Origin: a virus
Taxonomy: Duplodnaviria > Caudoviricetes
Virus record (IMG/VR): IMGVR_UViG_3300033121_000370
Location: 1-64,000 of that record
Length of the DNA: 64,000 nt
Direction: 5' to 3' (one strand)
Numbering within the stretch: the first letter of the stretch is position 1; each line of letters begins with the position of its first letter. The translations under genes were made by a program, and so were the position numbers. Of the stretch, positions 1 to 64,000 are shown piece by piece. The notes under the pieces are model-generated. The model was not told the origin of the DNA and made no database searches. It saw only the letters and a list, made by a program, of their open reading frames with translations.

Positions 1-61
1 CAGCAGTGCCGGAGCCGCTTGAACCGCCTAGAATTGGTACTAGAATACCCTCAGCACTCAT
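1..61 (-). CDS. 5' part of a probable virion gene running off the window edge
   Basis: ATG at 61-59 directly after the stop of 63..389; reads MSAEGILVPILGGSSGSGTA, open to the edge. Confidence 0.4.
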   Translation of the reverse strand, partial: MSAEGILVPILGGSSGSGTA

Positions 62-62
62 G

Positions 63-389
63 TTAGACTACCCCGTAAACTACAGCAGCCCCAGTTGTGC
101 CTGTCTTGCGGAAGCGCACAGCCGAGAACTGGCCAACGAAGGCTCCAGCAAAGATAGGGTCAGTATAAGTAGATACTGTGACAATAACCGTTACAGTGGC
201 GGCAGTGCCATCCTGGTTATAAATAGGTTGGTTCGTTACTTCGAAGTAGACCGAATCCCCAGTTGTAAGGGTTCCGGTGAAGGAGCGCACAGTACCACCT
301 GAGTCGTTACGCCAGTCAAGAGGATACCAGTTTCCTGTAGCCGAGACGCTGGCTACGTCAAGAAGGGTCTGTCTGTTTAGAATTGTCAT
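63..389 (-). CDS. hypothetical virion protein
   Basis: 108-aa Thr/Gly-rich ORF in the late operon downstream of the capsid gene. Confidence 0.55.
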   Translation of the reverse strand: MTILNRQTLLDVASVSATGNWYPLDWRNDSGGTVRSFTGTLTTGDSVYFEVTNQPIYNQDGTAATVTVIVTVSTYTDPIFAGAFVGQFSAVRFRKTGTTGAAVVYGVV

Positions 390-582
390 GGTCTGGGGTA
401 TCTCTTTCTCTTTGTACGAACTTAATGTACTCCTGCATGAGGTCTACAGTCATCTTTGCAAGAGTAGTTCCTGGATTCTCCTCTCCAGGATTTAAACTTG
501 GGCTGAAGTAAGCGCCTAGGGATGGATACCCTAGGACACTTACAACATAGTCTTCAATAGTCTTAGGCGCGGGTACCGGCAT
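358..582 (-). CDS. small hypothetical protein
   Basis: ATG at 582 overlaps the end of 563..1069 and fills the gap between two genes. Confidence 0.3.
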   Translation of the reverse strand: MPVPAPKTIEDYVVSVLGYPSLGAYFSPSLNPGEENPGTTLAKMTVDLMQEYIKFVQRERDTPDHDNSKQTDPS

Positions 583-1069
583 CAAACGGCACACCAAGGG
601 TAATGGCAAAACGACCAGCACCAGCAGTAAGCGAGTTCATGGTTGCGCTCTGGGCAGCAGTTGCCGATACCAATACAGTATACGAAATAGTCGTATCAGC
701 CGTTAGCGGAATACCGAAAGTAGCTGTTCCGGCATCTGTCGCCCGGTATAGAGTACCAGTCTTGAGAGCCACGTTGGAGATAACAGCAGTAGCAGTAGAG
801 CCTACGCCCACAGTCAGGTTAGTAGTACCCACTGAGGTACCTGTCCAAAGAGCAGTACCTAGGTATGTAATATCTTCAATACAGTAGCCAGAGGGAATAA
901 CAAAGAGGTTACCGGAGGCTGAAGTAGCTGCACCAGCAACATTAGCATAGCCAAGGGATACCTGGAAAGTGACGGGGATATAGCCAGTCTGTGGGAAGGT
1001 GTAGCCTGAACGAGTATAGGCCTCTTCAGTCAGAAGGCGGGCATTGAGCGGAAGTGTAAATGTTGACAT
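563..1069 (-). CDS. probable head decoration/fibre-like virion protein
   Basis: 168-aa Ala/Thr/Gly-rich beta-type sequence in the post-capsid position. Confidence 0.55.
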   Translation of the reverse strand: MSTFTLPLNARLLTEEAYTRSGYTFPQTGYIPVTFQVSLGYANVAGAATSASGNLFVIPSGYCIEDITYLGTALWTGTSVGTTNLTVGVGSTATAVISNVALKTGTLYRATDAGTATFGIPLTADTTISYTVLVSATAAQSATMNSLTAGAGRFAITLGVPFDAGTRA

Positions 1070-1131
1070 TTCGAGGGAATTTCCTAGTAGAGAGAGGGCT
1101 TTGTGCTACCTTGCACCATAGCCTAACCGTT

Positions 1132-1190
1132 ATTATAGCATACATAAGAAAAGAGGCCCGAGTTTCCTCGGACCCCTCTCTTATAACACA
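1132..1190 (-). promoter_or_regulatory. two extended -10 elements around a hairpin
   Basis: TGTGTTATAAG (1190-1180), stem GAGGGGTCCGAG..CTCGGGCCTC, then TGCTATAAT (1140-1132). Confidence 0.55.
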
Positions 1191-1203
1191 GAATCGTTGT
1201 GAG

Positions 1204-2010
1204 TTAGACTCCTGTACACTTTAACTTATTATTAGCCCTGTGCCATTTACTCTTACAACTCAAAGAACAAACTAGTTTATCGGGGCGTAAATCAGAAATG
1301 TCCTTACTGCACCACTTACAAGCTCTTTTCTCTTCTGGGTTATGAGCATACTTAGATTCGTATTTACGCCTATAGTGCTTTCTGCAAAGGCCTTTTCCAT
1401 AGTGTTTTTCACCACACCCGTCAACTGAACATACCGTAGTAGAATTAGTGTCTACTTTGTCTCTTAACACTGGCTTTTGAAACATGGGGACTGCTGAGGT
1501 AAACCGAATAGAAGTGGAACTTCCTATTTTTTTACCTAGGTAATCTTGGACTAAATCTCTTTCTTTGTCTGTTAAAACAGAGTTGTTTAAGAACCTATTA
1601 TACAGGTATAAAGAATGCTTAGCATCTGAAATATCAGTAGCTACGCTATAGTTTACGGTTCTATTATTTAACTCTATTAATTCTAAAGCGTTATGGCACT
1701 GAGTCTTTTTTATAAGCAGGTACGGCTCAATATCTAGTAGTAGTTGCTTTACAGCGGTACTTGGACATACCCATTTGTAACAGTCCTTAGTTGACGTAAC
1801 AGAGTTATGGGTCTCTCCAGCTTTTCTGCTTATCCCTATTGAGCCTCCATATTTTTCCCTAAAAGCCTCAAGTGGAGTTAAACACGTATTAGGTACTGAG
1901 ACTACCGACTTGTATCTTACACCAAGCCTATTCTCTTTTCTTTTCTCTATAAACAGCATAATGCTGCCCTCTCCATCTATGAAAGCAGCAGCGTATTCAT
2001 TACTAATCAT
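1204..2010 (-). CDS. free-standing single-motif LAGLIDADG homing endonuclease with C-terminal Cys/His Zn-binding motifs
   Basis: N-terminal YAAAFIDGEGSI, ..PYLLIKKTQ; C-terminal CSVDGC..GLCRKH and CKWC..CSLSC. Confidence 0.85.
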   Translation of the reverse strand: MISNEYAAAFIDGEGSIMLFIEKRKENRLGVRYKSVVSVPNTCLTPLEAFREKYGGSIGISRKAGETHNSVTSTKDCYKWVCPSTAVKQLLLDIEPYLLIKKTQCHNALELIELNNRTVNYSVATDISDAKHSLYLYNRFLNNSVLTDKERDLVQDYLGKKIGSSTSIRFTSAVPMFQKPVLRDKVDTNSTTVCSVDGCGEKHYGKGLCRKHYRRKYESKYAHNPEEKRACKWCSKDISDLRPDKLVCSLSCKSKWHRANNKLKCTGV

Positions 2011-2029
2011 CTATTCCCCCAAAATAGTT

Positions 2030-2070
2030 AGGACCGAGGATGATTCCCCGGTCCCTTCTATTATAACACA
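2030..2070 (-). promoter_or_regulatory. extended -10 (TGTGTTATAAT) followed by a hairpin
   Basis: TATAAT at 2065-2060; stem GGACCGGGG/CCTCGGTCC then T-rich tract. Confidence 0.55.
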
Positions 2071-2110
2071 CATTTGGAGGCTATGTGTTATACCTTATTT
2101 TACTGGGTGT

Positions 2111-3025
2111 TTAGACCCCTGGGCTTCCTGCGATGCCTCTCCAATCTGACCAGCCAAAGCTGTACCGCTCGCGGGCCTTCATCTTCAGGTTGCCAGTGTC
2201 GAAATCGCTTTCGTTATCCTTGGTCTGTAGAGCGAGACGCTGGAAGTGCTTGAGGCTCTCCGGGATGTCGGTCTTGATGAACCATGCGTCGCTATCAGTG
2301 AAGCGATGGTTGACATGGACACCGCTCTGGAAAAGACCGAGGTCCTTCAGGGCATTGGCGTCGTTGTCGGCTGTGCCTACGCGACCATCAGACTTAAGGA
2401 TGCGGTGAACCACATAGGTAAGCTGGGGAGGGATATGTAGGCTGGTAGGCTGAGCACCAATGAGGATACCACGGTCATCCTTCATGAGCTGGATGCTGAT
2501 AACGGCATTTTCAAGTGCTGTCTCAGAGATGTCACCAGTTAGAAGGTTGCTCTGGTTGCCATCACCAATAGTGGGATGGGATGAGCTGAACAGGGCTACA
2601 CCGTCGCCGCCTAGATAGGTGGAGCTAAACCCGTTGTTCAGGATGTTAGCTGCCTTCTGCTGCTTGGATGCGGCCATTGAACGACCAACGTAGTAGGCCA
2701 TTTTCTTGCCGAGCTTCTCGTAGAGGTTATCTTCGGTCTGCTCTTCAGTGACCTGGAAGCCCATAGCAACGGTTTCGTGCTCATAGCGGGCAGTCCACGA
2801 TTCGTTAGCCGTATCGTAGAATACCGAAGCACCTTCCTCTTTGTTAGGAGCCAGGCCAAAGCCGGTCATAAACACTTCCTCTTCGAAGTACTTATCCGAC
2901 TTTTCTGTAGTAAATAGGACTTCGTGTTCGTTATCAATCGAACCGTAAGCCATGCCAAGTACCGCGTTTAGACCCGGTACTAGCTGCCGTGGAGTTGAGC
3001 CACGACTAATAGGTTGTCCTGCCAT
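2111..3025 (-). CDS. major capsid protein
   Basis: 304 aa; ISR..RQLVPGLNA N-arm, YEHETVAMGF, DFDTGNLKMKARERYSFGWSDWRG C-terminus; follows scaffold and portal. Confidence 0.85.
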   Translation of the reverse strand: MAGQPISRGSTPRQLVPGLNAVLGMAYGSIDNEHEVLFTTEKSDKYFEEEVFMTGFGLAPNKEEGASVFYDTANESWTARYEHETVAMGFQVTEEQTEDNLYEKLGKKMAYYVGRSMAASKQQKAANILNNGFSSTYLGGDGVALFSSSHPTIGDGNQSNLLTGDISETALENAVISIQLMKDDRGILIGAQPTSLHIPPQLTYVVHRILKSDGRVGTADNDANALKDLGLFQSGVHVNHRFTDSDAWFIKTDIPESLKHFQRLALQTKDNESDFDTGNLKMKARERYSFGWSDWRGIAGSPGV

Positions 3026-3047
3026 TAAATTAAATCCTTTCTAGTGA

Positions 3048-3617
3048 TTAGCCTACAGAAACTTTAGTCAAGTTCTGCTTGTTGATGAGCTGGACAAGAA
3101 CGTAGGGGTATGCGTCAGTAACAGCATTATCCGCACGGGTTGAAATGTCCAGAATCTTGACTAGACCTGTAGCTGCGTCATTGCGGCTAGCTGCCTGGAC
3201 GCGGCTGGTGGAGATGCCATAGGTAGTGTTACCTGTGCCAACAACAACGTCAAAGTTAGCGCCAACGTCACCCTGAGATACAGAACCATCGCACTGAATC
3301 TCAAAGACGCTCATTGGGTCAGTAATGACTAGAGCCTTGATTGTCTTACCAGGAGCAGCTGAAGTCCCCGCTACGAAGTAAGACTTGGGCTCACGTCCCT
3401 GGCCTTCTGGCTTGAGGCCAGCAAAGACGCCAATGGAGTAGTCGGTGCTTACAGTTACTTTCTGAATGGTACCATCGGTACCGAGCTTTACAAGGTCGCC
3501 CTTGAAGATGTTAGTGGCGTAGCTATTAGCAATAGGGTAGGTTACCATGCCGCCAATCGAGTGGCCGCTCTGGGAAAGTACGCTAATAAAACCACCATTT
3601 TTTAAAGATGAAGCCAT
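3048..3617 (-). CDS. head decoration/cement-type protein
   Basis: YPIANSYATNIFKGDLV..VITDP..FEIQCD pattern of pre-capsid head proteins. Confidence 0.6.
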   Translation of the reverse strand: MASSLKNGGFISVLSQSGHSIGGMVTYPIANSYATNIFKGDLVKLGTDGTIQKVTVSTDYSIGVFAGLKPEGQGREPKSYFVAGTSAAPGKTIKALVITDPMSVFEIQCDGSVSQGDVGANFDVVVGTGNTTYGISTSRVQAASRNDAATGLVKILDISTRADNAVTDAYPYVLVQLINKQNLTKVSVG

Positions 3618-3664
3618 CTTGGTGTTTCCTTATTAAGGGGTTAAAAGTCCTGTTTGGTGAAGGA

Positions 3665-4303
3665 TTACTCTTCTAGCAAATCTGTGTCGCCGGAGACTTC
3701 CTCGTGAATTTCTTCTGCTTTGCGCTGAGCGCGTGTAACAAAGGAACGTCTACCGGATGAGATATTACCTGGTCGAGATACTTCTGAGAGTACACCCTTG
3801 GACCTACGGAGGGTTTCCTCTTCCTTAACTTCTATTAGTGCTTCGCGCACTTCAATAGGAACCTTAGTAAGGGCAAGGTCGCCTACGGTAATGATGTCTC
3901 CATAGAGACTGTGATTTACGGGGGTATATCCGAAAGCCAGCTCAGGAGCCTCTTCTTTCGTTACGAACGTATACCCTAGTTCCAGCCAACGAGCTACATT
4001 AGCTGGGTCGTCTCGTCCGTACTCAGAAGTTTTTAACCGGGTCCAGCGCCAAGCGTAGCCCTGACGAGCTAGACGGTCAGCTGTTGCTTCCGGGATTAGA
4101 AGGACATTGGTGTAAAGAACTCGCTTCATCTTCTGCTTAAGCGCTTCTTTCAGAGCCTTGGTTGACCCTGCTCGAGTCATACCAGCTCCTGTCTTGGATG
4201 AGCGAGTGTCTGCTGCTCGTAGTTCTACAGCATCAGGTACTTCGGCAGCAATAGCGGCAGAAGTGGAGCGTTGGGGAGCTGATGTTTTTGGGGGTAAAGC
4301 CAT
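3665..4303 (-). CDS. head-module hypothetical protein
   Basis: 212-aa ORF with YAWRWTR..LELGYTFV; lies between scaffold and decoration genes. Confidence 0.6.
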   Translation of the reverse strand: MALPPKTSAPQRSTSAAIAAEVPDAVELRAADTRSSKTGAGMTRAGSTKALKEALKQKMKRVLYTNVLLIPEATADRLARQGYAWRWTRLKTSEYGRDDPANVARWLELGYTFVTKEEAPELAFGYTPVNHSLYGDIITVGDLALTKVPIEVREALIEVKEEETLRRSKGVLSEVSRPGNISSGRRSFVTRAQRKAEEIHEEVSGDTDLLEE

Positions 4304-4316
4304 TGTTTAATAATCT

Positions 4317-5480
4317 CTATTTCTTTTTCTGGGGGATGTACACGTGGGAGTAGCCGAACTTGTTCCTGGCTTCACCTAAGCGTTGCTGCTTGAACAAGAC
4401 ATCTGGAGGAATGCCCATACGATTAGCGAAGGCTTGTTCCTTGGGAGTAATACGGCCTACCTGCTTCTTGGAATTGGCTGCTGTTGAACGGGGGCCAATA
4501 TCCAGAGGGTTAACCTTCTTGGGAGCCGGAGCAACCGGAACCTTGGCTGCCGGGGCCCGAGGGACGGACTCTTCATCTGTATCCTCCTGGTCATCATCCT
4601 CAACATCAAAGTTATAGATAGAGTGAGCTTTCACCGCTAAGCCATTTTCCTTGAATACCTTGTTTACTCGCTTATTTACTTCCTCGTAGTAAGAATCTGT
4701 GTGTGGTAGGAAGCCATCACGGCGAACTTCATTATCAACCTTTAGGGCTGTTTCCATCAGGTAAGGAGAAGAAACAATGTGCTTGTTAGTCTCTCCCCAA
4801 GCCTTAACCTTGTAATCAGCAAGGACAGCCTCATTAGTAATCTGCTTGGCTTCCCGCTTGGCTGGGATACTGGACTTAATGTCTTCTGCCCGAACCTTGT
4901 AGGAATAAGCTTCCTGAAGTTCTGCCGTAGCCTCAATCTCGGCTTCAGTATCAGCCTCATTCTTGGCTTTGCGTAGCCGCTCCTTAGCAGCCTTAATCTT
5001 GTCCTCTGCCGAAGAACCCATAGTTGAAGCCAGGGCTGCCTCGTATTCGGATAGGCGCTGTTCTAGTTCTTCACGGTCTCGGAGAGCTTGAGCCCGCATC
5101 TGAGCTAGCTGCTCGTCCTTGCTCTTAATCTTGCTAACCAGCTGGTGGAAGCGCTTGGTAGAGCGAGTTTCCTTAGGCTGCTTAGGTTCATCATCTGCCG
5201 CTGTAACAGTCGAAGGCTTGGCTGGTTCAGCTTCTGGCTCTTCTTCTTCTTCTACAGGGTCTTCTAGGTCTTCGTCCTCATCATCTGACTCGCCAGCTGC
5301 AAAGCTGTAGCGGCCTAGGTCTTCATCTTCGTCATCTTCTTCTACGGGGTCAGCCTTAGCCACAAGGTCATCAGCTGCTTCGTAAATTTCTTTTTCAGTC
5401 TTCGGAGTGTTAGATGAATCTGGGGCATCCGAGGTACCAGGAACACTTAGGCTGTTCCATCCGCCTTTTGTTTTAGCCAC
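4317..5480 (-). CDS. scaffolding protein (probable)
   Basis: GTG start; acidic N-terminus, KRFHQLV coiled coil, C-terminal ITPKEQAFANRMGIP. Confidence 0.7.
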   Translation of the reverse strand: MAKTKGGWNSLSVPGTSDAPDSSNTPKTEKEIYEAADDLVAKADPVEEDDEDEDLGRYSFAAGESDDEDEDLEDPVEEEEEPEAEPAKPSTVTAADDEPKQPKETRSTKRFHQLVSKIKSKDEQLAQMRAQALRDREELEQRLSEYEAALASTMGSSAEDKIKAAKERLRKAKNEADTEAEIEATAELQEAYSYKVRAEDIKSSIPAKREAKQITNEAVLADYKVKAWGETNKHIVSSPYLMETALKVDNEVRRDGFLPHTDSYYEEVNKRVNKVFKENGLAVKAHSIYNFDVEDDDQEDTDEESVPRAPAAKVPVAPAPKKVNPLDIGPRSTAANSKKQVGRITPKEQAFANRMGIPPDVLFKQQRLGEARNKFGYSHVYIPQKKK

Positions 5481-5589
5481 GTTTGTTTATTTTCTTTTCT
5501 TATCGAGATTGATTCTATTCACTTAGGACTCTCCGGCCTGGGAAGGTAGGAGGCCTCGAGGAATGCGAGCTTCGACGCCCGAATTACAA

Positions 5590-5655
5590 GAGTAGGGGAG
5601 CCAAGTAACGTACCTGGCTCCCCTTTATAATAACACACAATATATTACTTTGCAA
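5590..5655 (-). promoter_or_regulatory. sigma70-like promoter with downstream hairpin
   Basis: TTGCAA-N17-TATTAT, then stem GGGGAGCCAGG/CTTGGCTCCCC. Confidence 0.55.
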
Positions 5656-5678
5656 ACGTAGGCGGAACTTACGCTCCT

Positions 5679-6086
5679 TTACCCGAAAATATCCTCTCGG
5701 GTTACCTTTGCAAACACAGCATCGTCAGGGATAATAACTACTTTTACGCCACGGATAGTAAGCTGAGCCCCACCGTGTTTGGGGAATACAACATAGTCTC
5801 CCGCTTCGGGCCGGGAAACATTAGCCCGTTTACCGGCATACTCTCCAATGCCGATTACTCGTCCAACAGTTACAAGCTGCTGGTTGTGCTCTTTTACTAC
5901 GCTTGGGAGGATAATACCTCCCTTTGTCTTGGATGTTATTTGGAGTGGACGAATACAGATGTACTCGTTCAGGATATTAACAGCCGGGTCAGGGGTCTCT
6001 TCTTCGGTAACCCAATCTTCGGCTGTAGCTACGCGCATCTTGCCAGTAGCGGTAGTTAGGAGTTTCTCATCGTTTACTTGAATCAT
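5679..6086 (-). CDS. groES: GroES/Cpn10-like co-chaperonin
   Basis: IRP..KTKGGIILP mobile loop, GRVIGIG, GDYVVFPKHGG. Confidence 0.8.
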   Translation of the reverse strand: MIQVNDEKLLTTATGKMRVATAEDWVTEEETPDPAVNILNEYICIRPLQITSKTKGGIILPSVVKEHNQQLVTVGRVIGIGEYAGKRANVSRPEAGDYVVFPKHGGAQLTIRGVKVVIIPDDAVFAKVTREDIFG

Positions 6087-6094
6087 CTTCTAGG

Positions 6095-6322
6095 TTACTC
6101 GCCTTGTAAGTTCTTATTTGCTTCGTCATTTGCCCAGGCTCTAATTTGCTCAAGCATCGAAAGGCTGCCCAAGGCCGTATTGTGAAGCATGGTCGAGTAG
6201 CCGTCGTGGATTGGTACATTAGCTATACCTTGAGTAGCCTTTTGCTGGTCATCCAGGTATTTGAGAAGGTCACTAAGGTAGATGTAACCTTCGATTCGTT
6301 TACTAAAAGTTGGTGTAGTCAT
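6095..6322 (-). CDS. hypothetical protein
   Basis: 75-aa ORF between the portal and groES-like genes. Confidence 0.55.
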   Translation of the reverse strand: MTTPTFSKRIEGYIYLSDLLKYLDDQQKATQGIANVPIHDGYSTMLHNTALGSLSMLEQIRAWANDEANKNLQGE

Positions 6323-6348
6323 TTCTGTATCCCGTGTGAGTGTGTAAG

Positions 6349-6376
6349 ATTATATTAGCACTTACCAGGGGTGCAA
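6349..6376 (-). promoter_or_regulatory. sigma70-like promoter
   Basis: TTGCAC-N16-TATAAT upstream of 6322. Confidence 0.5.
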
Positions 6377-6384
6377 GTAAAGAA

Positions 6385-9000
6385 CTATTTCTTTTTTGGC
6401 TTGCTGGAGGTAGCTCTAGACTGAGCTCGAATGTGCTCCAGTTCTTTCTGGTGGTCAAGGGTGCCCTCAGTTATAGCAGCCTTTCCTAGAAGGTCAATAG
6501 CCTTGTTAGCCCGCATATCCAGGGAATCCTTGGAGGCTTTAATAGCTTCTCCCTTCATCTTCTGGTCGTGCTTGATGAGGTCAGCCTTAATCTTGTTTTC
6601 CCCTAGAGCACTAGTTGCTTCGAGCTTCTTCTTCTCGATTTCAACCTTTTCCTTTTCCAAGGCTAGCTTGGCAAAGTCTCTTACTTCCTGGCTTTCGATA
6701 CGCTTGGCATCGTTTCTAGTCTTTTCTACCTGGCTCTGGGCTAGGAGCATAGCTGGGTCAACAGCGTTCTGCTGGAGCTGAGCTAGCTGCTGGGCCATCT
6801 GGGAGAGTTGCTGCATGGCCTGAGCCTGAGCAACTGCTTTACCCGGAACCTCAGGCCCTGGGTCAGTACCTGTGGCAGCCTTCATCTTCTCGGCAATGTC
6901 CAAGACCATGTGCTCACGGATATTGGCCGATAGAGCTTGTAGAGTACCTTGCAGGAACTCAGACTGAGCGTACTGGGGATTACCGAGAATAGCTTGTTTG
7001 AACGAGATGTGAGCCTGGTGGTCCTGGCCTGGGAAAGCTCTAATGGGCTTGTTCTGGCTGGCTGCCAGGAAATCACCCATCGGGTCGAGGGGCTGAGGCT
7101 CTTCAGACTGTGGTAGTAGTCTGTCTGGATTCTGCTCACCCATTGCCCGGTAGACATCCTTCAAGGCTTCCCGGATGTTGTGGACCTGTGGGAACTGTTG
7201 AGCTATCTGGAGCTTCTGTTGAGCTACAGCCATGCGCTGGGCCTGGCTGGGAATGTTGGGGTCAGATACGGGAAGTACCTGTACGTTGTCAGCGAAGTCT
7301 TCCTTGAAGATGGTCTTCTGCTGGCCTGTAACCTCATAGGGGTATTCTTCTGGCATGTTCTCGCTGAGGAGGCGATAAATGGTTTTGAACTCTCTGCGGC
7401 GGCTCCGGTGGAAGTCCCGGATAATACTTGTAGACAGCTTGCTGGAAGCGTCTAGCAGAGCCATAGTTGTGCCTACAGGGCCATAGTTGGTAGCCCCTGA
7501 AACTACGCCCTCGGTGGCGTTTGCAAACATCTGGCCCCGGTTCTCCAAGACCGAGTACATCTGAGTAAGGACTGCTGAAGGCTCCTTAAATGGAAGAGCC
7601 ATAATTGCCTTCGATATGTCCTGGACAGCTGATTCTACCTCGATGAACTCACCAGGAGAGATAACAACATCACCAGCAATCTTGGAGCCACGTAGTCTAA
7701 AACCACCTGGGATGGTAGCAAAGGTGCCAGCATCTACCAGAGAGCGCATGATGCTGGTTAGCATCTTGGCAAAGTTACCAAGGACGTGGATGTACCCTAG
7801 GGAGTAGAAACCAAAGCCACGAATGAAGTGGTAGTCAGTGATGTATTCCTTTGGCTTGTAGGTAGTATCCCCGGCTTTCCAGTTACCGTAGACACCCAGA
7901 ATCTTCCCAGATACCAGTTCCTGGATAACAATAAACGGGAGGTATTGTTTTTCGTAGTAAAGGCTTTCCTCCTCAGCCTCGGAATCGAACTGTCCCTCAG
8001 GGCTGGGATTAGCCTCCTTCATCATCTCTTTTACATCGAGGTACGTGTAGTGGTAGGCCAGGACTCTTTCATTCTCGTAGGAGACGCCTGTAATCTCTTT
8101 CAGGTACTCCCCAATTACGAACAGGTTTGCCTTCTTGGACTCGTAGGTTTCTTCCCCCTGGCCTTCCTTTTCGGAGTTCTCCAGGTCAATCTTACGGTAT
8201 ACACCGGCAGTCATCCCGCGAACGATGTCTATATCGTTACTAGGGCAAATCTCAGTGTACCGGGTAGCTGTTTCCAGGGTCTTGGTTTCCCAGTTAGTAA
8301 TAACCTGGTCAATGCGAAGGTAGCGAGAGTCTGCTGCTTCTGTGGTTGAATTCCAGACAGTCTTCTTGAACCCAGTTCCCATTAGAGATGTTCCAAGGGC
8401 ACACTTGGCACTCTCGGAAAAGAACTGGTCCATCCGGTCAGGGATGTAGTAATTCATAAACTCGCCGACACGGTTGGCCCGTTGCTCGGCTTTGTCATCG
8501 CCAACCAATCCGACAATCTTGGTCTTTACCAGGGTATCAGCGTTGTCCAGTTCGTTTACTACGTTAGCCTGGAACTTGATGGCATTCTCAATAATTAGTG
8601 GGTGGGAAGCCCCACAAGACCAATCGCCTAGAGCACCTGAGTCTTCCAACTTGATACCTAGAATGTCAATACCCTTCTTCAGGACTTCATAGTGGTCCTC
8701 GAGGCTTTCCAAATCTTCAGTGAAGCCCTCTTCAATACGCTCTTCCAGCTCTTCGAGGTATTCATCGGCCAGGAAAGTCTCAGCCAGGTTACCATCAAGA
8801 AGAGCATCTAAATCCAGCTCATCAACAGTCGTATTCCCCGAAGTATCTTCCTCGGGGGTTGTCTGGGATTCAAGGACGCTTAGAGAGCCATCCTCATCAT
8901 CTTCCATGAATTGTAGGGAGTCCAGGTAGTCCAGTTCCTTCGACGGTGGAGGAGTGAGGAAATCTGTGGGAGCGTAGGAATTTTTCTTAGAAGGTGCCAT
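6385..9000 (-). CDS. portal protein
   Basis: 871 aa; GASHPLI, GTGFKK, FYSLGYIH, LVDAGT...GGF, DNVQVLPVSDPN; follows terminase. Confidence 0.85.
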   Translation of the reverse strand: MAPSKKNSYAPTDFLTPPPSKELDYLDSLQFMEDDEDGSLSVLESQTTPEEDTSGNTTVDELDLDALLDGNLAETFLADEYLEELEERIEEGFTEDLESLEDHYEVLKKGIDILGIKLEDSGALGDWSCGASHPLIIENAIKFQANVVNELDNADTLVKTKIVGLVGDDKAEQRANRVGEFMNYYIPDRMDQFFSESAKCALGTSLMGTGFKKTVWNSTTEAADSRYLRIDQVITNWETKTLETATRYTEICPSNDIDIVRGMTAGVYRKIDLENSEKEGQGEETYESKKANLFVIGEYLKEITGVSYENERVLAYHYTYLDVKEMMKEANPSPEGQFDSEAEEESLYYEKQYLPFIVIQELVSGKILGVYGNWKAGDTTYKPKEYITDYHFIRGFGFYSLGYIHVLGNFAKMLTSIMRSLVDAGTFATIPGGFRLRGSKIAGDVVISPGEFIEVESAVQDISKAIMALPFKEPSAVLTQMYSVLENRGQMFANATEGVVSGATNYGPVGTTMALLDASSKLSTSIIRDFHRSRRREFKTIYRLLSENMPEEYPYEVTGQQKTIFKEDFADNVQVLPVSDPNIPSQAQRMAVAQQKLQIAQQFPQVHNIREALKDVYRAMGEQNPDRLLPQSEEPQPLDPMGDFLAASQNKPIRAFPGQDHQAHISFKQAILGNPQYAQSEFLQGTLQALSANIREHMVLDIAEKMKAATGTDPGPEVPGKAVAQAQAMQQLSQMAQQLAQLQQNAVDPAMLLAQSQVEKTRNDAKRIESQEVRDFAKLALEKEKVEIEKKKLEATSALGENKIKADLIKHDQKMKGEAIKASKDSLDMRANKAIDLLGKAAITEGTLDHQKELEHIRAQSRATSSKPKKK

Positions 9001-9006
9001 TCGGTT

Positions 9007-9015
9007 ATTATATCA
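9007..9015 (-). promoter_or_regulatory. extended -10 positioned for a leaderless portal mRNA
   Basis: TGATATAAT then 6 nt (AACCGA) then the portal ATG. Confidence 0.5.
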
Positions 9016-9019
9016 TCCT

Positions 9020-11083
9020 TTACCAGTAAAATCTCTGTTTGGATACCCGAGCTTGGCGTTCATCTTCCAGTTCCTCAAGGGATACTTCCCCCTCGTAGTT
9101 CAAATAGTGGGAATCTCTCAGCCAGATAACAGCCTGGCTCATTGCGTCCACCTGGTCATCCTTATCAGTTTTCTTGCCCCCAAAGGCTTGGCACTCGTCT
9201 ATGAAGTCTTGGCACCAGATGAGGTGCATAGGCATATAGATACGCTCATCTTCAATGAAGGGCGTAGCGGAAATTACCCTGGTCAGCTTGTCTTTGTCTG
9301 GAGAGTACTCAACCACAAAGTAACCTCTGCGCCTGAGGTCCTGGATAAGACTCTGGCCTGAGGCTTTCTTCTCGATTAGCCAGGTATCTGGTACGTGGTC
9401 ATCCTCTACTTCCTGGCAGTGCTTGATAAGCTCCGGGTATTCCCATTTACCCCGGTGCTGGTCCAGGAGTACCAAACATTTGATGTCCCGTTCCGTGCCT
9501 TCCGAGTCTACCCGGCGTTGGTTAAATACGCCCCATACCTGTATAACTGAATGGTCGGCGTGGGTAGAAGTACTAAAGGCTGTATCGAGCGAGGCAATTA
9601 CGTGCTCAATCTCGCCTTTGCCATTCTTACCCCAATCCTGGAAGTGCTCAGTCTTGATAATGTTGCCATCCAAGGCAATGGGCTCTTGCTGGTACGTGGC
9701 AAGCCAATGGCTACGAGGCATACCTGTTTGCATACGCTTAACAGTATCAGTGTCGTAGAACTCAGGCCAGTAGGACTCCCCTTCAACTCCACCAAGCATC
9801 TTGGCGGCGGCCTTGTCAAGGAGGGCAGGGACCTTTACTACCTTCCACTGGCTAAGCGTAGGATTGGACTCTGCTCTATCCAAGAGCCAGCCAGCAGGGT
9901 CAAAGCAGTTATGGACTAACACTCCACCAGCTGTGAAACGGGCTGGCTCGGTTGTTAAGTCAAAGACAGAACCTGAGTACCCTTCTTCGTGGATGTAGTT
10001 TACCTTGTAAAGAAGTTTATCCCCATCAACTCGGATATACTTGCTATTTGCCCCCTTAAACTCGTAAGCTTTGTAGCCCCAATCACTGGGCCAGATGGGA
10101 GCAAACTTAATCTCATAGGCACCTATCTCGTTATCTGTTATAGCTACACCACTAGGGTGATTAAAGCGACTAGCTAGTAAAAGCTGTATCTGGTTCAAGA
10201 GTGTTAGGGATACTGAAGTTATTGTTGCCCAGTTCTCTTTTCCTTTGTTACACCCATCCCCCTGGTAGTACCCAAAGAGAAACTCCATCTGGTAACCTCG
10301 CGGTATGTGGAAGAACCAGCTTGGTAACTCCTTGTGGTGGGCTAGCTCTTTGAAGTTATTTCCTAGAAAGGAAGCTAGTTGGACTGATGAGCAACGGATT
10401 TTGACACCCCGGCCTAACTTCATAGGTGAAAGAACCGATGGTATGTTATATCTGTCTAAGGTTCTCATCACTATATCGTGGAGTTCCAGCTCATCTTGGT
10501 GGAAAGCCCAGTCGATGCGATTTCTACTTCTACCTTTGCCGCCTGAAGAAAGACATCCTTCAGCAACCCAAAGGCCAACAAGCCGCCAAAAGTCTTTATC
10601 CAGCAGGGGATTACGGCTAAACTCCTGGTTATTGGAACTTTGAAGGCCATATAGGAGGGTATACTGGTACACAGCTCCTTTAGTCTTAAGCCCCACTTTT
10701 CCTGCTATTTCCTGGTACGTCAGGCCTAGGCCTAGTAACTCCTGGAGTAGTTCTTTAGAGACTTTTCCTTTACCCCCGGTTAGCGAGGGGGGTGTTATTC
10801 TTTCCCTCATCTCAAACTTAGGCCATTTTGCCAGGAACTCTTCCTCAGTCAAATCTGGCTTGTCCAGGATGTAACCAAACGTCTTAAATCCCCAGTCTGA
10901 CGTGGACAACTCAGAGGCCTTCTTAAAGGTGTGTTTTTCCTCGTTGTGGGGGTCAGTGGGGTCAATGGTCAGAACTTGGTGGTCTGGGGTTACCTTTAAC
11001 TCAGTAGGGGAGCCAAAGAATCTAATGTGTAGGACTTCACCTGAGAAAGGTGTTTCTTCTAGGCGTGAGCTCGTACTTAGCAA
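9020..11083 (-). CDS. terL: terminase large subunit C-part: intein C-fragment with LAGLIDADG endonuclease, then nuclease domain
   Basis: TTG start; intein block B VTPDH; ends VHN|C; extein has YQQEP, SLDTAF, IEKKASGQSLIQ, DDQVDAMSQA. Confidence 0.9.
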   Translation of the reverse strand: MLSTSSRLEETPFSGEVLHIRFFGSPTELKVTPDHQVLTIDPTDPHNEEKHTFKKASELSTSDWGFKTFGYILDKPDLTEEEFLAKWPKFEMRERITPPSLTGGKGKVSKELLQELLGLGLTYQEIAGKVGLKTKGAVYQYTLLYGLQSSNNQEFSRNPLLDKDFWRLVGLWVAEGCLSSGGKGRSRNRIDWAFHQDELELHDIVMRTLDRYNIPSVLSPMKLGRGVKIRCSSVQLASFLGNNFKELAHHKELPSWFFHIPRGYQMEFLFGYYQGDGCNKGKENWATITSVSLTLLNQIQLLLASRFNHPSGVAITDNEIGAYEIKFAPIWPSDWGYKAYEFKGANSKYIRVDGDKLLYKVNYIHEEGYSGSVFDLTTEPARFTAGGVLVHNCFDPAGWLLDRAESNPTLSQWKVVKVPALLDKAAAKMLGGVEGESYWPEFYDTDTVKRMQTGMPRSHWLATYQQEPIALDGNIIKTEHFQDWGKNGKGEIEHVIASLDTAFSTSTHADHSVIQVWGVFNQRRVDSEGTERDIKCLVLLDQHRGKWEYPELIKHCQEVEDDHVPDTWLIEKKASGQSLIQDLRRRGYFVVEYSPDKDKLTRVISATPFIEDERIYMPMHLIWCQDFIDECQAFGGKKTDKDDQVDAMSQAVIWLRDSHYLNYEGEVSLEELEDERQARVSKQRFYW
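9908..11083 (-). mobile_element. TerL intein C-fragment (392 aa) with LAGLIDADG domain
   Basis: LVGLWVAEG and FLFGYYQGDG motifs; DLTT..FTAGGVLVHN followed by Cys. Confidence 0.9.
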
Positions 11084-11838
11084 TTTACCAGGTCTTCCTT
11101 AGGGAGAATGTCTTTAATGGGCTTTAGTAACCCATATTCTAATTCTACCATAGTTTCCGGTAATAAGCAATTCCAGCGGGTATTTATGAGTACAATCTTG
11201 CCCTTAGGCAGGATACGGGACTCAAAACCGCGGGGCCACCACTTGTGTACCTTCTCATTCTCTGGTTTGGAGTCAGCATTTTGCTCAGAAATCAAATCAT
11301 CGCATATCCCAAAGTTTCCTCGCTTACCGGCAATAGCGCCCCCTACACCAGCCGAGCGATATATGCCCTTCTGTTTGGTACGCCAGTGCTCTCGAGCCTG
11401 GTAGTTCTCATCCAGGCTGAGATTAGGGAATATTTCCTTGTATTCATCCAGGCACATCAAGTCCCGGATGTCAGCGCCAAAGGAGGCCGTAAAGTCTGCC
11501 GAGTGGCCTACGTGCAGAATCTGCCAGTCAGGCCTCTGGCCGAAGACCCAGGCAGGAAAAAGAATAGAACCTAGCCGAGACTTCATGGCCCCTGGAGGAA
11601 GGAAAATCATGACTCGGGCATTATCAGTCCTGTAAGCCCACTCAAGCGTGTCAGCTACCAGTTTTATGTGTTTGCCGTCTATAAACCCAGGGATGATTAC
11701 CGGGGCCATGAGCTGCACAAAGGTGTAGAAGCTGGAGCGAGCCTTAATAAGCAGAATATCCCGAAGCTCCTGGCGTACACGAAGGTCGTGCTCCAGCTGA
11801 GCCTCGATATTCATGCCTATAGTAGTCTTAGGGGGCAT
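11077..11838 (-). CDS. terL: terminase large subunit N-part (ATPase) ending in a 30-aa intein N-fragment
   Basis: FLPPGAMKS Walker A-like, ICDDL Walker B, NTRWN then CLLPET..; TAA at 11079-11077. Confidence 0.9.
   Translation of the reverse strand: MPPKTTIGMNIEAQLEHDLRVRQELRDILLIKARSSFYTFVQLMAPVIIPGFIDGKHIKLVADTLEWAYRTDNARVMIFLPPGAMKSRLGSILFPAWVFGQRPDWQILHVGHSADFTASFGADIRDLMCLDEYKEIFPNLSLDENYQAREHWRTKQKGIYRSAGVGGAIAGKRGNFGICDDLISEQNADSKPENEKVHKWWPRGFESRILPKGKIVLINTRWNCLLPETMVELEYGLLKPIKDILPKEDLVNC
11080..11169 (-). mobile_element. TerL intein N-fragment (30 aa)
   Basis: CLLPETMVELEYGLLKPIKDILPKEDLVNC is an intein block A. Confidence 0.85.
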
Positions 11839-11853
11839 GGCGAAATGAGGTGT

Positions 11854-12450
11854 TTAGTTAGGCTTGACAGATGAGGGGCTAGAAGTCTTGGATAGAAGGC
11901 TCTGGAAGCGACTAATGTCGTCCTTGACCTCCATAGGCTTGTCGCCAGAAAGGTGGCTCTGGGAGGCCTCTGGGCTAAGCGCAGAGGCATTCTTGCGGCT
12001 CTCGGGAGTCATACCCTTAAAGGAGCCCAAAAAGCTAACAGCTTGCATGGCAGCCTTAAGGTCATCCCGTTCACAGCCCAAGTCAAATATCTTACGGGCC
12101 TTCTCGATAACCTCGTCGATGCTAAGGACCGAGCGTACAAGCCCCAAGCTCTTAATTCGCTCCATGTAAAGGCGTGCATCGGGGGTCTTCAGGCAATTAC
12201 GGTAACGCTGAACAGACGTAGGATGGGTACCTAAGTTAGCTTGGGTAAGAGCCTTGGCTATGTCATTGGTCATGGCATATTGCTCTAGAAAAGCTCTTTG
12301 CTTAGGAGTAAGCCTTAGAGCAGCCTCTTCAGCTACTTCTGTGTAGGTAGTTACCTTAGAGCTCAAGTCATGTAGCTCTTGGTACTTTTTGTCCGAAGCT
12401 AGAGCTTCTAGAACTTCTTCAGAGGATATTTTATTAGTTGGCCGGGCCAT
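11854..12450 (-). CDS. terS: terminase small subunit (probable)
   Basis: LTPKQRAFLEQY HTH-like start, KAAMQAVSFLG; immediately upstream of terL. Confidence 0.7.
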   Translation of the reverse strand: MARPTNKISSEEVLEALASDKKYQELHDLSSKVTTYTEVAEEAALRLTPKQRAFLEQYAMTNDIAKALTQANLGTHPTSVQRYRNCLKTPDARLYMERIKSLGLVRSVLSIDEVIEKARKIFDLGCERDDLKAAMQAVSFLGSFKGMTPESRKNASALSPEASQSHLSGDKPMEVKDDISRFQSLLSKTSSPSSVKPN

Positions 12451-12699
12451 ATGAAGGGGATTACCTAAGTGAGTGGAGAAAAAGAAAGAGGGGAGTTGGG
12501 TAACTCGGTATTTACAACAAACAAACTTCCCGAAGGGAGCAAATACGTTGAAAGAACCGAGTTGGAAGCTTAAGCAGCCTAAAGGCTCTTAGGGGATTAC
12601 AACTAGATTCATATCTAGTATATCACCTAGAGAGTAATTACACAAAACAAATGTTTTTGGGGATTTTTAGCTTGCTTAGTTAATACTTTAGTTAGCTAA

Positions 12700-12820
12700 G
12701 GTTTAACCTAGCTCTTTGGTTTCTAACTATCTAGCGTTTCATCTAGCATTTTTTACTAGCAAATTTTATCTAGCGTTATCTTATTTGAGCAAATGTTTTA
12801 CTAAGCATTGCATAAGCATT
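12700..12820. repeat. degenerate short repeats (C/T)TAGC(A/G)TT with about 14-16 bp period
   Basis: atctagcgttt, atctagcattt, actagcaaat, atctagcgtt, ctaagcatt, ataagcatt. Confidence 0.5.
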
Positions 12821-12847
12821 ATACCATGAGTTGTTCAAGAAAAGCAA
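12818..12847 (-). promoter_or_regulatory. late promoter upstream of terS
   Basis: TTGCTT-N18-TATAAT with extended TG. Confidence 0.55.
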
Positions 12848-12901
12848 ATATTCTTATGCGGCTAATTGTCGCAGGGGATATTCTTTAACTAAGTCGTTAA
12901 A

Positions 12902-12972
12902 GGGGCGTAAGCTCCGCCTACGGGAGTTTTCTAGCTAAGCCTATGTATTTGCTAAAGAAGCGTTCGCTTCGC
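12902..12972 (+). repeat. two copies of a 16-bp GGRGCGTWMGYTCCGC-like motif
   Basis: GGGGCGTAAGCTCCGC at 12902 and GAAGCGTTCGCTTCGC at 12957; other copies at 5662, 53233, 63932. Confidence 0.6.
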
Positions 12973-13088
12973 TCTCTAAATATTTTTATATATATACCCG
13001 GCTAAAGGAACAAAAGCTACACGGAGTAAATATCTTAGGGTAAAGCTAGGGCCAACTTTCTAAATTTCATAGCGGTGTCAGAGGGGCT

Positions 13089-13128
13089 CCCCCCTACCCC
13101 CAAGCTCACTTCGTTTTCCCCCTCCCCC
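13089..13128 (-). other. four G5-6 tracts (G-quadruplex-compatible)
   Basis: plus-strand C runs at 13089-94, 13097-101, 13118-22, 13124-28. Confidence 0.5.
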
Positions 13129-13272
13129 TCCTCCGCAAATGCCTGTGCAGCTGCTCAGTTGTACACTTGCACACATGAACAGATGCTCAGTTGAACACTT
13201 GAATACCTATTCATGTATGCACTTGCTCACATATCCAAGTATACATATAGTCAAACGTAGTAATGCTGAGCA

Positions 13273-13342
13273 ATGTTCAGTGAACAGTGCTAAGTGAATA
13301 CTGTTTAGTGAACAATGTTTATTGAGCAATGCTCAGTGAACA
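13273..13342. repeat. five tandem 14-bp near-palindromic units (TGYTCA-G-TGARCA)
   Basis: ATGTTCAGTGAACA, GTGCTAAGTGAATA, CTGTTTAGTGAACA, ATGTTTATTGAGCA, ATGCTCAGTGAACA. Confidence 0.8.
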
Positions 13343-13598
13343 GGGTTTATTACTTGGCTGTAACAATGTGTAACAATTGCGTGATGTCTAGGGGGGCTGT
13401 AAACACTAGGCAAAAATTGCCTAGCTACGTATCCCCGACAATAACCAAGCATTTACAAAGACTTACAGAACAAAGCAACTAACACAAGCCTTGCTAGGTG
13501 CAACACACCAGCACCACTAGGCCTAGATAATCCGATTAAACCCGCAATTAAATTACCTTCTAAGTCCTATTAACGCAAGATAATAAGCCAGATTAGCC

Positions 13599-13627
13599 TT
13601 GCATGCAGAGGGGAGAGGGATTATAGT
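13599..13627 (+). promoter_or_regulatory. early sigma70-like promoter
   Basis: TTGCAT-N17-TATAGT. Confidence 0.6.
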
Positions 13628-13776
13628 CTAACACATAGGGCGGCAGGATGCTCCCCTAGCCAAGGTGAAGAGCCTAGGCGCTACAAACTGAGAGGCTATT
13701 AGTCCCGGCCTATGCACAAGGGGATTAACCAAGAAGGTTAAGCCGGGATAGGCCTAACCGAGAGAGAGGGGTTAAC

Positions 13777-14580
13777 ATGCCTAAAGTAAAGCTGAGACGC
13801 TTGGACTATGCCACAAGGCAAGAGTTCCGGCAAGCCATTCATAATCAATGGACGCGTAAACGTAAAGCCTCCAAGGCTATTACCTTGGAAGCAAGCCGGG
13901 CATGTGGTGAGTTGATGCAAGGTCGCCAGATAGCCAAGAGCTATGAAGACCTTGAAAATACGGTTTTGAAAGCATTTGAGGCAAACACAACTGAGCGCAA
14001 GAACTCGGCGCGCTTGCCTCTGCCCGAAAAGCAAGATAAAGCCAAGCCTAGGGTAGAGTTTACTCCTGACCAGTTGCGCCTGCTCAATGCTGAGGAACTG
14101 GCAATCATCCATGAAGCTAGAGCGAAAGCCAGCTTTAAGGCTAATCCTTACAGGCCCTTGAACAAGCTGAAGATTGACAGGGAACGTGCCTATCTGGAGC
14201 CGGAGGATTACTCGCCTATTAATCCCCTTGAGCAAAAGGCAAGGGATAACAAGAGGTTATCACATGGGCAATCCCGTATCTATCGGGAGCGTATTACCCA
14301 GGAAGAGCATGCCCTTAACCAAGTTAACCAAGTTAACCAAGAGGCAGAGCTGAAGCGGGATAAGAACTTGCCGGACTACGTAGACTTACGTATCAGGCAA
14401 GCTGAAGCCAAAGAGAAGGAAGAGCTGAAGCGCAAGGAAAGAATGGAACTGCGCTTGCTAGCCGCAAAGTATAACTTATCCCTGAACAAAGACAGGAAGG
14501 CTCTTGAAAAGATTTACCTTTCTGAGCATGAGTCTTCCCTTAGACTTGAGCGAGAGAAATCCCTAGGCAATGTGGGATAG
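13777..14580 (+). CDS. early hypothetical protein (basic, helical)
   Basis: 267-aa ORF with a GAGAGGGG RBS; first gene after the early promoter. Confidence 0.65.
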   Translation: MPKVKLRRLDYATRQEFRQAIHNQWTRKRKASKAITLEASRACGELMQGRQIAKSYEDLENTVLKAFEANTTERKNSARLPLPEKQDKAKPRVEFTPDQLRLLNAEELAIIHEARAKASFKANPYRPLNKLKIDRERAYLEPEDYSPINPLEQKARDNKRLSHGQSRIYRERITQEEHALNQVNQVNQEAELKRDKNLPDYVDLRIRQAEAKEKEELKRKERMELRLLAAKYNLSLNKDRKALEKIYLSEHESSLRLEREKSLGNVG

Positions 14581-14627
14581 TAACATTGCGGAAGATGTCT
14601 TAACCTTTACCAATGGAGGAACTAAAC

Positions 14628-15098
14628 ATGTCTAAGGACCGTTACGGATTGGCTAAACTTAGCCTTGATGAAATTACCTTGCTTAACCAAGCTACCAATG
14701 GACGGGCTGGAAGTCCCGCGCCTGGCGTAGCTACACCTGAGCCGGAAAAGAAGCCGGAAGAGCGGCCGCGCGCCAGATGGGACGCGGTTAACAAGGTGTG
14801 GAATACACGACTCACTCCGAAAGTCAGTGATAAATATGTCACTGTCGTTTCTACCTTACTGCGGAAGGTAGCTGTCTCGGATTTGTCAGTCGCTCAGGAT
14901 ACTGTTGCCGCAGCGATTGCGGAAGAACATGCAAGCCTTGGAGCATACAACACACAAGTCTATTTCTGTGGGGACAAGGGCGGGACTGGAGCCGAAGTTG
15001 CGCAAGCCAAGGCCGAAGTTGCGCAAGCCAAAGCCGAAGCCGCTGAATTGAAAGCGCAAGTTGCTGAACTTATGGCACTGTTGAAAGCTAAAGCCTAA
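14628..15098 (+). CDS. early hypothetical protein with C-terminal coiled coil
   Basis: GGAGG RBS before ATG 14628; AEVAQAK heptad duplicated at the DNA level. Confidence 0.65.
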   Translation: MSKDRYGLAKLSLDEITLLNQATNGRAGSPAPGVATPEPEKKPEERPRARWDAVNKVWNTRLTPKVSDKYVTVVSTLLRKVAVSDLSVAQDTVAAAIAEEHASLGAYNTQVYFCGDKGGTGAEVAQAKAEVAQAKAEAAELKAQVAELMALLKAKA

Positions 15099-15127
15099 CC
15101 TAGCCTTACCTAGTTACCCTGCTATAA

Positions 15128-15211
15128 CCCTGCCCGGCGGTTGACCCCGCTTGGCAGGGCTTTAGGCTTTCCTTAGTATCTTCACAGCTAAAGGGTACTA
15201 AGAAAAGCCTA
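15128..15211 (+). other. two intergenic hairpins, the second about 20 bp long (processing or termination site)
   Basis: CCCTGCC/GGCAGGG; TAGGCTTTCCTTAGTATCTT pairs with AAGGGTACTAAGAAAAGCCTA. Confidence 0.5.
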
Positions 15212-15286
15212 AGCTTTTTCTGCATAGGGATAACCTATCATCGCTTAGCGTTAGCTCTTAGTGCCTCTAAAAAGGAGTGGCTACCT

Positions 15287-15598
15287 ATGGTTGGATTCTA
15301 CCTTGATGATACACGGGAGCCGCCTAACAACGGGGAGTGGGTTGTAGCTCGTAACTTCGAGGAAGCTATCCTAGCCTATGCCCGGAATCGCTTAGTCATA
15401 TCTACCCTGAGCCTTGACCATGACTTAGGGGAAATAGCTACAGGCTTGGACTTTCTAAGGTGGTTAGAACGTAACTACCCGAATGATTTGCTGGATAAAG
15501 CTATCATAGTGCACTCAGCTAATCCTGTAGGTAAAGCTAGGATGCAGAACTTCATCAGTGACTTTATCAGGAGTAACCCATATGGATACACCACTTAA
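15287..15598 (+). CDS. cyclic-phosphate-processing receiver (cREC) domain protein
   Basis: FYLDDTREPP, SLDHDLG, VHSANPVG motifs. Confidence 0.8.
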   Translation: MVGFYLDDTREPPNNGEWVVARNFEEAILAYARNRLVISTLSLDHDLGEIATGLDFLRWLERNYPNDLLDKAIIVHSANPVGKARMQNFISDFIRSNPYGYTT

Positions 15599-15785
15599 AG
15601 TTTCAGTAGTTATATCCGTAGCTACTGTAATATTCCTGGGATGGGCAGCTGTAGATGCTATAGCTAAGCTACCCCAGCCTACCGCCTCAGCTCCTACCTC
15701 TATCCAGGAGTGCTGGGACAAGCCTCTGGTCCCGAACGATAAAATCCTTGAGGTTCAATCTCTTATGGAGGCTTTGCTCAAATGA
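15582..15785 (+). CDS. small membrane protein
   Basis: AGGAGTAAC RBS; hydrophobic VSVVISVATVIFLGWAAV. Confidence 0.55.
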   Translation: MDTPLKVSVVISVATVIFLGWAAVDAIAKLPQPTASAPTSIQECWDKPLVPNDKILEVQSLMEALLK

Positions 15786-16033
15786 TACATCACACTCCAC
15801 TTAGCCTACCGGCCAACACCCCATTCAGGTTTATACCTTTGCCCGGAGCTACCGAGCCTTGGACAGCTTCTACCTTCTGCATCGACGGGGTAGGTGAGCT
15901 GTATGTATTCGATGAGGCTGGCTTGCCCCAGTCCAACACTAGCCACTACAACGAGCTAAATGAATTCTGGCAGTATCTCGGGGTATTCCTTACCCTTGGG
16001 CTGCCCGAGTGTTTTGAAGCTGAGAGTGAGTAA
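15782..16033 (+). CDS. hypothetical protein
   Basis: ATGA-coupled to the previous gene. Confidence 0.5.
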   Translation: MIHHTPLSLPANTPFRFIPLPGATEPWTASTFCIDGVGELYVFDEAGLPQSNTSHYNELNEFWQYLGVFLTLGLPECFEAESE

Positions 16034-16054
16034 AGCGAAGAGGAGTAACTTAGT

Positions 16055-16336
16055 ATGATGCAGCAGAACAACGCCTTTAGTCGCTTGGTAGGAGAGCCCT
16101 ACCTGGCCCGTATGACTGTGGATAACTTGGCAAAGTTTGCCCGAGACTGTATCCGTAACAACCGTAGGGTAGGTTCTACCTATCTGGCCAGGTACGCTCG
16201 GAATTCCTATCACAATGCCGAGCTGTTCTATGCGTCTGATGCCAAGGCTATTCAGATGCTGCTTAACTACAGCCAGACGTGTAGCCTACGTATCCCAGCC
16301 CCAGCCGTAGTTGTTGAAGGGGCTGTAGCAGCTTAA
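16055..16336 (+). CDS. hypothetical protein
   Basis: AGGAGTAAC RBS. Confidence 0.55.
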   Translation: MMQQNNAFSRLVGEPYLARMTVDNLAKFARDCIRNNRRVGSTYLARYARNSYHNAELFYASDAKAIQMLLNYSQTCSLRIPAPAVVVEGAVAA

Positions 16337-16363
16337 CCCTAGAAAGAGGGGGAGAAAGAGAAC

Positions 16364-16654
16364 ATGCCTACTACCGAAAAACCCCCTGTTGTAGTACACA
16401 CCTTCACTACCTTATCCCTTAGCGATACCAAAGCGTACCTAGAGAGTATCGTGGGCCGCGAGCACTCCGGCTGGGCAGACATAATCTCCAAAGCTGAGAG
16501 CCTTGCATATGAAGGCCACAAAGTAGCAATCTCCTACACTATCTCTGGTACTGAAGAATTAGTTAACCAAGAAGATGAGGTATTCGAGGTCTTACTCAAG
16601 CGTGAGTTTGGCCTAAAAGATGGGGATGAAATCCTTTTTGTAGATGTAGCCTAG
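16364..16654 (+). CDS. hypothetical protein
   Basis: GGAG RBS, 96 aa. Confidence 0.55.
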   Translation: MPTTEKPPVVVHTFTTLSLSDTKAYLESIVGREHSGWADIISKAESLAYEGHKVAISYTISGTEELVNQEDEVFEVLLKREFGLKDGDEILFVDVA

Positions 16655-16669
16655 AACAGTTAAACCATT

Positions 16670-16866
16670 ACAGGTGGTGTGGAGCAGTGGTAGCTCCACT
16701 CTGGCGGACGAAGCCCTAGCGTTACCGGGAAACCGGCCCGCCTAAGCGGGTTAAGTACTCTTATGTCACCTTCAGACCACTGAGAGTACTGAGTTAGGAA
16801 GCAGTCAGAAATATCGGAGTTTGAAGGCCCGACCAGTTATCCTTATAAGACCGACTGGCCACCTGT
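16670..16866 (+). ncRNA. candidate 197-nt multibranch structured RNA with a tRNA-like 5' end
   Basis: closing stem ACAGGTGG/CCACCTGT; D-arm GAGC-AGTGGTA-GCTC; CCGG-GAAA-CCGG; CCCGC/GCGGG; AGTACTCT/AGAGTACT; CAGTC/GACTG. Confidence 0.6.
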
Positions 16867-16897
16867 TCTATTACCCTCTAACTAGGAGTAACCTACT

Positions 16898-17407
16898 ATG
16901 GAATACATTAGGTACACATCGAGAGATGTAATGCTCGCTGCCCAAGCTAGCGGTATCTTCGACGAGGACTGCGAATTTAAGCTAGGAGAGTTTTACCCTG
17001 AAAGAGCCCCCGTTGACCTGTGCTCGAGCCCTAAAGGAGCTCGAGCCCTACAAGAGTTTCTTGGTGAGATGCTCGAGCTAGTAGAAGGGGGTACCTATGG
17101 TGAAGACCCAGTTACCTTACTACCAGTTATGGATGAGTTTGGGAATAGAGTAGAGCACTACCGAGCTGTTCTGTACGTGGAAGGTCTTCAGTTCCTGGTT
17201 AGCCCTAAGAAAGCTCTAGACATGGTTTGGTCCAGCGCCACAAGAATGGCCACATGTAACCGTATCTACGACAATTATAATCACCCACTCAGTCTAGAAG
17301 AGGAACTCTCTAGTAAGGCCTTCAACCTGTTAAAAGAGCTCCGTAAGTTGAAGCTTAGGTACCTCCCGGAGGATAGACAGTTAGCCTTAACAAAAGAGCA
17401 GGAGTAA
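16898..17407 (+). CDS. hypothetical protein
   Basis: AGGAGTAACCTACTATG RBS, identical to that of rtcB. Confidence 0.6.
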   Translation: MEYIRYTSRDVMLAAQASGIFDEDCEFKLGEFYPERAPVDLCSSPKGARALQEFLGEMLELVEGGTYGEDPVTLLPVMDEFGNRVEHYRAVLYVEGLQFLVSPKKALDMVWSSATRMATCNRIYDNYNHPLSLEEELSSKAFNLLKELRKLKLRYLPEDRQLALTKEQE

Positions 17408-17413
17408 CCTACT

Positions 17414-18631
17414 ATGAAGGTATTCGAGGGAATCCGTGTGCCTATCAAGGCTTGGACAGACGGGGTAGAGTTAGAGGATGAGGCCAAGCAACAGCTAGTT
17501 AACCTTAGCTCTCTCCCGTTCGTACACAAGCACGTAGCTGTTATGCCTGACGTTCACTGGGGCAAAGGAGCTACGGTTGGCTCAGTCATAGCTACCAAGG
17601 GTGCTGTAGTCCCAGCTGCTGTAGGTGTAGACATAGGCTGTGGCATGATTGCCTGTATGACGAGCCTAGTAGCCAATGATTTGCCAGATAACCTATCACA
17701 AATACGCTCAGCTATAGAGCAAGCTGTGCCCCACGGACGTTCAGATAACGGAGGCTTGGCTGATAAAGGAAGACATCTAGGAGAGTTACCTAGTGAGGCT
17801 TCCAGTAATTTCCTAAGCTTACTAAATAGCCTGAACCAAATAGTAGAAGCAGCCCCCATTCTTGCTAAGCCAGCTGCTGCCTGTAGCCGACACATGGGCA
17901 CTCTTGGTACCGGCAATCACTTCATTGAGATTTGCCTAGACGAGGCTGACCGGGTTTGGATTATGCTCCACTCAGGTAGCCGGGGTATCGGTAACGCTAT
18001 CGGTACCTACTACATCAACAAGGCCAAGGAAGAGATGCGTAAGTACTTCATCAACCTTCCTGATGCAGACTTAGCCTATCTCCCAGAGGATACTCAGGCG
18101 TACAAGGAGTACCTAAGAGCTGTAGAGTGGGCTCAGGAGTTTTCAAAGGCTAATCGGGAAACCATGATGAGCCTTGTTGTATCCAGCTTGAAGAAGTCCT
18201 TAGGCCGAGAATTTACAAGCGCTGTGGTAGCTGTGAACTGCCATCACAACTATGTCTCTACTGAGAGACACTACGGAGAGAACTTGGTTATCACCCGTAA
18301 GGGTGCAGTATCTGCTAGGGAAGGGGAACTAGGCATTATCCCCGGCTCTATGGGTGCTAAGTCCTACATTGTCCGAGGTAAGGGCAACCGGGAGAGTTTC
18401 TGTAGCTGTTCCCACGGAGCAGGGCGTAGGTTATCTCGCAACAAGGCAAGGGAAGCTTTCACCCTTGAAGACCATGCTAGGGCAACTGCTGGTGTTGAGT
18501 GCCGTAAGGATGCCGAGGTCTTGGATGAGACACCGGGAGCCTATAAGGACATTGACGCAGTTATGCAAGCTCAAGCCGACCTAGTGGACATTGTTCACAC
18601 ACTAAAGCAGTTGGTTTGTATCAAAGGTTGA
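17414..18631 (+). CDS. rtcB: RtcB RNA ligase
   Basis: MPDVHWGKG, AVGVDIGCGM, GTLGTGNHF, HSGSRG, CHHNY, HGAGR, DETPGAYKDI, C-terminal KG. Confidence 0.95.
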   Translation: MKVFEGIRVPIKAWTDGVELEDEAKQQLVNLSSLPFVHKHVAVMPDVHWGKGATVGSVIATKGAVVPAAVGVDIGCGMIACMTSLVANDLPDNLSQIRSAIEQAVPHGRSDNGGLADKGRHLGELPSEASSNFLSLLNSLNQIVEAAPILAKPAAACSRHMGTLGTGNHFIEICLDEADRVWIMLHSGSRGIGNAIGTYYINKAKEEMRKYFINLPDADLAYLPEDTQAYKEYLRAVEWAQEFSKANRETMMSLVVSSLKKSLGREFTSAVVAVNCHHNYVSTERHYGENLVITRKGAVSAREGELGIIPGSMGAKSYIVRGKGNRESFCSCSHGAGRRLSRNKAREAFTLEDHARATAGVECRKDAEVLDETPGAYKDIDAVMQAQADLVDIVHTLKQLVCIKG

Positions 18632-18645
18632 AGGAGTAACTAGCT

Positions 18646-18858
18646 ATGCTAAATATAGGAAAATTGGTAAGGGACGTTGTAGCCCTCTCATCTGTAGGGA
18701 TTATCTCCTTCTTTTTTGGCCAAGGGGTAATGCTAGCTCTATTGAATATACCTTGGTGGGTACTAATGCTTAGCTGTGCGGTGGCTACTTTACCAGTATC
18801 CGTGCGCTATCTAGCAGAGTCTGGAGATACGAGGATTGGCCGCGATGAAGGCTGCTAA
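18646..18858 (+). CDS. small membrane protein
   Basis: two hydrophobic segments; AGGAGTAAC RBS. Confidence 0.55.
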   Translation: MLNIGKLVRDVVALSSVGIISFFFGQGVMLALLNIPWWVLMLSCAVATLPVSVRYLAESGDTRIGRDEGC

Positions 18859-19162
18859 GCTCCTCCAGCTTGGAGTAGCCCTTATCCTATCAACAACAGC
18901 GGCCAGTGCTAACACAGACTTAACCCTATCTGACAAGCCTATGTTCCTGAAGGTTCAGCTACCTAGTGGTGAGTGGAGGGATGTAAATGTTACAGTTGTT
19001 GAAGAAGTTCCTGGGCCTAACTACGCCTTTGCCCCCGGTGCTGAGAACCAAAAAAGTAGGTGCCTTGTATACATCGAACGTAAGCACCTTCAGTTCCTCT
19101 GGCACGAGCTTGACCACTGTAGGGGCAAGAGGCACCCCCGGAGCGATTATACCCCCGGTTGA
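18836..19162 (+). CDS. secreted hypothetical protein with HExxH motif
   Basis: signal-peptide-like N-terminus; WHELDHC. Confidence 0.5.
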   Translation: MAAMKAAKLLQLGVALILSTTAASANTDLTLSDKPMFLKVQLPSGEWRDVNVTVVEEVPGPNYAFAPGAENQKSRCLVYIERKHLQFLWHELDHCRGKRHPRSDYTPG

Positions 19163-19266
19163 GTGTACCCTCAGAGACCAGATAGACTTTATCAACTTGG
19201 TACTTCTTCTAGGCAAGAAAGACTTACTAGAAGAGAGCCTAGCAAAGTTAGGAGATACCAACAATT

Positions 19267-21057
19267 ATGCCTGAACTTACCCCTGACGAGAGAGCAAGAG
19301 TTATCGGAGCATTAGAAAGGACTAATGCTATCCTAGAAGGAATTCCCTTCAGAGAGGAGTTCTATCTAAGTTACCGGGACGGAAGACCTATTCCTGAGTC
19401 CGCCCTTAGCTTCAGTATTGCCTTACCTCTTTCTGAGAAGAAACGTTGGTGCTTTTTTAAGCTCCACAGCAACGGTCGAAGAGATTTCCGAGAAATGAGC
19501 CTTAGCGGGGCTGACCTCCGCGGGGCTGACCTCCGCGGGGCTGACCTCAGCTGGGCTAACCTTAGCGGGGCTAACCTTAGCGGGGCTAACCTTAGCGGGG
19601 TTGGCCTCCGCAGGGCTGACCTTAGCGAGGCTAACCTCAGCTGGGCTAACCTTAGCGAGGCTAACCTTAGCGGGGCTAATCTCAGCAGGGCTGACCTTAG
19701 CGAGGCTAACCTTAGCGGGGCTAATCTCAGCAGGGCTGACCTCAGCAGGGCTGACCTCAGCAGGGCTGACCTCAGCAGGGCTGACCTTAGCGAGGCTGAC
19801 CTCAGCAGGGCTGACCTCAGCAGGGCTAATCTCAGCAGGGCTAATCTCAGCAGGGCTGACCTTAGCGAGGTTACTCTTGTGGGGGTTGACCTCCGCGGGG
19901 CTGACCTCCGCGGGGCTGACCTCCGCGGGGCTACTATTACTTCACCTACTACAGAGGGGAAACCTGACCCAATGTCTATATATGAACCAGTAGAGAGGGC
20001 TATAGGCAGAAAGACGCCGCCTACCTTAATGAATTACTCGGACTCACCGGCAGCTGTGTACGGGGGAGCCTATGTTGTAACAGCTGCCGAGCTAGCCAAG
20101 ATTACCGAAGGGGTTAAGCGAAGTAAAAACAACACCCTCCCTGATTTACTCCTTATGGGGGTAGAGCTTGAGGTAGAGCCCTTTGACACACAGGCTAGTC
20201 TTCCTGACGAAGAGGCCCGACGCCTAGCTAAAAGCGTAGCTGGGTGGGCCATCCTTAAGTCTGATGGTTCCTTGGGAAGAGGAGGCCGAGAGATTGTTAC
20301 CCGGCCTATGACCTTGGATGCCCATAGAGTAGCTTGGATGGAGTTCTTCAGGGACAAGCCTCACGAATACCTATCATCCTGGAAGAGTGGGCGCTGTGGC
20401 TTACACGTACACCTAAACAGGGCTGCTATTAGCCCCCTAACAGAGGGTAAACTAATCAGCTTCCTGAATGCTCCGAGTAACGTAAAGTTTACTCAGGACA
20501 TTGCTGGGCGTAACTTACTCCACAATGAATACGCTGCTATCGCTCCCCTAAAGAAGATAACAGAAGGCTTTAGAAGACACCGAGTAACATCTGGTGGACC
20601 TATGAAGAGATTGCTAACTGGGGGAAACCGCACAGGTAGTCGCCACACAGCTACAAACATCTCTCAGCGCAACAGTGGGACTACCTTGGAGGTAAGAATC
20701 TTCCGAGGTAACATTGGGCGCAACGGGGTGTTTCGGGTATTGGAGTTCCTGCACGCCCTTGTTAGCTACCTTAGCCTGAACACTAACTCAGCCACTACGG
20801 TAGACAACTGGCTGGATTTTGTAACTTGGTTCGGAGAGCCAGAAAATTCCAAGGCTTACCCCGAGTTCTACCAGTGGCTCCTTGTGAAGAAGTACCTGTT
20901 TCCTAAACCTATCAGAAACATTAGCAAAGCTCCCCAGCTCCTGCGAGAGAAGAAAGTAGCTTTGCTGAAGTTCAGCCTGGGAGAGGATGAGCCTACAGAT
21001 ATGGTAAAGGAACAACCCAACGGAGAGGAGACAAGCGAAGCATGTGTGTCATTCTAG
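19267..21057 (+). CDS. pentapeptide-repeat protein fused to a COOH-NH2 ligase (amidoligase_2-type) domain
   Basis: 29 (D/N)LSxA repeats, then GVELEVE, KSDGSL, EIVT, CGLHVH, TLEVRIFRG. Confidence 0.85.
   Translation: MPELTPDERARVIGALERTNAILEGIPFREEFYLSYRDGRPIPESALSFSIALPLSEKKRWCFFKLHSNGRRDFREMSLSGADLRGADLRGADLSWANLSGANLSGANLSGVGLRRADLSEANLSWANLSEANLSGANLSRADLSEANLSGANLSRADLSRADLSRADLSRADLSEADLSRADLSRANLSRANLSRADLSEVTLVGVDLRGADLRGADLRGATITSPTTEGKPDPMSIYEPVERAIGRKTPPTLMNYSDSPAAVYGGAYVVTAAELAKITEGVKRSKNNTLPDLLLMGVELEVEPFDTQASLPDEEARRLAKSVAGWAILKSDGSLGRGGREIVTRPMTLDAHRVAWMEFFRDKPHEYLSSWKSGRCGLHVHLNRAAISPLTEGKLISFLNAPSNVKFTQDIAGRNLLHNEYAAIAPLKKITEGFRRHRVTSGGPMKRLLTGGNRTGSRHTATNISQRNSGTTLEVRIFRGNIGRNGVFRVLEFLHALVSYLSLNTNSATTVDNWLDFVTWFGEPENSKAYPEFYQWLLVKKYLFPKPIRNISKAPQLLREKKVALLKFSLGEDEPTDMVKEQPNGEETSEACVSF
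19498..19932 (+). repeat. 29 x 15-nt tandem repeat encoding pentapeptides
   Basis: units such as GACCTCAGCAGGGCT, AACCTTAGCGGGGCT, GACCTCCGCGGGGCT recur identically. Confidence 0.95.
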
Positions 21058-22040
21058 AAATACCACCCGGTGTAAAGGTATCCCGAAAAACTCTTGAGAT
21101 TTGCTACGATAATAACCCACACGGCTGGGGTATTATGTGGCACGAGCCCACCGAGAATAAGATTTGGTACGCAAAGGACACAACATCCTTTGATAAGTTC
21201 TGGGATGTGTGGAAGGATGTTCCCGAGGATACTCCCCGAGGTGTTCACTTCCGCATCAAGACCCACGGCAAGGTAGACAGGGACAACTGCCACCCGTTCT
21301 TTATCTCCCAGAACCTAGGACTTATGCACAACGGAGTCTTGGATGTAGAAGAAGCCAACAAAGCTTTCTCTGACACTTGGCACTTCGTAGAGTATGACCT
21401 GAAGCCTCTTCTACAGCTAGGTGATACCAGTCTGCTGCAACCGGGTATGCCCTTGAGTGAGGTAATAGAAGACTTCGTAAGCGTAGGCTCTCGCCTTCTG
21501 TTCATGGATAACCTAGGGGAGACTGTACGCTTCGGTAAGTCTTGGCACGAGGAGAACGGGGTCTTCTACAGTAACTCCTACTCCCATAAGTCTAAGAAGC
21601 ACACGTATACATCCTTTAAGGGAAAAGATGCTTACGACGACTACTGGGAGCAGCGGGCCAACTATTCCTACAGGGCTCCCCCGGCCCCTCCACCACCAAC
21701 AACAACGGAGAAAGACCTGAAGCTAATAGAAAAAGAGGTTAGCCAAACCCTTACTGAAGAGGAGAAGGCCGAGGGTATTGAACTTCTGGATATTGAGTTT
21801 GATACCTATGACAAGGCTAACAAGTACCGCAAGGAAAACGGTGGCTTTGTTCGGGTATCCAAGGGAGTCTTTACCGTGTGTAATACCCGAGTGAAAGTCC
21901 CCAAGGAGACTACTTCTGGAGTGCTTAAGTCTGTAACTAGCCTCACGGACTTCAGCTTTCTTTCAGATGCGGAGAAGCTGGAGTACATTAAGACGTACCC
22001 AGAAGATACCTTGGATTTACTGTACGAAGCAATCCTGTAA
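21042..22040 (+). CDS. class II (Ntn) glutamine amidotransferase
   Basis: MCVI N-terminal Cys, NPHGWG, HFRIKTHG, NCHPF, MHNG, SDT. Confidence 0.85.
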   Translation: MCVILEIPPGVKVSRKTLEICYDNNPHGWGIMWHEPTENKIWYAKDTTSFDKFWDVWKDVPEDTPRGVHFRIKTHGKVDRDNCHPFFISQNLGLMHNGVLDVEEANKAFSDTWHFVEYDLKPLLQLGDTSLLQPGMPLSEVIEDFVSVGSRLLFMDNLGETVRFGKSWHEENGVFYSNSYSHKSKKHTYTSFKGKDAYDDYWEQRANYSYRAPPAPPPPTTTEKDLKLIEKEVSQTLTEEEKAEGIELLDIEFDTYDKANKYRKENGGFVRVSKGVFTVCNTRVKVPKETTSGVLKSVTSLTDFSFLSDAEKLEYIKTYPEDTLDLLYEAIL

Positions 22041-22066
22041 CACAACGAAGGAAAGGAACCACTATT

Positions 22067-22921
22067 ATGCCGCAAGTACCAGCAACAGCGCCTGAGGGAA
22101 CCGCGCCACCGGCTCCCAAGCGTATCGGACCCAGCTTAAAGGCTACCAAGCTCCTGAGTATCCTTGTAAGCAAGCGTATTGACTTATCAGATTCCCGACA
22201 GCTAAAGGTTGTACGGGTTATCCTAGATGAAATTAAGAAGGACTACCCACGCTTCAGTACTCTACAGTTCCTGGATAAGGTACAAGCAGCGGCTGAAGAG
22301 ATAAGTGCTAAAGAAAAAAAACTCTCGGAAAAGCAGCGAGTTGTGCTAGGCGAGATAGCAGCTTTAAAGACGCACTTTGAAGAGCTAGTTGAGGCAAGAG
22401 AAGCCGCCTTAAGCAAACTCCGCGATTACAGGGTATGTAGCACTGAACTTGTCTACAAGGTATTCCTTCCCCTCACAGACAGTAATATAAATAGGGAACT
22501 TGCGGCAGAGTACTCCTGCGGGCGTCCTCCACATCGTGAAGTACTGAGTAACTACCGAGTGAACGACATTCTGTGTAAGCCAGCTTGTAAGTCCAGGCTT
22601 ACACAGGGGTTCATCTGGTCTACGGTAGCTCCAGCTATCTCAGCGCTTTGGCTAGAAGAGTTAGCCCCTAAAGCAGACTTGTTCTTCGACATTGACGAAT
22701 ATAAGGATGCTGAAAGAAGTCCCGGTAGCCAGCTCTTAGGTATCCCGGTGGATGAGCTTGGTAAGAAAATCTACGACTTAGTGAACACGCTGGTCTCCAA
22801 GGAAATTAGGAAAGTCTGGGCCAAGACTACCCAGCTGGAGGGAGAGAACAACCCTATAGTAGAAGTACCTAAGCTGATAGAGGCTGTAGTCGAATCTTGG
22901 GAAAAGGAAGGAAAGAACTAA
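22067..22921 (+). CDS. hypothetical protein
   Basis: 284-aa ORF with an AAGGAA RBS. Confidence 0.6.
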   Translation: MPQVPATAPEGTAPPAPKRIGPSLKATKLLSILVSKRIDLSDSRQLKVVRVILDEIKKDYPRFSTLQFLDKVQAAAEEISAKEKKLSEKQRVVLGEIAALKTHFEELVEAREAALSKLRDYRVCSTELVYKVFLPLTDSNINRELAAEYSCGRPPHREVLSNYRVNDILCKPACKSRLTQGFIWSTVAPAISALWLEELAPKADLFFDIDEYKDAERSPGSQLLGIPVDELGKKIYDLVNTLVSKEIRKVWAKTTQLEGENNPIVEVPKLIEAVVESWEKEGKN

Positions 22922-22923
22922 CT

Positions 22924-23172
22924 ATGTCTGCAACTAAGAAACTCGGCCCATCAGCCGACGATGTGCTCAGTATGTCTAATGACTTTGCCAAGTTATACCT
23001 AGCCAAGTTAATAGAGCTACTGGACATCGAGGACACAACCGGGACCTTTGGTGACGAAGGCTGGCGAGAGTATCTGTTCAACCAGTACCTAGAACGGAAT
23101 GAAGAGCCCACGCCACAACTACCTCCGGCAACAGCCTTGGTAACTGCTCCAGGTACAGCTACCCTACAATAA
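22924..23172 (+). CDS. hypothetical protein
   Basis: ATG just after the previous stop. Confidence 0.5.
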   Translation: MSATKKLGPSADDVLSMSNDFAKLYLAKLIELLDIEDTTGTFGDEGWREYLFNQYLERNEEPTPQLPPATALVTAPGTATLQ

Positions 23173-23291
23173 CCCAGCTACCCATCTTGGTCTTTCACAA
23201 CCAGGTAAGTTCGCCAAGTAATAAGGCTGGGACTTCGAAGACTAAAAGAAAGTAACTAACCTATCAACAGCAACTAAGGAGAAGACTAACT

Positions 23292-23546
23292 ATGGCTATC
23301 GACTATGTAACCAAGAACGAAGTTGTTACCCGTACCGTAACTGAGACTGTAAAGAAGAACATTGGTGTGATTTACACCTCGGATTCTTCTGACCGTGCTA
23401 TCCGTGTTACCCCGAGCTCATCCTTTCCGGGGCGCTTCACGGTTACCATCAGCAACCCGAACTCTAGCAATGAACTGGCCATCACGCTGAAGCCGCATGA
23501 CCTTGCGGACTTCCTTGATGCCGCTGCTACTCTTGTTAATGTCTAA
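23292..23546 (+). CDS. hypothetical protein
   Basis: AAGGAG RBS, host-like codon bias. Confidence 0.6.
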   Translation: MAIDYVTKNEVVTRTVTETVKKNIGVIYTSDSSDRAIRVTPSSSFPGRFTVTISNPNSSNELAITLKPHDLADFLDAAATLVNV

Positions 23547-23676
23547 AGCGAGAATAGCTAACCCTAGCCTAGCTCTATTTTCTTCTTCTACTAGACATGA
23601 GTCCCGCTGGGCAGTCAACAGTAGAACTTAGAGGTAGAAGCTAGGTGGTTCCCTAGGGGTAGCGAAGCCGTCTTTA

Positions 23677-23722
23677 GCCAAGGGTTCTTCCGGTACCCAA
23701 AAAGTAACCCTTGGCCCCTTTT
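23677..23722 (+). terminator. intrinsic terminator-like hairpin
   Basis: GCCAAGGGTT/AACCCTTGGC stem then CCCTTTT. Confidence 0.5.
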
Positions 23723-23734
23723 ACATCTTTCTTC

Positions 23735-23763
23735 TTGCCCTAGAAGGTAGCTTAGGCTATACT
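23735..23763 (+). promoter_or_regulatory. promoter for the Y-RNA/Ro60 unit
   Basis: TTGCCC-N17-TATACT. Confidence 0.65.
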
Positions 23764-23781
23764 CAGGAAAGAGAGAGAGAT

Positions 23782-23928
23782 TGTACTTGGTAGTGTTAGT
23801 AAGCAGTTACTTCTCATTGGCGAGAGAGACACGGGTTCGATTCCCGTAGCCCTGCCTTATCTATTATGTAGGGCTTCGTCTAGTGGTAGGACACTTAAAT
23901 ATCTGCTTGCGACTGTTCTCCAGGTACA
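23782..23928 (+). ncRNA. yrlA: YrlA-type Y RNA with a permuted tRNA-like domain
   Basis: T-arm ACGGG-TTCGATT-CCCGT, loop-closed acceptor AGCCCTGC/GTAGGGCT, D-arm GTCT-AGTGGTA-GGAC, enclosed by GTAAGCAG/CTGCTTGC and TGTACTTGG/CCAGGTACA; just upstream of Ro60. Confidence 0.85.
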
Positions 23929-23933
23929 GCCTA

Positions 23934-24005
23934 TTTACCTAGTGTTGAGTGCTTCGGTTACTTCTTTCGGTGAAAATACACCGAGGCTATTGTTACCTGG
24001 GTAAA
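23934..24005 (+). ncRNA. short Y-RNA-like hairpin without a tRNA domain
   Basis: TTTACCTAG/CTGGGTAAA and GCTTCGGT/ACCGAGGC; shares TAGTGTT..GTTACTTC and 3' TGTT with the first copy. Confidence 0.65.
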
Positions 24006-24011
24006 CCCCGT

Positions 24012-24083
24012 AGCTGTGGGTAGTGAATAAGTTGGTTTCATCTTGTAAATGACTCGCCAGCTTAGCTGAGTACTCCCACAGCT
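24012..24083 (+). ncRNA. third Y-RNA-like hairpin
   Basis: AGCTGTGGG/CCCACAGCT and TAAGTTGG/CCAGCTTA around a TAGTG internal loop. Confidence 0.5.
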
Positions 24084-24124
24084 TTTCTTCTTGTAACCTC
24101 AATCTAACGGAGTGTCGAATAAAC

Positions 24125-25489
24125 ATGGCTAGTATCAATCAGGCTCGGGCTGTAGCGGCTCGCACAGAAGTAACCCACGGAGGAACTCCTGTCCGCCCGT
24201 ACTCTAACGAGCAGCAGCTTACACGAGCAGTGCTTAGCTGTATGCTTTGGGAAGACCAGTTCTACGAAGATGGCGTAGACATCGCTAAGCGTATCAGCCA
24301 GCTGGTACCTTTGTGTGGGCCTTCATTTGTAGCAGGGCTAGCTATAAAGGCTCGGAAAGAATGGGGTCTTCGCCACGTTCCTCTTCTTCTCACCGTAGAG
24401 ATGCTCAAGCATCCCCTCCACAAGGCCTACGTAAGTGAGGCAATTACTAGTGGAGCTATCCACCGGGCAGATGATATGTCCGAACTCTTGGCTCTTTATT
24501 GGAAAGATGGAAAGAAGCCGCTTGCCAAGCAGCTAAAGAAGGGACTTGCTACAGTTTTCACCAGGTTCAACAGCTATGCACTTGCCAAGTATAAGGGTTT
24601 TGACAAGGCTGTATCCCTACGTGACGTTCTGTTTATGGTACACCCTAAGCCAAAGAACGCTGAGCAAGCTAAGACTTTCAAGGAGTTAGCCGATAAGACA
24701 ATTGCTTCCCCGGATACTTGGGAAGTTGCCTTGTCAGGTGGGGCTAATAAGAAGGAAACATTTACCCGGCTTATCCAAGAGAGTAAGCTAGGCGGCCTCG
24801 CCCTGCTACGTAACATCCGTAACATGGAACAGGCAGGTGTGGATAAAGCTATCATAACCTTGGCTTTGGATAACATGGACTGCTCCCTCATTGAGCCCTT
24901 CCGGTTTATCGCCTGTAACAAGTATGCTAGCCCGGCACTAGAGCCAGCTATTGAGCGAGCCTTTCTCCGGGCCAGTAAGGCTTACCAAAGCCAAGCACTA
25001 GCTGCTAAATCTGTAGCAGTTCTTGTAGACCACTCGGGCTCTATGTTCCACACCAAGGTGTCGGCTAAGTCTGAGCTAGAGCGCTTCGATGCTGCTGTAG
25101 CCTTGGCAGCTATTGTTCGGGAAGCTTTTGATAACACTAGAGTTTTTAGCTTCGAGAATAAAGTAACTGAGGTTAAGCCACGTCACGGCTTCAGTCTTAT
25201 AGATGAGGTCAGGCGCTGCCCGAGCGGTGGAACTAAGCTGTTCGATGCCCTGCACCTAGTAAAGGACACGGTTAATCCAGATATTATAATCTGCATCACT
25301 GATGAACAAGACACAGGTGGTACTCACCACAGTATGCCTGACCTTAGCAAAGGTCAGCGAGGCTTTATCATTAATGTAGGCAGCTACAAGAATGGCATTA
25401 GCCACGGCCAGTGGACTAACATCACAGGGTTCTCGGATGCTGTGGTTAGGTACATTGTGGCTGACTTAAAAGGGTGTGAGGCTCTATAA
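24125..25489 (+). CDS. rsr: Ro60/TROVE-vWA RNA-binding protein (Rsr)
   Basis: LWEDQFYEDG, LRHVP, RADDMSELL, YALAKY, LRDVLF, DTWE, ALLRNIRN; vWA DHSGS..TDEQ. Confidence 0.95.
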   Translation: MASINQARAVAARTEVTHGGTPVRPYSNEQQLTRAVLSCMLWEDQFYEDGVDIAKRISQLVPLCGPSFVAGLAIKARKEWGLRHVPLLLTVEMLKHPLHKAYVSEAITSGAIHRADDMSELLALYWKDGKKPLAKQLKKGLATVFTRFNSYALAKYKGFDKAVSLRDVLFMVHPKPKNAEQAKTFKELADKTIASPDTWEVALSGGANKKETFTRLIQESKLGGLALLRNIRNMEQAGVDKAIITLALDNMDCSLIEPFRFIACNKYASPALEPAIERAFLRASKAYQSQALAAKSVAVLVDHSGSMFHTKVSAKSELERFDAAVALAAIVREAFDNTRVFSFENKVTEVKPRHGFSLIDEVRRCPSGGTKLFDALHLVKDTVNPDIIICITDEQDTGGTHHSMPDLSKGQRGFIINVGSYKNGISHGQWTNITGFSDAVVRYIVADLKGCEAL

Positions 25490-25547
25490 TCCTCCTCTAA
25501 GTCCCTACTAAGGGCCACCGGGAGTAGCTACCCGGTGAAGAGTTTAC

Positions 25548-25651
25548 GCACAGGTATCCAAGTGGCAACTGGCAAAGCCAGCCCGCTTGCGGGTAAGGAC
25601 GGGGACTGTACCGAAAGGGGTACGTTAGTTCGAATCTAGCCCTGTGCACCA
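25548..25651 (+). tRNA. tRNA-like RNA with a 28-nt D-loop insertion and no pairable anticodon stem
   Basis: acceptor GCACAGG/CCTGTGC, A73, encoded CCA, T-arm GTTAG-TTCGAAT-CTAGC; after GGGGACTGTA the complementary strand is absent. Confidence 0.7.
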
Positions 25652-25662
25652 CCCATAGCTTT

Positions 25663-25826
25663 CTCTAGGTGGGGCGTATAGATTCACGGATGAGCCTAAG
25701 TACTTAGTACCTCTGGGCCACATCGAGGTCGGGAGAGGTGTAGCTACCTAATGGTGATGAAGCTGCTTCTTAACCTTGGAAACCCGGATACGCTAAAGGC
25801 TTTCTAGAGGCCGTGCCCACCTAGAG
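25663..25826 (+). ncRNA. candidate 164-nt structured RNA with a long-range pseudoknot
   Basis: 11-bp CTCTAGGTGGG/CCCACCTAGAG, CACGG/CCGTG, AGCCT/AGGCT, TACCTCT/AGAGGTG, TAGCT/AGCTG; GCGTAT pairs with ATACGC. Confidence 0.6.
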
Positions 25827-25844
25827 GATTACCTAAATACAAGA

Positions 25845-26135
25845 ATTCTGACCTAGGCGGCTCATTGACCTAGGCAGCGGGGCTCTACGACGGAGCTGAC
25901 ACAGAAGGGTTATTACCAGAGCTAGCCCCCTTCCGCTACAGGGAACAGGCCTGTCCGGTACGCCAGTAAGCCGGGAAGATTAGAGGTGGAACTGCAAGCG
26001 ATATTATTCGCGACTGCTGACCAACTCTTCCAAGGACCTCCCTCTCTAGAAGCAGTAGAGTGAGTTGGTATCTACAGAGGACCAGTGCACGGGTAGCCTC
26101 GACTGAGTAATTCCAACGGGAAGGCATTTTACTAG
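25845..26135 (+). ncRNA. further non-coding structured segment
   Basis: no plus-strand ORF; TGACCTAGGC direct repeat; ACCAACTC/GAGTTGGT stem. Confidence 0.35.
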
Positions 26136-26149
26136 GAGAGCTCATTATT

Positions 26150-26263
26150 ATGAAGAAGAAACCTAGTGTAGTAGCTAAGAACTTAGCTTCCCCTAGATAC
26201 CATCAAAGGGTGGTGCCTAACAAGAAGAAAGAAGTTAAACCTGAGATAACTGAGGAGGACTAA
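26150..26263 (+). CDS. 37-aa basic peptide
   Basis: AGGAG RBS; MKKKPSVVAKNLASPRYHQRVVPNKKK; not in the ORF track. Confidence 0.6.
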   Translation: MKKKPSVVAKNLASPRYHQRVVPNKKKEVKPEITEED

Positions 26264-26266
26264 CTA

Positions 26267-26572
26267 ATGCTATCACCACTTCAAACTGCCTATATCTCTC
26301 AGCCTAGAATTTCCAAGACTGACGGTGGGGATTATTTCTGCGTAGGTTACGTCTACGGAGATACTAAGGGGCGTTTCCTAGATGGAACCTTAATTCACAC
26401 CAGTAAGCTGGAGAAGATAGACCTAAGAAGCGGGTCTATAGATACTCTTAATTCTATTTACCGGATTGCTAGCGAGGCCGAAATTGCAACCTACCTACAG
26501 GCTAATAGAAATGGCAACGGCTGTAGCACTCACGTCTGCCGGTGTGGGCGGAAAGACTCATCAGACGTTTAG
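26267..26572 (+). CDS. hypothetical protein
   Basis: GAGGAGG RBS; GYVYGDTKGRFLDGTLIHTS. Confidence 0.6.
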   Translation: MLSPLQTAYISQPRISKTDGGDYFCVGYVYGDTKGRFLDGTLIHTSKLEKIDLRSGSIDTLNSIYRIASEAEIATYLQANRNGNGCSTHVCRCGRKDSSDV

Positions 26573-26867
26573 ACTAGGCTGTGTACTATACGACCGAAAG
26601 GGCCGTGTAGTCAAGGCCAAGGTAAACTCCCTGAAAACTCATCCAAAGATGGCCAAGCTAACCCCTTGGCCTTTTCTACATGCGGAACAGGCGTGTATCC
26701 TTAGCCAAGGCGTAGACAACTGCGAAGGCCTGAGCTTGTTGGTTGTCCGGGTGCGGAGGGATGGCAGCTACGGTATGGCTGAGCCGTGCGTTGTGTGCAA
26801 GAAATTAATAGAGGCAGCTGGAATAACTAATGTTCACTGGAGCACCCCGGAGTGGAGCGCTCGTTAA
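26511..26867 (+). CDS. Zn-dependent CMP/dCMP-type deaminase-fold protein
   Basis: HAE and PCVVC motifs. Confidence 0.8.
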   Translation: MATAVALTSAGVGGKTHQTFRLGCVLYDRKGRVVKAKVNSLKTHPKMAKLTPWPFLHAEQACILSQGVDNCEGLSLLVVRVRRDGSYGMAEPCVVCKKLIEAAGITNVHWSTPEWSAR

Positions 26868-26880
26868 AGAAGGCTAAATT

Positions 26881-27345
26881 ATGGGAACGTATAGTTTTAG
26901 GAAGGACCTGGAGAAATCCAAGGCCTCAGTAGTTGAAGCAGCCAAGCGCCTAGAGGAGGCAGAGTTTCTAGATGGCTTGTTCTTTGTTAAAGAGATTCGG
27001 GACAACTCGGCTGACCTTATTATTCACAATCCTTGGACAGAAGAAACCAAGCTTGTGGAGGTAAAGGAAGACTTCTACTGCAAGAAGTCAGGCAACGTAG
27101 CTCTTGAAGTAGAGTGCCGTGGTAAGCCATCTGGACTAGCAGCTAGCCTAGCTGACTACTGGATGTATAAGATTCACCAGCCGGACTCTACAGTTTTCTG
27201 GGGCTTGGTGCCTATCCAAGACCTGTTCCGGGCTATCCGGGATAAGGTATTCCTCCGGGAAGTAGTAGGAGGAGACAAGGGCTCAAGTACTCGTATGTAC
27301 TTGTTTAGCTTGGATGATTTCAAGGCCCTTTGTAATGAAGTTTAA
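26881..27345 (+). CDS. PD-(D/E)xK-like nuclease
   Basis: ADL..VEVKED..SGNVALE..KPSGL..ADYW. Confidence 0.6.
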   Translation: MGTYSFRKDLEKSKASVVEAAKRLEEAEFLDGLFFVKEIRDNSADLIIHNPWTEETKLVEVKEDFYCKKSGNVALEVECRGKPSGLAASLADYWMYKIHQPDSTVFWGLVPIQDLFRAIRDKVFLREVVGGDKGSSTRMYLFSLDDFKALCNEV

Positions 27346-27375
27346 CCTTAGTAGATAGAGAAGGAGAGAGCAAAG

Positions 27376-27924
27376 ATGACGCTGTTTGCCGAGTTTCCTA
27401 AGATTTATCGCTTCTGGGAGCAAGATATTGTTGTAACCGAGAAGATTGATGGGACTAATGGCCTTATTCTTATCAACGAAGACCTGTCCGAGGTAAAGGC
27501 TGGTTCTCGCTCTAGGTTTATTACACCAACAAACGATAATTATGGATTTGCCAAGTGGGTCGAAGATAACAAGGAAGAGCTGAGAAAGCTTGGGCCGGGC
27601 TACCACTACGGAGAATGGTGGGGCCAGGGTATCCAGCGGGGGTATCGTATGCCGAGAAAGGTATTTAGCCTCTTTAATGTCCACCGTTGGTCCGACCCTC
27701 TGGTTAGGCCTAGCTGCTGTGACGTTGTACCTGTGGTATACCAAGGACTCATTCAGGGTTATCTGGAGAAGTTCCCTAACTACACAGCTGTTCCGAGCAC
27801 CTCGCCCGCAGCAGACCGTTATGGCGTAACGTTTACTGACGTTGAAGGTCTTATGCTTTACTTTACGAAGTCTGGGACGTACATGAAGCACCTAAAGAAG
27901 CCAGGCCACAAGGAGGAGAAGTAA
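27376..27924 (+). CDS. ATP-dependent RNA ligase, Rnl2-like adenylation domain only
   Basis: TEKIDGTN (motif I), YGEWWGQGIQ, FSLFN, EGLML. Confidence 0.8.
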   Translation: MTLFAEFPKIYRFWEQDIVVTEKIDGTNGLILINEDLSEVKAGSRSRFITPTNDNYGFAKWVEDNKEELRKLGPGYHYGEWWGQGIQRGYRMPRKVFSLFNVHRWSDPLVRPSCCDVVPVVYQGLIQGYLEKFPNYTAVPSTSPAADRYGVTFTDVEGLMLYFTKSGTYMKHLKKPGHKEEK

Positions 27925-27929
27925 TCTAG

Positions 27930-28145
27930 ATGAATTTGTTAGATAAATGTGTAATAGCATTTGTGGTTTGCCTTACCCTATCTGTGCCCAGTTGTGTCGC
28001 GCACTCGGACTACCGAGCAAGTAAGATGGTGGAAGCGGGAGCAGACCCAATAGCTGCCATGTGTGCAACCTCAACTGCTAGCGCTCAGGTGTGCTCAGAG
28101 TATGTTTTAACCCGAGAAGAAGAAGGAGAAGTTAAGTATGAGTAA
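27930..28145 (+). CDS. small membrane protein
   Basis: N-terminal hydrophobic helix. Confidence 0.5.
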   Translation: MNLLDKCVIAFVVCLTLSVPSCVAHSDYRASKMVEAGADPIAAMCATSTASAQVCSEYVLTREEEGEVKYE

Positions 28146-28407
28146 TCCTATCCTAAATGAAGGCCAAGTGAAACGCAAGAGTGAAACCAAGTCAGACGGT
28201 ATCAGGGCCAAGTATACTCGGTACCCTTTTCCATTCATGGAAGTGTACGACTACTTCGAAGTAGATAACACACGCCAGACGGCTGTTCGCACGGCTGCTT
28301 ACTCATGGGCTAAGCGGAACGGGGAAGGTGTCCAGTTTGTGACCCGCGTTGTTCACAAGAAGACTAACTCTGAACCAGCGGCTATCCGAGTTATCCGGGT
28401 AGCTTGA
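28138..28407 (+). CDS. small phage DNA-binding-type protein
   Basis: YPFPFMEV..F..VRTAAY..IRVIRVA pattern. Confidence 0.55.
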   Translation: MSNPILNEGQVKRKSETKSDGIRAKYTRYPFPFMEVYDYFEVDNTRQTAVRTAAYSWAKRNGEGVQFVTRVVHKKTNSEPAAIRVIRVA

Positions 28408-28408
28408 G

Positions 28409-28702
28409 ATGGACATCAAAAGCATGTTAGGGGCCGTCAGGGACCTCTCCAAGCGTGAAGTCTTCCACCCTACGGTTGTTCAGTACTTGGGCCTTATAGA
28501 GGCTTCGGTAGAGCGTTTGGAGGGTAAACTAGTAACTACTGCTAGGGAGGCTAAAGATTACCGAGACACTCTAGTGTACGTCTTGGATTACTTCGGCCTA
28601 ACTGACAGAATGCACTTGGAAGACTACGCTCCCGAGAACGTAGCTTCCACAATCAAAGGATTAAGCAAAGATGCCAATGAACAACGAGCAAACCACGTAT
28701 AG
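28409..28702 (+). CDS. hypothetical protein
   Basis: tightly coupled ORF. Confidence 0.5.
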   Translation: MDIKSMLGAVRDLSKREVFHPTVVQYLGLIEASVERLEGKLVTTAREAKDYRDTLVYVLDYFGLTDRMHLEDYAPENVASTIKGLSKDANEQRANHV

Positions 28703-28859
28703 TATCCTACCGCACAACGTATTCAACCGGATGGTCCAGGCTACCCTAGAAGACGTAGAGTTCTTGCTGAAGCGTGGTAAGGTCCAGGAAGGGCTGGACA
28801 AGATAACAATCCTGAAGTCTCTGTCAGCAGCTAGAGCAAAGGTAGACTTTCTACCATGA
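28671..28859 (+). CDS. hypothetical protein
   Basis: overlap-coupled ORF. Confidence 0.45.
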   Translation: MPMNNEQTTYSILPHNVFNRMVQATLEDVEFLLKRGKVQEGLDKITILKSLSAARAKVDFLP

Positions 28860-29203
28860 CTAAGAAGAAAACCTATCTTAATAACCCTATTGAATTCGAG
28901 CTAGGTGTTCCTTACACAGATGATACCCTGGACTACCAGATTCAGTATCCCTTTGAGACACCTAGCGCTGTACGTGCCAAGAACAACGTGGGAGATGTCT
29001 TCAGCAATGCTGCTCGGTGTAGAAGCTGTGGCAGCTATGTACGCTCCAAGAACCGCCACGACAACCGTAGCTGCTCCTGTGGAGCTATCTCTGTAGATGG
29101 GGGTAGCTGGTACTGTAAGCGCTCAGGTAAGCCGGAGCTCATTGCCAACATGATTCTTATGTATAAGGATGTATCAGATGACGATGCACAGAAAAGACTA
29201 TGA
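28856..29203 (+). CDS. Zn-binding phage protein
   Basis: CRSC..SKNRHD..CSCG..VDGG. Confidence 0.6.
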   Translation: MTKKKTYLNNPIEFELGVPYTDDTLDYQIQYPFETPSAVRAKNNVGDVFSNAARCRSCGSYVRSKNRHDNRSCSCGAISVDGGSWYCKRSGKPELIANMILMYKDVSDDDAQKRL

Positions 29204-29522
29204 ACTCATAGCTAAGGTCTTTAAGAGGGCACGTTCCTTAAGCGAAGCTGTGGAATTGCTAGCGCCTGAGCTAGCAAGGGATAATCCTGCTTTTAATCCA
29301 GACAAATTCTTTACTGCTTGCCGGAAAGGAGTAACCGAGGAACCACGCTCTCTTAAGCCTTGTCCCTTCTGCGGAGGGAAGAATGTTCACTTAAACGAGA
29401 ACTATGAATCCTTCGGTATAAGGATGACCTCGATTTGGTGTGGTACATGCGATGCTTCTTTCACCAACACAATGGCAACTAAAGAAGCTACTATTAGCTT
29501 ATGGAACTCTCGCCAGGTGTAA
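29169..29522 (+). CDS. Lar-like restriction-alleviation domain fused to an N-terminal phage domain
   Basis: LKPCPFCGG..CGTC..AT..LWNSR. Confidence 0.7.
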   Translation: MYQMTMHRKDYELIAKVFKRARSLSEAVELLAPELARDNPAFNPDKFFTACRKGVTEEPRSLKPCPFCGGKNVHLNENYESFGIRMTSIWCGTCDASFTNTMATKEATISLWNSRQV

Positions 29523-29585
29523 TAAATAAGAAACAGTTGGGATAAATACCACGTTACGTTACGTAAGCTCACAGGAGGGCAAAGG

Positions 29586-30035
29586 ATGACCACAACCACT
29601 GACGCCGTTGAGGCGCTGACAGAAATACTACGTATTGGCGTAAATCCATCGTTTAGGAACCAGTATGGGCAATACGCCAGTTTTATTGTGGATAACATGG
29701 TTGCCAAGGGCTTCACCATCACGCGCCAGCAAGACTGTGTACCCAGTAGTGGCTGTGTTTACGCAGATATTAAAGCATACCCACCAGACGGACGGTGCAT
29801 TAATGCTCCAGCTTTGCGCTACACGGCAATTCCAACCGGACACGACCGTGGTTACATGGTTACAGAGCCATCCATGAGCGAGGCTGAGCTTGAGCGAGAG
29901 GCACGTAAGGTAATGCGCCACGCTTTTCCGTCGTATGTTGGAGGTGCCTGTGTTCAATCACAGAATAACTACAGCATTAAAGAGCGTAACCATGTAGCGA
30001 AGATTATCGAACTCGCCAAGAAATACAGGGGGTAG
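29586..30035 (+). CDS. hypothetical protein
   Basis: GGAGG RBS, 149 aa. Confidence 0.55.
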   Translation: MTTTTDAVEALTEILRIGVNPSFRNQYGQYASFIVDNMVAKGFTITRQQDCVPSSGCVYADIKAYPPDGRCINAPALRYTAIPTGHDRGYMVTEPSMSEAELEREARKVMRHAFPSYVGGACVQSQNNYSIKERNHVAKIIELAKKYRG

Positions 30036-30037
30036 GG

Positions 30038-30259
30038 ATGACAAGCGAATATGTAACTGGCAAAAAGCGGTATTGTACTGGTGATACAGAGCGCAAAAAG
30101 AATATTTGCGAAGGTTGCGTATATAGCCATCAGACTGATGAACACAAGCCGTGCAACACATGCTTTAACCCACCTGGTGATTGGTGGGCTTCTAAACCTT
30201 ATAGCAACTGGAAGCCGCGTGTCAGAGTGTTGGCTGCGACGCAAAAGGAGTTACCATAA
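30038..30259 (+). CDS. Cys-rich hypothetical protein
   Basis: CEGC..CNTC; coupled to neighbours. Confidence 0.5.
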   Translation: MTSEYVTGKKRYCTGDTERKKNICEGCVYSHQTDEHKPCNTCFNPPGDWWASKPYSNWKPRVRVLAATQKELP

Positions 30260-30816
30260 TGACAACCCCCGACCCCAAGTCCCCGCTGCCGGATGATGTA
30301 GAGAAATCACTTAGCAATGTCGCTTGCGGTGTAACCGACTATTCGGACTGCACGGTACTCCGCGCCCACGTTTCGTCCCTTTACGAAACCATCGCCGCGC
30401 TGCAAGCAGAAAAGATGCAGTGGTATCATAACGCGACAAATAACGCGGCAGAGTTACTCGCAGCAGAGAGCGAGTTATTTGGAGCAAATAATAAGATTGC
30501 CGCGCTGGAGGCCGAGAACAAGCGGCTGGTGGAGGCGTTGCAAAAGATAGCCACAACAGAATACCGCATCTATGACGGAGGTAGACCGTACACAAGTGAG
30601 CATAGCAGTGGGTACGCTTTAGGAGTCGCGGACGGCCATAGACTTGCCGCGAAGTGGGCAGAGGAAGCCCTCGCGCAGATGGGAGAGAAGTCATGCCAGA
30701 AATGTGATGGAGCCGGGTATGACCACGGTATAGGTGAAGGACTAAGGCTACAAGACATACCGTGCCAACAGTGCAGCGGAACCGGAAAGGTAGGTGAAAG
30801 ATGTCTACAGCGTTAA
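30259..30816 (+). CDS. coiled-coil protein with a DnaJ-type CxxCxGxG pair
   Basis: CQKCDGAG and CQQCSGTG. Confidence 0.55.
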   Translation: MTTPDPKSPLPDDVEKSLSNVACGVTDYSDCTVLRAHVSSLYETIAALQAEKMQWYHNATNNAAELLAAESELFGANNKIAALEAENKRLVEALQKIATTEYRIYDGGRPYTSEHSSGYALGVADGHRLAAKWAEEALAQMGEKSCQKCDGAGYDHGIGEGLRLQDIPCQQCSGTGKVGERCLQR

Positions 30817-31184
30817 AAGAAGCACTGGCAGTCTGGGATAGGCTAATAGAGGGTGAAGACTGGGACTTCCCGGAGAAGGTCAGGAAACAGTATAAGCTAA
30901 TTCGAGATACCGTAGAGCAAGTAGAGGCTGCTAAGGCTTTATCTATAGCTTGGAACGAACGGGCCGTTGAGGAAGACTTCAAGCGGAGGAAAGCAGAGAA
31001 AGCAATCACTTCCCTAGAGAAAAAGATTAAGCGTCTGGAAAAAGACAACATAAAGTGGCGGATTAGAGCTACAGACTATTTTGAGGATATTCACAACTTA
31101 CGCGATGGGTACAAAGTTCAGATTAAGCGTCTTACCCATGACCTAGAAAGCGCACTCGAGAGGATTAGCCATGTTCAAGTTTGA
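30801..31184 (+). CDS. coiled-coil hypothetical protein
   Basis: 127 aa, overlap-coupled. Confidence 0.55.
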   Translation: MSTALKEALAVWDRLIEGEDWDFPEKVRKQYKLIRDTVEQVEAAKALSIAWNERAVEEDFKRRKAEKAITSLEKKIKRLEKDNIKWRIRATDYFEDIHNLRDGYKVQIKRLTHDLESALERISHVQV

Positions 31185-31356
31185 AGATTTGGATTGCCTT
31201 CGCCTGGTCGCTATGCGAACCCGCTTCAAGGTAAACCAGAAAAAGAGAGACCTGGAGTTTCTTCAGGGTGAAATCAAGAGCTTAGAAGCTGAGGCTGACG
31301 GCTTGGAAAGACTCCTGAAAGACTGTGGTGAAGTAGCCTCCAAAGATTTTTCTTGA
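31171..31356 (+). CDS. hypothetical protein
   Basis: GAGG RBS, 61 aa. Confidence 0.5.
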   Translation: MFKFEDLDCLRLVAMRTRFKVNQKKRDLEFLQGEIKSLEAEADGLERLLKDCGEVASKDFS

Positions 31357-31381
31357 CTACTCAAGTCCAAGCTGTTAAGCT
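31353..31381 (+). promoter_or_regulatory. sigma70-like promoter
   Basis: TTGACT-N17-TAAGCT. Confidence 0.55.
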
Positions 31382-31400
31382 GAGACTTGAGAAACATATA

Positions 31401-31612
31401 GCTGCCTCGTCCGTCCCACACTATAGCGACAGGTTAAACAAAGGCTCTACCAATTCAGGCGGTAGACTGGGAATGCAGCAAGAACCCTGTAAAAAGAAAG
31501 CCCCCAAGTTTCGCTTGGGAACCGAGTAGCGCACAACTACGTGTGCTTGGTTAAAGAGGATATGGCAAGGAAACACACACTCCGCCTTCCCTCCTAGGAT
31601 AACCCTAGGATA
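31401..31612 (+). ncRNA. candidate structured RNA or leader
   Basis: GCTGC/GCAGC, TCCCA/TGGGA, TCTACC/GGTAGA, CCCAAG/CTTGGG, AACCGAG/TTGGTT; ACAGGTT can pair with AACCCTGT. Confidence 0.45.
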
Positions 31613-31707
31613 AAACTCTTAACCAGTCCCAGCGGGGGGATATAGTTACGCCTAAGCGCTTAGGCGCTAAGAGATTACAACTAAAGATTAGAAAGGGAGA
31701 TAAGCTA

Positions 31708-32268
31708 ATGTCCAACGTCTACTTTTTGGCGGACTTACACCTAGGGCATAGGGCAATCCTAGGCTTCAACGACTCCTCTAATAAGCCCTTGAGGGTATTC
31801 CCAGGCGGAGTACCCGAAATGCACAAATACCTAGTGTCTAAATGGAATGCTAAGGTAGAGCCTAGCGCTAAGGTTATCGTTCTAGGAGATATTTTTCTAG
31901 TAGGTTCCTCTAGTGAGCCTGGCTACAAGGAACGCCTAGACGAGGTAGCAGAAGTACTTAGAAGCCTGAATGGAGCTACTAAGGTCCTAGTTATGGGTAA
32001 CCATGATGTAGACCCTTCGAAGCATCCTCTTCTGAAGGAAATCTTTCAGGTACACCTAGGTTGCTACCAGTTTAAGAGAGCCATCTGTACACATATTCCG
32101 GTACATCCTGGCTCTCTAGAAGGGCGCTTCGACTACAACATCCACGGCCACCTTCACACTTACCAGGTGAAGGATACTTTAGGTAATCCAGACCCTAGGT
32201 ACATTAACGTAGCCGTAGAGCAACTAGACTACACACCTAAGACTTATGAGGAGCTTACCAGCAGATGA
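31708..32268 (+). CDS. calcineurin-like metallophosphoesterase
   Basis: DLHLGH, LGD, GNHD, HIP, HGHLH motifs. Confidence 0.9.
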   Translation: MSNVYFLADLHLGHRAILGFNDSSNKPLRVFPGGVPEMHKYLVSKWNAKVEPSAKVIVLGDIFLVGSSSEPGYKERLDEVAEVLRSLNGATKVLVMGNHDVDPSKHPLLKEIFQVHLGCYQFKRAICTHIPVHPGSLEGRFDYNIHGHLHTYQVKDTLGNPDPRYINVAVEQLDYTPKTYEELTSR

Positions 32269-32435
32269 AGAAGTTACTAAGTGAAGAAGCTAAGGATGCC
32301 TCGGTAATCCTTATTCTGTTTGTAGGTGCTTTGTACCTCTTAGGCTGGGCTGCCTTTCACTCCCCAAAGGGAGGGCTGCCTAAGCCATCAACTGTAGTTT
32401 GTCAAGCATCGACTAATAGCGGGTTGGAGAAGTAG
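32265..32435 (+). CDS. small membrane protein overlapping the tRNA 5' end
   Basis: ATGA-coupled; VILILFVGALYLLGWAAF. Confidence 0.45.
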   Translation: MKKLLSEEAKDASVILILFVGALYLLGWAAFHSPKGGLPKPSTVVCQASTNSGLEK

Positions 32436-32492
32436 TATCTCGTCAGGCCCATAACCTGAAGACCACTGGTGCAATTCCAGTACCCGCACCCA
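32418..32492 (+). tRNA. tRNA-Met (CAT), initiator-like
   Basis: full cloverleaf, A1:A72 mismatch, TCAGG-CCCATAA-CCTGA, encoded CCA. Confidence 0.9.
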
Positions 32493-32515
32493 TTCTAGCT
32501 ATAGAGGCTGTTTAG

Positions 32516-35236
32516 ATGCTAAAGCCTTCAGACATGCGGTTTAATATCAAGGCCTATAAGCCGGATGAGGGCTCTAGCGAGCTTCTTGGCCACGGTCCTT
32601 GCCCTAGGTGTAGAGCCTCGGGCAAGGATACCAAAGGGGATAACCTGGCTCTTTACAAGAATGCCGATGGTTCCCAGTCTTCTTTTTGTTTTGTTTGCTC
32701 GTATTACTCAAGGAAAGGTGACCCGGCAATGCCAAGTGTAGCCGAAGTAATTGTGCCAGAAAAATCCCTAGTGGAATTCGACACAGGCTCCTACAATCCG
32801 AGCGTGGTAAAGGCTTGCCGTAGTATCTCCCCTCAGATTTTCCAGAAGTACGCTGTACACGTCGAGGATGACAAGCACATCTATCCTTACTACGACCGGG
32901 AGAGTCACCTCCTGTGTGGGCTGAAGTACCGCTTCGTAGCCGAGAAGGGTTTCTCGTGCAAAGGCAAGATGGGCCGTGAGGCTCCTCTGTTCGGCATGAA
33001 CCTGTTTCCCAAAGGTGTATACAAGACTTGTATTCTCACAGAGGGTGAGCTTGACGCTCTATCCGCTTACCAGATGATGAGTGGCCGAGTGCCTAGCCTA
33101 AGTATTGCTAACGGGGCTCAGGCTGCTAAGCGAGCTGTCCAGGCTAACTGGGATTACCTATCATCTTTCGAGACGGTCTACCTGTGCTTTGACTCTGACG
33201 AAGAGGGGCGTAGGGCTACTGAAGAAGTGGCTCCTATGTTTCAGGCGGGAAAGGTTAAACTCATCCAGCTTCCGGGCGAGGCCAAGGATGCTAACGATGT
33301 TCTGGACAAGTTAGCTGACCCTGGTATCTTCAACCGGGCCTACAACAACGCTAAGGTATGGGTGCCGGAAGGAATCATCTGCTCTAGTAACTTGTGGGAG
33401 ACTCTCCTTGAGGATGACACCAAGGAATCTGTTCCGTACCCGTGGGCATCTTTGAACGACTACACCTACGGTATTCGTCCAGGTGAGCTTATTACTCTCT
33501 GCTCAGGCTGTGTTGACGCCGATACAGAGTTTCTAACACGTGCTGGTTGGAAGAGAATCGCAGAGTACGAAGTAGGAGATGAGGTTCTTCAGTATGATAA
33601 AGATACTAAGGTAGCCACGTTTACACTTCCACAGAAGTATGTAAAGCTACCAGCTAAGAGCCTGTGGCATATTAAAACCAAGTACGGGGTTGACCAAGTA
33701 TTGTCTGATGAACACCGTATCCTCTACGACACAGCTGATGGCTATACTTACGTGAATACCCTAGCTGAAGTAATGGACATCCATGCTAGCCAGGTAACAG
33801 GGTTTAGGGGTAAGCTCAGAACTACCTTTATTCTAGGTGATACCGGAAGTTCCAGCCCAATGAGTGACCCCATACTCCGGGTGATGACAGCTGTAATAGC
33901 TGATGGACACTTCCCTAGTTTAAATAACAAGTGTAAAATGCGTTTGAAAAAGGAGCGTAAGAAGGAGAGAATTACGAAGCTTTTAACAGAGGCTAATATA
34001 CCCTTTACAAGGGAACCTTGCTCACCATACGAGGGTTTTGAGGTATTCACATTCGTAGCCCCTTACAGAGTTAAGGAAGCTAGCCAAGAGCTATTCTGGT
34101 CTATGGATGCTAGGCAGCTAAAACTCTTTACAGAGGAAGTTCTATTCTGGGATGGTTGTATCTCTGGTAATTCCTTTTCTTCTAGAAACAAAACTACAGC
34201 TGACTTCGTTCAGTACGCCTTTAGTGCTAACGGTCAAAGGGCTACACTTCTGACACAGGTTAGAGGTGACCAAGGTATAGACCTAAGTGTGTATATGACT
34301 AAGAAAACTCTAGTCTCTTTTAGAAAAACTAATATGAGTAAACCTGAATTTAAAGAATACCCTACAACTGACGGATTCAAGTACTGCTTTGCTGTGCCTA
34401 CAGGTTTCCTAGTCCTACGACGCGGGCCTAATATCTTTATTACAGGTAATTCCGGCCAAGGCAAGTCAGCGTTCATGAAAGAGATTGCCTACCACCTGCT
34501 GAAGAACACCAGGGCTAACATAGGTCTACTCTTTCTAGAGGAAGGTGTAAAGAAGACAGCCAAAGGCATCATGAGTCTGGAACTTAATAAGCCTCTCCAC
34601 ATCCCGGATACCAAGTACTCTCCTGAAGAGTTCCAGAAGGCGTACAACGTAGTTATGAAGCCGGGCCGGTTCTACTTCTACGACCACTTCGGCTCTACGT
34701 CGATTGACAACATCGTAGCTCAGGTACACTACATGGCTATGGTTGCTGGTTGTAGATACATCTTCCTTGACCACATCTCCATCATTGTCTCTAGCCAGGA
34801 GAATGGCGATGAGCGCAAGGCCCTTGATGAGATTATGACCAAGTTACGTACTCTGGTCCAAGAGACTGGTATCTGCTTATTCGTAGTCACGCACCTTAAG
34901 CGCGTGGATGATGGCCACGAGAACGGTGGAGAGATTAGCCTAAACCACTTGAGAGGCTCAGCCGGTATCGCCCAACTCTCAGATTTTGTCATAGGGCTAG
35001 AGCGTAACTCTCAGGACCCTGATGTATCCCGGCGCAATACAACCGTACTGCGCGTACTGAAGAACAGGCCATTCGGTATCTCCGGGCTGGCAGCCGCTGT
35101 ACACTTCGACCGTAAGACTTGGCGCTTGAATGAGGTAGACCTAGAATCTTACTTGACTAAAGGCAAAGGAGGTGCTAAGGTTGAGGCTGGGCCTGGCCCA
35201 GCCCCTGAGGGCTTCCAACCGCGTAGGCCACAGTAA
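32516..35236 (+). CDS. T7 gp4-like primase-helicase with intein
   Basis: Zn finger CPRC/CFVC, TOPRIM TEGELDA and FDSD, Walker A SG|SGQGKS, IFLDH, LRGSAGIAQLSD. Confidence 0.95.
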   Translation: MLKPSDMRFNIKAYKPDEGSSELLGHGPCPRCRASGKDTKGDNLALYKNADGSQSSFCFVCSYYSRKGDPAMPSVAEVIVPEKSLVEFDTGSYNPSVVKACRSISPQIFQKYAVHVEDDKHIYPYYDRESHLLCGLKYRFVAEKGFSCKGKMGREAPLFGMNLFPKGVYKTCILTEGELDALSAYQMMSGRVPSLSIANGAQAAKRAVQANWDYLSSFETVYLCFDSDEEGRRATEEVAPMFQAGKVKLIQLPGEAKDANDVLDKLADPGIFNRAYNNAKVWVPEGIICSSNLWETLLEDDTKESVPYPWASLNDYTYGIRPGELITLCSGCVDADTEFLTRAGWKRIAEYEVGDEVLQYDKDTKVATFTLPQKYVKLPAKSLWHIKTKYGVDQVLSDEHRILYDTADGYTYVNTLAEVMDIHASQVTGFRGKLRTTFILGDTGSSSPMSDPILRVMTAVIADGHFPSLNNKCKMRLKKERKKERITKLLTEANIPFTREPCSPYEGFEVFTFVAPYRVKEASQELFWSMDARQLKLFTEEVLFWDGCISGNSFSSRNKTTADFVQYAFSANGQRATLLTQVRGDQGIDLSVYMTKKTLVSFRKTNMSKPEFKEYPTTDGFKYCFAVPTGFLVLRRGPNIFITGNSGQGKSAFMKEIAYHLLKNTRANIGLLFLEEGVKKTAKGIMSLELNKPLHIPDTKYSPEEFQKAYNVVMKPGRFYFYDHFGSTSIDNIVAQVHYMAMVAGCRYIFLDHISIIVSSQENGDERKALDEIMTKLRTLVQETGICLFVVTHLKRVDDGHENGGEISLNHLRGSAGIAQLSDFVIGLERNSQDPDVSRRNTTVLRVLKNRPFGISGLAAAVHFDRKTWRLNEVDLESYLTKGKGGAKVEAGPGPAPEGFQPRRPQ
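33509..34450 (+). mobile_element. intein (314 aa) with LAGLIDADG domain in helicase Walker A
   Basis: CVDADTEFLT start, SDEH block B, AVIADG/FWDG motifs, ITGN|S end. Confidence 0.9.
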
Positions 35237-35316
35237 TCTGATGTACAGGAATGGCCCGTGGTGGTACTTCTACTGGATGCTAGGTGTTCTACAGAGAGAT
35301 AGAGGGTTACCCAAAA

Positions 35317-37209
35317 ATGCCCAGGCGCAACGTAGTCATTGACATCGAGGCAGACTCCCTTAAACCCACTAGGCTCTGGTGTATTTCTACGCTTGAGATT
35401 GATACTAATGTTGTCCGTACCTGGGATATACGGGAAGGCTTCGCTGGGTTCCTGGAGTTCTCGCGGGACCCAGACATTTACTGGGTAGGCCACAACATCA
35501 TTGACTTCGACTTCCCTGTACTCAAGAAGTTCATCAAAGGATTTACCTATGACCTTGCGAAGACCCGAGACACACTTGTTATGTCTAGGCTGGCTAATCA
35601 GGAGCGTGACGGCGGACACTCCCTTGAGAACTGGGGAAACATTCTTGGCTTCCACAAGTCTGAATTCTCCGACTTCTCCCAGTTCTCCATGCAAATGCTT
35701 GACTACTGTATCCAAGACACCAGAGTTACCGCCCGTGTATTCAAGCAAGTCCTCAGAGAGCTAGCCGACTTCGACATGCGTTCTCTTCGCATCGAGCAAG
35801 AGACAGTCCAAGTACTCCAGCGTATGGAGGAGCGTGGATACACCCTTGACTACGAATTCACTACGGAGCTTCTTACCACTGTCACTACTCTTCGGGACCG
35901 CTTGGCTATCTCCCTATCCGAGAGTGCCCCTAAACTTCCCAAGTTCAAGCGACTGATTGAGCCAAAGATTACCAAGAAGGGTGACTTCTACCACCACAAC
36001 GTAAATGCGCTAGGCGACCAGGTTAAGTACTTGGAGGGCCAAGCATCCCTTATCGACTGGATTACATTCAACCCCGGCTCCCACAGCCAAGTAGCTTGGC
36101 AGCTGATGCTTCGTGGCTGGGTACCAACAGTCTTTACTGAAGCTGGTGCTCCCTCTACCTCTGAAGAAGTTCTGGAAGAGCTGTACGAGACTATGCCCGA
36201 GGCTCGGGACATTACCCAGTACTTCATGTTAGTAAAGCGCCAAGGCCAGATTAAGTCTTGGGTAGAGTTGTACAACCACGAGACAGGCCGGGTACACGGA
36301 CACATCAATCACGTAGGTGCCCGTACCCACCGGGCTAGCCACTCCAACCCTAACATGGCCCAGATACCTGCTGTTAAGCGGGACACCAAAGGTAATATCC
36401 TTCTAGGCTTAGATGGCACCTTCAACGCGGAGTGCCGTAAGTGTTGGAAGCCTGCTCCAGGCTTCAAGCAAGTAGGTGTAGATGCTGCGGCTATCCAACT
36501 AGTTATTCTTGCCCATGCAATGGGGGATAAAGACTACGCTGATGCTGTGGCTTTCGGAGACAAGAAACTAGGCACTGACGTTCACACACGTAACCGCAAC
36601 ATCCTGCGTGATACTGTAACCAAGTTAACTCGGCGCAACGACGTGGAGTACCTTGACCGGGATACGGCCAAAACTTTTATCTACTCTTTCCTCCTAGGTG
36701 CTGGGGCTGCTAAGACAGACCAAGTACTCTCCACCGATGGTATCGGGGCCAGCATCAAGAAAGAGTTCCTGGAGCGCATCCCGGCACTCAAGGCCCTCCT
36801 GGATAGACTACGCCGGGAGGTACGCGAGACTGGGCGTATAGCTGGCCTAGATGGCCGCTTCTTTCCGTGCGATGACCCTCACTTTGCTCTAGCTTATATC
36901 CTTCAGGGCTTTGAGGCTGCCATAATGAAGCTGGCCCTCATCTACACTCAGCGCTGGTTTGATAAGCACTTCGGGGATGACCTTGTAGGTATTCTCACGT
37001 GGGTCCACGATGAGTTTCAGATGGAAGCTCGGGATTGTACGGTAGCTTACCAGGGCTGCTCGGACTTCCCAGCCGGGGAGTACTACCTCCCGGAGCTTGT
37101 GCGGGATAAGACCGTAAAGATTATTGAGCAAGTTGGAAAGGAGTTTAATTTAAAGTGTTTCCTAACAGGTGAAGGCCGAGTAGGCAACGACTGGCTGGAA
37201 ACTCATTGA
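35317..37209 (+). CDS. family A DNA polymerase, T7-like (Tyr762 type)
   Basis: DIEADSL exo I, HNIIDFD, motif A DAAAIQL, motif B KTFIY, motif C HDE; ORF track starts at GTG 35284. Confidence 0.95.
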   Translation: MPRRNVVIDIEADSLKPTRLWCISTLEIDTNVVRTWDIREGFAGFLEFSRDPDIYWVGHNIIDFDFPVLKKFIKGFTYDLAKTRDTLVMSRLANQERDGGHSLENWGNILGFHKSEFSDFSQFSMQMLDYCIQDTRVTARVFKQVLRELADFDMRSLRIEQETVQVLQRMEERGYTLDYEFTTELLTTVTTLRDRLAISLSESAPKLPKFKRLIEPKITKKGDFYHHNVNALGDQVKYLEGQASLIDWITFNPGSHSQVAWQLMLRGWVPTVFTEAGAPSTSEEVLEELYETMPEARDITQYFMLVKRQGQIKSWVELYNHETGRVHGHINHVGARTHRASHSNPNMAQIPAVKRDTKGNILLGLDGTFNAECRKCWKPAPGFKQVGVDAAAIQLVILAHAMGDKDYADAVAFGDKKLGTDVHTRNRNILRDTVTKLTRRNDVEYLDRDTAKTFIYSFLLGAGAAKTDQVLSTDGIGASIKKEFLERIPALKALLDRLRREVRETGRIAGLDGRFFPCDDPHFALAYILQGFEAAIMKLALIYTQRWFDKHFGDDLVGILTWVHDEFQMEARDCTVAYQGCSDFPAGEYYLPELVRDKTVKIIEQVGKEFNLKCFLTGEGRVGNDWLETH

Positions 37210-37249
37210 CCTTGTTTTACAAGGTACAGAAAAGAAAGAGAATATTTGA

Positions 37250-37507
37250 ATGGAAAGCACTAACGTAATACCTTTCGCCCCTTACCTGGAAAAGAAAAGG
37301 GCTCCCACTACTGCTCAAGAGCCTACTAATGAGGGAGTCACTTTCTACGGGGGCACTTGTCAACCAATTCTTACTAATCACGTAACAGTTACTGATGTAA
37401 CCTACACACTAATGGACACAGTAGATTTCCTCCTGAGCGAGGGCCGTAAGGAAGAAGCTATCTTGCTCCTGGAGCAGACAATGAACCAGCTAAATACTTT
37501 AGATTAG
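37250..37507 (+). CDS. hypothetical protein
   Basis: 85-aa ORF with NVIPF motif. Confidence 0.5.
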   Translation: MESTNVIPFAPYLEKKRAPTTAQEPTNEGVTFYGGTCQPILTNHVTVTDVTYTLMDTVDFLLSEGRKEEAILLLEQTMNQLNTLD

Positions 37508-37510
37508 TAG

Positions 37511-37539
37511 TTGCTTTCAGGTATGCCGAGCGGTATACT
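37511..37539 (+). promoter_or_regulatory. sigma70-like promoter
   Basis: TTGCTT-N17-TATACT. Confidence 0.6.
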
Positions 37540-37646
37540 CAAGAAATAGGGGAGAGGTCCCGGACACTTCGAAGCATCTACACATATCGGGACCCGCCTC
37601 TACTAGTTCTAGCAACCAAGTGTAGATGCGGAAAGAAAGCATAAAT

Positions 37647-38135
37647 ATGCCAGTAGCAACAGGAAAAGCCAAGTGGGCACGTATCTTCGAGAATAACCGT
37701 GACTACGGCTTCCAGGAAGATGGCCAATATAATATGGTTGTCCAGCTGTCCCCAGCATCAGCTGAGCAGCTCAAGAGTGAAGGTGTCCTTCTAACTTATT
37801 CAGAAGAAGGCCCGGAGTTCACGTTCCGCCGCAATCATACCTTCATCAAGGAAGGAAACAAAGTAACCCTAGGCGCTCCTAAAGTTGTCGATGATGACCT
37901 GAAGCCTTTTCCCTCTGACACTATTATCGGGAACGGCTCTGAGGTAGAAGTCCTGTACAACCTGTACACCCCCACCAAGGGCAAGGGCAAGGGCAAGACC
38001 ACAGCCAAGCTCGAAGCTGTCCGAGTAGTGAAGCTTGTGGAGTACGCTGGAGCCGAAGGTTCTTCAGGGGCCACAGGCTTTAAGCCCCGGTCCAAGGAAT
38101 TATCTGATGACTTACCGAATGAGCTAGTAAACTAA
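37647..38135 (+). CDS. ssDNA-binding protein (T7 gp2.5-like)
   Basis: GKAKWA, PKVVD, IGNGSEV, LEAVRVVKLVEY, acidic tail. Confidence 0.8.
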   Translation: MPVATGKAKWARIFENNRDYGFQEDGQYNMVVQLSPASAEQLKSEGVLLTYSEEGPEFTFRRNHTFIKEGNKVTLGAPKVVDDDLKPFPSDTIIGNGSEVEVLYNLYTPTKGKGKGKTTAKLEAVRVVKLVEYAGAEGSSGATGFKPRSKELSDDLPNELVN

Positions 38136-38228
38136 CCCTTTCCTTTCCGGGATTGTTACAAACTAGCTAATGGGGCCGGGCTGCCCAAGTGGTGGCTCGG
38201 CATCCCCTAAGGGAAGGACCAAGAAGAG

Positions 38229-38432
38229 ATGACTAAAGAAGTAAAAGTAAAGAACCTGTTCCACGCTGTGGGGGATACACTTTCCCTGGCCGAGGAGCCT
38301 GAGGAAAACCTCTTCGTGCTCTCCCGTAACGAAGACAAGGATTACCTCTCTTCGTTTACCTCTGAAGAACTAGATGAAATTGAGCAACTGATAAGGGCTT
38401 TACATGACGCAGCAAGAAAACCCAACGAGTAG
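38229..38432 (+). CDS. hypothetical protein
   Basis: 67-aa acidic ORF. Confidence 0.5.
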   Translation: MTKEVKVKNLFHAVGDTLSLAEEPEENLFVLSRNEDKDYLSSFTSEELDEIEQLIRALHDAARKPNE

Positions 38433-38721
38433 CCAGCCACGCCTGGTAATCACCAAGTATTCCGCTAACTGGTGCGCTCCCTGTAAGGCCTTGGCTACAT
38501 CCCTGGAGTTCGAGCTCCAGAAGCGAAACAATGGTGTATCTTTCGTGCTGAACAACGTGAACATCGAGGATAGCCCTGAAGAGGCAGCTTTGGCTGGTGT
38601 TCGTGCCGTTCCCACAGTTGTTGTCTGGGACAATGACCTGAACACCGAGGTACACCGCTTCATAGGCAATAAAGGGTTAGTTGAGGTAAAGGCTATGCTA
38701 GACACTCTTGGTGTCGTATGA
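38404..38721 (+). CDS. thioredoxin
   Basis: WCAPC and VRAVPT. Confidence 0.9.
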   Translation: MTQQENPTSSQPRLVITKYSANWCAPCKALATSLEFELQKRNNGVSFVLNNVNIEDSPEEAALAGVRAVPTVVVWDNDLNTEVHRFIGNKGLVEVKAMLDTLGVV

Positions 38722-39641
38722 TGGCACAGACGAAGAGCATCGACTCCCTAGTACCAGACATCCAGAAGCTCCTAGTTGAGGGTGGAGACTTCCCTGATGA
38801 AGCTTATCTTAGCTTGGGTAAGGCTGTAGCGAAGTGCGTTAAAGAGCGTATGGAACGGCCTAAGCTGGATGCTGTAGCTCCAAAGGGAGGTCTACGCCTA
38901 TCCAACATAGGTAAGCCGGACAGGCAGCTCTGGTACATTCTGAACCTGGACCGGGAGGAGAACGCGCAAGAGCAGCTAACGCCTGAGCAGGTGTTCAAGT
39001 TTCTTTACGGCTCTATCCTCGAAGAAGTAATGCTGTGGCTGGCTTCCGCCTCAGGGCATTCGGTTACAAACAGACAAGAGACTGTTGTAGTCGAGGGTAT
39101 TACCGGGCACATAGATTGCAGGATAGATGGAGTAGGTGTAGATGCAAAGTCAGCCTCTGGTCAAAGCTTTAAGACAAAGTTTAAACAGGGCTCTATCCTC
39201 AGAGGTGATGACCCATTCGGTTATCTTCCTCAACTCGGCGGATACTTTGGTGGAGAGCCTGACGCGGCTTTCTTCGTATCTAATAAAGAGGATGGCTCCC
39301 TTCTTCTCTTCAAGGTACCAGGAGATAGCCTACCGGATACACCTGCTCGTGTCCGCCACATCAAAGAGATGGCCAAGCTTCCTGAACCACCTGAGAAATG
39401 TTACGGTACCAAAGACATTGGAGCTAATAAAGCACTTAGGGCAGGTTGTAAGTCGTGTAGTTTCAAGACTAAGTGCTGGGAGAATATCCGGGTATTCCAG
39501 TATTCGGACGGCATTGAATACCTGGTTGAAGTAAACAATGTACCAAGAGTACCGGAGTTAAGTTTAGATGCGAAAACGGTTATCAACAACATCGAAGAAA
39601 TACCCCAAGGGAGGGAGTGGTTCGTCCCCAAACCCGTTTAA
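38718..39641 (+). CDS. PD-(D/E)xK (Cas4-like) exonuclease
   Basis: RLSNIGKPDRQLW, GHID..DAKSAS, YLPQL, CKSCSFKTKCW. Confidence 0.8.
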   Translation: MMAQTKSIDSLVPDIQKLLVEGGDFPDEAYLSLGKAVAKCVKERMERPKLDAVAPKGGLRLSNIGKPDRQLWYILNLDREENAQEQLTPEQVFKFLYGSILEEVMLWLASASGHSVTNRQETVVVEGITGHIDCRIDGVGVDAKSASGQSFKTKFKQGSILRGDDPFGYLPQLGGYFGGEPDAAFFVSNKEDGSLLLFKVPGDSLPDTPARVRHIKEMAKLPEPPEKCYGTKDIGANKALRAGCKSCSFKTKCWENIRVFQYSDGIEYLVEVNNVPRVPELSLDAKTVINNIEEIPQGREWFVPKPV

Positions 39642-40047
39642 ATCCAAGTTTGAACAGAGGTTCTTTGAAGCCATGCCCACTAACAAGAAGCCCACCTACG
39701 AAGCTACACGACTAAAGTATGTCCTGGAATGTACATACAGTCCTGACTGGGAGTTCATGCGGCCTAACCAAACGTACTTCTACTTGGAAACCAAGGGTAA
39801 CTTGGACTCCGTTGCCCGGCGCAAGATGTTGGCAGTCAAGAAGCAGAACCCGGACATAGATGTACGCTTTGTATTCCAGCGGGATAATTACCTGTACAAA
39901 GGCTCCAAGAAGAAGTACTCTGATTGGGCCGAGGAGCACGGGTTCCCCTGGCACGTAGTCGGGGCTACTAGTAGGTATATACCGGACGCTTGGCTAAAAG
40001 AAGCTAAAGCATTTACAGTTTGTAACAAGAAGTTTAAGGCGCAGTAA
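39568..40047 (+). CDS. T7 endonuclease I-like resolvase
   Basis: FKSKFE, YSPDW, ETKG, DVRFVFQ. Confidence 0.85.
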   Translation: MRKRLSTTSKKYPKGGSGSSPNPFKSKFEQRFFEAMPTNKKPTYEATRLKYVLECTYSPDWEFMRPNQTYFYLETKGNLDSVARRKMLAVKKQNPDIDVRFVFQRDNYLYKGSKKKYSDWAEEHGFPWHVVGATSRYIPDAWLKEAKAFTVCNKKFKAQ

Positions 40048-40051
40048 AAGA

Positions 40052-40294
40052 GTGAGCATTAAGTTAAATAAGTACTATTCAGTAGTGTCAAGGGCTGACT
40101 CTATCAGCAAGTGGCTAGAAGTAGAAACCTTCCCTACGAAGAAACAGGCAGAAACTTACCTGCTTGAATATTCGAGGGACGATGGTTATATAGATGTGGA
40201 CCTACGCCTAGAAATCATTTACCGCTGGGAGGAAAGCACTACAAATGAACCGGATTACAACAATGACGATAAGGAAGAAGCCGGAGTACACTAA
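40052..40294 (+). CDS. hypothetical protein
   Basis: 80-aa ORF. Confidence 0.5.
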   Translation: MSIKLNKYYSVVSRADSISKWLEVETFPTKKQAETYLLEYSRDDGYIDVDLRLEIIYRWEESTTNEPDYNNDDKEEAGVH

Positions 40295-40640
40295 AGATAA
40301 CATTGAGGAATACTGGGACCTTTACCGCCTGTGGCCCTCAGTTGTTATTCAACTAGTGAACGACGCTCTTATCGAGGATAACCTGTGCACTTCTCCAAGT
40401 GTCCTGAATGTACGTACATCTGCTCGGGCCTTCTTTCAGGCTTCTAGCGGTGAGCTAGCTGAGCACCGGGAGTTAATCCTCTCTTGCCTCGGCTTTGACC
40501 CGGATAAAGCCACCAAAGCTATCCTGGACTTAATTAGCTCTGGGACTACTCAAAAGGACATCCTGAAGATTAGGGATTCCTTTGAGAAGCAACTACGACA
40601 AAGAACCAAACAACGCCGCCAGAAAGAAAGGGTCACCTAA
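40245..40640 (+). CDS. hypothetical protein
   Basis: LWPSVVIQLVNDAL..SARAFF pattern. Confidence 0.55.
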   Translation: MNRITTMTIRKKPEYTKDNIEEYWDLYRLWPSVVIQLVNDALIEDNLCTSPSVLNVRTSARAFFQASSGELAEHRELILSCLGFDPDKATKAILDLISSGTTQKDILKIRDSFEKQLRQRTKQRRQKERVT

Positions 40641-40643
40641 AAG

Positions 40644-40880
40644 ATGCCACGCAAGAATGTTACCCACATCAGCACAATGGACGTTCCTGACTACTTAGGT
40701 AGCTTTGTGCTAAGCCATAAAATGGCTAAGGCTATCAACCAGTACTGGAGGGTACGTGGAGTTGAAGCAGGGGCTTACGTAGAGAAGGGCTCTATTGGTA
40801 AAGATATGCCAGCTGTTTACTTCGTTCGTTCGAAGCTTTCTTTCAGCTTCCCGAAAGCCGCTACCCCCCATGCGCGGTAA
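40644..40880 (+). CDS. hypothetical protein
   Basis: 78-aa ORF. Confidence 0.5.
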   Translation: MPRKNVTHISTMDVPDYLGSFVLSHKMAKAINQYWRVRGVEAGAYVEKGSIGKDMPAVYFVRSKLSFSFPKAATPHAR

Positions 40881-41439
40881 GCTAACTCTCATCCAGGGGC
40901 CCATGTTCGCTGGCAAAACTACAAGGCTTATCAAGGAGATAGCTGAGGTAGAAAGTTTAGGCTTGGCTTATGTTGTCTTGAAGCCAGCTTGGGACACTCG
41001 CTACGATGGCCAAAGAAAGCTTGTGTCTCACTCCCAGATAACCGTAGAAGCTCAGCCAGTAAGCTCTTTAGACTTAGGTGATATAGGAACTGAGTACATC
41101 TTTCTGGACGAGGTTCAGTTCTTCATAAGCCCTTACGTAAACGTGGGCCGTGGAGAAATCTGGGAGCAGGTAGACAAGGCTCTAGATAGAGGAATCAACG
41201 TAGTTGCAGCTGGCTTAAACCGGGGCGCTGGTGGATGCATTTTCCTGGCCTCAGCACGTCTAGAGGCCTTAGCTGATGAGGTAATTGAGCTGAGGGCTAA
41301 GTGCCACCTTTGTCATCGTGTGGCTACCGAAACTGTGAGGATAAACAACAGCTTACCTGCCGCACCTTACCAAGTGGGTGGGGCTGAGATGTACCAACCA
41401 GCTTGCCTTATACACCTTGCCCAACAAGTTATTCCATAA
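40870..41439 (+). CDS. tdk: thymidine kinase
   Basis: GPMFAGKTT, DEVQF, AGL, CHLC, VGG..Y..AC. Confidence 0.9.
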   Translation: MRGKLTLIQGPMFAGKTTRLIKEIAEVESLGLAYVVLKPAWDTRYDGQRKLVSHSQITVEAQPVSSLDLGDIGTEYIFLDEVQFFISPYVNVGRGEIWEQVDKALDRGINVVAAGLNRGAGGCIFLASARLEALADEVIELRAKCHLCHRVATETVRINNSLPAAPYQVGGAEMYQPACLIHLAQQVIP

Positions 41440-41522
41440 GTCAACCAGAGTACAATAGTAATTCTCCCCGCTAGCCGGGGCCTCCCTATAAACCCCGAGT
41501 ATACAGAAAAGGTTAATTACCC

Positions 41523-44423
41523 ATGGAACAGCTGTCCTTTAATTTTGACGTAGTTGCTGAAGAAGCTCCTCCTGCGCCTACCGTAACGAGTGGTCCTACA
41601 GTACCACTTAGCAAGGAGGTTTGGCAGCAGAAGTACGCAAACGGGACGGAGACTCATGCTGAGGCTATGGCTCGCATAGCCAAGGCTTTGGGAGATTCTG
41701 AGGAACACACAGCCAAGTTCCAGGAAATCCTATCAGAAATGAGGTTCCTGCCAGCAGGGCGTATACAGGCTGGTGCTGGGTCGCCTAAGCGTGTTACATA
41801 CCTAAACTGCTTTTTGTCTGGAGAAATCTTCGATTCTATGGATTCCATCATGGATGCAGCCAAGGAAGCTGCTGAGACCATGAGGATGGGAGGCGGCATT
41901 GGGTTTAACTTCGGGCGCATTCGTCCTAGGGGAGACCTAATTAAATCCTTGGATAGCCGTGCCTCTGGGCCTATTTCTTTCATGGGTATCTTCAATGCAG
42001 TGTGTCAAACTATCGCCTCTGCTGGCCATCGCCGGGGGGCCATGATGGGGACTTTGCCCTGCTCCCACCCAGACATCTTCGAGTTTGTCAGGGCCAAGCG
42101 AAACGAAGAGAGCTTACGGGGTTTCAATATCTCTGTTCTGTGTACAGATGAGTTTATGGAAGCAGTAAAAGCTGATGGTGACTACAACCTAACCTTTGAG
42201 GGAAAGGTATACCGGACTATCCGTGCTCGTGAACTCTGGGACGAAATTATGATGTCTACTTGGGACTGGGCGGAGCCGGGCATACTCTTTATTGACCGAA
42301 TAAACCGTGAGAACAACGTCAGCTATGCCCATGAAATTATGGGAGTTAACCCTTGCGTTACCGGAGATACTCGTTTAGCTACCTCACGAGGCCTAGTAAC
42401 AGTCAAAGAGTTATTCGATAGCCAAGAACAACTCAGTGTAGTAGCCGACAAACGCATCTTAAACTCCGGCCTCGGTGTGGAATTTAGGGATGCTGTACCT
42501 GTATTCCAGACATCTGAGATGGCTAAGGTGTACAAGGTTACAACTAAGGCTGGTTACTCTATTCGAGCTACAGATTGGCATGGTTTCTTTGTCGCAGGAA
42601 GAGAGAAAGAGATTACTAGACTAAAAGATTTACAGGTTGGCCAAAAGCTACTAATACAGTCTGGAGAGGGTGGATTTGGCTTACAGGGGTATCCAGAACT
42701 TGGAAGAGTATTAGGGTTTATTACTGGTGACGGACATATCTCAGGAGAAATACCAAAGGCTACCATAGGTTTCTGGGGTCTAGACACTGAGTACGCTGAC
42801 TCCTTAGCTCAAGACGTAGAGGTAATCCTCAAACGGGAAACTAATAGTCATAAAAAGGTAAGTCCTTATGCTACCATAGCACGGAAATATCGTGGTATCG
42901 GTTCTACTGTACTAGCTCGTGTTCTAGCCCGCTATGGGTTTACAAAAGAAACTAAATTAAAGGTTCCTGATGTTATTTGGAAAGGTAACCGTGAAACTGT
43001 AGTTGCTTATCTGCAAGGTCTGTTCGAGACCGACGGTACTATCAATCGTTGCGTAGATACGTGCTCAGTTAGACTATCTTCTTCACACCGTTCTCTCCTA
43101 GAAGAAGTACAAATACTCCTCAGCAACTTCGGGGTGTACTCAACGATTAGTTCCCGCCGTAAGCCTGGATATAGAAACATGCCTAAGAATGACGGAACAG
43201 GTGAAATGAAGGCTTACTTCTGTAAAGAGAACTTTGAGCTCATTATTGATGGTTCTTCAAGAGAAATCTTTATGGAAGAGATTGGTTTCTATGGGCTCCG
43301 TAAGCAGGAGAAATACCTCGACTGGAAAGTAGGTAAGGCCCTCTACAAGAAGCAGCCGTTTACATCCGAGATTAGCTCTATCGAGGAGGACGGTTACGAG
43401 CCTGTTTACGATACAACTCAGCCTGATATGAACACAGTTATCTTCAACGGTTTAGTTACATCTCAGTGTGGAGAGGTCCCACTTCAACCCTATGGGGCTT
43501 GCCTCCTTGGTTCATTTAATATGGTAAAGTACCTAAACGAAGAAGCTAAAGAGTTTGATTGGCACACCCTTATACAGGACATTTCTACTGTAGTAAGGGC
43601 TATGGACAATGTAAACGATGTTAGTCCCTTTCCTCTCCCAGCCCAGAAGGAGGAAGCTCGTAAGTACCGCCGCATAGGCTTAGGTGTTACCGGCATGGCT
43701 AATGCGCTAGAGTTTTTAGGGCACTCATATGCCTCAGACTCTTACCTAACCGAGCAAGACAAGATTCTTGAGACCCTGTGTAATGCTGCCTATCAGGCAT
43801 CTGCTTACCTAGCTAAAGAAAAGGGGGTTTTTCCCCGATTTGATAAAGAGAAGTTCCTAAATTCCCCCTTTGTGCAGCGCTTGGCTGAGCCCACTAAAGC
43901 TTTAATTAGGGAATACGGGGTACGAAATTCTCACCTAACAAGTCTTGCACCTACAGGAACAATCAGTTTAACAGCTGATAATGTATCTTCTGGTATTGAA
44001 CCAGTGTTCAGTCATTCGTATACCCGGACCATCCAGACATTTGACGGCCCTGTGGTTGAAGCAGTTAAGGACTACGCATACGCCAAGTGGGGTATTAAAG
44101 GCAGAACATCTGGTGAGTGTCCAGTAGAAGACCATGTAGCTGTACTGGCTAGGGCTCAACGCTTCGTAGACCAAGCAGTGTCTAAGACGTGTAACGTTGG
44201 TAACCGTGTTACCTTCGATGAGTTCAAGGATGTTTACATGTTGGCCTACGAGAAAGGTTGCAAAGGTATTACTACTTTCCGTGCTGCCGGTAAGCGCTAC
44301 GGCATCCTGAACGAGACTACCAAGAAGGACGATAAACCTGAGCAGGAAGCCACTTTAGATGTTGCACCAGCTGCTGAGGCGTGCTATTATGACCCTAGTA
44401 CTGGTAAGAAGAGCTGTGAATGA
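41523..44423 (+). CDS. nrdJ: class II (B12-dependent) ribonucleotide reductase with intein
   Basis: PAGR, NCF, GGGIG, RRGAMM, NP|CGE, LAPTGTIS, KGITTFR; no beta-subunit gene nearby. Confidence 0.92.
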   Translation: MEQLSFNFDVVAEEAPPAPTVTSGPTVPLSKEVWQQKYANGTETHAEAMARIAKALGDSEEHTAKFQEILSEMRFLPAGRIQAGAGSPKRVTYLNCFLSGEIFDSMDSIMDAAKEAAETMRMGGGIGFNFGRIRPRGDLIKSLDSRASGPISFMGIFNAVCQTIASAGHRRGAMMGTLPCSHPDIFEFVRAKRNEESLRGFNISVLCTDEFMEAVKADGDYNLTFEGKVYRTIRARELWDEIMMSTWDWAEPGILFIDRINRENNVSYAHEIMGVNPCVTGDTRLATSRGLVTVKELFDSQEQLSVVADKRILNSGLGVEFRDAVPVFQTSEMAKVYKVTTKAGYSIRATDWHGFFVAGREKEITRLKDLQVGQKLLIQSGEGGFGLQGYPELGRVLGFITGDGHISGEIPKATIGFWGLDTEYADSLAQDVEVILKRETNSHKKVSPYATIARKYRGIGSTVLARVLARYGFTKETKLKVPDVIWKGNRETVVAYLQGLFETDGTINRCVDTCSVRLSSSHRSLLEEVQILLSNFGVYSTISSRRKPGYRNMPKNDGTGEMKAYFCKENFELIIDGSSREIFMEEIGFYGLRKQEKYLDWKVGKALYKKQPFTSEISSIEEDGYEPVYDTTQPDMNTVIFNGLVTSQCGEVPLQPYGACLLGSFNMVKYLNEEAKEFDWHTLIQDISTVVRAMDNVNDVSPFPLPAQKEEARKYRRIGLGVTGMANALEFLGHSYASDSYLTEQDKILETLCNAAYQASAYLAKEKGVFPRFDKEKFLNSPFVQRLAEPTKALIREYGVRNSHLTSLAPTGTISLTADNVSSGIEPVFSHSYTRTIQTFDGPVVEAVKDYAYAKWGIKGRTSGECPVEDHVAVLARAQRFVDQAVSKTCNVGNRVTFDEFKDVYMLAYEKGCKGITTFRAAGKRYGILNETTKKDDKPEQEATLDVAPAAEACYYDPSTGKKSCE
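42354..43466 (+). mobile_element. intein (371 aa) with LAGLIDADG domain and C-terminal Gln
   Basis: CVTGDTRL start, TDWH, FITGDG/LFETDG, NGLVTSQ|C end. Confidence 0.9.
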
Positions 44424-44656
44424 CCGTAGCTAAGATTGGCAAGGTAACTTTGAAATCGCTGGATAACTTAAGGTTTATCCCAGGGCCTACTGACTGTCAC
44501 CCCTTTGCCATTATAGACAAAGCTGCCCGAGAAGACTGGGAGAGGCTTACTATTACAGGCAAGACTAAACAAGGGGAGCACATCCACTGGAGCTCTACTA
44601 GCAGTAAGCCTCTTATCTTGTTTGACATAGAAGTACTAAGAAAGGACTTGGTGTAA
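44420..44656 (+). CDS. hypothetical protein
   Basis: ATGA-coupled to nrdJ. Confidence 0.5.
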   Translation: MTVAKIGKVTLKSLDNLRFIPGPTDCHPFAIIDKAAREDWERLTITGKTKQGEHIHWSSTSSKPLILFDIEVLRKDLV

Positions 44657-44658
44657 AG

Positions 44659-44931
44659 ATGACTAAGAAGAAACAGACAGAAGACAAGGATGCCCTACAG
44701 CGGGATGTAACCCCTCTGGACATCTGCCGCTACGACTACCGGAAGCACATCTTCAGGGGCTTCTTTGACACTGTAAATGACTCAGTGGAGTTTACTCCAA
44801 GCGGCTGGGGCACAGGGGAGACTACTGACCTGACGAAGAAAGAGTTCAAGCACTTTGCCAAGATGGTCCAGCGTATGTACCAAGACATCCTGGCTCTTGA
44901 GGACAAATACGGAGATTCAGATGCTTTCTAG
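44659..44931 (+). CDS. hypothetical protein
   Basis: 90-aa ORF. Confidence 0.5.
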   Translation: MTKKKQTEDKDALQRDVTPLDICRYDYRKHIFRGFFDTVNDSVEFTPSGWGTGETTDLTKKEFKHFAKMVQRMYQDILALEDKYGDSDAF

Positions 44932-45151
44932 TCGCTATTTCCCACCTTTTACGTTTACAGAGTGTGTAGATGTGTCGTCGGGTACCGATTACTTTCACAT
45001 TTGGGCTTCCTCAACCCCTACCTCTTGGCCACAGGAACGGTCATACTTTGCAACGGGTAACCTAAAACTAGATAGAAAAGCTGCGGCAATTTTGGCAGGT
45101 GCCCTAAAGCTCTTTCTGGACACAGAAAAGGACATCCAGGACAATGACTAG
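44921..45151 (+). CDS. hypothetical protein
   Basis: ATG with GGAG RBS overlapping the previous stop. Confidence 0.45.
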   Translation: MLSSRYFPPFTFTECVDVSSGTDYFHIWASSTPTSWPQERSYFATGNLKLDRKAAAILAGALKLFLDTEKDIQDND

Positions 45152-45446
45152 AGAAGAACTACTGGCTAAGGCCAAGGAATATGTGTGCGCCGATAGGGCT
45201 GCTAGCTACGCCGGGCCTGAGGAATCCTTTGGCCTAATAAGCCAGTTCTGGTCAGTATACAAAGGTGTACACTTCTCACCGAGAGATGTAGCTGCCATGA
45301 TGGCCCTGTTGAAGCTGGCTCGTATAGCCAAGAACAGCAACCATGAGGATTCCTGGATAGACGTAGCGGGCTACGCTGCCTGTGGGGTTGAGTGTAAGCA
45401 GGAGATGACTGAGCTTCCTACTAGTGAAGCTTTCCTAAAATGCTAA
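45144..45446 (+). CDS. DUF6378-like phage protein (putative nucleotide pyrophosphohydrolase fold)
   Basis: DR..YAGPEESF..DVAAMMALLKLAR..DSWIDVAGYAA. Confidence 0.75.
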   Translation: MTREELLAKAKEYVCADRAASYAGPEESFGLISQFWSVYKGVHFSPRDVAAMMALLKLARIAKNSNHEDSWIDVAGYAACGVECKQEMTELPTSEAFLKC

Positions 45447-45534
45447 GGATAACCCGTCCGTACATATCTTCCTAAAGTCAAGTCCTGTATAATTTGTGGA
45501 GGCAACCTACTAATCTCTAAGGACCTCCTCCCAC

Positions 45535-45969
45535 GTGACCAGAAGCCCCATCTACCAGAGAGTACTTAGTTCCCAATTTAACAAGTGTGCTTACTGTGAA
45601 GATGAGATGATTCTGGAGTACGGAAAGGCTAAGTCAGTAACCCTAGACCACGTAGTGCCCAAGAGCCGAGGCGGAAGAGATTTAGTAGGCGCTTGTTATA
45701 CCTGTAACCAAAAGAAAGGTGCTAAGCCCTTGATGCAGTTTCTAAAAGAGGATTTATACCCCCATGACCATGAAAAAGCTTCTGCTCTTTTTAACTCCAT
45801 TGCTAGTGGTCTTAACCGTGACCGGGTGCTCCTTCACAAGGACAATACCCCAAGGGAACGAGTTGTGCTTGGTCCTTCTACAGCCTATCTCTATGGGCGG
45901 GGTATTGCCGGGGTCAGAGTCCGAGAGACAAGTAGTCCTACACAACTGTCGCTATTTAAAGCTTTGTAA
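45535..45969 (+). CDS. HNH endonuclease
   Basis: CAYC, TLDHVVPKSRGG, ACYTCNQKK. Confidence 0.8.
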   Translation: MTRSPIYQRVLSSQFNKCAYCEDEMILEYGKAKSVTLDHVVPKSRGGRDLVGACYTCNQKKGAKPLMQFLKEDLYPHDHEKASALFNSIASGLNRDRVLLHKDNTPRERVVLGPSTAYLYGRGIAGVRVRETSSPTQLSLFKAL

Positions 45970-46003
45970 GCCTGACCTTTGGGAGGATACCTGTGGAAGC
46001 TAA
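45764..46003 (+). CDS. lipoprotein, o-spanin (Rz1)-like, overlapping the HNH gene in another frame
   Basis: MKKLLLFLTPLLVVLTVTG|C signal and lipobox; C..PI..ERQVVLHN..Y..LC. Confidence 0.65.
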   Translation: MTMKKLLLFLTPLLVVLTVTGCSFTRTIPQGNELCLVLLQPISMGGVLPGSESERQVVLHNCRYLKLCKPDLWEDTCGS

Positions 46004-46244
46004 ATACCTGGAACAGATTGATAAGGCTATAGAAAATGCCCCTACCCGCGAGGAGAAGGAGCTTATTCACTGGCACACTACCAACTTCTATAACTTGGCT
46101 ATCCCTAATAAGTACAGCCCTTGGGGTATAGACCCAGAGGCTTTCAACGCTATGTTAGGCAGCCACGACTTCCTTAGGAAGTATATCTCTACGGAAACAG
46201 CTTCCGAAGCTCCTCCTGAACCGAGTGAAGCTTCTCCGGGCTAG
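45993..46244 (+). CDS. hypothetical protein
   Basis: GTG start with GGAGG RBS; convergent overlap with 46189..46416. Confidence 0.5.
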   Translation: MEAKYLEQIDKAIENAPTREEKELIHWHTTNFYNLAIPNKYSPWGIDPEAFNAMLGSHDFLRKYISTETASEAPPEPSEASPG

Positions 46245-46416
46245 CCTTAGCTAACTCTGCATCCGACTTAAGAGCGTCCTTGATAACAGTATCTTGGGCG
46301 CTTCTTTCTTTGGAAGCCTCTGCGCGTGTACCGGCCTCATATGTAGCCCAATAGGAAATCCCCCTCCAGATGTACTCCAGAAGGGGACCCAAGAGCTCTT
46401 TAATAGAAAAGCTCAT
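46189..46416 (-). CDS. possible i-spanin-like lysis protein
   Basis: last gene of the lysis cassette; N-terminal hydrophobic/aromatic helix then charged helix. Confidence 0.45.
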   Translation of the reverse strand: MSFSIKELLGPLLEYIWRGISYWATYEAGTRAEASKERSAQDTVIKDALKSDAELAKASPEKLHSVQEELRKLFP

Positions 46417-46425
46417 CTATGTCAA

Positions 46426-46584
46426 TCACTTAGCAGTAATACCGTTACGGATAGTAGCGCCTAGAGCGGCAGTTACTACCAGCTGAATGGTGTCAGCCAG
46501 GGAGGCGTCACCAACCAAGTAAGAAGCAATAGCGCCTAGAGCGGCTACAGCAGCTACAATGTATGTCTTATAACCCTTTAGCAT
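46426..46584 (-). CDS. holin-like 52-aa membrane protein
   Basis: MLKGYKTYIVAAVAALGAIASYLVG..LVVTAALGATIRNGI; not in the ORF track. Confidence 0.7.
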   Translation of the reverse strand: MLKGYKTYIVAAVAALGAIASYLVGDASLADTIQLVVTAALGATIRNGITAK

Positions 46585-46589
46585 TTCCT

Positions 46590-47000
46590 TCAGTTGTCCT
46601 TTCGTAGTTCAAAGTGTGGCATGTCGATGAACTTGTCATCACCTACAACGCCGTTCATGTTAAAGTCTCCACCCCACCGGATAGAGATTCCAAGGCGTTT
46701 AGCTTCGCCTAGAATATGTGTAGCTAGCTTACGCAGCTTAGCTTTGTTCCAACTTAGCTGCCCGTTAACCATAGGGCAAATGTCTACAGCCTCGGAGGGC
46801 TGCCTATTGTGCTTTGAAGTAGGCCAAGGCGTCTTGGACTTACCCTCTAGTACAGCTTTGTCCTGGTCTTCCCTGGAGCGATAGCCACAGACAACCATAA
46901 AATCTATGGGGGTAGTCTTAATAGCCTCGGTAAATAACTCCTGAAGCTTTGGGTGGGCTGTGCTAAGACGCCCTAGAGAGAGCTTAGAGAACCTAGCCAC
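46590..47000 (-). CDS. endolysin, M15-family peptidase
   Basis: CGYRS, SKHN, AVDI, WGGDF, DMPHFEL. Confidence 0.9.
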   Translation of the reverse strand: MARFSKLSLGRLSTAHPKLQELFTEAIKTTPIDFMVVCGYRSREDQDKAVLEGKSKTPWPTSKHNRQPSEAVDICPMVNGQLSWNKAKLRKLATHILGEAKRLGISIRWGGDFNMNGVVGDDKFIDMPHFELRKDN

Positions 47001-47748
47001 TTCTACCTGAGCTCCTTAGCTTTTGTTGTGGGTGAGGGCGCTCTTCAGGGGGTTTCCGGCCCTCTAGGCGGGCTTTTACCCGCTCAACGTGGAACCAGGT
47101 CTCATCTGGGAGGTACCTAGAAATTACGTTGTAGTCAGTTGTACCCAAGCGGTCTATCAACCTGCGGAGGTGGCCCTGGCCCCAATTATAACCAGCTAGG
47201 CCTAGCTCTAACGTACCAAACTTACTTACCTGTTGTCTGATGTACTCTTGCCCAAAGCTCCTGTTTAGGGAGGGGTCATTCAACATCCCCTCATGGAAAT
47301 TGTCTATGCCTCGTTTCCTAGCTAGCTCTGCCGCTGTTTCAGGCATAAGCTGCATAAGGCCCCTTGCACCTGCTTCTGAGCGGGCTCTAGGCCTGTGGGA
47401 GCTCTCTACAAACTCTAGAGCGTTGTACACAGATTCCGGTCGGTGCCCTGCCCAAGGGCCTGTCTCTGGAGGAGCACTACGCCGTGGGAACACTACAGGC
47501 GCTGGAGGCTTACGCTGGGGCAAGGGAGGAAGGACTACAGGAGCTGGAAGGCTGGGAGCCAAGTCTCGTAGCCCTGCTTCAGCTAGCGGGTCTTCTTGGG
47601 TCATCTGGTCCAGCATATCCCTAGAGATAAGGTCCTGGACAGTAGGGCCGCTAGGCCGCTGAGGGTTAGCCGCTATCTGCTGTAGGAGCCTATTAGAGCG
47701 CTCTACACCAGGTCTACTTGTACTTAGGAAATCCAGAAAACCAGCCAC
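46993..47748 (-). CDS. lytic transglycosylase (SLT domain)
   Basis: VESS, GARGLMQLMPETA, AGYNWG; likely GTG start at 47748 (ORF track start 47871). Confidence 0.9.
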   Translation of the reverse strand: MAGFLDFLSTSRPGVERSNRLLQQIAANPQRPSGPTVQDLISRDMLDQMTQEDPLAEAGLRDLAPSLPAPVVLPPLPQRKPPAPVVFPRRSAPPETGPWAGHRPESVYNALEFVESSHRPRARSEAGARGLMQLMPETAAELARKRGIDNFHEGMLNDPSLNRSFGQEYIRQQVSKFGTLELGLAGYNWGQGHLRRLIDRLGTTDYNVISRYLPDETWFHVERVKARLEGRKPPEERPHPQQKLRSSGRSG

Positions 47749-47755
47749 AGCTAAG

Positions 47756-48085
47756 TTAGTACTCCATGTCCAAGGTATAGTCGCCATCAATAAGAGGACC
47801 AGCCTCAGCCTTGATAGCTTCCTTGAGCAGCTCGGCTGCCCCCAGGGCTTCAATAAGAGAGAAGCCAACATTCAATACCTGTATTTCATCGTCTTTGTCC
47901 TTTACAAGGCACAGCAAACTAGATACATTATCTGCTTCGAAAGCTTTCTTTAGATGACTGTAAGCAGTTGCCAGTCCTTGGTCTACTACGCTCAACGGAT
48001 TCACCTCTACGGCTTCTTGGGCTTTCTTTGGCTTCTTAGCCTTTTTTGGCTTTAACTTTGTTGGAAACTCTATTACGTCTGCCAT
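47756..48085 (-). CDS. hypothetical protein
   Basis: MADVIEFP start, 109 aa. Confidence 0.55.
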   Translation of the reverse strand: MADVIEFPTKLKPKKAKKPKKAQEAVEVNPLSVVDQGLATAYSHLKKAFEADNVSSLLCLVKDKDDEIQVLNVGFSLIEALGAAELLKEAIKAEAGPLIDGDYTLDMEY

Positions 48086-48173
48086 TTCTCTTCTTCTTCT
48101 TAGCTTTCTTCTTTTTCTTTAGTAGGCTAGGAGTGCTAATCATTCTAGGAGTGGATGCTCGGGATATTACCAT
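48036..48173 (-). CDS. 45-aa highly basic peptide with a capsid-like N-arm
   Basis: MVISRASTPRMISTPSLLKKKKKAKKKKRNGRR..; ATG 7 nt after the previous stop; not in the ORF track. Confidence 0.6.
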   Translation of the reverse strand: MVISRASTPRMISTPSLLKKKKKAKKKKRNGRRNRVSNKVKAKKG

Positions 48174-48180
48174 CTTCTAA

Positions 48181-48516
48181 TTATCTGTACCGGGGGAGCT
48201 TTTTCCTGCCCCCTTTAGGCCTTCCACCATTAGTACTGTTCCTGCCCCTATTAGCAGACTTCGAAAGAATGCGTAAATTGCTTTTAGTAGTTGAGCCACC
48301 GGACTTCAGAGACCTTTTGTGGTCTACATCCTTTCCATCCCCCTTGTGGGCTTTACCGGCTTTAACCATGATGCGTCTGGCTTTGTTTCGCGCCGCCCTC
48401 TTCTTCTTCTGCTCAGGGCTAGCGTGATACATTTGGTATTCTCTTTTATAATCACGGACTCGGCCTGTAGCCTTAGTAGTCTTTTTGCTACTACTTCTTT
48501 TCTTTTTTACTGGCAT
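48181..48516 (-). CDS. basic HNH-like protein
   Basis: RDYKREY, GDGKDVDH, SNLRI..S.NRGRN. Confidence 0.75.
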   Translation of the reverse strand: MPVKKKRSSSKKTTKATGRVRDYKREYQMYHASPEQKKKRAARNKARRIMVKAGKAHKGDGKDVDHKRSLKSGGSTTKSNLRILSKSANRGRNSTNGGRPKGGRKKLPRYR

Positions 48517-48604
48517 CGCTCTTTTTTACTTTCGGAATATTCACTTTAACCGAAGGCTTTAGGGAGTACACAATCTTAAAAGGCACATCTGTGTTCGTAG
48601 GCAT
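48491..48604 (-). CDS. small basic peptide
   Basis: 37-aa ORF filling the gap; low support. Confidence 0.3.
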   Translation of the reverse strand: MPTNTDVPFKIVYSLKPSVKVNIPKVKKSDASKKEKK

Positions 48605-48632
48605 ACCGTTTGTGTCTCCCTTAAATTCAACC

Positions 48633-50423
48633 TCAATTATAGCACGGAATCTTCTTTTGAAAGAAATCATTATAATCCAATGGCTTACCAGCAGCAGCCT
48701 CTGCTTGCTCTTCCAGCTTCTTCTGCTTTTCCTGTAGGGCGAGGTACTGCTTCCAACCGTATCCAATCAAGCTGTTATCGTCTAGGTGGAGGGTCATCCC
48801 TAACTTCTTCTGGAAAGTCGGTACTACGTGCATGAAGTCCTGGTATAGGGCTACAAACTCTCCGGTAGTAAGGAACTTACGGTAAGTGCTTGGAAACTCC
48901 CCTACAAATGGCTGGGGGTTAGCCTCATCAATACCTACAGTAACATACTTAGGTTTGCCTGTATCCAGAAGAGCTGTCTGGTTTACCTGCTCGGGGTCTA
49001 CATTAGAGTCAAAGCCCACCATATGGGTCTTGCTGTATCCCATTAGCTCCAGGATTCCTAGGGTGCGAATGGCTGAGCAAGTTCCCACAGCTGTTGCCGA
49101 GGTAGTAGCTACATTGAGCTTGCCCTTGTTAGCTCTGAAAAAATCCACCAATTCGTTGTTAAACGTGTGAAACCCTAGAACCCTTAGACCGCGCTTGATG
49201 AAGTGCCTAGTAACGCTAGGATGGGTCATAGAGGCTAGCAGGAATAACGTATCAGTTGAGGCTTCCTTGAATAGGTCTTTGCGAACCTTGCCCAGTGTGG
49301 ACACGCCTGTGAGCTCCCTAGGGTCTAGGATTACACAAAAGTCTGGCGTAATACCTGCCGCCACAAGGCGAGGAAAGCTGTGCTTCACGCAGAAGATGTC
49401 TGCCCCACGCTCCTTCAGCTGCTTAATCTTGGGCAGGAACTTTTCCAGGCTAGGTCCACCAGATACAACTACAGCTGTACGCTTGTGCGGCTGTAGCCGG
49501 ACTAACCAGGAATCAATAAGCTTAGTGTTAGTCTTGATGTTCTTTAGGAGCTCTTTCTTGTCTACACAGTCTGTTGGGTTTACCTTGTACGCTCCGAACT
49601 TGGGTGACTCACTGTTTGCTTGCTTTACAGCAGCCGCTGGAGCATCCTTCAGGTTGCCCTTTAAATGGGTCATGAAGTTGCCAAGAACTGATTGCTTAAA
49701 GGCTGCAAGGCCTTGAGCGTCCTCAGGCGTTAGGCTCTTTGTCTTAAGGCCATGCCACTTGTGGATGTTCAACAGGCGTTCAAAGATGAAACCATCGTGC
49801 CACTCGCCGTAGAACTGGAACTCACCTGAGAGGAACATATCCAGGTTGTTACTAAGAAATACACGTACCCGTGGGTTGCTGACCTTGTACGCCACAAAGC
49901 TTGTTTCAGAGTAGTAGGTAGACTTACGGCCTAGATGAACCAGGTCAGCCTCCCCAGATACCCAAGAATCAATGTCAGCTTCAGATACCTTTTTGTTAGT
50001 GATGGTATCAGCGTCCAGCCAGATAATCCACTCGTAGTTATCCCCTACAGTTGCATTAGCTGCTGCTAGAGCGAATACCTTATTAGTAAACTTAAGAGCA
50101 TCTAGCTGCCAAGGGATAGCTCCTTGCTTAATGGCCTCTTCGGGGATACGGGTCTTTAGCAGGTTAACCGTACCATCTTTGAATACCTTAAGCTCTGGAA
50201 TCTCATCCAGGTTACCATACTTAATGTTCTTCTGCTTCAGCATATCTGTGGGAACCCAAGGCTTAACAGGTGTTGGGTACTCCGAGTGATGGTAAACGAT
50301 GAGGTCTACACTCTTGGGCCAATTAGCTGCCCATGAGCTGATGAACTTCTTACCGTACTTGTGGTAGCCCTTCTCAGAAAACGAGGTTACTACTAGATAC
50401 TTCTTCTTTTTAGCTTTTACCAT
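48633..50423 (-). CDS. GT-A glycosyltransferase-like domain fused to a Maf/DUF115-like domain
   Basis: TSFSEKGY, KFTNKVFA, WLDADT, WHDGFIF; C-part VVSGGPSL, GITPDFCVILDPR, MVGFDS. Confidence 0.75.
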   Translation of the reverse strand: MVKAKKKKYLVVTSFSEKGYHKYGKKFISSWAANWPKSVDLIVYHHSEYPTPVKPWVPTDMLKQKNIKYGNLDEIPELKVFKDGTVNLLKTRIPEEAIKQGAIPWQLDALKFTNKVFALAAANATVGDNYEWIIWLDADTITNKKVSEADIDSWVSGEADLVHLGRKSTYYSETSFVAYKVSNPRVRVFLSNNLDMFLSGEFQFYGEWHDGFIFERLLNIHKWHGLKTKSLTPEDAQGLAAFKQSVLGNFMTHLKGNLKDAPAAAVKQANSESPKFGAYKVNPTDCVDKKELLKNIKTNTKLIDSWLVRLQPHKRTAVVVSGGPSLEKFLPKIKQLKERGADIFCVKHSFPRLVAAGITPDFCVILDPRELTGVSTLGKVRKDLFKEASTDTLFLLASMTHPSVTRHFIKRGLRVLGFHTFNNELVDFFRANKGKLNVATTSATAVGTCSAIRTLGILELMGYSKTHMVGFDSNVDPEQVNQTALLDTGKPKYVTVGIDEANPQPFVGEFPSTYRKFLTTGEFVALYQDFMHVVPTFQKKLGMTLHLDDNSLIGYGWKQYLALQEKQKKLEEQAEAAAGKPLDYNDFFQKKIPCYN

Positions 50424-50435
50424 TATTGTTACTTC

Positions 50436-51269
50436 TTATTCCCAAATTCTTGTTAAACGGGGTGTACTAGCCACCCATTGCTTCCATGCCTCTAGTTCAT
50501 CCCACCACATGCCTGACCAGGAGCAGGACCTGTTAGGGCCACTAAACCAAGGGGCCTTCTCAGTGTAGTGGATAATCTTAGGAGGTTTATCGGTATTGTC
50601 CTCCGAGTGGTCAGGGATGAACTGGTACTCTTCAGGCAACCCCACAATGGCTGATTCGTCAGGCAGCCACTTGAATGTATGGAGGTACATACCCGGCATC
50701 TGGTTTACACTCTCTGCACTGAGGTTATCCAGGAGGTAATGCTGGGTATTGAAACACATAAAGGCCGACCAAAGTTTCTTCTCGTACTTCAGCTGTAGGC
50801 AACCATCCATCTTTACCTCCGTGTAGGTAGGAAACTGATGCTTCACTACAGCCACAGGGTTAGCCGCGTAGTCCTTGTTCAGGATGTCGAAGAGGCTATT
50901 CAAGTCTGTACGAAAGAGGAAGTCACAGTCGGCAAATATTGTGTAGCCCTTCAGGCCTAGAGCCCGAGCAATCGTAGGCACCAGAAAGCGGGTGAAGGAG
51001 AAGTCGACAGAATGAGGCCGAGTCTCCAGGACATCCACGTACTGGCCTGTAGAGCCCTCAATGAGGGTAGGCCGAGAATATAGGCCTATCTGACGTAAGG
51101 CCTTGGTGTACAAGGGGAAAACCTTTACACCTGGGCTCCTACGTTCAATGGAATACTTGGCTACCAGGTAGGCCATAGTCTCTCGAGTGTCTAAGCCGAT
51201 AAACACTACATTGTCCTCTGGCTCTACGCCAGGGAACATATCCTTAAGGGCTGATACTGTTTTTAGCAT
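50436..51269 (-). CDS. glycosyltransferase (GT8-like)
   Basis: FIGLDTRE, FSFTRFLVP, FADCDF, VVKH, KLWSAFM, IHYT..PW. Confidence 0.8.
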   Translation of the reverse strand: MLKTVSALKDMFPGVEPEDNVVFIGLDTRETMAYLVAKYSIERRSPGVKVFPLYTKALRQIGLYSRPTLIEGSTGQYVDVLETRPHSVDFSFTRFLVPTIARALGLKGYTIFADCDFLFRTDLNSLFDILNKDYAANPVAVVKHQFPTYTEVKMDGCLQLKYEKKLWSAFMCFNTQHYLLDNLSAESVNQMPGMYLHTFKWLPDESAIVGLPEEYQFIPDHSEDNTDKPPKIIHYTEKAPWFSGPNRSCSWSGMWWDELEAWKQWVASTPRLTRIWE

Positions 51270-52215
51270 GATTACTCGTAATTACCTTCTTAACACAACC
51301 TGAGCAAGGGGTACCCTCTATCTGCTTGGATAGGTGGGCTTGGCGTAGCTCCTGCATAATCTTAGAGTTCCATACATCAACGAAGCTGCTGTTGTTTAGG
51401 TCACCGTGGATGAAGCGACTATCCGGTACCCCGAAGCAGCAAGCATTCATGGTTCCATCAAAGTTTACGTGGCCCTCCCGGAATAAAGCCCAACAAGGGA
51501 CTACTGGAACTGGGTTAGCTGCCCGGCCTGGATTACCCCCTACGAATTCCCAAGCCTCCTTCTCGATGTTACCAGCCTGATTGAACAGGGGTAGAGCATA
51601 CACTTCATCTACAAAGGGTCTAATCTGCTCTAGGGCCTCAGACATCTGGTCAGCTTGGTCGCCTGTGTACTCAATGTATGAAGCGTACAGGCCACACTTG
51701 TAGCCACCCTCATCACGGACCTTCTTAGCTGCTTGGATATTCTCTATGGACTTGTACCAATTCTTACGTGGTACTCGGGCTACTTCCTCATATTGCTCAG
51801 GTGTGGCAAAGTTAAATGAGAACTTCAGGGAATCCAGTCCAGCTTCCATGCACTCTTTTACCTTCTTGGGCGTAGCGAGTGTACCATTGGTGGTTAGGAA
51901 TACGTACTCGAAGCCAATGTCCTTGGCATGTTTGATGGCTCGTGGTAGCCACGGCACAATCATGGACTCTCCAAAATAGAAGACCCCCAGCTCTTTTACC
52001 CCAGCATCCCGAATCTTCCGGATGTACTCCAGGTACTTCTCTTCGGGCATGTGGTCCTTCACAGCCAAGTCCGCATTCACACAGAAAGAGCACCTCTGAT
52101 TACAGTTACGGGTAAGCTCAATCTTTACGGAAACAGGCGGAGGAATAATAGGTTCCTTCCAGCTCTCCGGGATAGTAGCTGTTGCGTCAATCTTCTTGGT
52201 AATACTATATTCCAC
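51244..52215 (-). CDS. radical SAM enzyme with SPASM/twitch domain
   Basis: CNQRCSFC; C-terminal C..VNFDGTMNACC..GDL..VWNS..CSGC. Confidence 0.9.
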   Translation of the reverse strand: MEYSITKKIDATATIPESWKEPIIPPPVSVKIELTRNCNQRCSFCVNADLAVKDHMPEEKYLEYIRKIRDAGVKELGVFYFGESMIVPWLPRAIKHAKDIGFEYVFLTTNGTLATPKKVKECMEAGLDSLKFSFNFATPEQYEEVARVPRKNWYKSIENIQAAKKVRDEGGYKCGLYASYIEYTGDQADQMSEALEQIRPFVDEVYALPLFNQAGNIEKEAWEFVGGNPGRAANPVPVVPCWALFREGHVNFDGTMNACCFGVPDSRFIHGDLNNSSFVDVWNSKIMQELRQAHLSKQIEGTPCSGCVKKVITSNHAKNSISP

Positions 52216-52230
52216 TGTAGTCTCTCTCCT

Positions 52231-52860
52231 TTAAGCCCTAACGGCTATGTAATCGTTGCTGAATTTATCTGTCACTGTGTACCCCATCTCTTTCAGTAGT
52301 TCTAGGGGCCTCTCAGGGTTATCCTTTGTAGCTCCTAAGCCTTTTACCTCTACTATAATCACCGGGGAGTCTCTGGCTATAAACTGCCTAGCTCCCTCCA
52401 ACACATAAGGCTCAAAGCCTTCTACGTCTACCTTGATGAGGTCTACCTTAGGGGTAAGGTCTAGGATAGCGTCAAGAGGAGTTGATTGGACAGGTCTAGC
52501 CCATATAAGCTCTTCCTTATGGGGGATTGAGTTACCTGTATTTGTGCCACCCACTTCTATGTAAACCAGTTCAGATTTGTCCGAGACAGCCATGTTAAAT
52601 ATCTCAATGTTATTGATTTTCCTAGTGTTCCTTCTCAGGCAGTTGTATATAGGTCTAACCGGCTCGAAGGCGATTACCTTCTCAAAGTGCTTACTAAAGT
52701 GGATAGAGGCTATGCCTACGTGTGCCCCAACGTCCAAGCAAGTACGCTTAAAGAACAACTTGGCCATAGCCTTGTCTCGTACTTCCTTTTGGTACTCCAA
52801 GCCATAGGGGAGAAGGTGCTCTTCCCCATCAGGCCACCAAAGGCCGTTTACAAACTTCAT
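52231..52860 (-). CDS. FkbM-family SAM methyltransferase
   Basis: DVGAHVG, AFEP, IKVDVEGFEPYVLEGA; likely ATG 52860 (ORF track 52944). Confidence 0.9.
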   Translation of the reverse strand: MKFVNGLWWPDGEEHLLPYGLEYQKEVRDKAMAKLFFKRTCLDVGAHVGIASIHFSKHFEKVIAFEPVRPIYNCLRRNTRKINNIEIFNMAVSDKSELVYIEVGGTNTGNSIPHKEELIWARPVQSTPLDAILDLTPKVDLIKVDVEGFEPYVLEGARQFIARDSPVIIVEVKGLGATKDNPERPLELLKEMGYTVTDKFSNDYIAVRA

Positions 52861-52865
52861 AATGG

Positions 52866-53162
52866 TTAAATGTCCTCCTCGGGCCACATCTTTGCTAGTA
52901 ATCTTAATTTTTGAATATCGCGTCTTGTACGTGACTCGCTGCACCGCCAGGCTTGCTTTACGTTACCATTATTGGTATAAGGCCAGATGTGGAGCTTCAC
53001 ATACTTGTAGATTGCTGTGTTTACTTCACGCTCACCTGGCCAGTTACGGTTTAGCCACGCCCAAAGCTTAAGTAGCTTATAGGGTGTCGTAGGTCTCCTC
53101 TTGGTGAAACCTTTGCGATTGCGTATAGATATGGTGGGAGTAGGTGTGAAGACTTCAGCCAT
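52866..53162 (-). CDS. basic hypothetical protein
   Basis: 98 aa, downstream of a TATACT -10 at 53179-53174. Confidence 0.5.
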   Translation of the reverse strand: MAEVFTPTPTISIRNRKGFTKRRPTTPYKLLKLWAWLNRNWPGEREVNTAIYKYVKLHIWPYTNNGNVKQAWRCSESRTRRDIQKLRLLAKMWPEEDI

Positions 53163-53232
53163 ACTCTAATTCTAGTATAGCTGAAGCCCAGGAGCAAGAA
53201 GTATTAAGAGGTGTTTAAAAAGCGTTCGTTAA

Positions 53233-53248
53233 GGAGCATTCGCTCCGC
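53233..53248 (+). repeat. 16-bp intergenic motif copy
   Basis: GGAGCATTCGCTCCGC. Confidence 0.55.
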
Positions 53249-53263
53249 TCACTATCGCTCTCT

Positions 53264-53563
53264 TTAGGGGGCTGTGTGAAGAGAATTCAAGAAATTATGG
53301 GTTATTTCGCTTAGTTGCATAAGGGATGGGACTAGGACTATTAGACCTACTACAACCCCAATGGCTATGCGGATTCCTTTGCCTTTATTGTATACATCCA
53401 GAAGTGTTTTAATCGCTGAGGATATTTCGTTTAGACGTATTTCCACTCGCTCCTCAAAGGCAGTGAGGCTGTCTTCTATAGAGTCAACTCGGCCTTCGAG
53501 CTTACCGAGGTTGTGGTATACGTCAACTATCTTATCAACCAAGTCTTGGGGGGCTGGTGTCAT
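53264..53563 (-). CDS. coiled-coil protein with a C-terminal membrane anchor
   Basis: LGKLEGRVDSIED; IAIGVVVGLIVLV. Confidence 0.6.
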   Translation of the reverse strand: MTPAPQDLVDKIVDVYHNLGKLEGRVDSIEDSLTAFEERVEIRLNEISSAIKTLLDVYNKGKGIRIAIGVVVGLIVLVPSLMQLSEITHNFLNSLHTAP

Positions 53564-53594
53564 CTTTCAAGTTTCTTCTCAAAAGTTAGAGTTT

Positions 53595-56500
53595 CTAGTG
53601 CTCTGGGTAGACCTGAGCAAGGTTAGCTTGCTCTCTACGAATAGCCGGAGAGGCTCTTCGCTGTTGTAACTTTCCTTGATTGATGCTACGTAGCTGTTCC
53701 ATCACCCGCCTGGTTACCGTTGGCATGTCTATTTTAACACGGTTTTTCACAGCAGCTGATTGGTTAGATGCCTGTAAATCCTTCAGATAATCCCGGTACT
53801 CTTGTAGGAATTCTTGTTCTTCTTCGGCGTTGCCTTGCTGGCGGGCTAGGATAGACTTAACCCGTAGGGCCACCAAAGAATCATAGGCTCTTTCCTTAGC
53901 TACGGCAGTCCGGGAGACTAGCCGGTTAGAAGCGAACTGCTCCTCACGGGCACGAGATACCTTGGTAGGAGTGAACCCAACAGCCTGGAAAGCTGTATCG
54001 AGGTAGTCATAAGTAGTCGGCAGTACGTTACCTTGGCGAGATACAACCCCGTACTCATTAGCGTACATGGCCTTAATTGGGTTACGGATAGCTGCCGGAG
54101 CTAAAGTAGCCATAGCTAGAGTTTCGTGACCGCTTACCCAGTAGTTGTAAGCATCCTGAATAGTACCTACTGTGGACCCTGCTGGGCCAAGAAGGTCCCA
54201 GATGTCGCCGCTAGTGGTCACTCCGCTGAAGGTTTGTACACCCACACGCTGAGAAATATCGATACCGGCTAAAGCACGTACAGCCCCTTTATCAACCATC
54301 TCAGCCACCATGGATGAGCCAGTTAGGTCTGTGAGGGCTTCTCGTAGCTCTGTTTCGATGTCAGGGTCAATGCCAGTAATTAGCTTGTACAGCTTGTCAT
54401 AGGCATCCTTAGCGGGTTCACCAAAGGGTACTGCCCCGGACAAGCCAGATGTTGCCATTAGGCCTAAGAACAACACAGCAAAGGCCTTACGGGCCTCTGG
54501 TGTAGTCCCACTCCAGTCGAGCCTTCCGTCTGTAAGCTTAATTCCAAAGGCTTGTTTGAACAGCCCTATATACTGGTCCAACATCTTCACAGGGAAGGCT
54601 AGGAACTGGGTGGGAACAGCTAGAGCACCTCTGAAGGCCTTAGCCCGGTTGAACTTGGTAGTATCCGGGTGGCTAAGCTCAATAGCTATTTCAGCCATAA
54701 GAGAGGCATCGTTTACGTCTGAGCCAGCCCAGGGAGTGCTTTCCAGCATCTTCTCAAGGCGAGCTTTGATTGCTGGAGAGCTCTTAGCTTTCTTGGCTAG
54801 GTCATAAGCGGCTAGGGCTGTGGCTACTCGAGTGGTTGCCTCGACCCGGTTGAACATGAAGGAGAAGACGTTACCGGCCTTGTTAGCGAAGTCAGTGAAG
54901 CCTTCTATCTGCTTCTTTTCACCTGGTAACTGAAGGGCCACATCGCGTGCTTGCATCTCCTCGACGACAGTGTGGGGCCTTAGAGTACCCTTCTCAATTA
55001 GGTCGTAGATAAGGCGCTCGTGCTCAGAGAGACTTTCCAAGTCATCAGTGGCCTTATCAATAATGTCCTTGTAAGGATTTGGGTTGGAGGGGTCACTCCA
55101 GCGGATAAACGAATCCTTAGACAGGAGGGATTGGTTAGTGTACTTGGCTAGAGCCTTAGCTGCTTCACCCGGGCTACCGTACATATTGGTAAGAATAGGC
55201 AGCGAGGAGTGCACTACCTGAAGCATATTGAGGGCTGCCGAGGAAGGATTCAAGCCCAGGAAGTAGTTAAACATCCAGCTACGAAGCTGAGCAAACTCAT
55301 TCTGGTTAGAGAAGACGTAGTTTACGTAATCGTCAGCATACTCTCTGACTGACTGATGGATTACCCCGGTCATAGCCTTGTGGGCCAATTCAGCTCTGGC
55401 ACCGTTCATGCTAGAGGCATACTGGTTCTTGGCAATGGTAGTAGCTGCCCGGCTAGCATAGACTGAGCCAGCACCTACTACATAGTTGTCCAGGTTGTCA
55501 TTGTGCAGGTACCCTTGAAGGCCTAGGGATTTCTTCTCATGAAGAGCAAAGCCTCTCTTGGCCCAAGCTTCTCTCATGGACTGAAGAAGGGCTAGGCGCT
55601 CTTCATTAGAGAGGCCTGGAATCTCATTAGCCAAAGCCATTTGCTCAAAGATGTCGAATTGGCCAGCAGTAATGAAGTTGCGGGCAGCCGCTGCTGATTT
55701 TATGCCGGTGAGGTCAACTACGCCGAAGTTAGGCTTATCCACGGGCATGAAAGCACCTGGATGAACAGCCTTGAACTCTTCCAAGCGCTTGTTCATGTAT
55801 TCCAAAAGATTAGCTTTGCTCTGGAGCTTACCAAACATATTAGTAGGTAGATTGATTGTACCTATACGCTCATAGGGCTCATCTTCAGCTACTGTAGTCT
55901 TGATACGGGAACCAATGGTTGGAGTAGCTGTTGGCTGGCTCTTGTCGTAGATAGTTACGAAGTAGGGAGACTGACGAACACGGGGTAGATGGAAATGCTT
56001 GGACATCTTCTCAATCTGCTCTAGGGCTGTAGCAGCAGCTTCTAGTTGGCCTAGTTCTTCCACTGTAATAGTGTTGGCTACTCTTCCCTGCTTAGCTCTA
56101 ATCCGGATAGTATCTGAAACTATGTTCCGCATGTTCAAGTTTGTAAAGCCAGCCTTCTCCAAGGCATCGCCGAAGACATCCCAAGTGGTCGAGAGATAAT
56201 GTTCCTTACGGAGGCCGCTAAATAGTCTGTCAATTACCTCTAGGTGCCGCATGAGCTTAGGTGTAATAGTTACAGTATCTCCAGCCTTCACGCCTAGACC
56301 TGCAAAGTCAGAGTCTAGCTTAATGTCAAAGGTATCTGGGTATGAGCCGTCAGGCTTGGTAAACTTGGGTAGAGGCTTTTCATTGATAGCTAGGTAAGCA
56401 GCAGCCTTGCTGAACGATGCCCTATCTTCCTTGGACCACTTAAGGATAGGGACAAGTTTAGCTGTTGCATAGGAACGAATAGCGTGGGCCTTTTGCTCCA

Positions 56501-59500
56501 TCTGCTTGGAGATGTGGAACAAGGGGCGTAAACTTGGGATGCGGCTAGCGTGTGTCTGAAGGTCCCTGAACCACCAACCAATCAGGCCAATACGGCTGGT
56601 GGCTGAGCGCAGGTCTTCCTTGAAATTCTCTGGGCGCTTACCGGGTAGTGCTGATACAAGGGAGTTCTTTTCTTTAGCAATCTTATCCTTGAGGCCCGCA
56701 GACATCTTTTTAACGGGATTCTCCCAGTTAAAGGTATCCTTGTCCTGGATTTCCACAAAGGAGCCATCGTAGATTACGTAGTTAGGCTCACTCTCGTTAG
56801 TACCTCCCATAGCCGCGTATCTGTGGCCTGGGATATTCCCTACTTGAGCTAGGGCTAGAGAGGCTTGCATGTCAGAGGGATGCTCATGGCTAGGTACTCT
56901 CAGACGAAGTTCTTCGTAAAAGTCGCGGCCACTAAGATTCATAATATCTAAAGGTTCCCCTAAGGCGGCCTCTGTAAAATCATTTGGGTCTAACTCGTCT
57001 AAAATACGCACGTCCTCTGTATGGCTAGGGGGGTGGTACCCATAACCATTAATCTTATCGTCTTTAATCCTAGCAATAGCATCTTTAGCGGGGATGTTAT
57101 CAGTTTGCATAAGTGCAAGAACTTCTCCTATAACACCTAGTCTCATGCCTGAATTTTTCCCCTTATAAGTAGGGTCTATCTGGACCCTTAGGAATTTCTT
57201 AGCAATGGCCATCACACCCCTTTTAACATACTCACTCTGCTGATTAATAGGTTTATCCCAGTCTAGGAGGTGGCTTTGATTAATTGGGTCATTCCAGAAC
57301 TTAACCCAGTAGGAGATGGGTAGAGGCGTAGGTGCTCTGTATTTAAAGTTAGTTGTATCTAGACTTTCTAGAGCTTCTATATAACTCTTAGACTTTCTTA
57401 TCTCATCGCGTACTCGCGCTAAAAGTACATCCCTAGTTTCGTATAAAGGTTGGAAGGTTTGGTCCTCGGTAACCTCTTTATAGTCCTTCTCGGTTATGAG
57501 GAGTACTTTTTTCCTATAGCTTACACTACTCGCTATAGCGTCTTCTGTTGTCTCGAACTGGTCAAAGTCTTCAGCAAGCTCTGAGAGGGCCCTGTACATA
57601 ATATCAGGGTCTTTATACGACATAGCTAATTCTAGCATCTTTTTTGTTGTTAGCGGTACCCCCTTATACTGAAGGATTGGGTTTTTATCTCTAACAGCTG
57701 CTTTAAACTGTCTAAAGTAGTTCTTAGCAACTTCTTGGGCTGAGCCAAAGTATAACCCCCAGCCAAAAGCTTGGTTACCCTCCCCAGTACCTATAAAGTC
57801 TGTATTGAATTCACTAAAGTCATGAGGAGAGATGTGAGTAGCATCTACCGTGTTCATCAGGTTACGCACATGAGCAAACTTTACAATGTCCAGGTTCTGG
57901 AAAGCCTTGTTGGCTGGTGTACGTCCAGCTACCAGCTCACCTGAGCTTATCCGGTCAAACAGGTCAAAGACTTCCTCAGGCGTAGAAACACCTAGGATGT
58001 TATTTATGTATGTACGGAGATAGCCTAGAAACTTCGCTACGCGGTTTCTAATCTTTTCTACGAGGTGGGGGTTTTCATTTTGGAAATCATTCTTGAAGCG
58101 CTGGGTTTGGCTAAAGTGCTCAGCAATAGCTTCCTCTAGTAATCCCTCTTTTCCAAGGTTCTTGTACTCGGGGTTTGTATCAAAGCCATACAGGCTTACC
58201 CAATTACCCTTAACAGCAGCCCTCTCAAGCATTTTCCACTCAGGCACCGAGATGAGCCCAAGGTTACGAAGAGCGTGGATGCTCTCGTGATTAATGGTAG
58301 AGATAAGGCTACGCCCTTCTGGCTGAAGAGCTGAAATAACTAGGGTCTTACCCTCTACGTACCCACCGGCCCCATTAGCCAGCTTCTCGAGGGTAACAAC
58401 AGGGTCTACGTGGCCCAGGAGGCCCATCCGTTGGAGAACACCCTTTAGAATTGTATCTGTCTCGTGCTTCAGAAGGCCAGCCATAGTCCGCTTGACAGCT
58501 TCCTCACGCTGCTTAACAGCCTTGTCTCTAAATCTATTCGGAGCCAGAATGCCCGCTAAGCCTTTGTTAGCGGCCAGGTCCTGATTGTACATCTGTAGAC
58601 CAGCGTCATTCTTTGTAGGGAAGTCCAGAACAGCTGACTTCTTTAAGGCGTTACCGAAGACATTTGGGCTCCTCCGTGTAGAAGCTGTGAGCTGCTCAAT
58701 GACATCAGATACATTGGCCCGAGCTGCGGCATCCCTAGGCTTAGTACTAGTCATGCTTGGGCTGAGGTCAGCTGTAGCTATCTGCTCATTGAACTTCTTA
58801 CCGCCGAGGTACAGTTCTTTCTCAGCAGCAGCCTTCTCAGCTGGAGTTAGCGCTCGATAAGAAGGGGAATTAATTAGGTTCAGGCGAGCCTGTTCAAATT
58901 CTTCAGTACCTTCAGGAATAGCATTTAGCATATAGTCACCACCTAGGTGACGTTCCCCTGGAGGATTAGCAGCTGCCTGATTATTTATCTGGTTACGCTC
59001 TACGATTTCCTGAAGCTCCAGGTCAATTGGAGCAGCTACCTGTTTCTTGGCCTTACGCTGGATGCTAGGGAGCACAGGCTTAGAGATGCCTAAGTCCTTG
59101 TTCTCGTAAGTATATTTAGCCTGGAAGAGGTCATAGGCTTCTTTTAGTTTAGCCTCTCTAGCTTCTTTTGAAAGGGTTCGAAAACCTGGGTCCCTCTTTA
59201 CCTTGTCGAGGTATTCTACTATCTTCTTGTTGAACTCAGCAGCCGAAGAGACCGCAGCCTTCTGACCCACTTGAGTAGCTACATCTTCCGGTAAACCGAG
59301 TGAGGCAGCCCTTTCAGTAGCCCAGCGGCCTACAAGAGGAGGGGCCATGCCTTCTTGGGTGACTTCGCCACCAGAAGCTGTTACTCCCCTGGAGGGAGCA
59401 AAGGTAGCTCCTACAGGGTTCTTGGGATTGTATGATTCGTTCTTGGCTGCTTGGGCTGCATTGGCCTTGGAAATTTCTCCTATAGCCTTTTGCTGGCCTC

Positions 59501-60737
59501 TGGTTAGGTCTCGAGGTTGACGAGGCTGGAACTCCATCCCGGCTGAGCCTGGGCTTAAGTTAGCAGCTGTCCGGGCCTTCTTGGCTACTGAGATACCTAC
59601 AGGTCCCGATTGAATTAATTGGTTATAGACAGCCTCAACGTTATTCGGAGCTATCTTCTGGGCAGCTAATACGAAGTCTTCTTTGGTAACAGGAGCTATG
59701 TCTTTAGCTGCTTCCTGGTCTACCCTCTCCTCAAGCGGATTAGTTGCCGGAGACTTACCTAGAAGGTAAGACATACTTAGCTCAGCTACGCCACCTGGTA
59801 GCTCTAGCATACCCTCCATTGCAACACCGGCTGGGTCGTAGATACTACCTGTCTCACTTACCTGACCAGCTACTTCTGAGCCAGCGCCTAGACCTACTTG
59901 AGTGGCAACACCTTTAGCTACCTGCCCCGGAATAGAGCGACCAGCTAAAGCAGCTTGTTCAGCCGAGCGAACAGCTAGGGGAACTCCGCGAGCTCTCTCG
60001 ATAGCCTTTACGGCACCAGTAGCCCGCCCGGCCATACCCATAGATAAAGCGTCAATAGCAGCCACTGGAGTTGCATAAGCTAATGCTCTCCGTTGTACTT
60101 CCTGTTGAACTTGGGGGTTATTAGCGAATACACCAAACTGGTCAGAGGCCGGGTCTACCCCGTGCTGCTGAGCTAGTTCCTTTAGGACATCATTGTAGCG
60201 GGTAGGCTGGTTAACAGCAAAAGAGCCAATACCTGCGCCAGCTACAGCACCGAGCGGATTACCGCCACTAACCACGAGGCCAGCAGCTGTGGTAGCCAGA
60301 GGTACAGCCATAAGGGGAGCTGATTGAGCTAAAGCTGGAAGAGTAAAATTGAGGGGATGAGCTACAGCTTGGCCAATGGCAGGAAGGATGCCTTCACTTG
60401 CCTTCTCGGATGCTGCTCGATATTCAGGACTAGGCATCACATCAGGCATAGGAGCAGGGGTATCCCTCATCCACTCCTGGGCTGTGTCTTCGCTGTAGAA
60501 GCCTAACTGCTCTCCGGCACGAACCAAGGCATCATAGCCTTGGGATATACCCATCTTTGCATAGTCAGCTGTATCAGCTTCTTTTACAAAGGTACCCCGG
60601 TTAGCGTCGTAAAGGACTGGCTCGCCCTTACTATTTGTAAGCCGAGTCTCCCCATGTACTAGAGGCTTCCAGGATAGATTGTCACTTAGATAGCTAAGAG
60701 ACCCATCTGGATTACGCTTAACGTGCACCTTTGCCAT
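53595..60737 (-). CDS. 2380-aa internal virion (ejection) polyvalent protein
   Basis: zincin-like NHESIHAL; ADP-ribosyltransferase-like H.SP..F..F....GTGEG.QAFGWGLYF ... GH.Y..NYVIYD; helical C-terminus. Confidence 0.8.
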   Translation of the reverse strand: MAKVHVKRNPDGSLSYLSDNLSWKPLVHGETRLTNSKGEPVLYDANRGTFVKEADTADYAKMGISQGYDALVRAGEQLGFYSEDTAQEWMRDTPAPMPDVMPSPEYRAASEKASEGILPAIGQAVAHPLNFTLPALAQSAPLMAVPLATTAAGLVVSGGNPLGAVAGAGIGSFAVNQPTRYNDVLKELAQQHGVDPASDQFGVFANNPQVQQEVQRRALAYATPVAAIDALSMGMAGRATGAVKAIERARGVPLAVRSAEQAALAGRSIPGQVAKGVATQVGLGAGSEVAGQVSETGSIYDPAGVAMEGMLELPGGVAELSMSYLLGKSPATNPLEERVDQEAAKDIAPVTKEDFVLAAQKIAPNNVEAVYNQLIQSGPVGISVAKKARTAANLSPGSAGMEFQPRQPRDLTRGQQKAIGEISKANAAQAAKNESYNPKNPVGATFAPSRGVTASGGEVTQEGMAPPLVGRWATERAASLGLPEDVATQVGQKAAVSSAAEFNKKIVEYLDKVKRDPGFRTLSKEAREAKLKEAYDLFQAKYTYENKDLGISKPVLPSIQRKAKKQVAAPIDLELQEIVERNQINNQAAANPPGERHLGGDYMLNAIPEGTEEFEQARLNLINSPSYRALTPAEKAAAEKELYLGGKKFNEQIATADLSPSMTSTKPRDAAARANVSDVIEQLTASTRRSPNVFGNALKKSAVLDFPTKNDAGLQMYNQDLAANKGLAGILAPNRFRDKAVKQREEAVKRTMAGLLKHETDTILKGVLQRMGLLGHVDPVVTLEKLANGAGGYVEGKTLVISALQPEGRSLISTINHESIHALRNLGLISVPEWKMLERAAVKGNWVSLYGFDTNPEYKNLGKEGLLEEAIAEHFSQTQRFKNDFQNENPHLVEKIRNRVAKFLGYLRTYINNILGVSTPEEVFDLFDRISSGELVAGRTPANKAFQNLDIVKFAHVRNLMNTVDATHISPHDFSEFNTDFIGTGEGNQAFGWGLYFGSAQEVAKNYFRQFKAAVRDKNPILQYKGVPLTTKKMLELAMSYKDPDIMYRALSELAEDFDQFETTEDAIASSVSYRKKVLLITEKDYKEVTEDQTFQPLYETRDVLLARVRDEIRKSKSYIEALESLDTTNFKYRAPTPLPISYWVKFWNDPINQSHLLDWDKPINQQSEYVKRGVMAIAKKFLRVQIDPTYKGKNSGMRLGVIGEVLALMQTDNIPAKDAIARIKDDKINGYGYHPPSHTEDVRILDELDPNDFTEAALGEPLDIMNLSGRDFYEELRLRVPSHEHPSDMQASLALAQVGNIPGHRYAAMGGTNESEPNYVIYDGSFVEIQDKDTFNWENPVKKMSAGLKDKIAKEKNSLVSALPGKRPENFKEDLRSATSRIGLIGWWFRDLQTHASRIPSLRPLFHISKQMEQKAHAIRSYATAKLVPILKWSKEDRASFSKAAAYLAINEKPLPKFTKPDGSYPDTFDIKLDSDFAGLGVKAGDTVTITPKLMRHLEVIDRLFSGLRKEHYLSTTWDVFGDALEKAGFTNLNMRNIVSDTIRIRAKQGRVANTITVEELGQLEAAATALEQIEKMSKHFHLPRVRQSPYFVTIYDKSQPTATPTIGSRIKTTVAEDEPYERIGTINLPTNMFGKLQSKANLLEYMNKRLEEFKAVHPGAFMPVDKPNFGVVDLTGIKSAAAARNFITAGQFDIFEQMALANEIPGLSNEERLALLQSMREAWAKRGFALHEKKSLGLQGYLHNDNLDNYVVGAGSVYASRAATTIAKNQYASSMNGARAELAHKAMTGVIHQSVREYADDYVNYVFSNQNEFAQLRSWMFNYFLGLNPSSAALNMLQVVHSSLPILTNMYGSPGEAAKALAKYTNQSLLSKDSFIRWSDPSNPNPYKDIIDKATDDLESLSEHERLIYDLIEKGTLRPHTVVEEMQARDVALQLPGEKKQIEGFTDFANKAGNVFSFMFNRVEATTRVATALAAYDLAKKAKSSPAIKARLEKMLESTPWAGSDVNDASLMAEIAIELSHPDTTKFNRAKAFRGALAVPTQFLAFPVKMLDQYIGLFKQAFGIKLTDGRLDWSGTTPEARKAFAVLFLGLMATSGLSGAVPFGEPAKDAYDKLYKLITGIDPDIETELREALTDLTGSSMVAEMVDKGAVRALAGIDISQRVGVQTFSGVTTSGDIWDLLGPAGSTVGTIQDAYNYWVSGHETLAMATLAPAAIRNPIKAMYANEYGVVSRQGNVLPTTYDYLDTAFQAVGFTPTKVSRAREEQFASNRLVSRTAVAKERAYDSLVALRVKSILARQQGNAEEEQEFLQEYRDYLKDLQASNQSAAVKNRVKIDMPTVTRRVMEQLRSINQGKLQQRRASPAIRREQANLAQVYPEH

Positions 60738-60752
60738 TTACTTTTACCCGGT

Positions 60753-62729
60753 TTATTCTGTGGTTAAGCCATCTGTGTCGATGGTTGAAATATTAGATGA
60801 GCTTACAGCGTCGGCATCCCCACCTTGACCTAAGTAGGCTCCGAGAAGTTCGTCCCGCTTAACCATAGCCTCCTGGGCAGCTTCAGTGTTCCCAGATTCC
60901 ATAAACTTGGCAATCAGGTTATTATAGGAAGTAATAAGCTGGGGATTAATACGAATACCTGCTTGGGCTTTAGAAAGGGCTAGCGAGTATGCCTGGTCTA
61001 GCTGTCTCTGCTTAAGTGCCTCGTTCACCTGATTAGCTCTACGCTGCTCCTGGAGCATACCTTCATTGTAATCAGCTGTACGGCCTCTGGACATTGCTTC
61101 GGCTACATCAGCACCACGCTTATTGGAAGTTTCCTGGCGTTGGTTCTTCATACCCTCGTATGTCTCTAGGGCATTACCGACACCTGAAGCAAACTGGTAG
61201 CCAGCATCGTTGGGATTACCTGAAGCACCTAGAAGGCCTAGACCCATAGCAAGCATTGGATTCATCTCGAACATCTTGTCCATGCCTGTAGAGGTATCCG
61301 GGAATAGGTCAGCCATTGTAGAGACCTCTGTCTGGCCCTTATCAGCGCCTAAGGGGTTGTAAGCATTGGGGCTGGGCTGTTCCTTACCGCCTTGGGTTAG
61401 GCTTTGGAGGATACCTTGAAAAGCTGGGTTAATCTCTCCCGAAGGCATCCCCTGAACATCTGTAGGTGCTGCGGGGCCGAACTGCTCACCGTAAGAAGTA
61501 GGAACAAATGGAGGAGTACCTACCTGTTGCTGCTGGGGCATACCTGCTGGAGCTGTAGCAGCGTCCCACAGTTCTCCGGGACTGGGGGGAACTAGCGATA
61601 GTAAGCCACGGCCAGCACTCTCGAAGAGACCCCCAACTGGGTTACTAACATTCTCTTTTAACCAAGCTAGAATAGCCGGGTCTGTCTCGTAAGAAGGGTC
61701 TTGGTAAGTGGCTCTTCCAGGGTTACGAATACGACCTCGGTCTACTTGACCGCCTTCAGCATAGCCCTCTACGAGACCACCTTCAGCCTTCTTGTTGGAG
61801 TTGAAGATGCCTGTGTTGCTAAGGAATCCTAAGCCAGTGCTTAGGCCCCCTAGGATTGAGTTTAGAGTACTCTGCTGGGGATATGTGTTAGCCTGAGTAG
61901 TTGTCTGGCCTGTCTGATACTTCGACATATCAGCACCATTAACAAGATTGCTAAGGAAGCCAATCTGGCCCTTGTTGTAATCCCTCTGGTTAGTAAAGTC
62001 CTGGTAAGCTGTATCCAAGCCAGTCTGTGCCAGGTTACGCTGGATGTTACCTGAGTTATAAAGAGCCTCAGTATCCTTAAGCTTGTATGCCTGATTAGCA
62101 TCACCAAGATTAGATAGACCTTGGGCATACTGAAGGTTAGGCTGAAGCCGGTCAATGCCAAACTGGCGGTCTTTGTTAAATTGGTCAACTGCTTGGCCAT
62201 AACCTGAAGAATAGAGGTCAGCTACTGTAGAGTTCAGATTACGCTGAGTATTACCAAATAGTTCCTGCTCAGCAATGGCCTGGCGAGAACCACCAAAGGC
62301 ACCAGCTAAGCCAGCAGAACCACGAAGCCGATTAAGCTCCTGTTGGTTGGTACGCAAGGCCTGTTCAGTTGTAGTGTTTACTACGCCCTGAATGTAAGGA
62401 TTCATGTACTGATTGAGTTGGTCAGTACCAAATGTACTTGGCATATTGCCTAGGGCTTGTAGCCCTTGCATACCCTGGTTTAGAGCAGTACCTGCCTGGT
62501 CGTACAGGCCTTGCTGAGAACCCTGTAGGTTACGGGTCTGCTGAAAAGACTGTAGCTCATCAGGCGTAAATCCAGCTACACGCTGGCCTGTATACGCAGT
62601 GTACGGAGTGTTCGCCTCAGCCTTAGCTGCTCCTAAGGTGTCATAGAGAAGACCCTGGAGATAAGTGTCATAGGAGGACGAAGAAGTTGAATTAGCCCCA
62701 GTAGCTGTGGGTGGTTGAATTAGAGCCAT
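60753..62729 (-). CDS. internal virion/DNA-transfer protein
   Basis: YTGQRVAGFTP, NPYIQGVV, AGAFGGSRQAIAEQE; Gln/Gly-rich. Confidence 0.75.
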   Translation of the reverse strand: MALIQPPTATGANSTSSSSYDTYLQGLLYDTLGAAKAEANTPYTAYTGQRVAGFTPDELQSFQQTRNLQGSQQGLYDQAGTALNQGMQGLQALGNMPSTFGTDQLNQYMNPYIQGVVNTTTEQALRTNQQELNRLRGSAGLAGAFGGSRQAIAEQELFGNTQRNLNSTVADLYSSGYGQAVDQFNKDRQFGIDRLQPNLQYAQGLSNLGDANQAYKLKDTEALYNSGNIQRNLAQTGLDTAYQDFTNQRDYNKGQIGFLSNLVNGADMSKYQTGQTTTQANTYPQQSTLNSILGGLSTGLGFLSNTGIFNSNKKAEGGLVEGYAEGGQVDRGRIRNPGRATYQDPSYETDPAILAWLKENVSNPVGGLFESAGRGLLSLVPPSPGELWDAATAPAGMPQQQQVGTPPFVPTSYGEQFGPAAPTDVQGMPSGEINPAFQGILQSLTQGGKEQPSPNAYNPLGADKGQTEVSTMADLFPDTSTGMDKMFEMNPMLAMGLGLLGASGNPNDAGYQFASGVGNALETYEGMKNQRQETSNKRGADVAEAMSRGRTADYNEGMLQEQRRANQVNEALKQRQLDQAYSLALSKAQAGIRINPQLITSYNNLIAKFMESGNTEAAQEAMVKRDELLGAYLGQGGDADAVSSSNISTIDTDGLTTE

Positions 62730-62737
62730 GCTTGTTG

Positions 62738-63910
62738 TTACTTACCCCTCATCGCGGTCTTCTGAAGCTTTACCGGGTCTACGGATTCGCCATAGAGCTT
62801 GTTAATTTCCTGTTGTACCAAATTCTTAATACGAGCTGAGCCAGCCTTGCTAGACCCTCTGCCGAGCATGGCTACCTGAAGAGCGGGTACAACGTGCTCC
62901 CCATCACTTAGGGCTGCCGGAGTTCCACCACCAATTATGGCAGGAACACCGTCGGACATGCCATCACCTGGCCCACGGACTATGCCACCACGGGCCATAC
63001 CAGCTGCCTGTAGGAAGGCAGACCTGCGCTGACCTCCCCCTTGTTGCTGAAGTTGCTGAATAAGGGCTGCTAACTGAGCCTGGTCATCTGAGGAGTAACT
63101 GCTTTGACTATTAGACGTAACTCCTTCTAGTCCCGAAGCTAGTTTAGCCAGACTTGATACATTCGTCAACCCTGAGCTGCCGCTCCCTAAAAACCTTGAG
63201 GCTTTACTAAGTGGAGAAAAGAATGGGCTAACAGACCCGGAAGCGCCTACTTTACCAGCAGCCTTTGTAAGACCACTTAAGCCACCAGCACCGCTGAAGG
63301 CACCACCAGCACCACCAAGAGCTGCCCCGAGAAGGGCACCCTTGGCTCCACCGCCCGAGATTAGTCCACCTAAACCACCTAGACCAGCACCAGCAAGAGC
63401 TGAGCCAGCTGTAGCACTAATGCCTAATCCGGCACCTAGGGCTGTCCCGATACCGGGAGCAAGAAAAGAAAGAGCGATAGGGGCTACTAGGCCCATTATG
63501 CCCCCGAGGCCCCCCTTCTTATTGCGCTTGGCAATAATGGGGTCTAGGGCTCCAGGGACTTGACTCCAATTAGAAACCGGCTTACCCCCTTTGTAAACGA
63601 CAATCTTGTTGATGTCGTCAAGGGTATCTGCTACACCCTTTTGGCCAGTATCTTGGTCAGTTCCTTTCCAGAGGCCCCACTTCTTTTCTAGGATGAACTT
63701 GTACGGGTCAGAGAGGGAACTATAAGCCTGTTGGTTAGCCATAGCTTCACCCCCGCTGCCTATGAGATTAGTTAAGCCTCGTGGTTGCTGGGTATCTAGA
63801 GCTGGACGACTGAACGTAGCTACTGGTTCGCTAAAGCCTTTTTGGCCATACGAATAGAGATTATCCGGGCTGTACTCTTTAGCGTAAGTATCGGTGTAAG
63901 CAGTTGTCAT
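62738..63910 (-). CDS. internal virion protein
   Basis: Gly-rich hydrophobic segment; ARGG..GPGDGMSDGVPA..LSDGEHV. Confidence 0.7.
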   Translation of the reverse strand: MTTAYTDTYAKEYSPDNLYSYGQKGFSEPVATFSRPALDTQQPRGLTNLIGSGGEAMANQQAYSSLSDPYKFILEKKWGLWKGTDQDTGQKGVADTLDDINKIVVYKGGKPVSNWSQVPGALDPIIAKRNKKGGLGGIMGLVAPIALSFLAPGIGTALGAGLGISATAGSALAGAGLGGLGGLISGGGAKGALLGAALGGAGGAFSGAGGLSGLTKAAGKVGASGSVSPFFSPLSKASRFLGSGSSGLTNVSSLAKLASGLEGVTSNSQSSYSSDDQAQLAALIQQLQQQGGGQRRSAFLQAAGMARGGIVRGPGDGMSDGVPAIIGGGTPAALSDGEHVVPALQVAMLGRGSSKAGSARIKNLVQQEINKLYGESVDPVKLQKTAMRGK

Positions 63911-63916
63911 CCCTAG

Positions 63917-63947
63917 ATTATACCATAATAAGCGGAGCGAACGCCCC
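63917..63947 (-). promoter_or_regulatory. extended -10 for a leaderless mRNA, preceded by the 16-bp motif
   Basis: GGGGCGTTCGCTCCGC-TTATTA-TGGTATAAT-CTAGGG-ATG. Confidence 0.55.
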
Positions 63948-64000
63948 TATAAGAGGTTAAAACAGACGTTCTATATATACGTAGGTGTACCTCTCGTTAA

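Follow-up and report, generated by a model that had tools for sequence, protein, structure and literature searches.

The large terminase gene (terL) of an uncultured phage carries, on the minus strand, a 422-residue class-1 intein at the TRWN|C motif, and this intein is in turn split after residue 30 into a 30-aa N-terminal piece (IntN) and a 392-aa C-terminal piece (IntC), the latter with a LAGLIDADG homing endonuclease domain. The DNA analysed here (the window) is a 64,000-nucleotide stretch of IMG/VR record IMGVR_UViG_3300033121_000370. The record itself is 72.7 kb long with an estimated completeness of 100%, and the two TerL halves are the sole TerL in it, which rules out another intact copy of terL in the phage genome. 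We consider it likely that the sole terL of this phage contains a genuine split intein of natural origin that has been stable in evolution, with splicing and homing as its predicted activities. The products of the two overlapping genes are probably joined by the self-splicing intein into one terminase. A naturally split TerL intein is itself of a known kind; no description of a split intein with an intact, conserved homing nuclease in its larger piece was found in the literature searched.

The intein occupies positions 11169..9908 of the window (all coordinates refer to minus-strand features). The N-fragment ORF (11838..11077) encodes 253 aa with the C-terminus ..NTRWN|CLLPETMVELEYGLLKPIKDILPKEDLVNC, followed by a TAA stop codon (11079-11077). 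According to the ORF list and its translation, the first 223 aa are the TerL N-extein (11170..11838), i.e. the ATPase part, which runs to the conserved INTRWN and includes a P-loop-like PPGAMKS and the Walker B sequence GICDDLISE. IntN (11080..11169) extends from Cys1 (CLLPETMVE..) to ..EDLVNC. The C-fragment ORF (11083..9020) encodes 687 aa in the -1 frame, and its TTG start codon overlaps the TGC-TAA of the N-fragment in the 7-nt sequence TTGCTAA (11077..11083). In this second frame a TAA is located six codons upstream of the TTG, leaving five open codons, and the junction contains no X-XXY-YYZ slippery heptamer. The Shine-Dalgarno-like sequence TAAGGAAG (11094..11101) lies 10 nt upstream of the TTG; AAGGA/AGGAG-like motifs were present upstream of 18 of the 43 long ORFs in the window. 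The initial annotation had described this layout, with its stop codon after 30 aa, the overlapping TTG in the -1 frame, the SD about 10 nt from it, the TAA six codons upstream and the missing heptamer, and every one of these elements was recovered from the sequence.

IntC could be subdivided into four parts. Residues 1-75 (10859..11083) represent the rest of the N-terminal Hint half, as judged from the alignment to contiguous TerL inteins and from an AlphaFold2 model with beta strands at IntC residues 8-68, and include block B (TPDH, C-fragment residues 32-35, 10990-10979). Residues 76-160 (10604..10858) comprise a linker and an HTH-like segment and are conserved in the split copies as well as in contiguous relatives. 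The segment itself, GLTYQEIA..YGL, covers residues 120-147 (10726-10643), and the model shows helices at 110-144. Because it had no Pfam match, we infer the HTH assignment from these features and regard the segment as probably an additional module for DNA binding. The LAGLIDADG homing endonuclease domain (residues 161-330, 10094..10603) was recognized by Pfam, by PDB sequence match and by Foldseek; its motif 1, LVGLWVAEG, is found at residues 168-176 (10582-10556) and motif 2, FLFGYYQGDG, at residues 268-277 (10282-10253). Residues 331-392 (9908..10093) form the C-terminal Hint half with block F (9973-9944) and block G (..GVLVHN, 9925-9908), VHN|C being residues 390-393. The Cys+1 codon (9907-9905) opens the 295-aa TerL C-extein (9023..9907), which continues with FDPAGWLL.. 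and contains an RNaseH-like nuclease domain (Pfam Terminase_6C) before the stop codon of the C-fragment (9022-9020). The motifs (TPDH, two LAGLIDADG motifs, HTH-like insert, VHN|C) and the intein boundaries proposed beforehand were thus all present, the boundaries exactly so.

Pfam matches of the C-fragment were Intein_splicing, LAGLIDADG_3 (E 7.5e-11) and Terminase_6C (E 6.8e-13). The Intein_splicing match reached 30.8 bits and remained under the cutoff of 35.8, as the C-fragment lacks block A. The best PDB sequence match of IntC was PI-PkoII, and Foldseek searches with the IntC model matched PI-PkoII, TliVMA, PI-SceI and I-DmoI, the last with a target-normalised TM of about 0.69; the C-extein matched the D6E large terminase. 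In an alignment of 12 sequences, T32, H35, H391 and N392 as well as E175/G176 and D276/G277 of the LAGLIDADG motifs were invariant. Every full copy has Cys1, TPDH (TPEH in L007), VHN and Cys+1, so that the features of a class 1 intein (Cys1, block B TxxH, block G His-Asn and a Cys+1 nucleophile) are complete. The endonuclease domain likewise shows two motifs, each ending in an acidic residue, and a match to the core fold, as in single-chain two-motif LAGLIDADG enzymes.

Three independent assemblies from other samples were found to be broken at the identical codon: the Logan contigs L006 (SRR22746111) and L010 (SRR32119620) and the ENA contig L007 (ERZ1744926). Together with the window, an IMG/VR record, these are the four known copies of the split intein, all from uncultured phages. 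In each of the four loci IntN is 30 aa long and ends at a stop codon, and IntC has a start codon of its own, as in a naturally split intein. The overlap geometry is equal throughout, with different junction sequences: TTGCTAA in the window and L010 (start TTG, last codon TGC, stop TAA), TTGTTAA in L006 (TTG/TGT/TAA) and ATGTTGA in L007 (ATG/TGT/TGA). The relatives' proteins are 65-81% identical to those of the window over the parts present in both. The three full IntC ORFs are uninterrupted (687, 687 and 682 aa); L010 covers the first 59 residues of IntC only, and L007 is a low-coverage contig (approximately 3.4x, from the record name). A strong Shine-Dalgarno-like AAGGAAG is unique to the window, and the relatives have weaker purine runs at that position. 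Scans of viral contigs with a DNA pattern found no further copies, and a pattern scan of metagenome contigs recovered L007 again. Searches for related loci returned none with the C-fragment and, with the N-fragment, only TerLs of 42-46% identity. Four matches from a scan of genome contigs were chance matches, none being preceded by TRWxC. Three other candidates for a split intein with an endonuclease were rejected: P0134 is an artefact of an N run in its contig, P0126, from a bacterial MAG, is an orphaned remnant of an intein outside any terminase, and P0140 looks degenerate.

Since dS could not be computed by the NG86 method owing to saturation, raw pS and pN were used to compare the copies. 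Synonymous sites are saturated (pS 0.7-0.97). The pN of the LAGLIDADG domain was 0.13-0.25 compared with 0.13-0.24 for the nuclease domain of the C-extein, and the Hint parts showed values of 0.09-0.23. For IntN, pN between loci was 0.10-0.22 and pS 0.50-0.77. All parts of the locus are under purifying selection, the LAGLIDADG domain evolves no faster than the essential nuclease domain, and the split arrangement has persisted through saturation of synonymous sites. The conserved layout and motifs support the proposal of a TerL intein that is split atypically, with an N-fragment of 30 aa, and keeps a full endonuclease.

Closely related alleles without the intein also exist. The intein-free allele P0004/L008 is 99% identical to the window at the protein level and 97.6-98.9% at the DNA level, and the intein is exactly absent at the site; the N-extein is 99% identical to residues 1-227 and the C-extein 98% identical to residues 223-518 of P0004. 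Within 90 nt on either side of the site, P0004/L008 differs from the window only twice, in the +1 codon (ACG vs TGC) and in a synonymous base at position -7. The +1 residue is Thr in all three empty alleles of the clade and Cys in all three full intein copies. In the extein tree this clade (support 98/94) has the topology ((split,(split,empty)),(empty,(split,empty))), and the alternation of split and empty alleles implies at least three gain or loss events.

Several other explanations for the two-ORF arrangement have to be weighed. Since all sequences are metagenomic and an AAA adjoins the break in the window, one might suspect a mistake in sequencing or assembly, or else a defunct pseudogene; the initial annotation had itself cautioned that a single missing A could account for the frame break. 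This caveat is refuted by the relatives, which have the equal overlap with differing junction sequences: L006, L007 and L010 keep the break instead of showing one restored ORF, and two of the three have no A-run at the junction. With identical frame structure in four assemblies from four samples (IMG/VR, Logan and ENA), amino acids conserved on both sides of the break while synonymous sites are saturated, and TerL single-copy in a record rated complete, we attach practically no weight to an error or a pseudogene. A programmed -1 frameshift or another bypass, yielding a contiguous precursor that splices in cis, would agree with the overlapping frames, the -1 shift and the conserved frame break. 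However, slippery heptamers and homopolymer runs are absent from all four loci, and the second frame opens with a start codon in all of them (TTG in three, ATG in one). In L006, moreover, a TAG in the second frame lies immediately 5' of the start codon. This excludes a frameshift further upstream and confines a shift to the Cys codon or the stop codon, where re-pairing is poor. Recoding is accordingly very improbable, and transcriptional slippage or hopping was rejected for the same lack of slippery sites and homopolymer runs at every locus and for the TAG in L006. Alternatively, the fragments might associate via the intein halves without splicing, TerL being a non-covalent two-chain enzyme. 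Nothing specific speaks for this apart from the mention of broken enzymes that work without ligation (PMC2677866), and all splicing residues are kept, Cys+1 is strictly tied to the presence of the intein (Thr in empty alleles), and a 44-kDa insert would sit in the ATPase core at the TRW motif. We find such an enzyme scarcely credible.

The remaining alternative concerns mobility. The intein could be split and splice in trans while being immobile, with the endonuclease kept for another role, such as helping the large IntC to fold or stay soluble, binding DNA or serving some domesticated function, and the empty alleles produced by loss or recombination. Identities of intein and extein are indeed proportional (80% vs 81% and 68% vs 65-66%), as under vertical co-inheritance; since the divergence of the intein tracks that of the extein, there is no sign of recent transfer between clades, and homologue searches found no near-identical intein in a distant extein background. 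The presence/absence polymorphism could stem from repeated loss instead of gain. On the other hand, purifying selection acts on the LAGLIDADG domain with the strength seen for the nuclease domain, and neither catalytic acidic residue varies. By homing theory, such a domain should decay after empty targets have disappeared (the model of Goddard and Burt, outlined in 10.1101/2025.01.02.630785); here empty targets co-exist at 99% protein identity. Pure loss would also require three exact deletions, each accompanied by a Cys-to-Thr codon change. We therefore judge an immobile element unlikely. Continued homing gains support from the purifying selection on the endonuclease, the 99% identical empty allele and the alternating tree, and the element may still be homing.

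The start of the window IntN may resemble that of IntN of the AceL/GOS/Cat type, a possible likeness that we take as a lead only; a literature text search for an IntN peptide of that type found nothing, and no PDB entry related to these inteins was found. Among atypically split TerL inteins, IntN is 25 aa in AceL-TerL and 37 aa in GOS-TerL, and the consensus Cat-TerL comprises 30 + 104 aa. In atypically split inteins in general, IntN is 15-37 aa long with the break either behind beta2 (S1) or behind helix alpha1 (S2) (PMC13014065), and IntC is a mini-intein piece of approximately 100-170 aa (PMC2677866, PMC10189870, PMC11766414) that lacks an endonuclease domain. The IntN described here agrees with this type, being 30 aa long with a break one strand past the short first helix (P0123 model); its 392-aa IntC with a LAGLIDADG domain does not. 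Common to our intein and AceL/GOS/Cat-TerL are the large terminase as host, the very short IntN, the source in uncultured phages (aquatic in their case), the split region after the first helix ('S2'; PMC13014065) and a large IntC that must fold around IntN (PMC11766414). In contrast, the IntC parts of AceL/GOS/Cat are mini-intein pieces of approximately 104-122 aa for which no endonuclease domain is mentioned (PMC2677866, PMC11766414, PMC13014065), and the GOS terminase is a fractured-gene locus with a free-standing endonuclease gene between the halves (PMC2677866), where the window has none. Compared by description only, the window differs in the in-frame HTH-like and LAGLIDADG segments of the 392-aa IntC and in the 7-nt gene overlap.

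The nearest contiguous relatives are TerL inteins at a TRWH|C site with 33-38% identity over the whole IntC. These LAGLIDADG inteins (P0121-P0125, P0127, P0137) reside in uncharacterised metagenomic TerLs of approximately 900 aa and share with our element the insertion site and the order Hint-N, HTH-like module, LAGLIDADG, Hint-C. They are single ORFs, however, with an unbroken hairpin (..TVLTSAGAQ.. in P0123) where the window is broken. On the P0123 model, the break falls in the turn that joins strands 211-214 and 217-220, past a short helix at 203-205. PI-PkoII, PI-SceI, PI-PfuI and TliVMA, which were the closest structural matches of the IntC model, likewise have a Hint fold with an inserted LAGLIDADG domain but are single polypeptides splicing in cis, unlike the two-piece intein of the window. 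With fractured genes of phages (Dassa et al. 2009, PMC2677866; AceL NrdHF, PMC7891396) the locus shares a break within the intein, adjacent co-oriented halves and an endonuclease. In those genes the two halves are separated by a GIY-YIG or Vsr-like endonuclease gene, and nearly all breaks fall at the canonical endonuclease-insertion point (PMC2677866), whereas in the window the endonuclease is a domain of IntC and the halves overlap by 7 nt with no gene between them.

Coupling, docking, splicing, cleavage and homing are steps that we predict from the arrangement of the genes and residues. Gene 1 would provide the ATPase part of TerL with the 30-aa IntN, and gene 2, which starts 7 nt before the end of gene 1, the 392-aa IntC with the remaining TerL; the stop/start overlap would couple their translation. 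IntN would dock into IntC and complete the Hint fold, and class-1 chemistry (Cys1, TPDH, HN, Cys+1) would ligate the exteins to a 518-aa TerL of approximately 59.8 kDa. The freed non-covalent IntN-IntC complex could then act as the homing endonuclease, cutting the intein-free terL of co-infecting relatives at TRWN|TFDPAGW, whereupon the whole two-ORF element would be copied in together with the Cys+1 codon. As to its origin, a contiguous TerL intein with an endonuclease might have been split by a small frameshifting change in one of its surface hairpins, and translational coupling would have rescued the break immediately. The full scenario of a still-mobile two-ORF split intein with an IntN-IntC heterodimer endonuclease, a hairpin-frameshift origin and later endonuclease loss leading to AceL/GOS/Cat-type mini forms is possible, if somewhat short of probable, and we propose it tentatively. 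The element is a plausible intermediate in the origin of split inteins.

Reviews class inteins as full-length (with endonuclease), mini or split, split inteins being two-part mini-inteins (PMC7765530, PMC4760082). An element that is both split and endonuclease-bearing under selection falls outside these usual classes, and its persistence in this state suggests that splitting need not end the selfish life of an intein. Current models derive split inteins from endonuclease decay with an internal stop or from invasion by a free-standing endonuclease gene (PMC2677866; 10.1101/2025.01.02.630785). Our data suggest another origin, in which breaking a hairpin turn would be enough, given stop/start coupling; if true, this route would need neither decay nor invasion. 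Split inteins with a short IntN are wanted for semisynthetic protein labelling (PMC13014065), and the four natural variants of a 30-aa IntN with Cys1 might serve as a tool, with an IntC that could be minimised by removal of the endonuclease. Annotation pipelines would take a terL of this kind for a pseudogene with a frameshift.

Finally, a canonical split intein at Walker B was also observed in L007 and several relatives, which points to trans-splicing elsewhere in this clade and speaks for our main reading. In L007 it has the feature of a fractured gene, an ORF (846-1301) between the halves with a weak I-HmuI NUMOD-like match. TerL of L007 is encoded in three pieces: its 45-aa middle extein is flanked by two split inteins, one canonical and the other atypical, a natural parallel to engineered three-segment ligation.

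The source record of the window (72,741 bp, IMG/VR) is rated 100% complete, and the window represents its first 64 kb. On the minus strand, terL is encoded by two overlapping genes. The first (11838..11077, minus strand, 253 aa) encodes the N-fragment and ends with ..INTRWN|CLLPETMVELEYGLLKPIKDILPKEDLVNC-TAA, while the second (11083..9020, minus strand, 687 aa) encodes the C-fragment and starts with a TTG, the overlap covering the final Cys codon and the stop codon of the first gene (TTGCTAA). The intein (11169..9908, minus strand) is composed of an N-terminal fragment (IntN) of 30 aa and a C-terminal fragment (IntC) of 392 aa. From its N-terminus, the C-fragment carries block B (TPDH), then an HTH-like segment and the two LAGLIDADG motifs, LVGLWVAEG and FLFGYYQGDG; these are followed by block F, block G (..VHN), Cys+1 and the Terminase_6C nuclease domain. 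The initial annotation had proposed a split TerL intein with a 30-aa IntN and a retained endonuclease; its intein coordinates agreed exactly with the ORFs and motifs, and the layout supports this reading. The TAAGGAAG sequence it had placed 10 nt upstream of the TTG and, in the second frame, the TAA at a distance of six codons upstream were both found at the junction, where a slippery heptamer is indeed missing. An AAGGA-type signal precedes the IntC gene, and a similar signal is present at 18 of the 43 long ORFs of the window. No second terL was detected in the phage's own genome, in which an intein-free TerL matched only the two halves.

When 5.8 billion proteins were searched by a word index, using the intein portion of the C-fragment as query, two proteins close to the C-fragment in length were identified, P0002 (687 aa, 81% identical) and P0003 (682 aa, 68% identical). 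In their loci, L006 (Logan, SRR22746111) and L007 (ENA, ERZ1744926), respectively, the upstream gene overlaps the IntC gene by 7 nt. A fourth case, L010 (Logan, SRR32119620), was obtained with the N-fragment as query, and here the IntC gene likewise begins 7 nt before the N-fragment stop. The geometry of the junction is constant while its letters vary: IntN ends with ..GTA AAT TGC TAA in the window, ..TTA AAT TGC TAA in L010 (overlap TTGCTAA in both), ..ATT AGT TGT TAA in L006 (TTGTTAA) and ..GTA TGT TGA in L007 (ATGTTGA). The terminal Cys of IntN is conserved because its TG is also the TG of the overlapping start codon.

These junctions bear on the other explanations of the break. According to the initial annotation, one extra A would restore a single ORF. 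All three related loci retain the stop/start overlap with differing junctions, and since the A-run is absent from those of L006 and L007, a homopolymer sequencing error cannot account for these two and was rejected as the source of the break. With regard to a frameshift, all four loci have a start codon at the beginning of the second frame, and in L006 a TAG directly precedes the TTG and closes this frame, so that a frameshift cannot be accommodated before the TTG. A recent lesion is excluded by the persistence of the split despite saturated synonymous divergence. The split is almost certainly genuine.

To estimate selection, pN and pS were compared among the three full copies; dS (NG86) could not be computed due to the saturation of synonymous sites (pS 0.71–0.97 in every region). 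Values of pN were 0.09–0.23 for the Hint halves, 0.17–0.29 for the linker and HTH-like segment, 0.13–0.25 for the LAGLIDADG domain and 0.13–0.24 for the TerL nuclease domain, and 0.10–0.22 for the 30 IntN codons of the four loci. The rate of change in the endonuclease domain is therefore no higher than in a domain of an essential enzyme. The alignments show no variation at Cys1, T32, H35, H391 and N392, nor at E175 and D276, the acidic residues of the two LAGLIDADG motifs. The split state has been kept over a long period of divergence.

The C-fragment was modelled with AlphaFold2 (mean pLDDT 76). The best PDB matches of this model were PI-PkoII, the TliVMA intein, PI-SceI, PI-PfuI, I-DmoI and the D6E large terminase, and a PDB sequence search matched PI-PkoII over residues 162–305. 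In an exhaustive HMMER search of 1.84 billion representatives, no family was closer than TerLs of approximately 900 aa (33–38% identity across the whole IntC), in which an unsplit intein occupies the same site (TRWH|C ... HN|C/S-DDL), with Hint-N, HTH-like segment, LAGLIDADG and Hint-C in the same order. The sequence ..EDLVNC*/MLSTSS.. of the window aligns with ..QTVLTSAGAQ.. of one such contiguous relative, P0123, in whose model (pLDDT 83) this is a turn between strands 211–214 and 217–220, right after a short helix (203–205). IntN therefore provides the two initial strands, the short helix and a third strand, and the break is predicted to lie in a surface hairpin turn. This falls within the 'S2' neighbourhood given for AceL-TerL and GOS-TerL (PMC13014065). 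A one-base deletion in a contiguous ancestor could have created the stop and, at the same time, turned a TTG Leu codon that was already there into a start.

In natural atypically split inteins, IntN measures 15–37 aa (PMC13014065), for example 25 aa in AceL-TerL, 37 aa in GOS-TerL, 16 aa in VidaL (PMC13014065, PMC11766414) and 15 aa in PolB16 (PMC10189870); in Cat-TerL, an engineered consensus, it measures 30 aa. Where sizes are given, their IntC comprises 104–168 aa (PMC11766414, PMC2677866, PMC10189870) and no endonuclease domain is mentioned, whereas the IntC described here carries LAGLIDADG. The GOS terminase is a 'fractured gene' locus with a free-standing endonuclease gene between the halves and a C-part of 122 aa (PMC2677866). 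Split inteins have been defined as two-part mini-inteins (PMC4760082), and 'with endonuclease', 'mini' and 'split' are separate configurations in a review (PMC7765530). A recent survey of actinophages reported several unusual endonuclease placements (antisense, out of frame), this type not among them (10.1101/2025.01.02.630785). The literature searched, whose coverage is incomplete so that an earlier description is possible, contained no split intein fragment with an in-frame LAGLIDADG domain. The element is an atypically split intein that also bears an endonuclease, and it is conserved and under selection.

The C-extein query retrieved a 518-aa TerL without intein (P0004, 99% identical). On its contig (L008; Logan, SRR32548954), the upstream flank is 98.9% and the downstream flank 97.6% identical to the window, and exactly the 1262-nt intein is absent. 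The junction is AAT|ACG TTT (Thr+1) in L008 versus AAT|intein|TGC TTT (Cys+1) in the window; within 90 nt on each side, only a synonymous base at −7 differs besides the +1 codon. Two empty relatives of the L007 lineage, P0005 and P0006 (84% and 78% identical in the C-extein), also have Thr+1, so that Cys+1 occurs in all three full copies and Thr+1 in all three empty alleles of the clade. In a maximum-likelihood phylogeny inferred from 16 C-exteins, this clade is well supported (98/94) and has the topology ((P0002 split,(P0001 split, P0004 empty)),(P0006 empty,(P0003 split, P0005 empty))), with P0001 being the window's own protein; the alternation requires at least three gains or losses. Repeated loss of the intein may lie behind this pattern. 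Intein and extein identities are proportional (80% versus 81%; 68% versus 65–66%), hence no recent jump between clades is seen, and the data are consistent with filled and empty alleles having existed side by side for a long time in each phage population, a state that homing would maintain. The insertion site is among the most conserved TerL motifs. The intein is probably still mobile, and activity of the endonuclease in homing is somewhat favoured.

We propose that the two overlapping genes would be translated in a coupled manner and that IntN would dock into a partly folded IntC. Class-1 splicing would then yield a ligated TerL of 59.8 kDa, and the 44.5-kDa IntC with the still-bound 3.4-kDa IntN would act as a LAGLIDADG enzyme on empty alleles. 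That the fragments trans-splice is very likely.

Further inteins were observed in related phages. In L007:1-3735 (ENA ERZ1744926; L011 is the same contig), the coding sequence of TerL is divided into three pieces, and a canonical split intein is present at Walker B (GI|CDDLISE) in addition to the one at the TRW site. At the end of piece 1 is the IntN of this Walker-B intein (approximately 127 aa), after which comes a free-standing ORF (846-1301) that gives a weak I-HmuI NUMOD-like match; piece 2 (1286-1693) comprises an IntC of approximately 60 aa, a middle extein of 45 aa and the 30-aa IntN of the TRW-site intein, and piece 3 the endonuclease-bearing IntC and the nuclease domain. This would represent a natural tandem trans-splicing arrangement. 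The Walker-B split intein also occurs in the TerLs P0005 (L009:554-1750), P0006, P0007, P0015, P0272 and P0273, all with an empty TRW site; C-pieces begin with MGILLK..YVSHN|CDDL and N-pieces end in an IntN beginning with CGLDTNF.... Another contiguous LAGLIDADG intein interrupts P0006 at DFINE|C..HN|CKAFDG, and P0017 has one at KKASGQ|C, hence there are at least four insertion sites in this TerL family. The intein-free Walker B of the window, GNFGICDDLISE (11309-11335, minus strand), has a Cys at the exact +1 position, as has P0004, and L006 and L010 have Ala; the Cys could be the footprint of an earlier intein or merely mark a receptive site. L012:3-2311 (NCBI GCA_964423685.1) was rejected as a split case, being a contiguous TerL intein of the same family interrupted by a scaffold N run; it has another intein at Walker B, ending with ..LVLKN|C.

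An intein-like ORF of 378 aa, P0126 (L013:3001-4137, NCBI GCA_016931835.1), is 37% identical to the window's IntC; it begins within the Hint N-half and extends as far as block F. This ORF is not part of a terminase but stands alone in a bacterial MAG, with transport genes on one side and a large gene for an nSTAND NTPase on the other, and resembles an orphaned remnant or an endonuclease that has been domesticated. The TerL closest to that of the window (9020-11838) in a set of 50,697 deposited phage genomes was from Pelagibacter phage HTVC027P (35% identical), and the lineage has no close relative in culture. A phage Cpn10 (GroES-like) gene is located shortly downstream of the SU10-type portal gene in L008 (5694-6101), L006 (8505-8912) and L009 (5444-5750).

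What the first reader, a model, noticed from the sequence alone, without database searches (positions are those of the whole stretch)
15287..32492. Phage-encoded multi-route RNA repair and tRNA-mimic system
Seen in one early region: cREC protein (15287), RtcB (17414), Ro60 with three Y-like RNAs (23782-25489), an anticodon-less tRNA-like RNA, further structured RNAs, a Zn deaminase (26511), an Rnl2-like ligase (27376), a calcineurin-like phosphoesterase (31708) and tRNA-Met. Established: RtcB seals 2',3'-cyclic-P/5'-OH ends; Rnl2 needs 3'-OH/5'-P; phosphoesterases heal ends; bacterial rsr-yrl-rtcB loci respond to tRNA damage. Inference: both direct and heal-and-seal repair, plus RNA scaffolds or decoys, to counter anticodon nucleases and other RNase defences. 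I see no polynucleotide kinase in the window.
Basis: partly seen in the sequence, partly recalled or inferred. Interest (0 to 1): 0.8.

Follow-up and report, generated by a model that had tools for sequence, protein, structure and literature searches.

The report
Phage RNA-repair genes with Ro60 RNAs
A 73-kb phage carries an RtcB RNA ligase, a Ro60 protein with three Y RNAs, a minimal second ligase and several odd tRNA-like RNAs; each part is a known kind, and they behave as separately swappable cassettes rather than one fixed system.

Summary
The window is a complete 72.7-kb phage. At the stated coordinates Pfam finds cREC, RtcB, Ro60, a Zn deaminase, an RNA-ligase-family protein and a metallophosphoesterase, plus tRNA-Met.

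Covariance models built only from RNAs beside Ro60 in other phages hit three tandem sites upstream of Ro60. One is a full YrlA-type Y RNA (85 bits); two are short Y RNAs.

The "Rnl2-like" ligase is a 182-aa protein made of the nucleotidyltransferase domain alone. Its confident model is closest to T4 Rnl2 and the Naegleria RNA ligase.

The "anticodon-less tRNA-like RNA" is real and looks derived from a class II tRNA-Tyr. A 170-nt RNA after it is conserved in one relative.

- Phage RtcB/Rnl/cREC/TROVE repair sets and phage Ro60 with Y RNAs are already published.
- The genome has no polynucleotide kinase, RtcA, KptA or archease match.
- RtcB occurs in only 2 of 27 near-complete Ro60 phages.
- Close relatives lack RtcB or the RNA cluster.
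- The deaminase also occurs in five distant replication-module relatives that show none of the RNA-repair genes.
- An RNA without an anticodon loop is a poor decoy for anticodon nucleases.

Verdict: new member of a known kind, moderate interest. The unclassified RNAs are the novel residue. The scan's own first-stage notes had already flagged these RNAs on this same genome.

The parts
15287..15598 (+). cREC (cyclic-phosphate processing receiver-like) protein, 103 aa
   Evidence: PF20274, E 1.7e-21, 77 bits against a cut-off of 27. Acidic residues at YLDD and LSLDHD are seen in the translation.
16668..16866 (+). Unclassified structured RNA of about 197 nt. It starts like a tRNA 5' strand plus D-arm and contains a twin hairpin.
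   Evidence: Fold -79.8 kcal/mol, z -4.4, 0 of 200 shuffles as good. No Rfam match. Relatives delete 16340-16667 and keep sequence from 16668 on. The motif GCCCGC..GCGGGT is shared with the tRNA-like RNA.
16898..17407 (+). ORF of 169 aa directly upstream of RtcB, function unknown
   Evidence: No Pfam, PHROG or NCBIfam hit. The only homologue is in L227, where it is not next to RtcB. The AF2 model is unusable, pLDDT 42.
17414..18631 (+). RtcB RNA ligase, 405 aa
   Evidence: PF01139, E 1.6e-131, profile positions 1-426. 60-67% identical to RtcB of many phages. Flanked by near-identical ribosome-binding-site/start repeats at 17400 and 18632. Absent between the same two neighbour genes in relative L227.
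23675..23722 (+). Perfect hairpin followed by a T-rich run after ORF 23292-23546; likely terminator before the Y RNA array
   Evidence: Sequence read and fold. A promoter-like site lies at 23735-23763, but promoter scan counts are not above chance.
23782..23929 (+). Y RNA 1, YrlA type. Ro60-binding stems enclose a circularly permuted tRNA-like domain: T-arm 23831-23847, loop-closed acceptor 23848-23875, D-arm 23878-23892.
   Evidence: Model R1, built from 19 RNAs of other phages: 85 bits, E 1.5e-22, full length. In the family alignment 29 of 32 pairs covary. Anatomy read.
23934..24005 (+). Y RNA 2, short type without a tRNA domain
   Evidence: Model R2, built from 22 short Y RNAs of other phages: 36.4 bits, E 6e-7, full length.
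24012..24083 (+). Y RNA 3, short type
   Evidence: R2: 22.9 bits, E 0.0017. Its homologue in relative L225 (174-246, 27.4 bits) has different but still pairing outer-stem sequences.
24125..25489 (+). Ro60 (TROVE plus vWA) protein, 454 aa
   Evidence: TROVE E 9.5e-11; vWA_2 and vWA_Ro60 matches are weak. Best solved relative is Thermus phage phiLo Ro60, 9KOP/9L5Y, E 1.6e-21 over residues 29-444. Thousands of TROVE homologues at 47-51% identity.
25548..25653 (+). tRNA-like RNA. Acceptor stem, 3-bp D-stem with a 28-nt twin-hairpin insertion, no anticodon arm, a GAAA-capped arm in the variable-arm position, T-arm, A73 and encoded CCA. Probably derived from a class II tRNA-Tyr.
   Evidence: Sequence read. 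Not called by default ARAGORN, and Rfam matches only its T-arm. In a relative's contig a canonical GUA anticodon arm plus variable arm precedes position 25620 (table 7). The acceptor ends match a phage tRNA-Tyr.
25662..25834 (+). RNA-X: conserved structured RNA of about 170 nt, unknown class
   Evidence: Window against L225: the core is nearly identical although Ro60 is only 79% identical at the protein level. 6 of 55 predicted pairs change on both sides and stay paired. No Rfam match.
25835..26149 (+). Further non-coding stretch with predicted hairpins, unclassified
   Evidence: No long + strand ORF. It is part of the 839-nt block 25489-26327 that one relative replaces with 114 nt (table 5). 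The fold of the whole 25490-26150 stretch is not better than shuffles, z -1.0.
26511..26867 (+). Small Zn-dependent cytidine/deoxycytidylate-type deaminase; probably nucleotide metabolism, not shown to act on RNA
   Evidence: PF00383, E 1e-8. HAE and PCVVC are seen in the translation. Homologues lie beside the primase-helicase in five replication-module relatives. No match among solved structures.
27376..27924 (+). Minimal ATP-dependent ligase, nucleotidyltransferase domain only, of the Rnl2/Rnl5 nick-sealing RNA ligase clade, 182 aa
   Evidence: PF09414, E 1.1e-11; phrog_548, E 4e-28. Motifs I, III, IIIa, IV and V are seen by eye. AF2 pLDDT 94.5. Top structural matches are T4 Rnl2, the Naegleria ligase and REL1, ahead of DNA ligases. 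The family has 6,824 homologues, mostly 172-200 aa.
31708..32268 (+). Calcineurin-like metallophosphoesterase, 186 aa; candidate 3'-end healing enzyme, role not shown
   Evidence: PF00149, E 4.6e-5; phrog_547, E 1.5e-39; weak match to PdeM. Homologues lie within 10 kb of RtcB in 4 of 80 phage loci and beside a kinase and Rnl1-like ligase in L230.
32418..32492 (+). tRNA-Met (CAT) with encoded CCA
   Evidence: ARAGORN, and Rfam at 48.9 bits. Read by eye: A1 opposite A72, and C instead of U before the anticodon.

Best explanation
This is the accessory, early-side region of a roughly 73-kb tailed phage. It has collected several independent RNA-care cassettes of kinds already described.

Module A is cREC plus RtcB. 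RtcB directly seals 2',3'-cyclic-phosphate or 3'-phosphate ends to 5'-OH ends, which metal-independent RNases such as anticodon nucleases and toxin RNases leave in tRNA and other RNAs. cREC is predicted, not shown, to open cyclic phosphates.

Module B is Ro60 with three tandem Y RNAs transcribed just upstream. One is a YrlA-type RNA with a permuted tRNA-like domain; two are short. By analogy with Deinococcus, Salmonella and Thermus phage phiLo, they should form Ro60-Y RNA particles that tether or modulate host 3'-5' exoribonucleases such as PNPase and handle misfolded or damaged structured RNA.

Module C is a stand-alone nucleotidyltransferase-only ligase of the nick-sealing RNA ligase clade. 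It can only join 3'-OH to 5'-phosphate, so without a phage kinase it would serve nicks made by metal-dependent nucleases, or nicks in RNA or RNA-DNA duplexes. The metallophosphoesterase may heal 3' ends.

Downstream of Ro60 lie remnants or derivatives of a tRNA cluster (a tRNA-Tyr-derived RNA without an anticodon arm) and a conserved 170-nt RNA of unknown role.

Shown here: identity of the parts, homology and structure of the Y RNAs, the ligase fold, and modular presence or absence among relatives. Inferred: every biochemical activity, the targets, and any cooperation between modules.
For: Phage identity: portal, terminase, capsid, DNA polymerase and RNR hits, and a complete 72,741-bp virus record.

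Domain hits.

Y RNAs: independent models R1 and R2 hit exactly the three tandem sites. The family alignment shows strong covariation. The same architecture sits beside Ro60 in many phages: (24 loci), two RNAs in L225 and seven in L231.

Ligase: high-confidence model closest to T4 Rnl2, NgrRnl and REL1. L230 also carries a separate DNA ligase, so there the small ligase is not the only ligase.

Modularity: RtcB is missing precisely between its two neighbour genes in L227, and repeats flank it in the window. The RNA cluster is replaced in one relative and ORF 16364-16654 is deleted in others.

Literature: phage RtcB, Rnl, cREC and TROVE sets (PMC7824862, PMC9503650); YrlA RNAs in bacteria and phages (PMC4201824); a phage Ro60 binding two upstream Y-like RNAs and host PNPase (PMC12135203).
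Against: No activity, transcript or host is known. The third Y RNA scores only 22.9 bits. The small ligase is the only ATP-dependent ligase found in this genome: there is no PF01068 match. In Caulobacter phage CcrBL9 its homologue sits among replication genes, so a DNA or Okazaki-fragment role is not excluded. cREC is 1.8 kb from RtcB with unrelated small ORFs and an RNA between them. Its linkage to RtcB in other phages is weak: 4 of 50 records, and 0 of 27 near-complete ones. The tRNA-like RNA and RNA-X could be functional partners rather than remnants.
Confidence: 0.6

Rival explanations
1. All the parts form one coordinated multi-route system: RtcB seals directly; cREC and the phosphoesterase heal ends for the Rnl2-like ligase; Y RNAs and the tRNA-like RNA act as scaffolds or decoys. 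Together they defeat anticodon nucleases and other RNase defences.
For: All parts lie on one strand within 17 kb of the early-side region. cREC, RtcB and a homologous phosphoesterase recur within about 20 kb in the phage fragments L073 and L078. L230 links the small ligase with a phosphoesterase, a kinase and an Rnl1-like ligase. L231 links the small ligase, DUF7695 and Ro60. Bacterial proviruses L132 and L137 have Y RNAs, Ro60 and RtcB contiguous.
Against: No kinase, KptA, RtcA or archease match. Unrelated genes are interspersed: a pentapeptide protein with a weakly GATase-like neighbour, Lar and DUF7695. RtcB is in only 2 of 27 near-complete Ro60 phage records. Relatives lose RtcB or the RNA cluster independently. 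The tRNA-like RNA has no anticodon loop to act as bait.
Confidence: 0.15
2. The ligase, deaminase and phosphoesterase belong to the DNA replication and nucleotide-metabolism module that starts just downstream, not to RNA repair. The ligase seals replication nicks with RNA-primed 3' ends, the deaminase is a dCMP deaminase, and the phosphoesterase is a DNA-end or nucleotide phosphatase.
For: There is no other ATP-dependent DNA ligase match in the genome. The CcrBL9 homologue lies between DNA polymerase I, a Dda helicase, a dNMP kinase and thymidylate synthase. Deaminase homologues sit beside the primase-helicase in five relatives. The phosphoesterase weakly matches the ligase-associated DNA-damage enzyme PdeM. 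These genes lie 0.2-6 kb upstream of the primase-helicase and DNA polymerase.
Against: The ligase fold is closer to RNA ligases than to DNA ligases. L230 carries both this ligase and a true DNA ligase, and places the small ligase near RNA-repair genes. No thymidylate synthase was found to use dUMP from a dCMP deaminase.
Confidence: 0.3
3. The RNAs after Ro60 (the tRNA-like RNA, RNA-X and the rest) and the 197-nt RNA are functional new phage non-coding RNAs. They could be extra Ro60 or RtcB clients, tethers, or mimics that bind proteins recognising the tRNA acceptor/T-arm elbow, rather than decaying tRNA genes.
For: The acceptor stem, T-arm, D-loop G18-G19 and CCA of the tRNA-like RNA are intact while only the anticodon arm is missing. 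Its new hairpins carry stable tetraloops. The twin-hairpin module occurs in two separate RNAs, where 0.01 copies are expected by chance; the pattern was derived from these two copies. The RNA-X core is far more conserved than the neighbouring protein gene, with compensatory changes. The 197-nt RNA folds with z -4.4 and is kept when the adjacent ORF is deleted. Relative L225 also has a non-canonical tRNA-like RNA.
Against: There are only two sequences for RNA-X and one for the tRNA-like RNA. One relative lacks the whole cluster. No expression data exist. No homologues were found in IMG/VR or JGI metagenomes by pattern search.
Confidence: 0.3

Closest known systems
Salmonella Typhimurium rsr-yrlBA-rtcBA RNA repair operon (PMC4201824, PMC7790460)
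   Same: A Ro60 orthologue, a YrlA-type Y RNA with a tRNA-like domain, further short Y RNA(s), and the RtcB ligase in one genome on one strand.
   Different: Here the genes are in a phage and are not contiguous: 5.5 kb with unrelated genes lie between RtcB and the Y RNAs. No RtcA was found. An RtcR-type activator was not searched for. There are three Y RNAs, and cREC is present.
Thermus phage phiLo Ro60 with Yrl1 and Yrl2 (PMC12135203; PDB 9KOP, 9L5Y)
   Same: A phage-encoded Ro60 with tandem Y-like RNAs directly upstream. It is the best solved sequence relative (E 1.6e-21).
   Different: The sequences are distant. Whether this phage's Ro60 binds PNPase is untested. phiLo was not reported to carry RtcB.
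Jumbo-phage RNA-repair repertoires: RtcB, Rnl1/Rnl2, cREC, TROVE, phosphoesterases (Iyer et al. 2021, PMC7824862; PMC9503650)
   Same: The same gene families and the same proposed logic: different ligases for different RNase end chemistries, cREC linked to RNA ligases, and TROVE with a tRNA-like partner.
   Different: This is a mid-sized phage of 73 kb, not a jumbo phage. It has no kinase or HAD phosphatase. Its ligase is a nucleotidyltransferase domain alone.
T4 Pnkp plus Rnl1/Rnl2 heal-and-seal pathway
   Same: An ATP-dependent ligase whose fold is nearest to the T4 Rnl2 adenylyltransferase domain.
   Different: No polynucleotide kinase-phosphatase. The ligase lacks the Rnl2 C-terminal domain and scores 23 bits against the 197-bit cut-off of the Rnl2 equivalog model.
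Caulobacter jumbo phages (CcrColossus, CcrPW and relatives)
   Same: CcrColossus and CcrPW carry Ro60 with tandem Y RNAs, 3-5 per locus by motif and covariance-model scans, plus RtcB. Related Caulobacter phages carry a homologue of the small ligase at about 50% identity.
   Different: Their genomes are 280-320 kb. Their genes are far apart: RtcB lies about 60-70 kb from Ro60. In CcrBL9 the ligase sits in a replication neighbourhood.

Membership tests
RtcB RNA ligase (PF01139) | Full-length match to the family profile above the curated cut-off | tested here: met
   439.9 bits against a cut-off of 27; profile 1-426 covers residues 27-405. 60-67% identity to phage RtcBs.
RtcB RNA ligase (PF01139) | Metal-binding Cys/His/Asp residues and the GMP-accepting histidine | tested here: inconclusive
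   Conserved peptides MPDVHWGK, GCGMIACM, GNHFIEIC and AVNCHHNY are present in the window protein. I did not align them residue by residue to a solved RtcB.
Ro60 / TROVE | TROVE (HEAT-repeat ring) domain followed by a vWA domain | tested here: met
   TROVE 42 bits against a cut-off of 23. The vWA families match at E 6e-5 to 4e-4 but below their cut-offs. The alignment to phiLo Ro60 spans residues 29-444.
Ro60 / TROVE | Y RNA gene(s) encoded next to the protein gene | tested here: met
   Three Y RNAs lie 42-343 nt upstream on the same strand.
YrlA-type bacterial/phage Y RNA (Chen et al. 2014) | The 5' and 3' ends pair into a Ro60-binding stem with conserved internal-loop sequences | tested here: met
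   The window has GGUAGUG..UUACUUC..CUGUUCUCC where the family has GG(C/U)GUAG..UUACUUC..CUUGUUCC. The stems pair.
YrlA-type bacterial/phage Y RNA (Chen et al. 2014) | A tRNA-like domain in the order T-arm, loop-closed acceptor stem, D-arm | tested here: met
   T-arm with loop UUCGAUU, an 8-bp closed acceptor, and a D-arm with loop AGUGGUA. R1 scores 85 bits over all 158 positions.
YrlA-type bacterial/phage Y RNA (Chen et al. 2014) | Binding to Ro60 and tRNA-type modifications | not testable with these tools
   Needs immunoprecipitation or gel-shift assays and modification mapping.
Rnl2 RNA ligase (T4 Rnl2 type) | Nucleotidyltransferase motifs I, III, IIIa, IV and V, and an adenylyltransferase fold nearest to Rnl2 | tested here: met
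   Motifs seen by eye: KIDGTN, YGEWWG, FSLFNV, VEGLMLY, MKHLKK. Foldseek top hits are 2HVR, 2HVQ and 1S68 (TMq 0.57-0.64, E about 1e-6 to 1e-5), ahead of DNA ligases.
Rnl2 RNA ligase (T4 Rnl2 type) | C-terminal domain needed for nick adenylylation, and a score above the equivalog cut-off | tested here: not met
   The protein ends after motif V at 182 aa. TIGR02307 gives 23.2 bits against a cut-off of 197. The whole family is about 172-200 aa. So it is not an Rnl2 orthologue but a minimal relative.
cREC domain (PF20274) | Profile match, and a stand-alone protein with no histidine kinase context | tested here: met
   77.2 bits against a cut-off of 27. It is a 103-aa stand-alone protein in a phage. 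Cyclic-phosphate hydrolysis is only a published prediction (PMC7824862).
Heal-and-seal RNA repair (Pnkp plus ATP-dependent ligase) | A 5'-kinase to phosphorylate 5'-OH ends | tested here: not met
   No PF13671 match in the 72.7-kb genome, while all 14 control genomes matched. Other kinase folds were not searched.
Heal-and-seal RNA repair (Pnkp plus ATP-dependent ligase) | A 3'-phosphatase or cyclic phosphodiesterase | tested here: inconclusive
   A metallophosphoesterase and cREC are present. Their substrates are unknown.
Canonical tRNA (for 25548-25653) | Cloverleaf with an anticodon arm, recognised by tRNA finders | tested here: not met
   Default ARAGORN makes no call and Rfam matches only the T-arm. 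Only a lowered-threshold ARAGORN run forces a tRNA-Ala with an intron. The acceptor stem, T-arm, A73 and CCA are present.

The most novel reading that the evidence does not exclude
Besides the known Ro60/Y RNA and RtcB modules, this phage lineage encodes at least three new classes of structured RNA. One is a tRNA-Tyr-derived acceptor/T-arm mimic with a twin-hairpin insertion and no anticodon arm. One is a conserved 170-nt RNA-X. One is a 197-nt RNA upstream of RtcB that shares the twin-hairpin module. In this reading they work with Ro60 or RtcB as extra tethers or clients, or as decoys for host factors or toxins that recognise the tRNA elbow or acceptor end.
Probability: 0.15. Interest if true: 0.7.

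Novelty: new member of a known kind. Interest (0 to 1): 0.42.

Why it matters
The window is a compact, complete phage genome in which two RNA-care modules known from bacteria and jumbo phages sit together with tandem Y RNAs: RtcB with cREC, and Ro60 with Y RNAs. If its host can be found or its genes expressed elsewhere, it would be a convenient model for asking what phage Ro60-Y RNA particles and phage RtcB do during infection.

The comparative work gives three general points:
- Phage Ro60 genes are almost always flanked by arrays of 2-7 Y RNAs. In the six loci checked for tRNAs, four lay inside arrays of 18-32 tRNA genes, which ties phage Ro60 to tRNA biology.
- There is a very large family of about 180-aa stand-alone ligases made of the nucleotidyltransferase domain alone. 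Their fold matches nick-sealing RNA ligases and their biochemistry is untested.
- These modules are exchanged as cassettes at conserved ribosome-binding-site/start junctions.

The unclassified RNAs are candidates for new phage non-coding RNA classes.

Tried and rejected
- Rfam (gathering and E-value modes) finds none of the Y RNAs, the tRNA-like RNA, RNA-X or the 197-nt RNA. I therefore built my own models.
- Relaxed ARAGORN proposed a tRNA-Ala with an intron and a permuted tmRNA over 25450-26200. I rejected both as low-threshold artefacts: the default run finds nothing and the proposed tag peptide is atypical.
- ORF 16898-17407: the AF2 single-sequence model has pLDDT 42. The protein-atlas lead to Arr-type ADP-ribosyltransferases is weak, 135 shared features, and I dropped it. 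The genome has no KptA family match.
- ORF 22067-22921: no family hit and no usable atlas hit.
- RNA-X pattern searches gave one chance hit in a GC-rich coding region in IMG/VR (L226) and none in JGI metagenomes.
- L228 is identical to the window and so uninformative.
- The promoter scan is not above chance, 13 found against 16 expected.
- Sequencing-run search: no RNA holder listed, so nothing can be said about expression.
- The replication-module relatives L145-L224 show no RtcB, Ro60, cREC, ligase or phosphoesterase; five carry a deaminase homologue. No close full-length relative of this phage was found in IMG/VR or GenBank phages.
- The twin-hairpin motif was not found near Ro60 or RtcB in other fetched loci.

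Full report
**What the window is.** The window is the first 64 kb of a 72,741-bp virus record that CheckV rates complete. It encodes a portal, large terminase and major capsid protein on the minus strand at the left end. A primase-helicase, DNA polymerase and ribonucleotide reductase lie on the plus strand from 32.5 kb. The finding covers the plus-strand block between these two modules, so "early-side accessory region of a phage" is a fair description. No close full-length relative was found in GenBank phages or IMG/VR. Contigs 80-99% alike occur in river, aquaculture and activated-sludge metagenomes.

**Proteins.**
- cREC, 15287-15598: PF20274, E 1.7e-21.
- RtcB, 17414-18631: PF01139, E 1.6e-131, full length.
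- Ro60, 24125-25489: TROVE E 9.5e-11 plus vWA. The best solved relative is the Thermus phage phiLo Ro60, E 1.6e-21.
- A small HAE/PCxxC deaminase, 26511-26867.
- A PF09414 ligase, 27376-27924.
- A metallophosphoesterase, 31708-32268: phrog_547, E 1.5e-39.

tRNA-Met(CAT) is at 32418-32492. Between these genes lie unrelated ones: a pentapeptide-repeat protein with a weakly GATase-like neighbour, Lar, DUF7695 and many small ORFs without family matches.

**Y RNAs.** Rfam reports nothing here, so I tested the claim independently. Beside the Ro60 genes of other phage contigs I found the same architecture again and again. It runs: an outer stem; a 5' internal loop GG(C/U)G(U/A)AG; an inner stem; UUACUUC; a small hairpin; then either a circularly permuted tRNA-like domain (T-arm, loop-closed acceptor, D-arm) or nothing; then the inner stem, CGCUUGUUCC and the outer stem.
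- An alignment of 19 long forms shows compensatory changes in 29 of 32 predicted pairs.
- A covariance model built from it, without the window, hits 23777-23942 at 85 bits, E 1.5e-22, over its full length.
- A second model, built from 22 short forms of other phages, gives three tandem plus-strand hits: 23782-23928, 23934-24005 and 24012-24083, at 43.7, 36.4 and 22.9 bits. These are its only hits below E 0.01 in the window. No further site outside this array was found in the rest of the genome.

So there is one YrlA-type RNA and two short Y RNAs directly upstream of Ro60. This matches what Chen et al. 2014 (PMC4201824) described for bacteria and phages, and what was shown biochemically for phage phiLo (PMC12135203). 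Relatives carry two such RNAs (L225, Ro60 79% identical; the contig starts just upstream, so more may exist) or seven (L231).

**The second ligase.** The ORF has only 182 aa, but by eye it contains motifs I, III, IIIa, IV and V. It belongs to a very large family: 6,824 homologues, nearly all 172-200 aa. With a 35-sequence alignment AlphaFold gives pLDDT 94.5. Foldseek ranks T4 Rnl2, the Naegleria nick-sealing ligase, trypanosome REL1 and archaeal Rnl3 above all DNA ligases. It lacks the Rnl2 C-terminal domain and fails the Rnl2 equivalog cut-off. "Rnl2-like" is therefore right for the fold and wrong for membership.

Its role is open. It is the only ATP-dependent ligase found in this genome. 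In Caulobacter phage CcrBL9 its homologue lies among replication genes. In contig L230, however, it coexists with a true DNA ligase and lies within 6 kb of a metallophosphoesterase, an AAA_33 kinase and an Rnl1-like ligase.

**Is it one system?** The evidence says the parts are loosely associated cassettes.
- Whole-genome searches find no AAA_33 kinase, KptA, archease or RtcA. A heal-and-seal route for 5'-OH ends is therefore incomplete.
- RtcB lies within 10 kb of Ro60 in none of 63 Ro60 phage loci. Ro60 lies within 10 kb of RtcB in 2 of 80 RtcB loci; both are proviruses with a contiguous Y RNA-Ro60-RtcB arrangement.
- At the level of whole records, RtcB is in 3 of 50 Ro60 phage records and in 2 of the 27 that are at least 90% complete. 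Both of those are Caulobacter jumbo phages.
- cREC is in 4 of 50 RtcB phage records.
- Among close relatives, L227 (neighbour proteins 89-91% identical) has the two genes that flank RtcB directly adjacent, without RtcB. In the window RtcB is bracketed by near-identical ribosome-binding-site/start repeats.
- One metagenomic relative replaces the whole 839-nt RNA block after Ro60 with 114 nt. Others lack ORF 16364-16654 but keep the RNA that follows it.
- Deaminase homologues sit beside the primase-helicase in five distant relatives that show no RtcB, Ro60, cREC, ligase or phosphoesterase.

**The other RNAs.**

*The tRNA-like RNA, 25548-25653.* It has a perfect 7-bp acceptor stem, A73 and an encoded CCA. 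It has a good T-arm and a 3-bp D-stem whose loop carries a 28-nt insertion of two tetraloop hairpins. No anticodon arm is present, and a GAAA-capped hairpin sits where a class II variable arm would be. In one relative's contig, the sequence just before position 25620 is a canonical anticodon arm with loop CUGUAAA plus a variable arm (table 7). The acceptor ends match a phage tRNA-Tyr. I conclude that it derives from a class II tRNA-Tyr that lost the 3' half of its anticodon arm. Whether it is a pseudogene or an adapted mimic cannot be decided from one sequence. Without an anticodon loop it is a poor decoy for anticodon nucleases.

*RNA-X, 25662-25834.* Its core is almost identical in L225 although the neighbouring Ro60 proteins are only 79% identical, and six pairs change on both sides. 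This is a real conserved RNA of unknown class.

*The 197-nt RNA, 16670-16866.* It folds far better than shuffles, z -4.4. It shares a twin-hairpin module with the tRNA-like RNA (the pattern was derived from these two copies, so the count is descriptive).

*Wider context.* Of six Ro60-bearing loci that I scanned for tRNAs, four lie inside arrays of 18-32 tRNA genes, one of them with an RNase P RNA. This suggests that the cluster after Ro60 in this phage is the reduced remnant, or a derivative, of such an array.

**Comparison with what is known.** Iyer, Burroughs, Aravind and colleagues set out the idea that phages carry combinations of RtcB, Rnl1/Rnl2, cREC, phosphoesterases and TROVE with a tRNA-like RNA to repair RNA cut by host RNases (PMC7824862, PMC9503650). 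YrlA RNAs next to phage Ro60 were reported in 2014 (PMC4201824). The bacterial rsr-yrl-rtcBA operon responds to damaged tRNAs (PMC7790460). This window is a new and unusually compact member of that kind. It differs in lacking RtcA and a kinase, in having three Y RNAs, in its minimal ligase, and in the extra unclassified RNAs.

**Verdict.** Novelty: new member of a known kind. Interest is moderate (0.42). It rests mainly on the unclassified RNAs and on the clean comparative picture of Y RNA arrays and cassette exchange.

Noticed in passing
window 32516-35236: The primase-helicase is 906 aa. Homologues in about 80 viral contigs align as matches of about 1,560 nt spanning residues 20-873. This implies an insertion of roughly 370 aa, possibly an intein.
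   Followed up: no
window 16041, 16884, 17400, 18632: Near-identical 17-nt ribosome-binding-site/start junctions (AGGAGTAAC.TA.TATG) precede four consecutive genes. Two of them bracket RtcB, which a close relative lacks exactly there. They look like recombination points for cassette exchange.
   Followed up: partly
window 19267-22040: The pentapeptide-repeat gene contains 26-29 tandem 15-nt units. It overlaps a gene with a weak GATase match. The pair recurs at low identity in L165. The repeats attract many unrelated metagenome contigs (depth bins).
   Followed up: no
window 32418-32492: By eye, tRNA-Met(CAT) has A1 opposite A72 and C instead of the universal U before the anticodon, at position 32449. 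Contigs in other samples read T there.
   Followed up: no
L002 3696-3971 (same in L064): A phage contig carries a bacterial class A RNase P RNA (126.8 bits) inside an array of 26 tRNA genes, next to Ro60 and several Y RNAs.
   Followed up: no
L231 15401-16291: Seven tandem Y RNAs, at least two with full tRNA-like domains (97 and 91 bits), lie directly upstream of a phage Ro60. This is the largest array seen here.
   Followed up: partly
L031 7344-7647: A phage of about 100 kb that carries Ro60 also encodes a tmRNA with tag DNTYRVAA near its tRNA genes.
   Followed up: no
L225 2384-2460: The closest relative has a tRNA-Asn(GUU)-like RNA. Its D, anticodon and T arms match the tRNA model (30.2 bits), but its acceptor stem does not pair canonically and ARAGORN does not call it. 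This is a second non-canonical tRNA-like RNA in this lineage.
   Followed up: partly
window 53595-60737 (minus strand): A 2,380-aa ORF lies next to a DNA-ejection-protein homologue. It was not examined.
   Followed up: no

What the first reader, a model, noticed from the sequence alone, without database searches (positions are those of the whole stretch)
25548..25651. tRNA-like RNA with a precise D-loop insertion and a disabled anticodon arm
Seen: intact acceptor stem, A73, CCA and T-arm. Removing 28 nt (25566-25593, two hairpins) restores a canonical D-arm TCC-AAGTGGTAA-GGA. The anticodon 5' strand GGGGA-CT-GTA is present but its complement is missing, and a GAAA-capped arm follows. Established: LeuRS largely ignores the anticodon and reads A73 plus the elbow; RtcB ligates spliced tRNAs. 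Inference: an aminoacylatable non-decoding mimic (T-box/RelA/toxin decoy or aminoacyl donor), or an RtcB-processed precursor.
Basis: partly seen in the sequence, partly recalled or inferred. Interest (0 to 1): 0.7.

Follow-up and report, generated by a model that had tools for sequence, protein, structure and literature searches.

The report
Disabled phage tRNA-Tyr gene beside Ro60
The flagged RNA is a phage tyrosine-tRNA gene that lost half of its anticodon arm and later gained a hairpin-forming insert, so it can no longer decode; it is most likely a gene relic, though a leftover structural or processing role cannot be excluded.

Summary
Window 25548-25651 (+) has a perfect 7-bp acceptor stem, A73, CCA, a canonical T-arm, a D-arm interrupted by an insert, and no anticodon arm. 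ARAGORN and Rfam do not call it.

Three rare relatives explain it as a stepwise series:
- L333 has an intact class II tRNA-Tyr(GTA) at the orthologous site.
- L335 (96% identical to the window) has the same gene with a 10-nt deletion removing the 3' half of the anticodon loop and stem.
- The window has that deletion plus a net 26-nt insertion in the D-loop.

The "GAAA-capped arm" is the ancestral variable arm fused to the leftover anticodon. The insert's first 17-18 nt are an exact inverted copy of the 5' part of a tRNA-Asn-like gene in a fourth relative (L331). Thermodynamically the insert pairs with the D-loop rather than forming two neat hairpins.

The gene lies in a phage RtcB/Ro60(Rsr)/Y-RNA cluster, 58 nt after rsr and 9-12 nt before a conserved structured RNA. 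A canonical YrlA lies on the other side of rsr, so this is not the locus's Y RNA.

Best reading: a non-decoding tRNA-Tyr relic, perhaps still processed (about 0.55). An exapted tRNA mimic is possible (about 0.3), because evidence of constraint is only suggestive. The spliced-precursor idea is rejected.

The parts
25548..25651 (+). The flagged element: a tRNA-Tyr(GTA)-derived gene, 104 nt, non-decoding
   Evidence: Sequence. The orthologous intact tRNA-Tyr is in L333 and the deletion-only allele is in L335. Not called by ARAGORN or Rfam.
25548..25554 (+). Acceptor stem 5' strand; pairs with 25641-25647
   Evidence: 7 of 7 Watson-Crick pairs, pair probability 0.998. Identical in L333 and L335 (A5).
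25557..25566 (+). D-stem 5' strand TCC and the ancestral D-loop 5' half AAGTGGC (includes G18 G19)
   Evidence: Alignment A5. In the window's RNA this half is predicted to pair with the insert instead.
25567..25593 (+). Lineage-specific insertion (net +26 nt) in the variable pocket of the D-loop. It holds CTGGC-AAA-GCCAG and CCCG-CTTG-CGGG.
   Evidence: Absent from L335 and L333. Its first 17-18 nt are an exact reverse complement of L331 2381-2398. It is unique in the window.
25594..25600 (+). Rest of the D-loop (TAA), D-stem 3' strand GGA, and position 26
   Evidence: Alignment A5.
25601..25610 (+). Orphan anticodon-stem 5' strand GGGGA, C32 U33, and the former anticodon GTA. The 10-nt deletion lies between 25610 and 25611.
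   Evidence: L333 has GGGGA-CTGTAAA-TCCTC here. The window and L335 lack AATCCTCTCT (A2, A5).
25608..25623 (+). New 5-bp hairpin GTACC-GAAAGG-GGTAC, made of the former anticodon plus the ancestral variable arm (CC-GAAA-GG core)
   Evidence: pair probability 0.97-0.996. Variable-arm origin is shown by L333 and by 60+ tRNA-Ser hits to the CCGAAAGGGG + T-arm pattern.
25624..25640 (+). T-arm GTTAG-TTCGAAT-CTAGC
   Evidence: Two substitutions against L333 (C>T giving G.U in the stem, A>G in the loop) keep the arm canonical.
25641..25651 (+). Acceptor 3' strand, discriminator A73, and encoded CCA
   Evidence: Identical in L333 and L335.
25461..25490 (+). Promoter-like site CTGACT-18-TATAAT at the end of rsr
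   Evidence: Consensus scan only. The sequence is kept in L335.
25501..25537 (+). Leader with two hairpins. The second (25516-25537, CACCGGG...CCCGGTG) is conserved.
   Evidence: It is 91% identical in L331 although rsr is only 72% identical. It is also present in L333 and L335.
25664..25830 (+). Neighbouring conserved structured RNA ('RNA#2'), starting 12 nt after the CCA
   Evidence: Four homologues; 51 predicted pairs, 9 with double compensatory changes. Fold z = -2.4. No Rfam family.
24125..25489 (+). rsr: Ro60/TROVE protein with a vWA domain, immediately upstream
   Evidence: Pfam PF05731 and vWA families. phrog_850. Thousands of TROVE homologues.
23800..23912 (+). Canonical circularly permuted YrlA on the other side of rsr (context)
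   Evidence: Manual anatomy. RF02553 full-length but sub-threshold: 18.5 bits here, 39 bits for the L333 homologue, 28 bits for L331.
17414..18631 (+). RtcB RNA ligase (context)
   Evidence: Pfam PF01139, 440 bits.

Best explanation
The element is a disabled tRNA-Tyr(GUA) gene.

An ancestral phage class II tRNA-Tyr lay just downstream of rsr, in a cluster of small-RNA genes. It suffered two successive changes:
1. A 10-nt deletion removed positions 37-38, the 3' strand of the anticodon stem and the first bases of the variable arm. This change is shared with L335.
2. In the window's lineage only, a net 26-nt insertion entered the D-loop. Its first part is an inverted copy of the 5' portion of a tRNA-Asn-like gene of a related phage. 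That makes it a recombination or template-switch scar, not an intron.

The product cannot decode. Because the acceptor/T-arm minihelix, A73 and the encoded CCA are intact, the transcript is probably still cut by RNase P and matured at its 3' end like a tRNA. Any remaining use is most likely in cis, as a tRNA-shaped processing punctuation that frees the 5' end of the conserved RNA starting 12 nt downstream.

Shown: the tRNA-Tyr origin, the two lesions and their order, the loss of decoding, and the origin of the insert. Inferred: transcription, processing, and the absence of a trans-acting function.
For: - Intact orthologue: ARAGORN calls tRNA-Tyr(gta) at L333 3500-3587, directly after the same conserved leader hairpin. 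Its MFE is the cloverleaf.
- Intermediate allele: L335 is 96% identical over 3.4 kb and has the same deletion but a normal D-arm.
- Detectors call neither the 104-nt form nor the 78-nt form.
- The phage has no other tRNA-Tyr; tRNA-Met is its only called tRNA.
- The insert's first 17-18 nt are an exact reverse complement of L331 2381-2398, which Rfam aligns as tRNA positions around 6-19 of an Asn-type gene. The shuffle test gives score 34 against a null maximum of 29.
- The insert is predicted to sequester G18/G19 and abolish the D-stem, with pair probability 0.99 against 0.000.
- There is no Ro60-binding GNCGAAG-type module in the element and no RF02553 hit.
- A canonical YrlA plus two YrlB-like RNAs already sit upstream of rsr.
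- This small-RNA region is rearranged between relatives: extra segments of 125 and 270 nt in L333, and a different order in L331.
- Precedent for tRNAs co-transcribed with Y RNAs: D. radiodurans Yrn2-tRNA-Asp-Yrn1 (PMC4201824).
Against: - Since the deletion, the 78 shared nucleotides show 0-1 substitutions between the window and L335. This compares with 12.8% divergence at 4-fold sites of rsr and 7.3% in the flanking non-coding DNA, giving P(<=1) of 3e-4 and 0.019.
- All four substitutions relative to L333 keep the structure. One of them (GGGGTTC>GGGGTAC) completes a new 5-bp hairpin.
- Phage genomes rarely keep dead DNA.
- The gene sits between a conserved leader and a conserved RNA.

These points are weakened by patchy divergence. 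Substitution-free intervals of 97-155 nt occur six other times, including 137 nt inside rsr, and at the regional rate P(no substitution in 78 nt) = 0.06.
Confidence: 0.55

Rival explanations
1. Exapted tRNA mimic. After losing its anticodon arm, the tRNA-Tyr gene was kept as a non-decoding, tRNA-shaped RNA that acts in trans with the phage's RNA-surveillance and repair set (Rsr, RtcB, Rnl2-type ligase). It could act as a decoy or adaptor for tRNA-binding enzymes, in the way the tRNA-like domain of YrlA does. On this reading it is an early stage of the tRNA-to-Y-RNA conversion seen in other phages.
For: - The low substitution count since the deletion and the structure-preserving changes.
- Perfect acceptor, T-arm and CCA.
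- Position in an rsr/Y-RNA/RtcB cluster.
- Other phages carry covarying Y RNAs built as complete tRNAs with the anticodon arm replaced: A4 has 17 of 33 pairs compensatory.
- YrlA is a substrate of tRNA enzymes (PMC4201824).
Against: - Only two genomes carry the deleted form, and divergence between them is patchy.
- There is no Ro60-binding motif in the element.
- The locus already has a YrlA.
- The window's insert is an inverted scrap of another tRNA gene and is predicted to destroy the D-arm and elbow.
- No homologue was found among 143 other rsr loci.
Confidence: 0.3
2. Aminoacylatable minihelix-type donor or decoy. The RNA is charged, now presumably with Tyr, and feeds a non-ribosomal aminoacyl transfer or titrates a sensor of tRNA charging.
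For: G1-C72, A73, CCA and the long extra arm of bacterial tRNA-Tyr are retained.
Against: - The anticodon GUA is a major TyrRS identity element in bacteria (my knowledge), and here it is buried in a stem.
- No aminoacyl-transferase gene was seen among the neighbours examined.
- T-box and RelA sensing both need an anticodon.
- The LeuRS premise is wrong, because the ancestor is tRNA-Tyr.
Confidence: 0.05
3. Intron-containing precursor. The D-loop insert is removed from the RNA and the halves are joined by the phage RtcB to give a working tRNA.
For: RtcB is encoded 7 kb upstream, and removing the insert recreates a canonical D-arm.
Against: - The insert-free form exists naturally (L335) and still lacks the 3' strand of the anticodon stem, so splicing cannot restore decoding.
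- There is no bulge-helix-bulge motif.
- The insert is a DNA polymorphism with an inverted tRNA-Asn-gene origin.
Confidence: 0.02

Closest known systems
Phage-encoded class II tRNA-Tyr(GUA), represented by the orthologue in relative L333
   Same: Same site after the conserved leader hairpin. Identical acceptor stem, D-stem, anticodon-stem 5' strand, variable-arm core, A73 and CCA. There are 74 identical bases out of the 78 alignable.
   Different: It lacks 10 nt (half of the anticodon loop and stem), carries a net 26 extra nt in the D-loop, and is not recognised by tRNA detectors. It cannot decode.
YrlA / Yrn1 bacterial and phage Y RNAs (Rfam RF02553; Chen et al. 2014, PMC4201824)
   Same: tRNA-like T-arm, D-arm and acceptor, encoded next to rsr on the same strand. 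Yrn1 also has the order D, then a short arm with a 5-bp stem and 6-nt loop, then T, with no variable arm.
   Different: There is no Ro60-binding stem or GNCGAAN0-1G motif, no circular permutation, free CCA-ended termini, and no RF02553 match. The real YrlA of this phage lies upstream of rsr.
tRNA pseudogenes and relics in tRNA-rich phage genomes
   Same: A recognisable tRNA gene with disabling indels, next to genes that in relatives sit inside arrays of 10-25 tRNAs.
   Different: All helices except the anticodon arm are still perfect. Substitutions are fewer than expected. It lies in a cluster of conserved small RNAs.
tRNA-like processing punctuation (mitochondrial tRNA punctuation; MALAT1 mascRNA; MHV68 vtRNA-miRNA units). 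Cited from my own knowledge.
   Same: A non-decoding tRNA-shaped module directly abutting another non-coding RNA, where RNase P or RNase Z cuts would define the neighbour's end.
   Different: Those are eukaryotic or organellar systems with experimental proof. Here processing is only inferred, and relative L333 has the neighbouring RNA without an adjacent tRNA.
tmRNA tRNA-like domain
   Same: Acceptor plus T-arm plus D-loop with no anticodon arm, and a CCA end.
   Different: tmRNA is split by a large mRNA/pseudoknot domain, is charged with Ala and works with SmpB. ARAGORN finds no tmRNA here.

Membership tests
Functional (decoding) tRNA | Complete cloverleaf with a 5-bp anticodon stem and 7-nt loop; recognised by tRNA detectors | tested here: not met
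   No ARAGORN call. No RF00005 hit even at E<=10. The 3' strand of the anticodon stem is deleted relative to L333.
Functional (decoding) tRNA | 7-bp acceptor stem, discriminator, CCA, and a T-arm with a TTCRANY loop | tested here: met
tRNA-Tyr gene lineage (by descent) | Orthologous position and sequence identity to a bona fide tRNA-Tyr | tested here: met
   L333 3500-3587 is tRNA-Tyr(gta). Alignments A2 and A5. Same leader hairpin upstream.
tRNA pseudogene / relic | Disabling lesions absent from an intact orthologue | tested here: met
   A 10-nt deletion and a net 26-nt insertion.
tRNA pseudogene / relic | Neutral evolution after inactivation | tested here: inconclusive
   0-1 substitutions in 78 nt against 12.8% at 4-fold sites. 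But long substitution-free patches are common in this genome pair.
YrlA (RF02553) | Encoded within a few kb of rsr on the same strand | tested here: met
   58 nt downstream of rsr, on the + strand.
YrlA (RF02553) | Permuted order (T-arm, closed acceptor-like hairpin, D-arm), enclosed by a stem carrying GNCGAAN0-1G | tested here: not met
   Natural tRNA order with free ends; no such stem or motif; no RF02553 hit.
YrlA (RF02553) | Binding by Rsr/Ro60 | not testable with these tools
   Needs co-immunoprecipitation.
Intron-containing pre-tRNA | Removing the insert yields a complete tRNA, and the insert is bounded by a splicing motif | tested here: not met
   The insert-free allele L335 still lacks half of the anticodon arm, and there is no bulge-helix-bulge motif.

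The most novel reading that the evidence does not exclude
A tRNA gene caught in the act of becoming a non-decoding tRNA mimic. The anticodon-less tRNA-Tyr derivative is kept by selection in the phage's Ro60/RtcB small-RNA cluster. It would act as a tRNA-shaped partner or decoy, or as the processing handle of the adjacent conserved RNA. That would document the first step of the route by which phages turned tRNA genes into Y-RNA-type mimics.
Probability: 0.3. Interest if true: 0.6.

Novelty: new member of a known kind. Interest (0 to 1): 0.33.

Why it matters
As a relic it is ordinary, but it is unusually well documented. Three allelic states (intact, deleted, deleted plus insert) in near-identical phages show how a phage tRNA gene is lost, and how a piece of another tRNA gene can be pasted in upside down.

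If the deleted form is in fact maintained, it would be a natural intermediate between a tRNA and the tRNA-like modules of Y RNAs. The origin of those modules from tRNAs has been proposed but never observed.

The surrounding locus (RtcB, Ro60, YrlA, further motif-bearing hairpin RNAs, and two unclassified structured RNAs) is a compact phage version of the bacterial rsr-yrlBA-rtcBA RNA-repair system. It deserves experimental attention more than the flagged element itself.

Tried and rejected
**Detection and homology searches that found nothing useful**
- ARAGORN and Rfam, at gathering scores and at E<=10, find nothing at the element.
- nhmmer with the single sequence found nothing in 63 phage loci.
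- A single-sequence covariance model (R1) found only ordinary tRNAs at 13-39 bits in 63 viral and 80 metagenome rsr loci.
- megablast and blastn against GenBank phages gave no match.
- The last protein search, for C-terminal Rsr fragments on short contigs, found nothing.

**Viral-contig pattern scans**
- CCGAAAGGGG + T-arm returned tRNA-Ser and other class II tRNAs.
- The core of the neighbouring RNA gave one chance hit, L332.
- The leader hairpin gave none.
- The anticodon-region pattern covering both alleles gave none.
- The insert 18-mer gave one unrelated hit, L338. So the insert is not a dispersed mobile element.

**Ideas rejected**
- *The element is this locus's YrlA.* No: the canonical YrlA is upstream of rsr.
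- *The GAAA arm is the Ro60-binding motif.* No: it is the ancestral variable arm, present in the intact tRNA-Tyr.
- *The neighbouring RNA carries a conserved Ro motif.* No: that segment is replaced in L333.
- *The insert is homologous to the tandem hairpins of the RtcB-upstream RNA.* My post-hoc pattern matched, but an unbiased alignment test did not: score 21 against a shuffled mean of 22.
- *Leu identity.* No: the ancestor is tRNA-Tyr.

**Constraint test**
It looked strong against 4-fold sites but is undermined by patchy divergence.

Full report
**What is there**

Window 25548-25651 (+) reads as a tRNA with two defects. Its parts, in order, are:
- a 7-bp Watson-Crick acceptor stem, then TA;
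- D-stem TCC/GGA enclosing AAGTGGC, a 27-nt insert and TAA;
- C26, then GGGGA-CT-GTA with no complementary strand;
- a hairpin GTACC-GAAAGG-GGTAC that abuts a canonical T-arm (GTTAG-TTCGAAT-CTAGC);
- the acceptor 3' strand, A73 and CCA.

ARAGORN finds only a tRNA-Met (32418-32492) in the window. Rfam reports nothing at the element, either at gathering scores or at E<=10.

**Context**

The record is a complete 72.7-kb virus genome. The genes around the element are:
- The gene ending 58 nt upstream (24125-25489) encodes a TROVE/Ro60 protein with a vWA domain, i.e. Rsr.
- RtcB lies at 17414-18631.
- A PF09414 RNA ligase lies at 27376-27924, a deaminase at 26466-26867 and a metallophosphoesterase at 31708-32268.
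- Upstream of rsr (23735-24083) lie a canonical, circularly permuted YrlA and two further hairpin RNAs carrying the same TAGTG...GTTACTTC module. RF02553 matches the YrlA full-length but below threshold in the window, L333 and L331.

So the phage carries the rsr/Y-RNA/rtcB set described for Salmonella and others (PMC4201824). The flagged element is not its YrlA.

**Relatives**

Rsr homologues in IMG/VR, JGI metagenomes and GTDB genomes are at most 51% identical. In those phages rsr is typically embedded in arrays of 10-25 tRNA genes. A covariance model of the element found only ordinary tRNAs in 143 such loci.

The large protein collection gave four useful contigs:
- **L333** has the same gene order as the window, with rsr 90% identical in DNA. 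It carries an intact class II tRNA-Tyr(GTA), called by ARAGORN at 3500-3587. Its minimum-energy fold is the cloverleaf.
- **L335** is 96% identical to the window across 3.4 kb. It carries a 78-nt version with a normal D-arm (TCC-AAGTGGCTAAA-GGA) but lacks AATCCTCTCT. That is the last two anticodon-loop bases, the 3' strand of the anticodon stem and the start of the variable arm.
- **The window** has this same deletion plus the D-loop insert.

The order of events is therefore intact tRNA-Tyr, then deletion, then insertion. The "GAAA-capped arm" is the ancestral variable arm. This explains why the pattern CCGAAAGGGG + T-arm retrieves mostly tRNA-Ser genes. After the deletion the old anticodon GUA plus C pairs with GUAC, and one substitution (GGGGTTC to GGGGTAC) makes this a perfect 5-bp stem. 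That change cannot be polarised without an outgroup. The phage has no other tRNA-Tyr.

**The insert**
- It is unique in the window and is not a dispersed repeat in viral contigs.
- Its first 17-18 nt are the exact reverse complement of L331 2381-2398. The shuffle test gives score 34, against a null mean of 19.3 and a maximum of 29 in 1,000 shuffles.
- In L331 (rsr 79% identical in protein, 72% in DNA) that stretch is the end of the acceptor strand, the D-stem and the D-loop of a tRNA-Asn-like gene. Rfam matches that gene at 30.2 bits over model positions 8-63 only, and ARAGORN does not call it.
- Like the window's element, the L331 gene lies directly 5' of the conserved neighbouring RNA.
- The insert thus looks like an inverted scrap of another tRNA gene, i.e. 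a recombination or template-switch scar.
- Energetically it does not sit in the D-loop as two tidy hairpins. Its CCGCUUG pairs with the D-loop's CAAGUGG, stacked on CUGGC/GCCAG. Those pairs have probabilities of 0.57-0.99, while the D-stem and the CUUG hairpin are at 0.001 or less. The cloverleaf-like fold is 6.1 kcal/mol worse than the MFE. Tertiary contacts are not modelled, so this is an indication, not proof.

**Is the disabled gene still under selection?**

Between the window and L335 the divergence figures are:

| Region | Differences | Rate |
|---|---|---|
| 4-fold sites of rsr | 28/218 | 12.8% |
| 4-fold sites, last 450 nt of rsr | 11/65 | 17% |
| Flanking non-coding DNA | 13/177 | 7.3% |
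| The element's 78 shared nt | 0-1 | 0-1.3% |

This gives P(<=1) of 3e-4 at the neutral rate and 0.019 at the flanking rate.

However, divergence in this pair is patchy. From 25771 onwards the genomes are nearly identical. Within the diverged part, substitution-free runs of 97-155 nt occur six other times, including 137 nt inside rsr. With uniform placement the probability of no hit in the 78 nt is 0.06. The signal is suggestive only.

**Mechanism**

Decoding is lost; this is shown. The acceptor/T-arm minihelix with A73 and CCA is what bacterial RNase P and the 3'-end machinery mainly recognise (established knowledge). A promoter-like site lies at 25461-25490, and a leader hairpin conserved across all four relatives precedes the gene. 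The conserved structured RNA at 25664-25830 starts 12 nt after the CCA.

The most economical reading is a relic that is still transcribed and trimmed like a tRNA, and that at most helps to define the ends of its neighbours. D. radiodurans offers a precedent: its Y RNAs are made from a precursor with tRNA-Asp (PMC4201824). L333 has the neighbouring RNA without an adjacent tRNA, so such a role is not obligatory.

A trans-acting tRNA-mimic role is the main rival. It gains some plausibility from other phages, where covarying RNAs next to rsr are complete tRNAs whose anticodon arm is replaced by the Y-RNA module. Earlier follow-ups in this scan reported the same architecture on other DNA.

The spliced-precursor idea is excluded by the natural alleles. 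The Leu-based charging argument falls away because the ancestor is tRNA-Tyr.

**Verdict**

The element is a new, well-documented case of a known kind of thing: a tRNA-derived relic or tRNA-like gene in a phage Ro60/Y-RNA cluster. Interest is modest unless experiments show that it is retained for a function.

Noticed in passing
window 25664-25830 (+); homologues at L335 about 2779-2945, L333 3858-4012, L331 2463-2630: A conserved structured RNA of about 165 nt, closed by an 11-18-bp terminal helix. RNAalifold on four sequences predicts 51 pairs, 9 with double compensatory changes. The central hairpin is swapped for a different one in L333. There is no Rfam family, and it is not obviously a Y RNA.
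   Followed up: partly
window 23735-24083 (+): Upstream of rsr lie three tandem Y-RNA-type genes. One is a circularly permuted YrlA (about 23785-23925; T-arm ACGGG-TTCGATT-CCCGT, closed acceptor-like hairpin, D-arm GTC-TAGTGGTA-GGAC). The other two are hairpin RNAs sharing the TAGTG...GTTACTTC module. RF02553 scores are all below the gathering threshold.
   Followed up: partly
L024-L061 (AT-rich, roughly 100-kb viral contigs), 200-900 nt downstream of rsr, e.g. L030:4517-4658: One or two RNAs of 130-145 nt per locus are built as complete tRNAs in natural order. All seven pairs of the 7-bp acceptor covary and the D-arm and T-arm are present. A long stem carrying GTAG...GAGTTACTTC replaces the anticodon arm (17 of 33 pairs compensatory). 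This is an un-permuted, free-ended YrlA. The same architecture was reported earlier in this scan on other DNA (e1-5779044).
   Followed up: partly
L331:2377-2456 (+): A tRNA-Asn(GTT)-like gene directly 5' of the conserved RNA. The D-arm, anticodon arm, T-arm and GCCA are normal, but the acceptor 5' strand pairs poorly (one mismatch, one G.U, and an extra connector base). ARAGORN does not call it. Its 5' part is the inverted source-like match to the window's insert.
   Followed up: partly
window 16668-16868 (+): A strongly structured non-coding element of about 200 nt upstream of ORF169 and RtcB (z = -4.2; 0 of 200 shuffles fold as well). It is closed by ACAGGTGG/CCACCTGT and contains a D-arm-like hairpin GGAGC-AGTGGTA-GCTCC and a GACGAAG sequence that fits the GNCGAAG Ro-binding motif. 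No Rfam match.
   Followed up: partly
window 25516-25537 (+); L331 2777-2798; also in L333 and L335: The leader hairpin CACCGGG-N8-CCCGGTG followed by AGAGTTTA is 91% identical in L331, although rsr is only 72% identical there. It precedes a different RNA in L333 (a 125-nt insert-specific segment), so it looks like a portable processing or transcription signal.
   Followed up: no
L333:3391-3499 and 3588-3857: L333 has two extra non-coding segments absent from the window. One, of about 110 nt, is closed by GGGGTGG/CCCACCCC and lies between the leader and the tRNA-Tyr. The other, of about 270 nt, lies between the tRNA-Tyr and the conserved RNA. They may be further small RNAs.
   Followed up: no
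window about 26257; L335 3375-3788; L333 4050-4439: The window lacks a gene of about 130 aa that both close relatives carry between the 37-aa ORF (26150-26263) and ORF101 (26267-26572). This is a 415-nt indel.
   Followed up: no
window 19267-22040 (+): A pentapeptide-repeat protein with a weak amidoligase-family PHROG match in its C-terminal part (phrog_7469, E = 7.5e-4). It is followed by an ORF with a weak, sub-threshold match to class-II glutamine amidotransferase (PF13230, 16.8 bits against a cutoff of 23).
   Followed up: no
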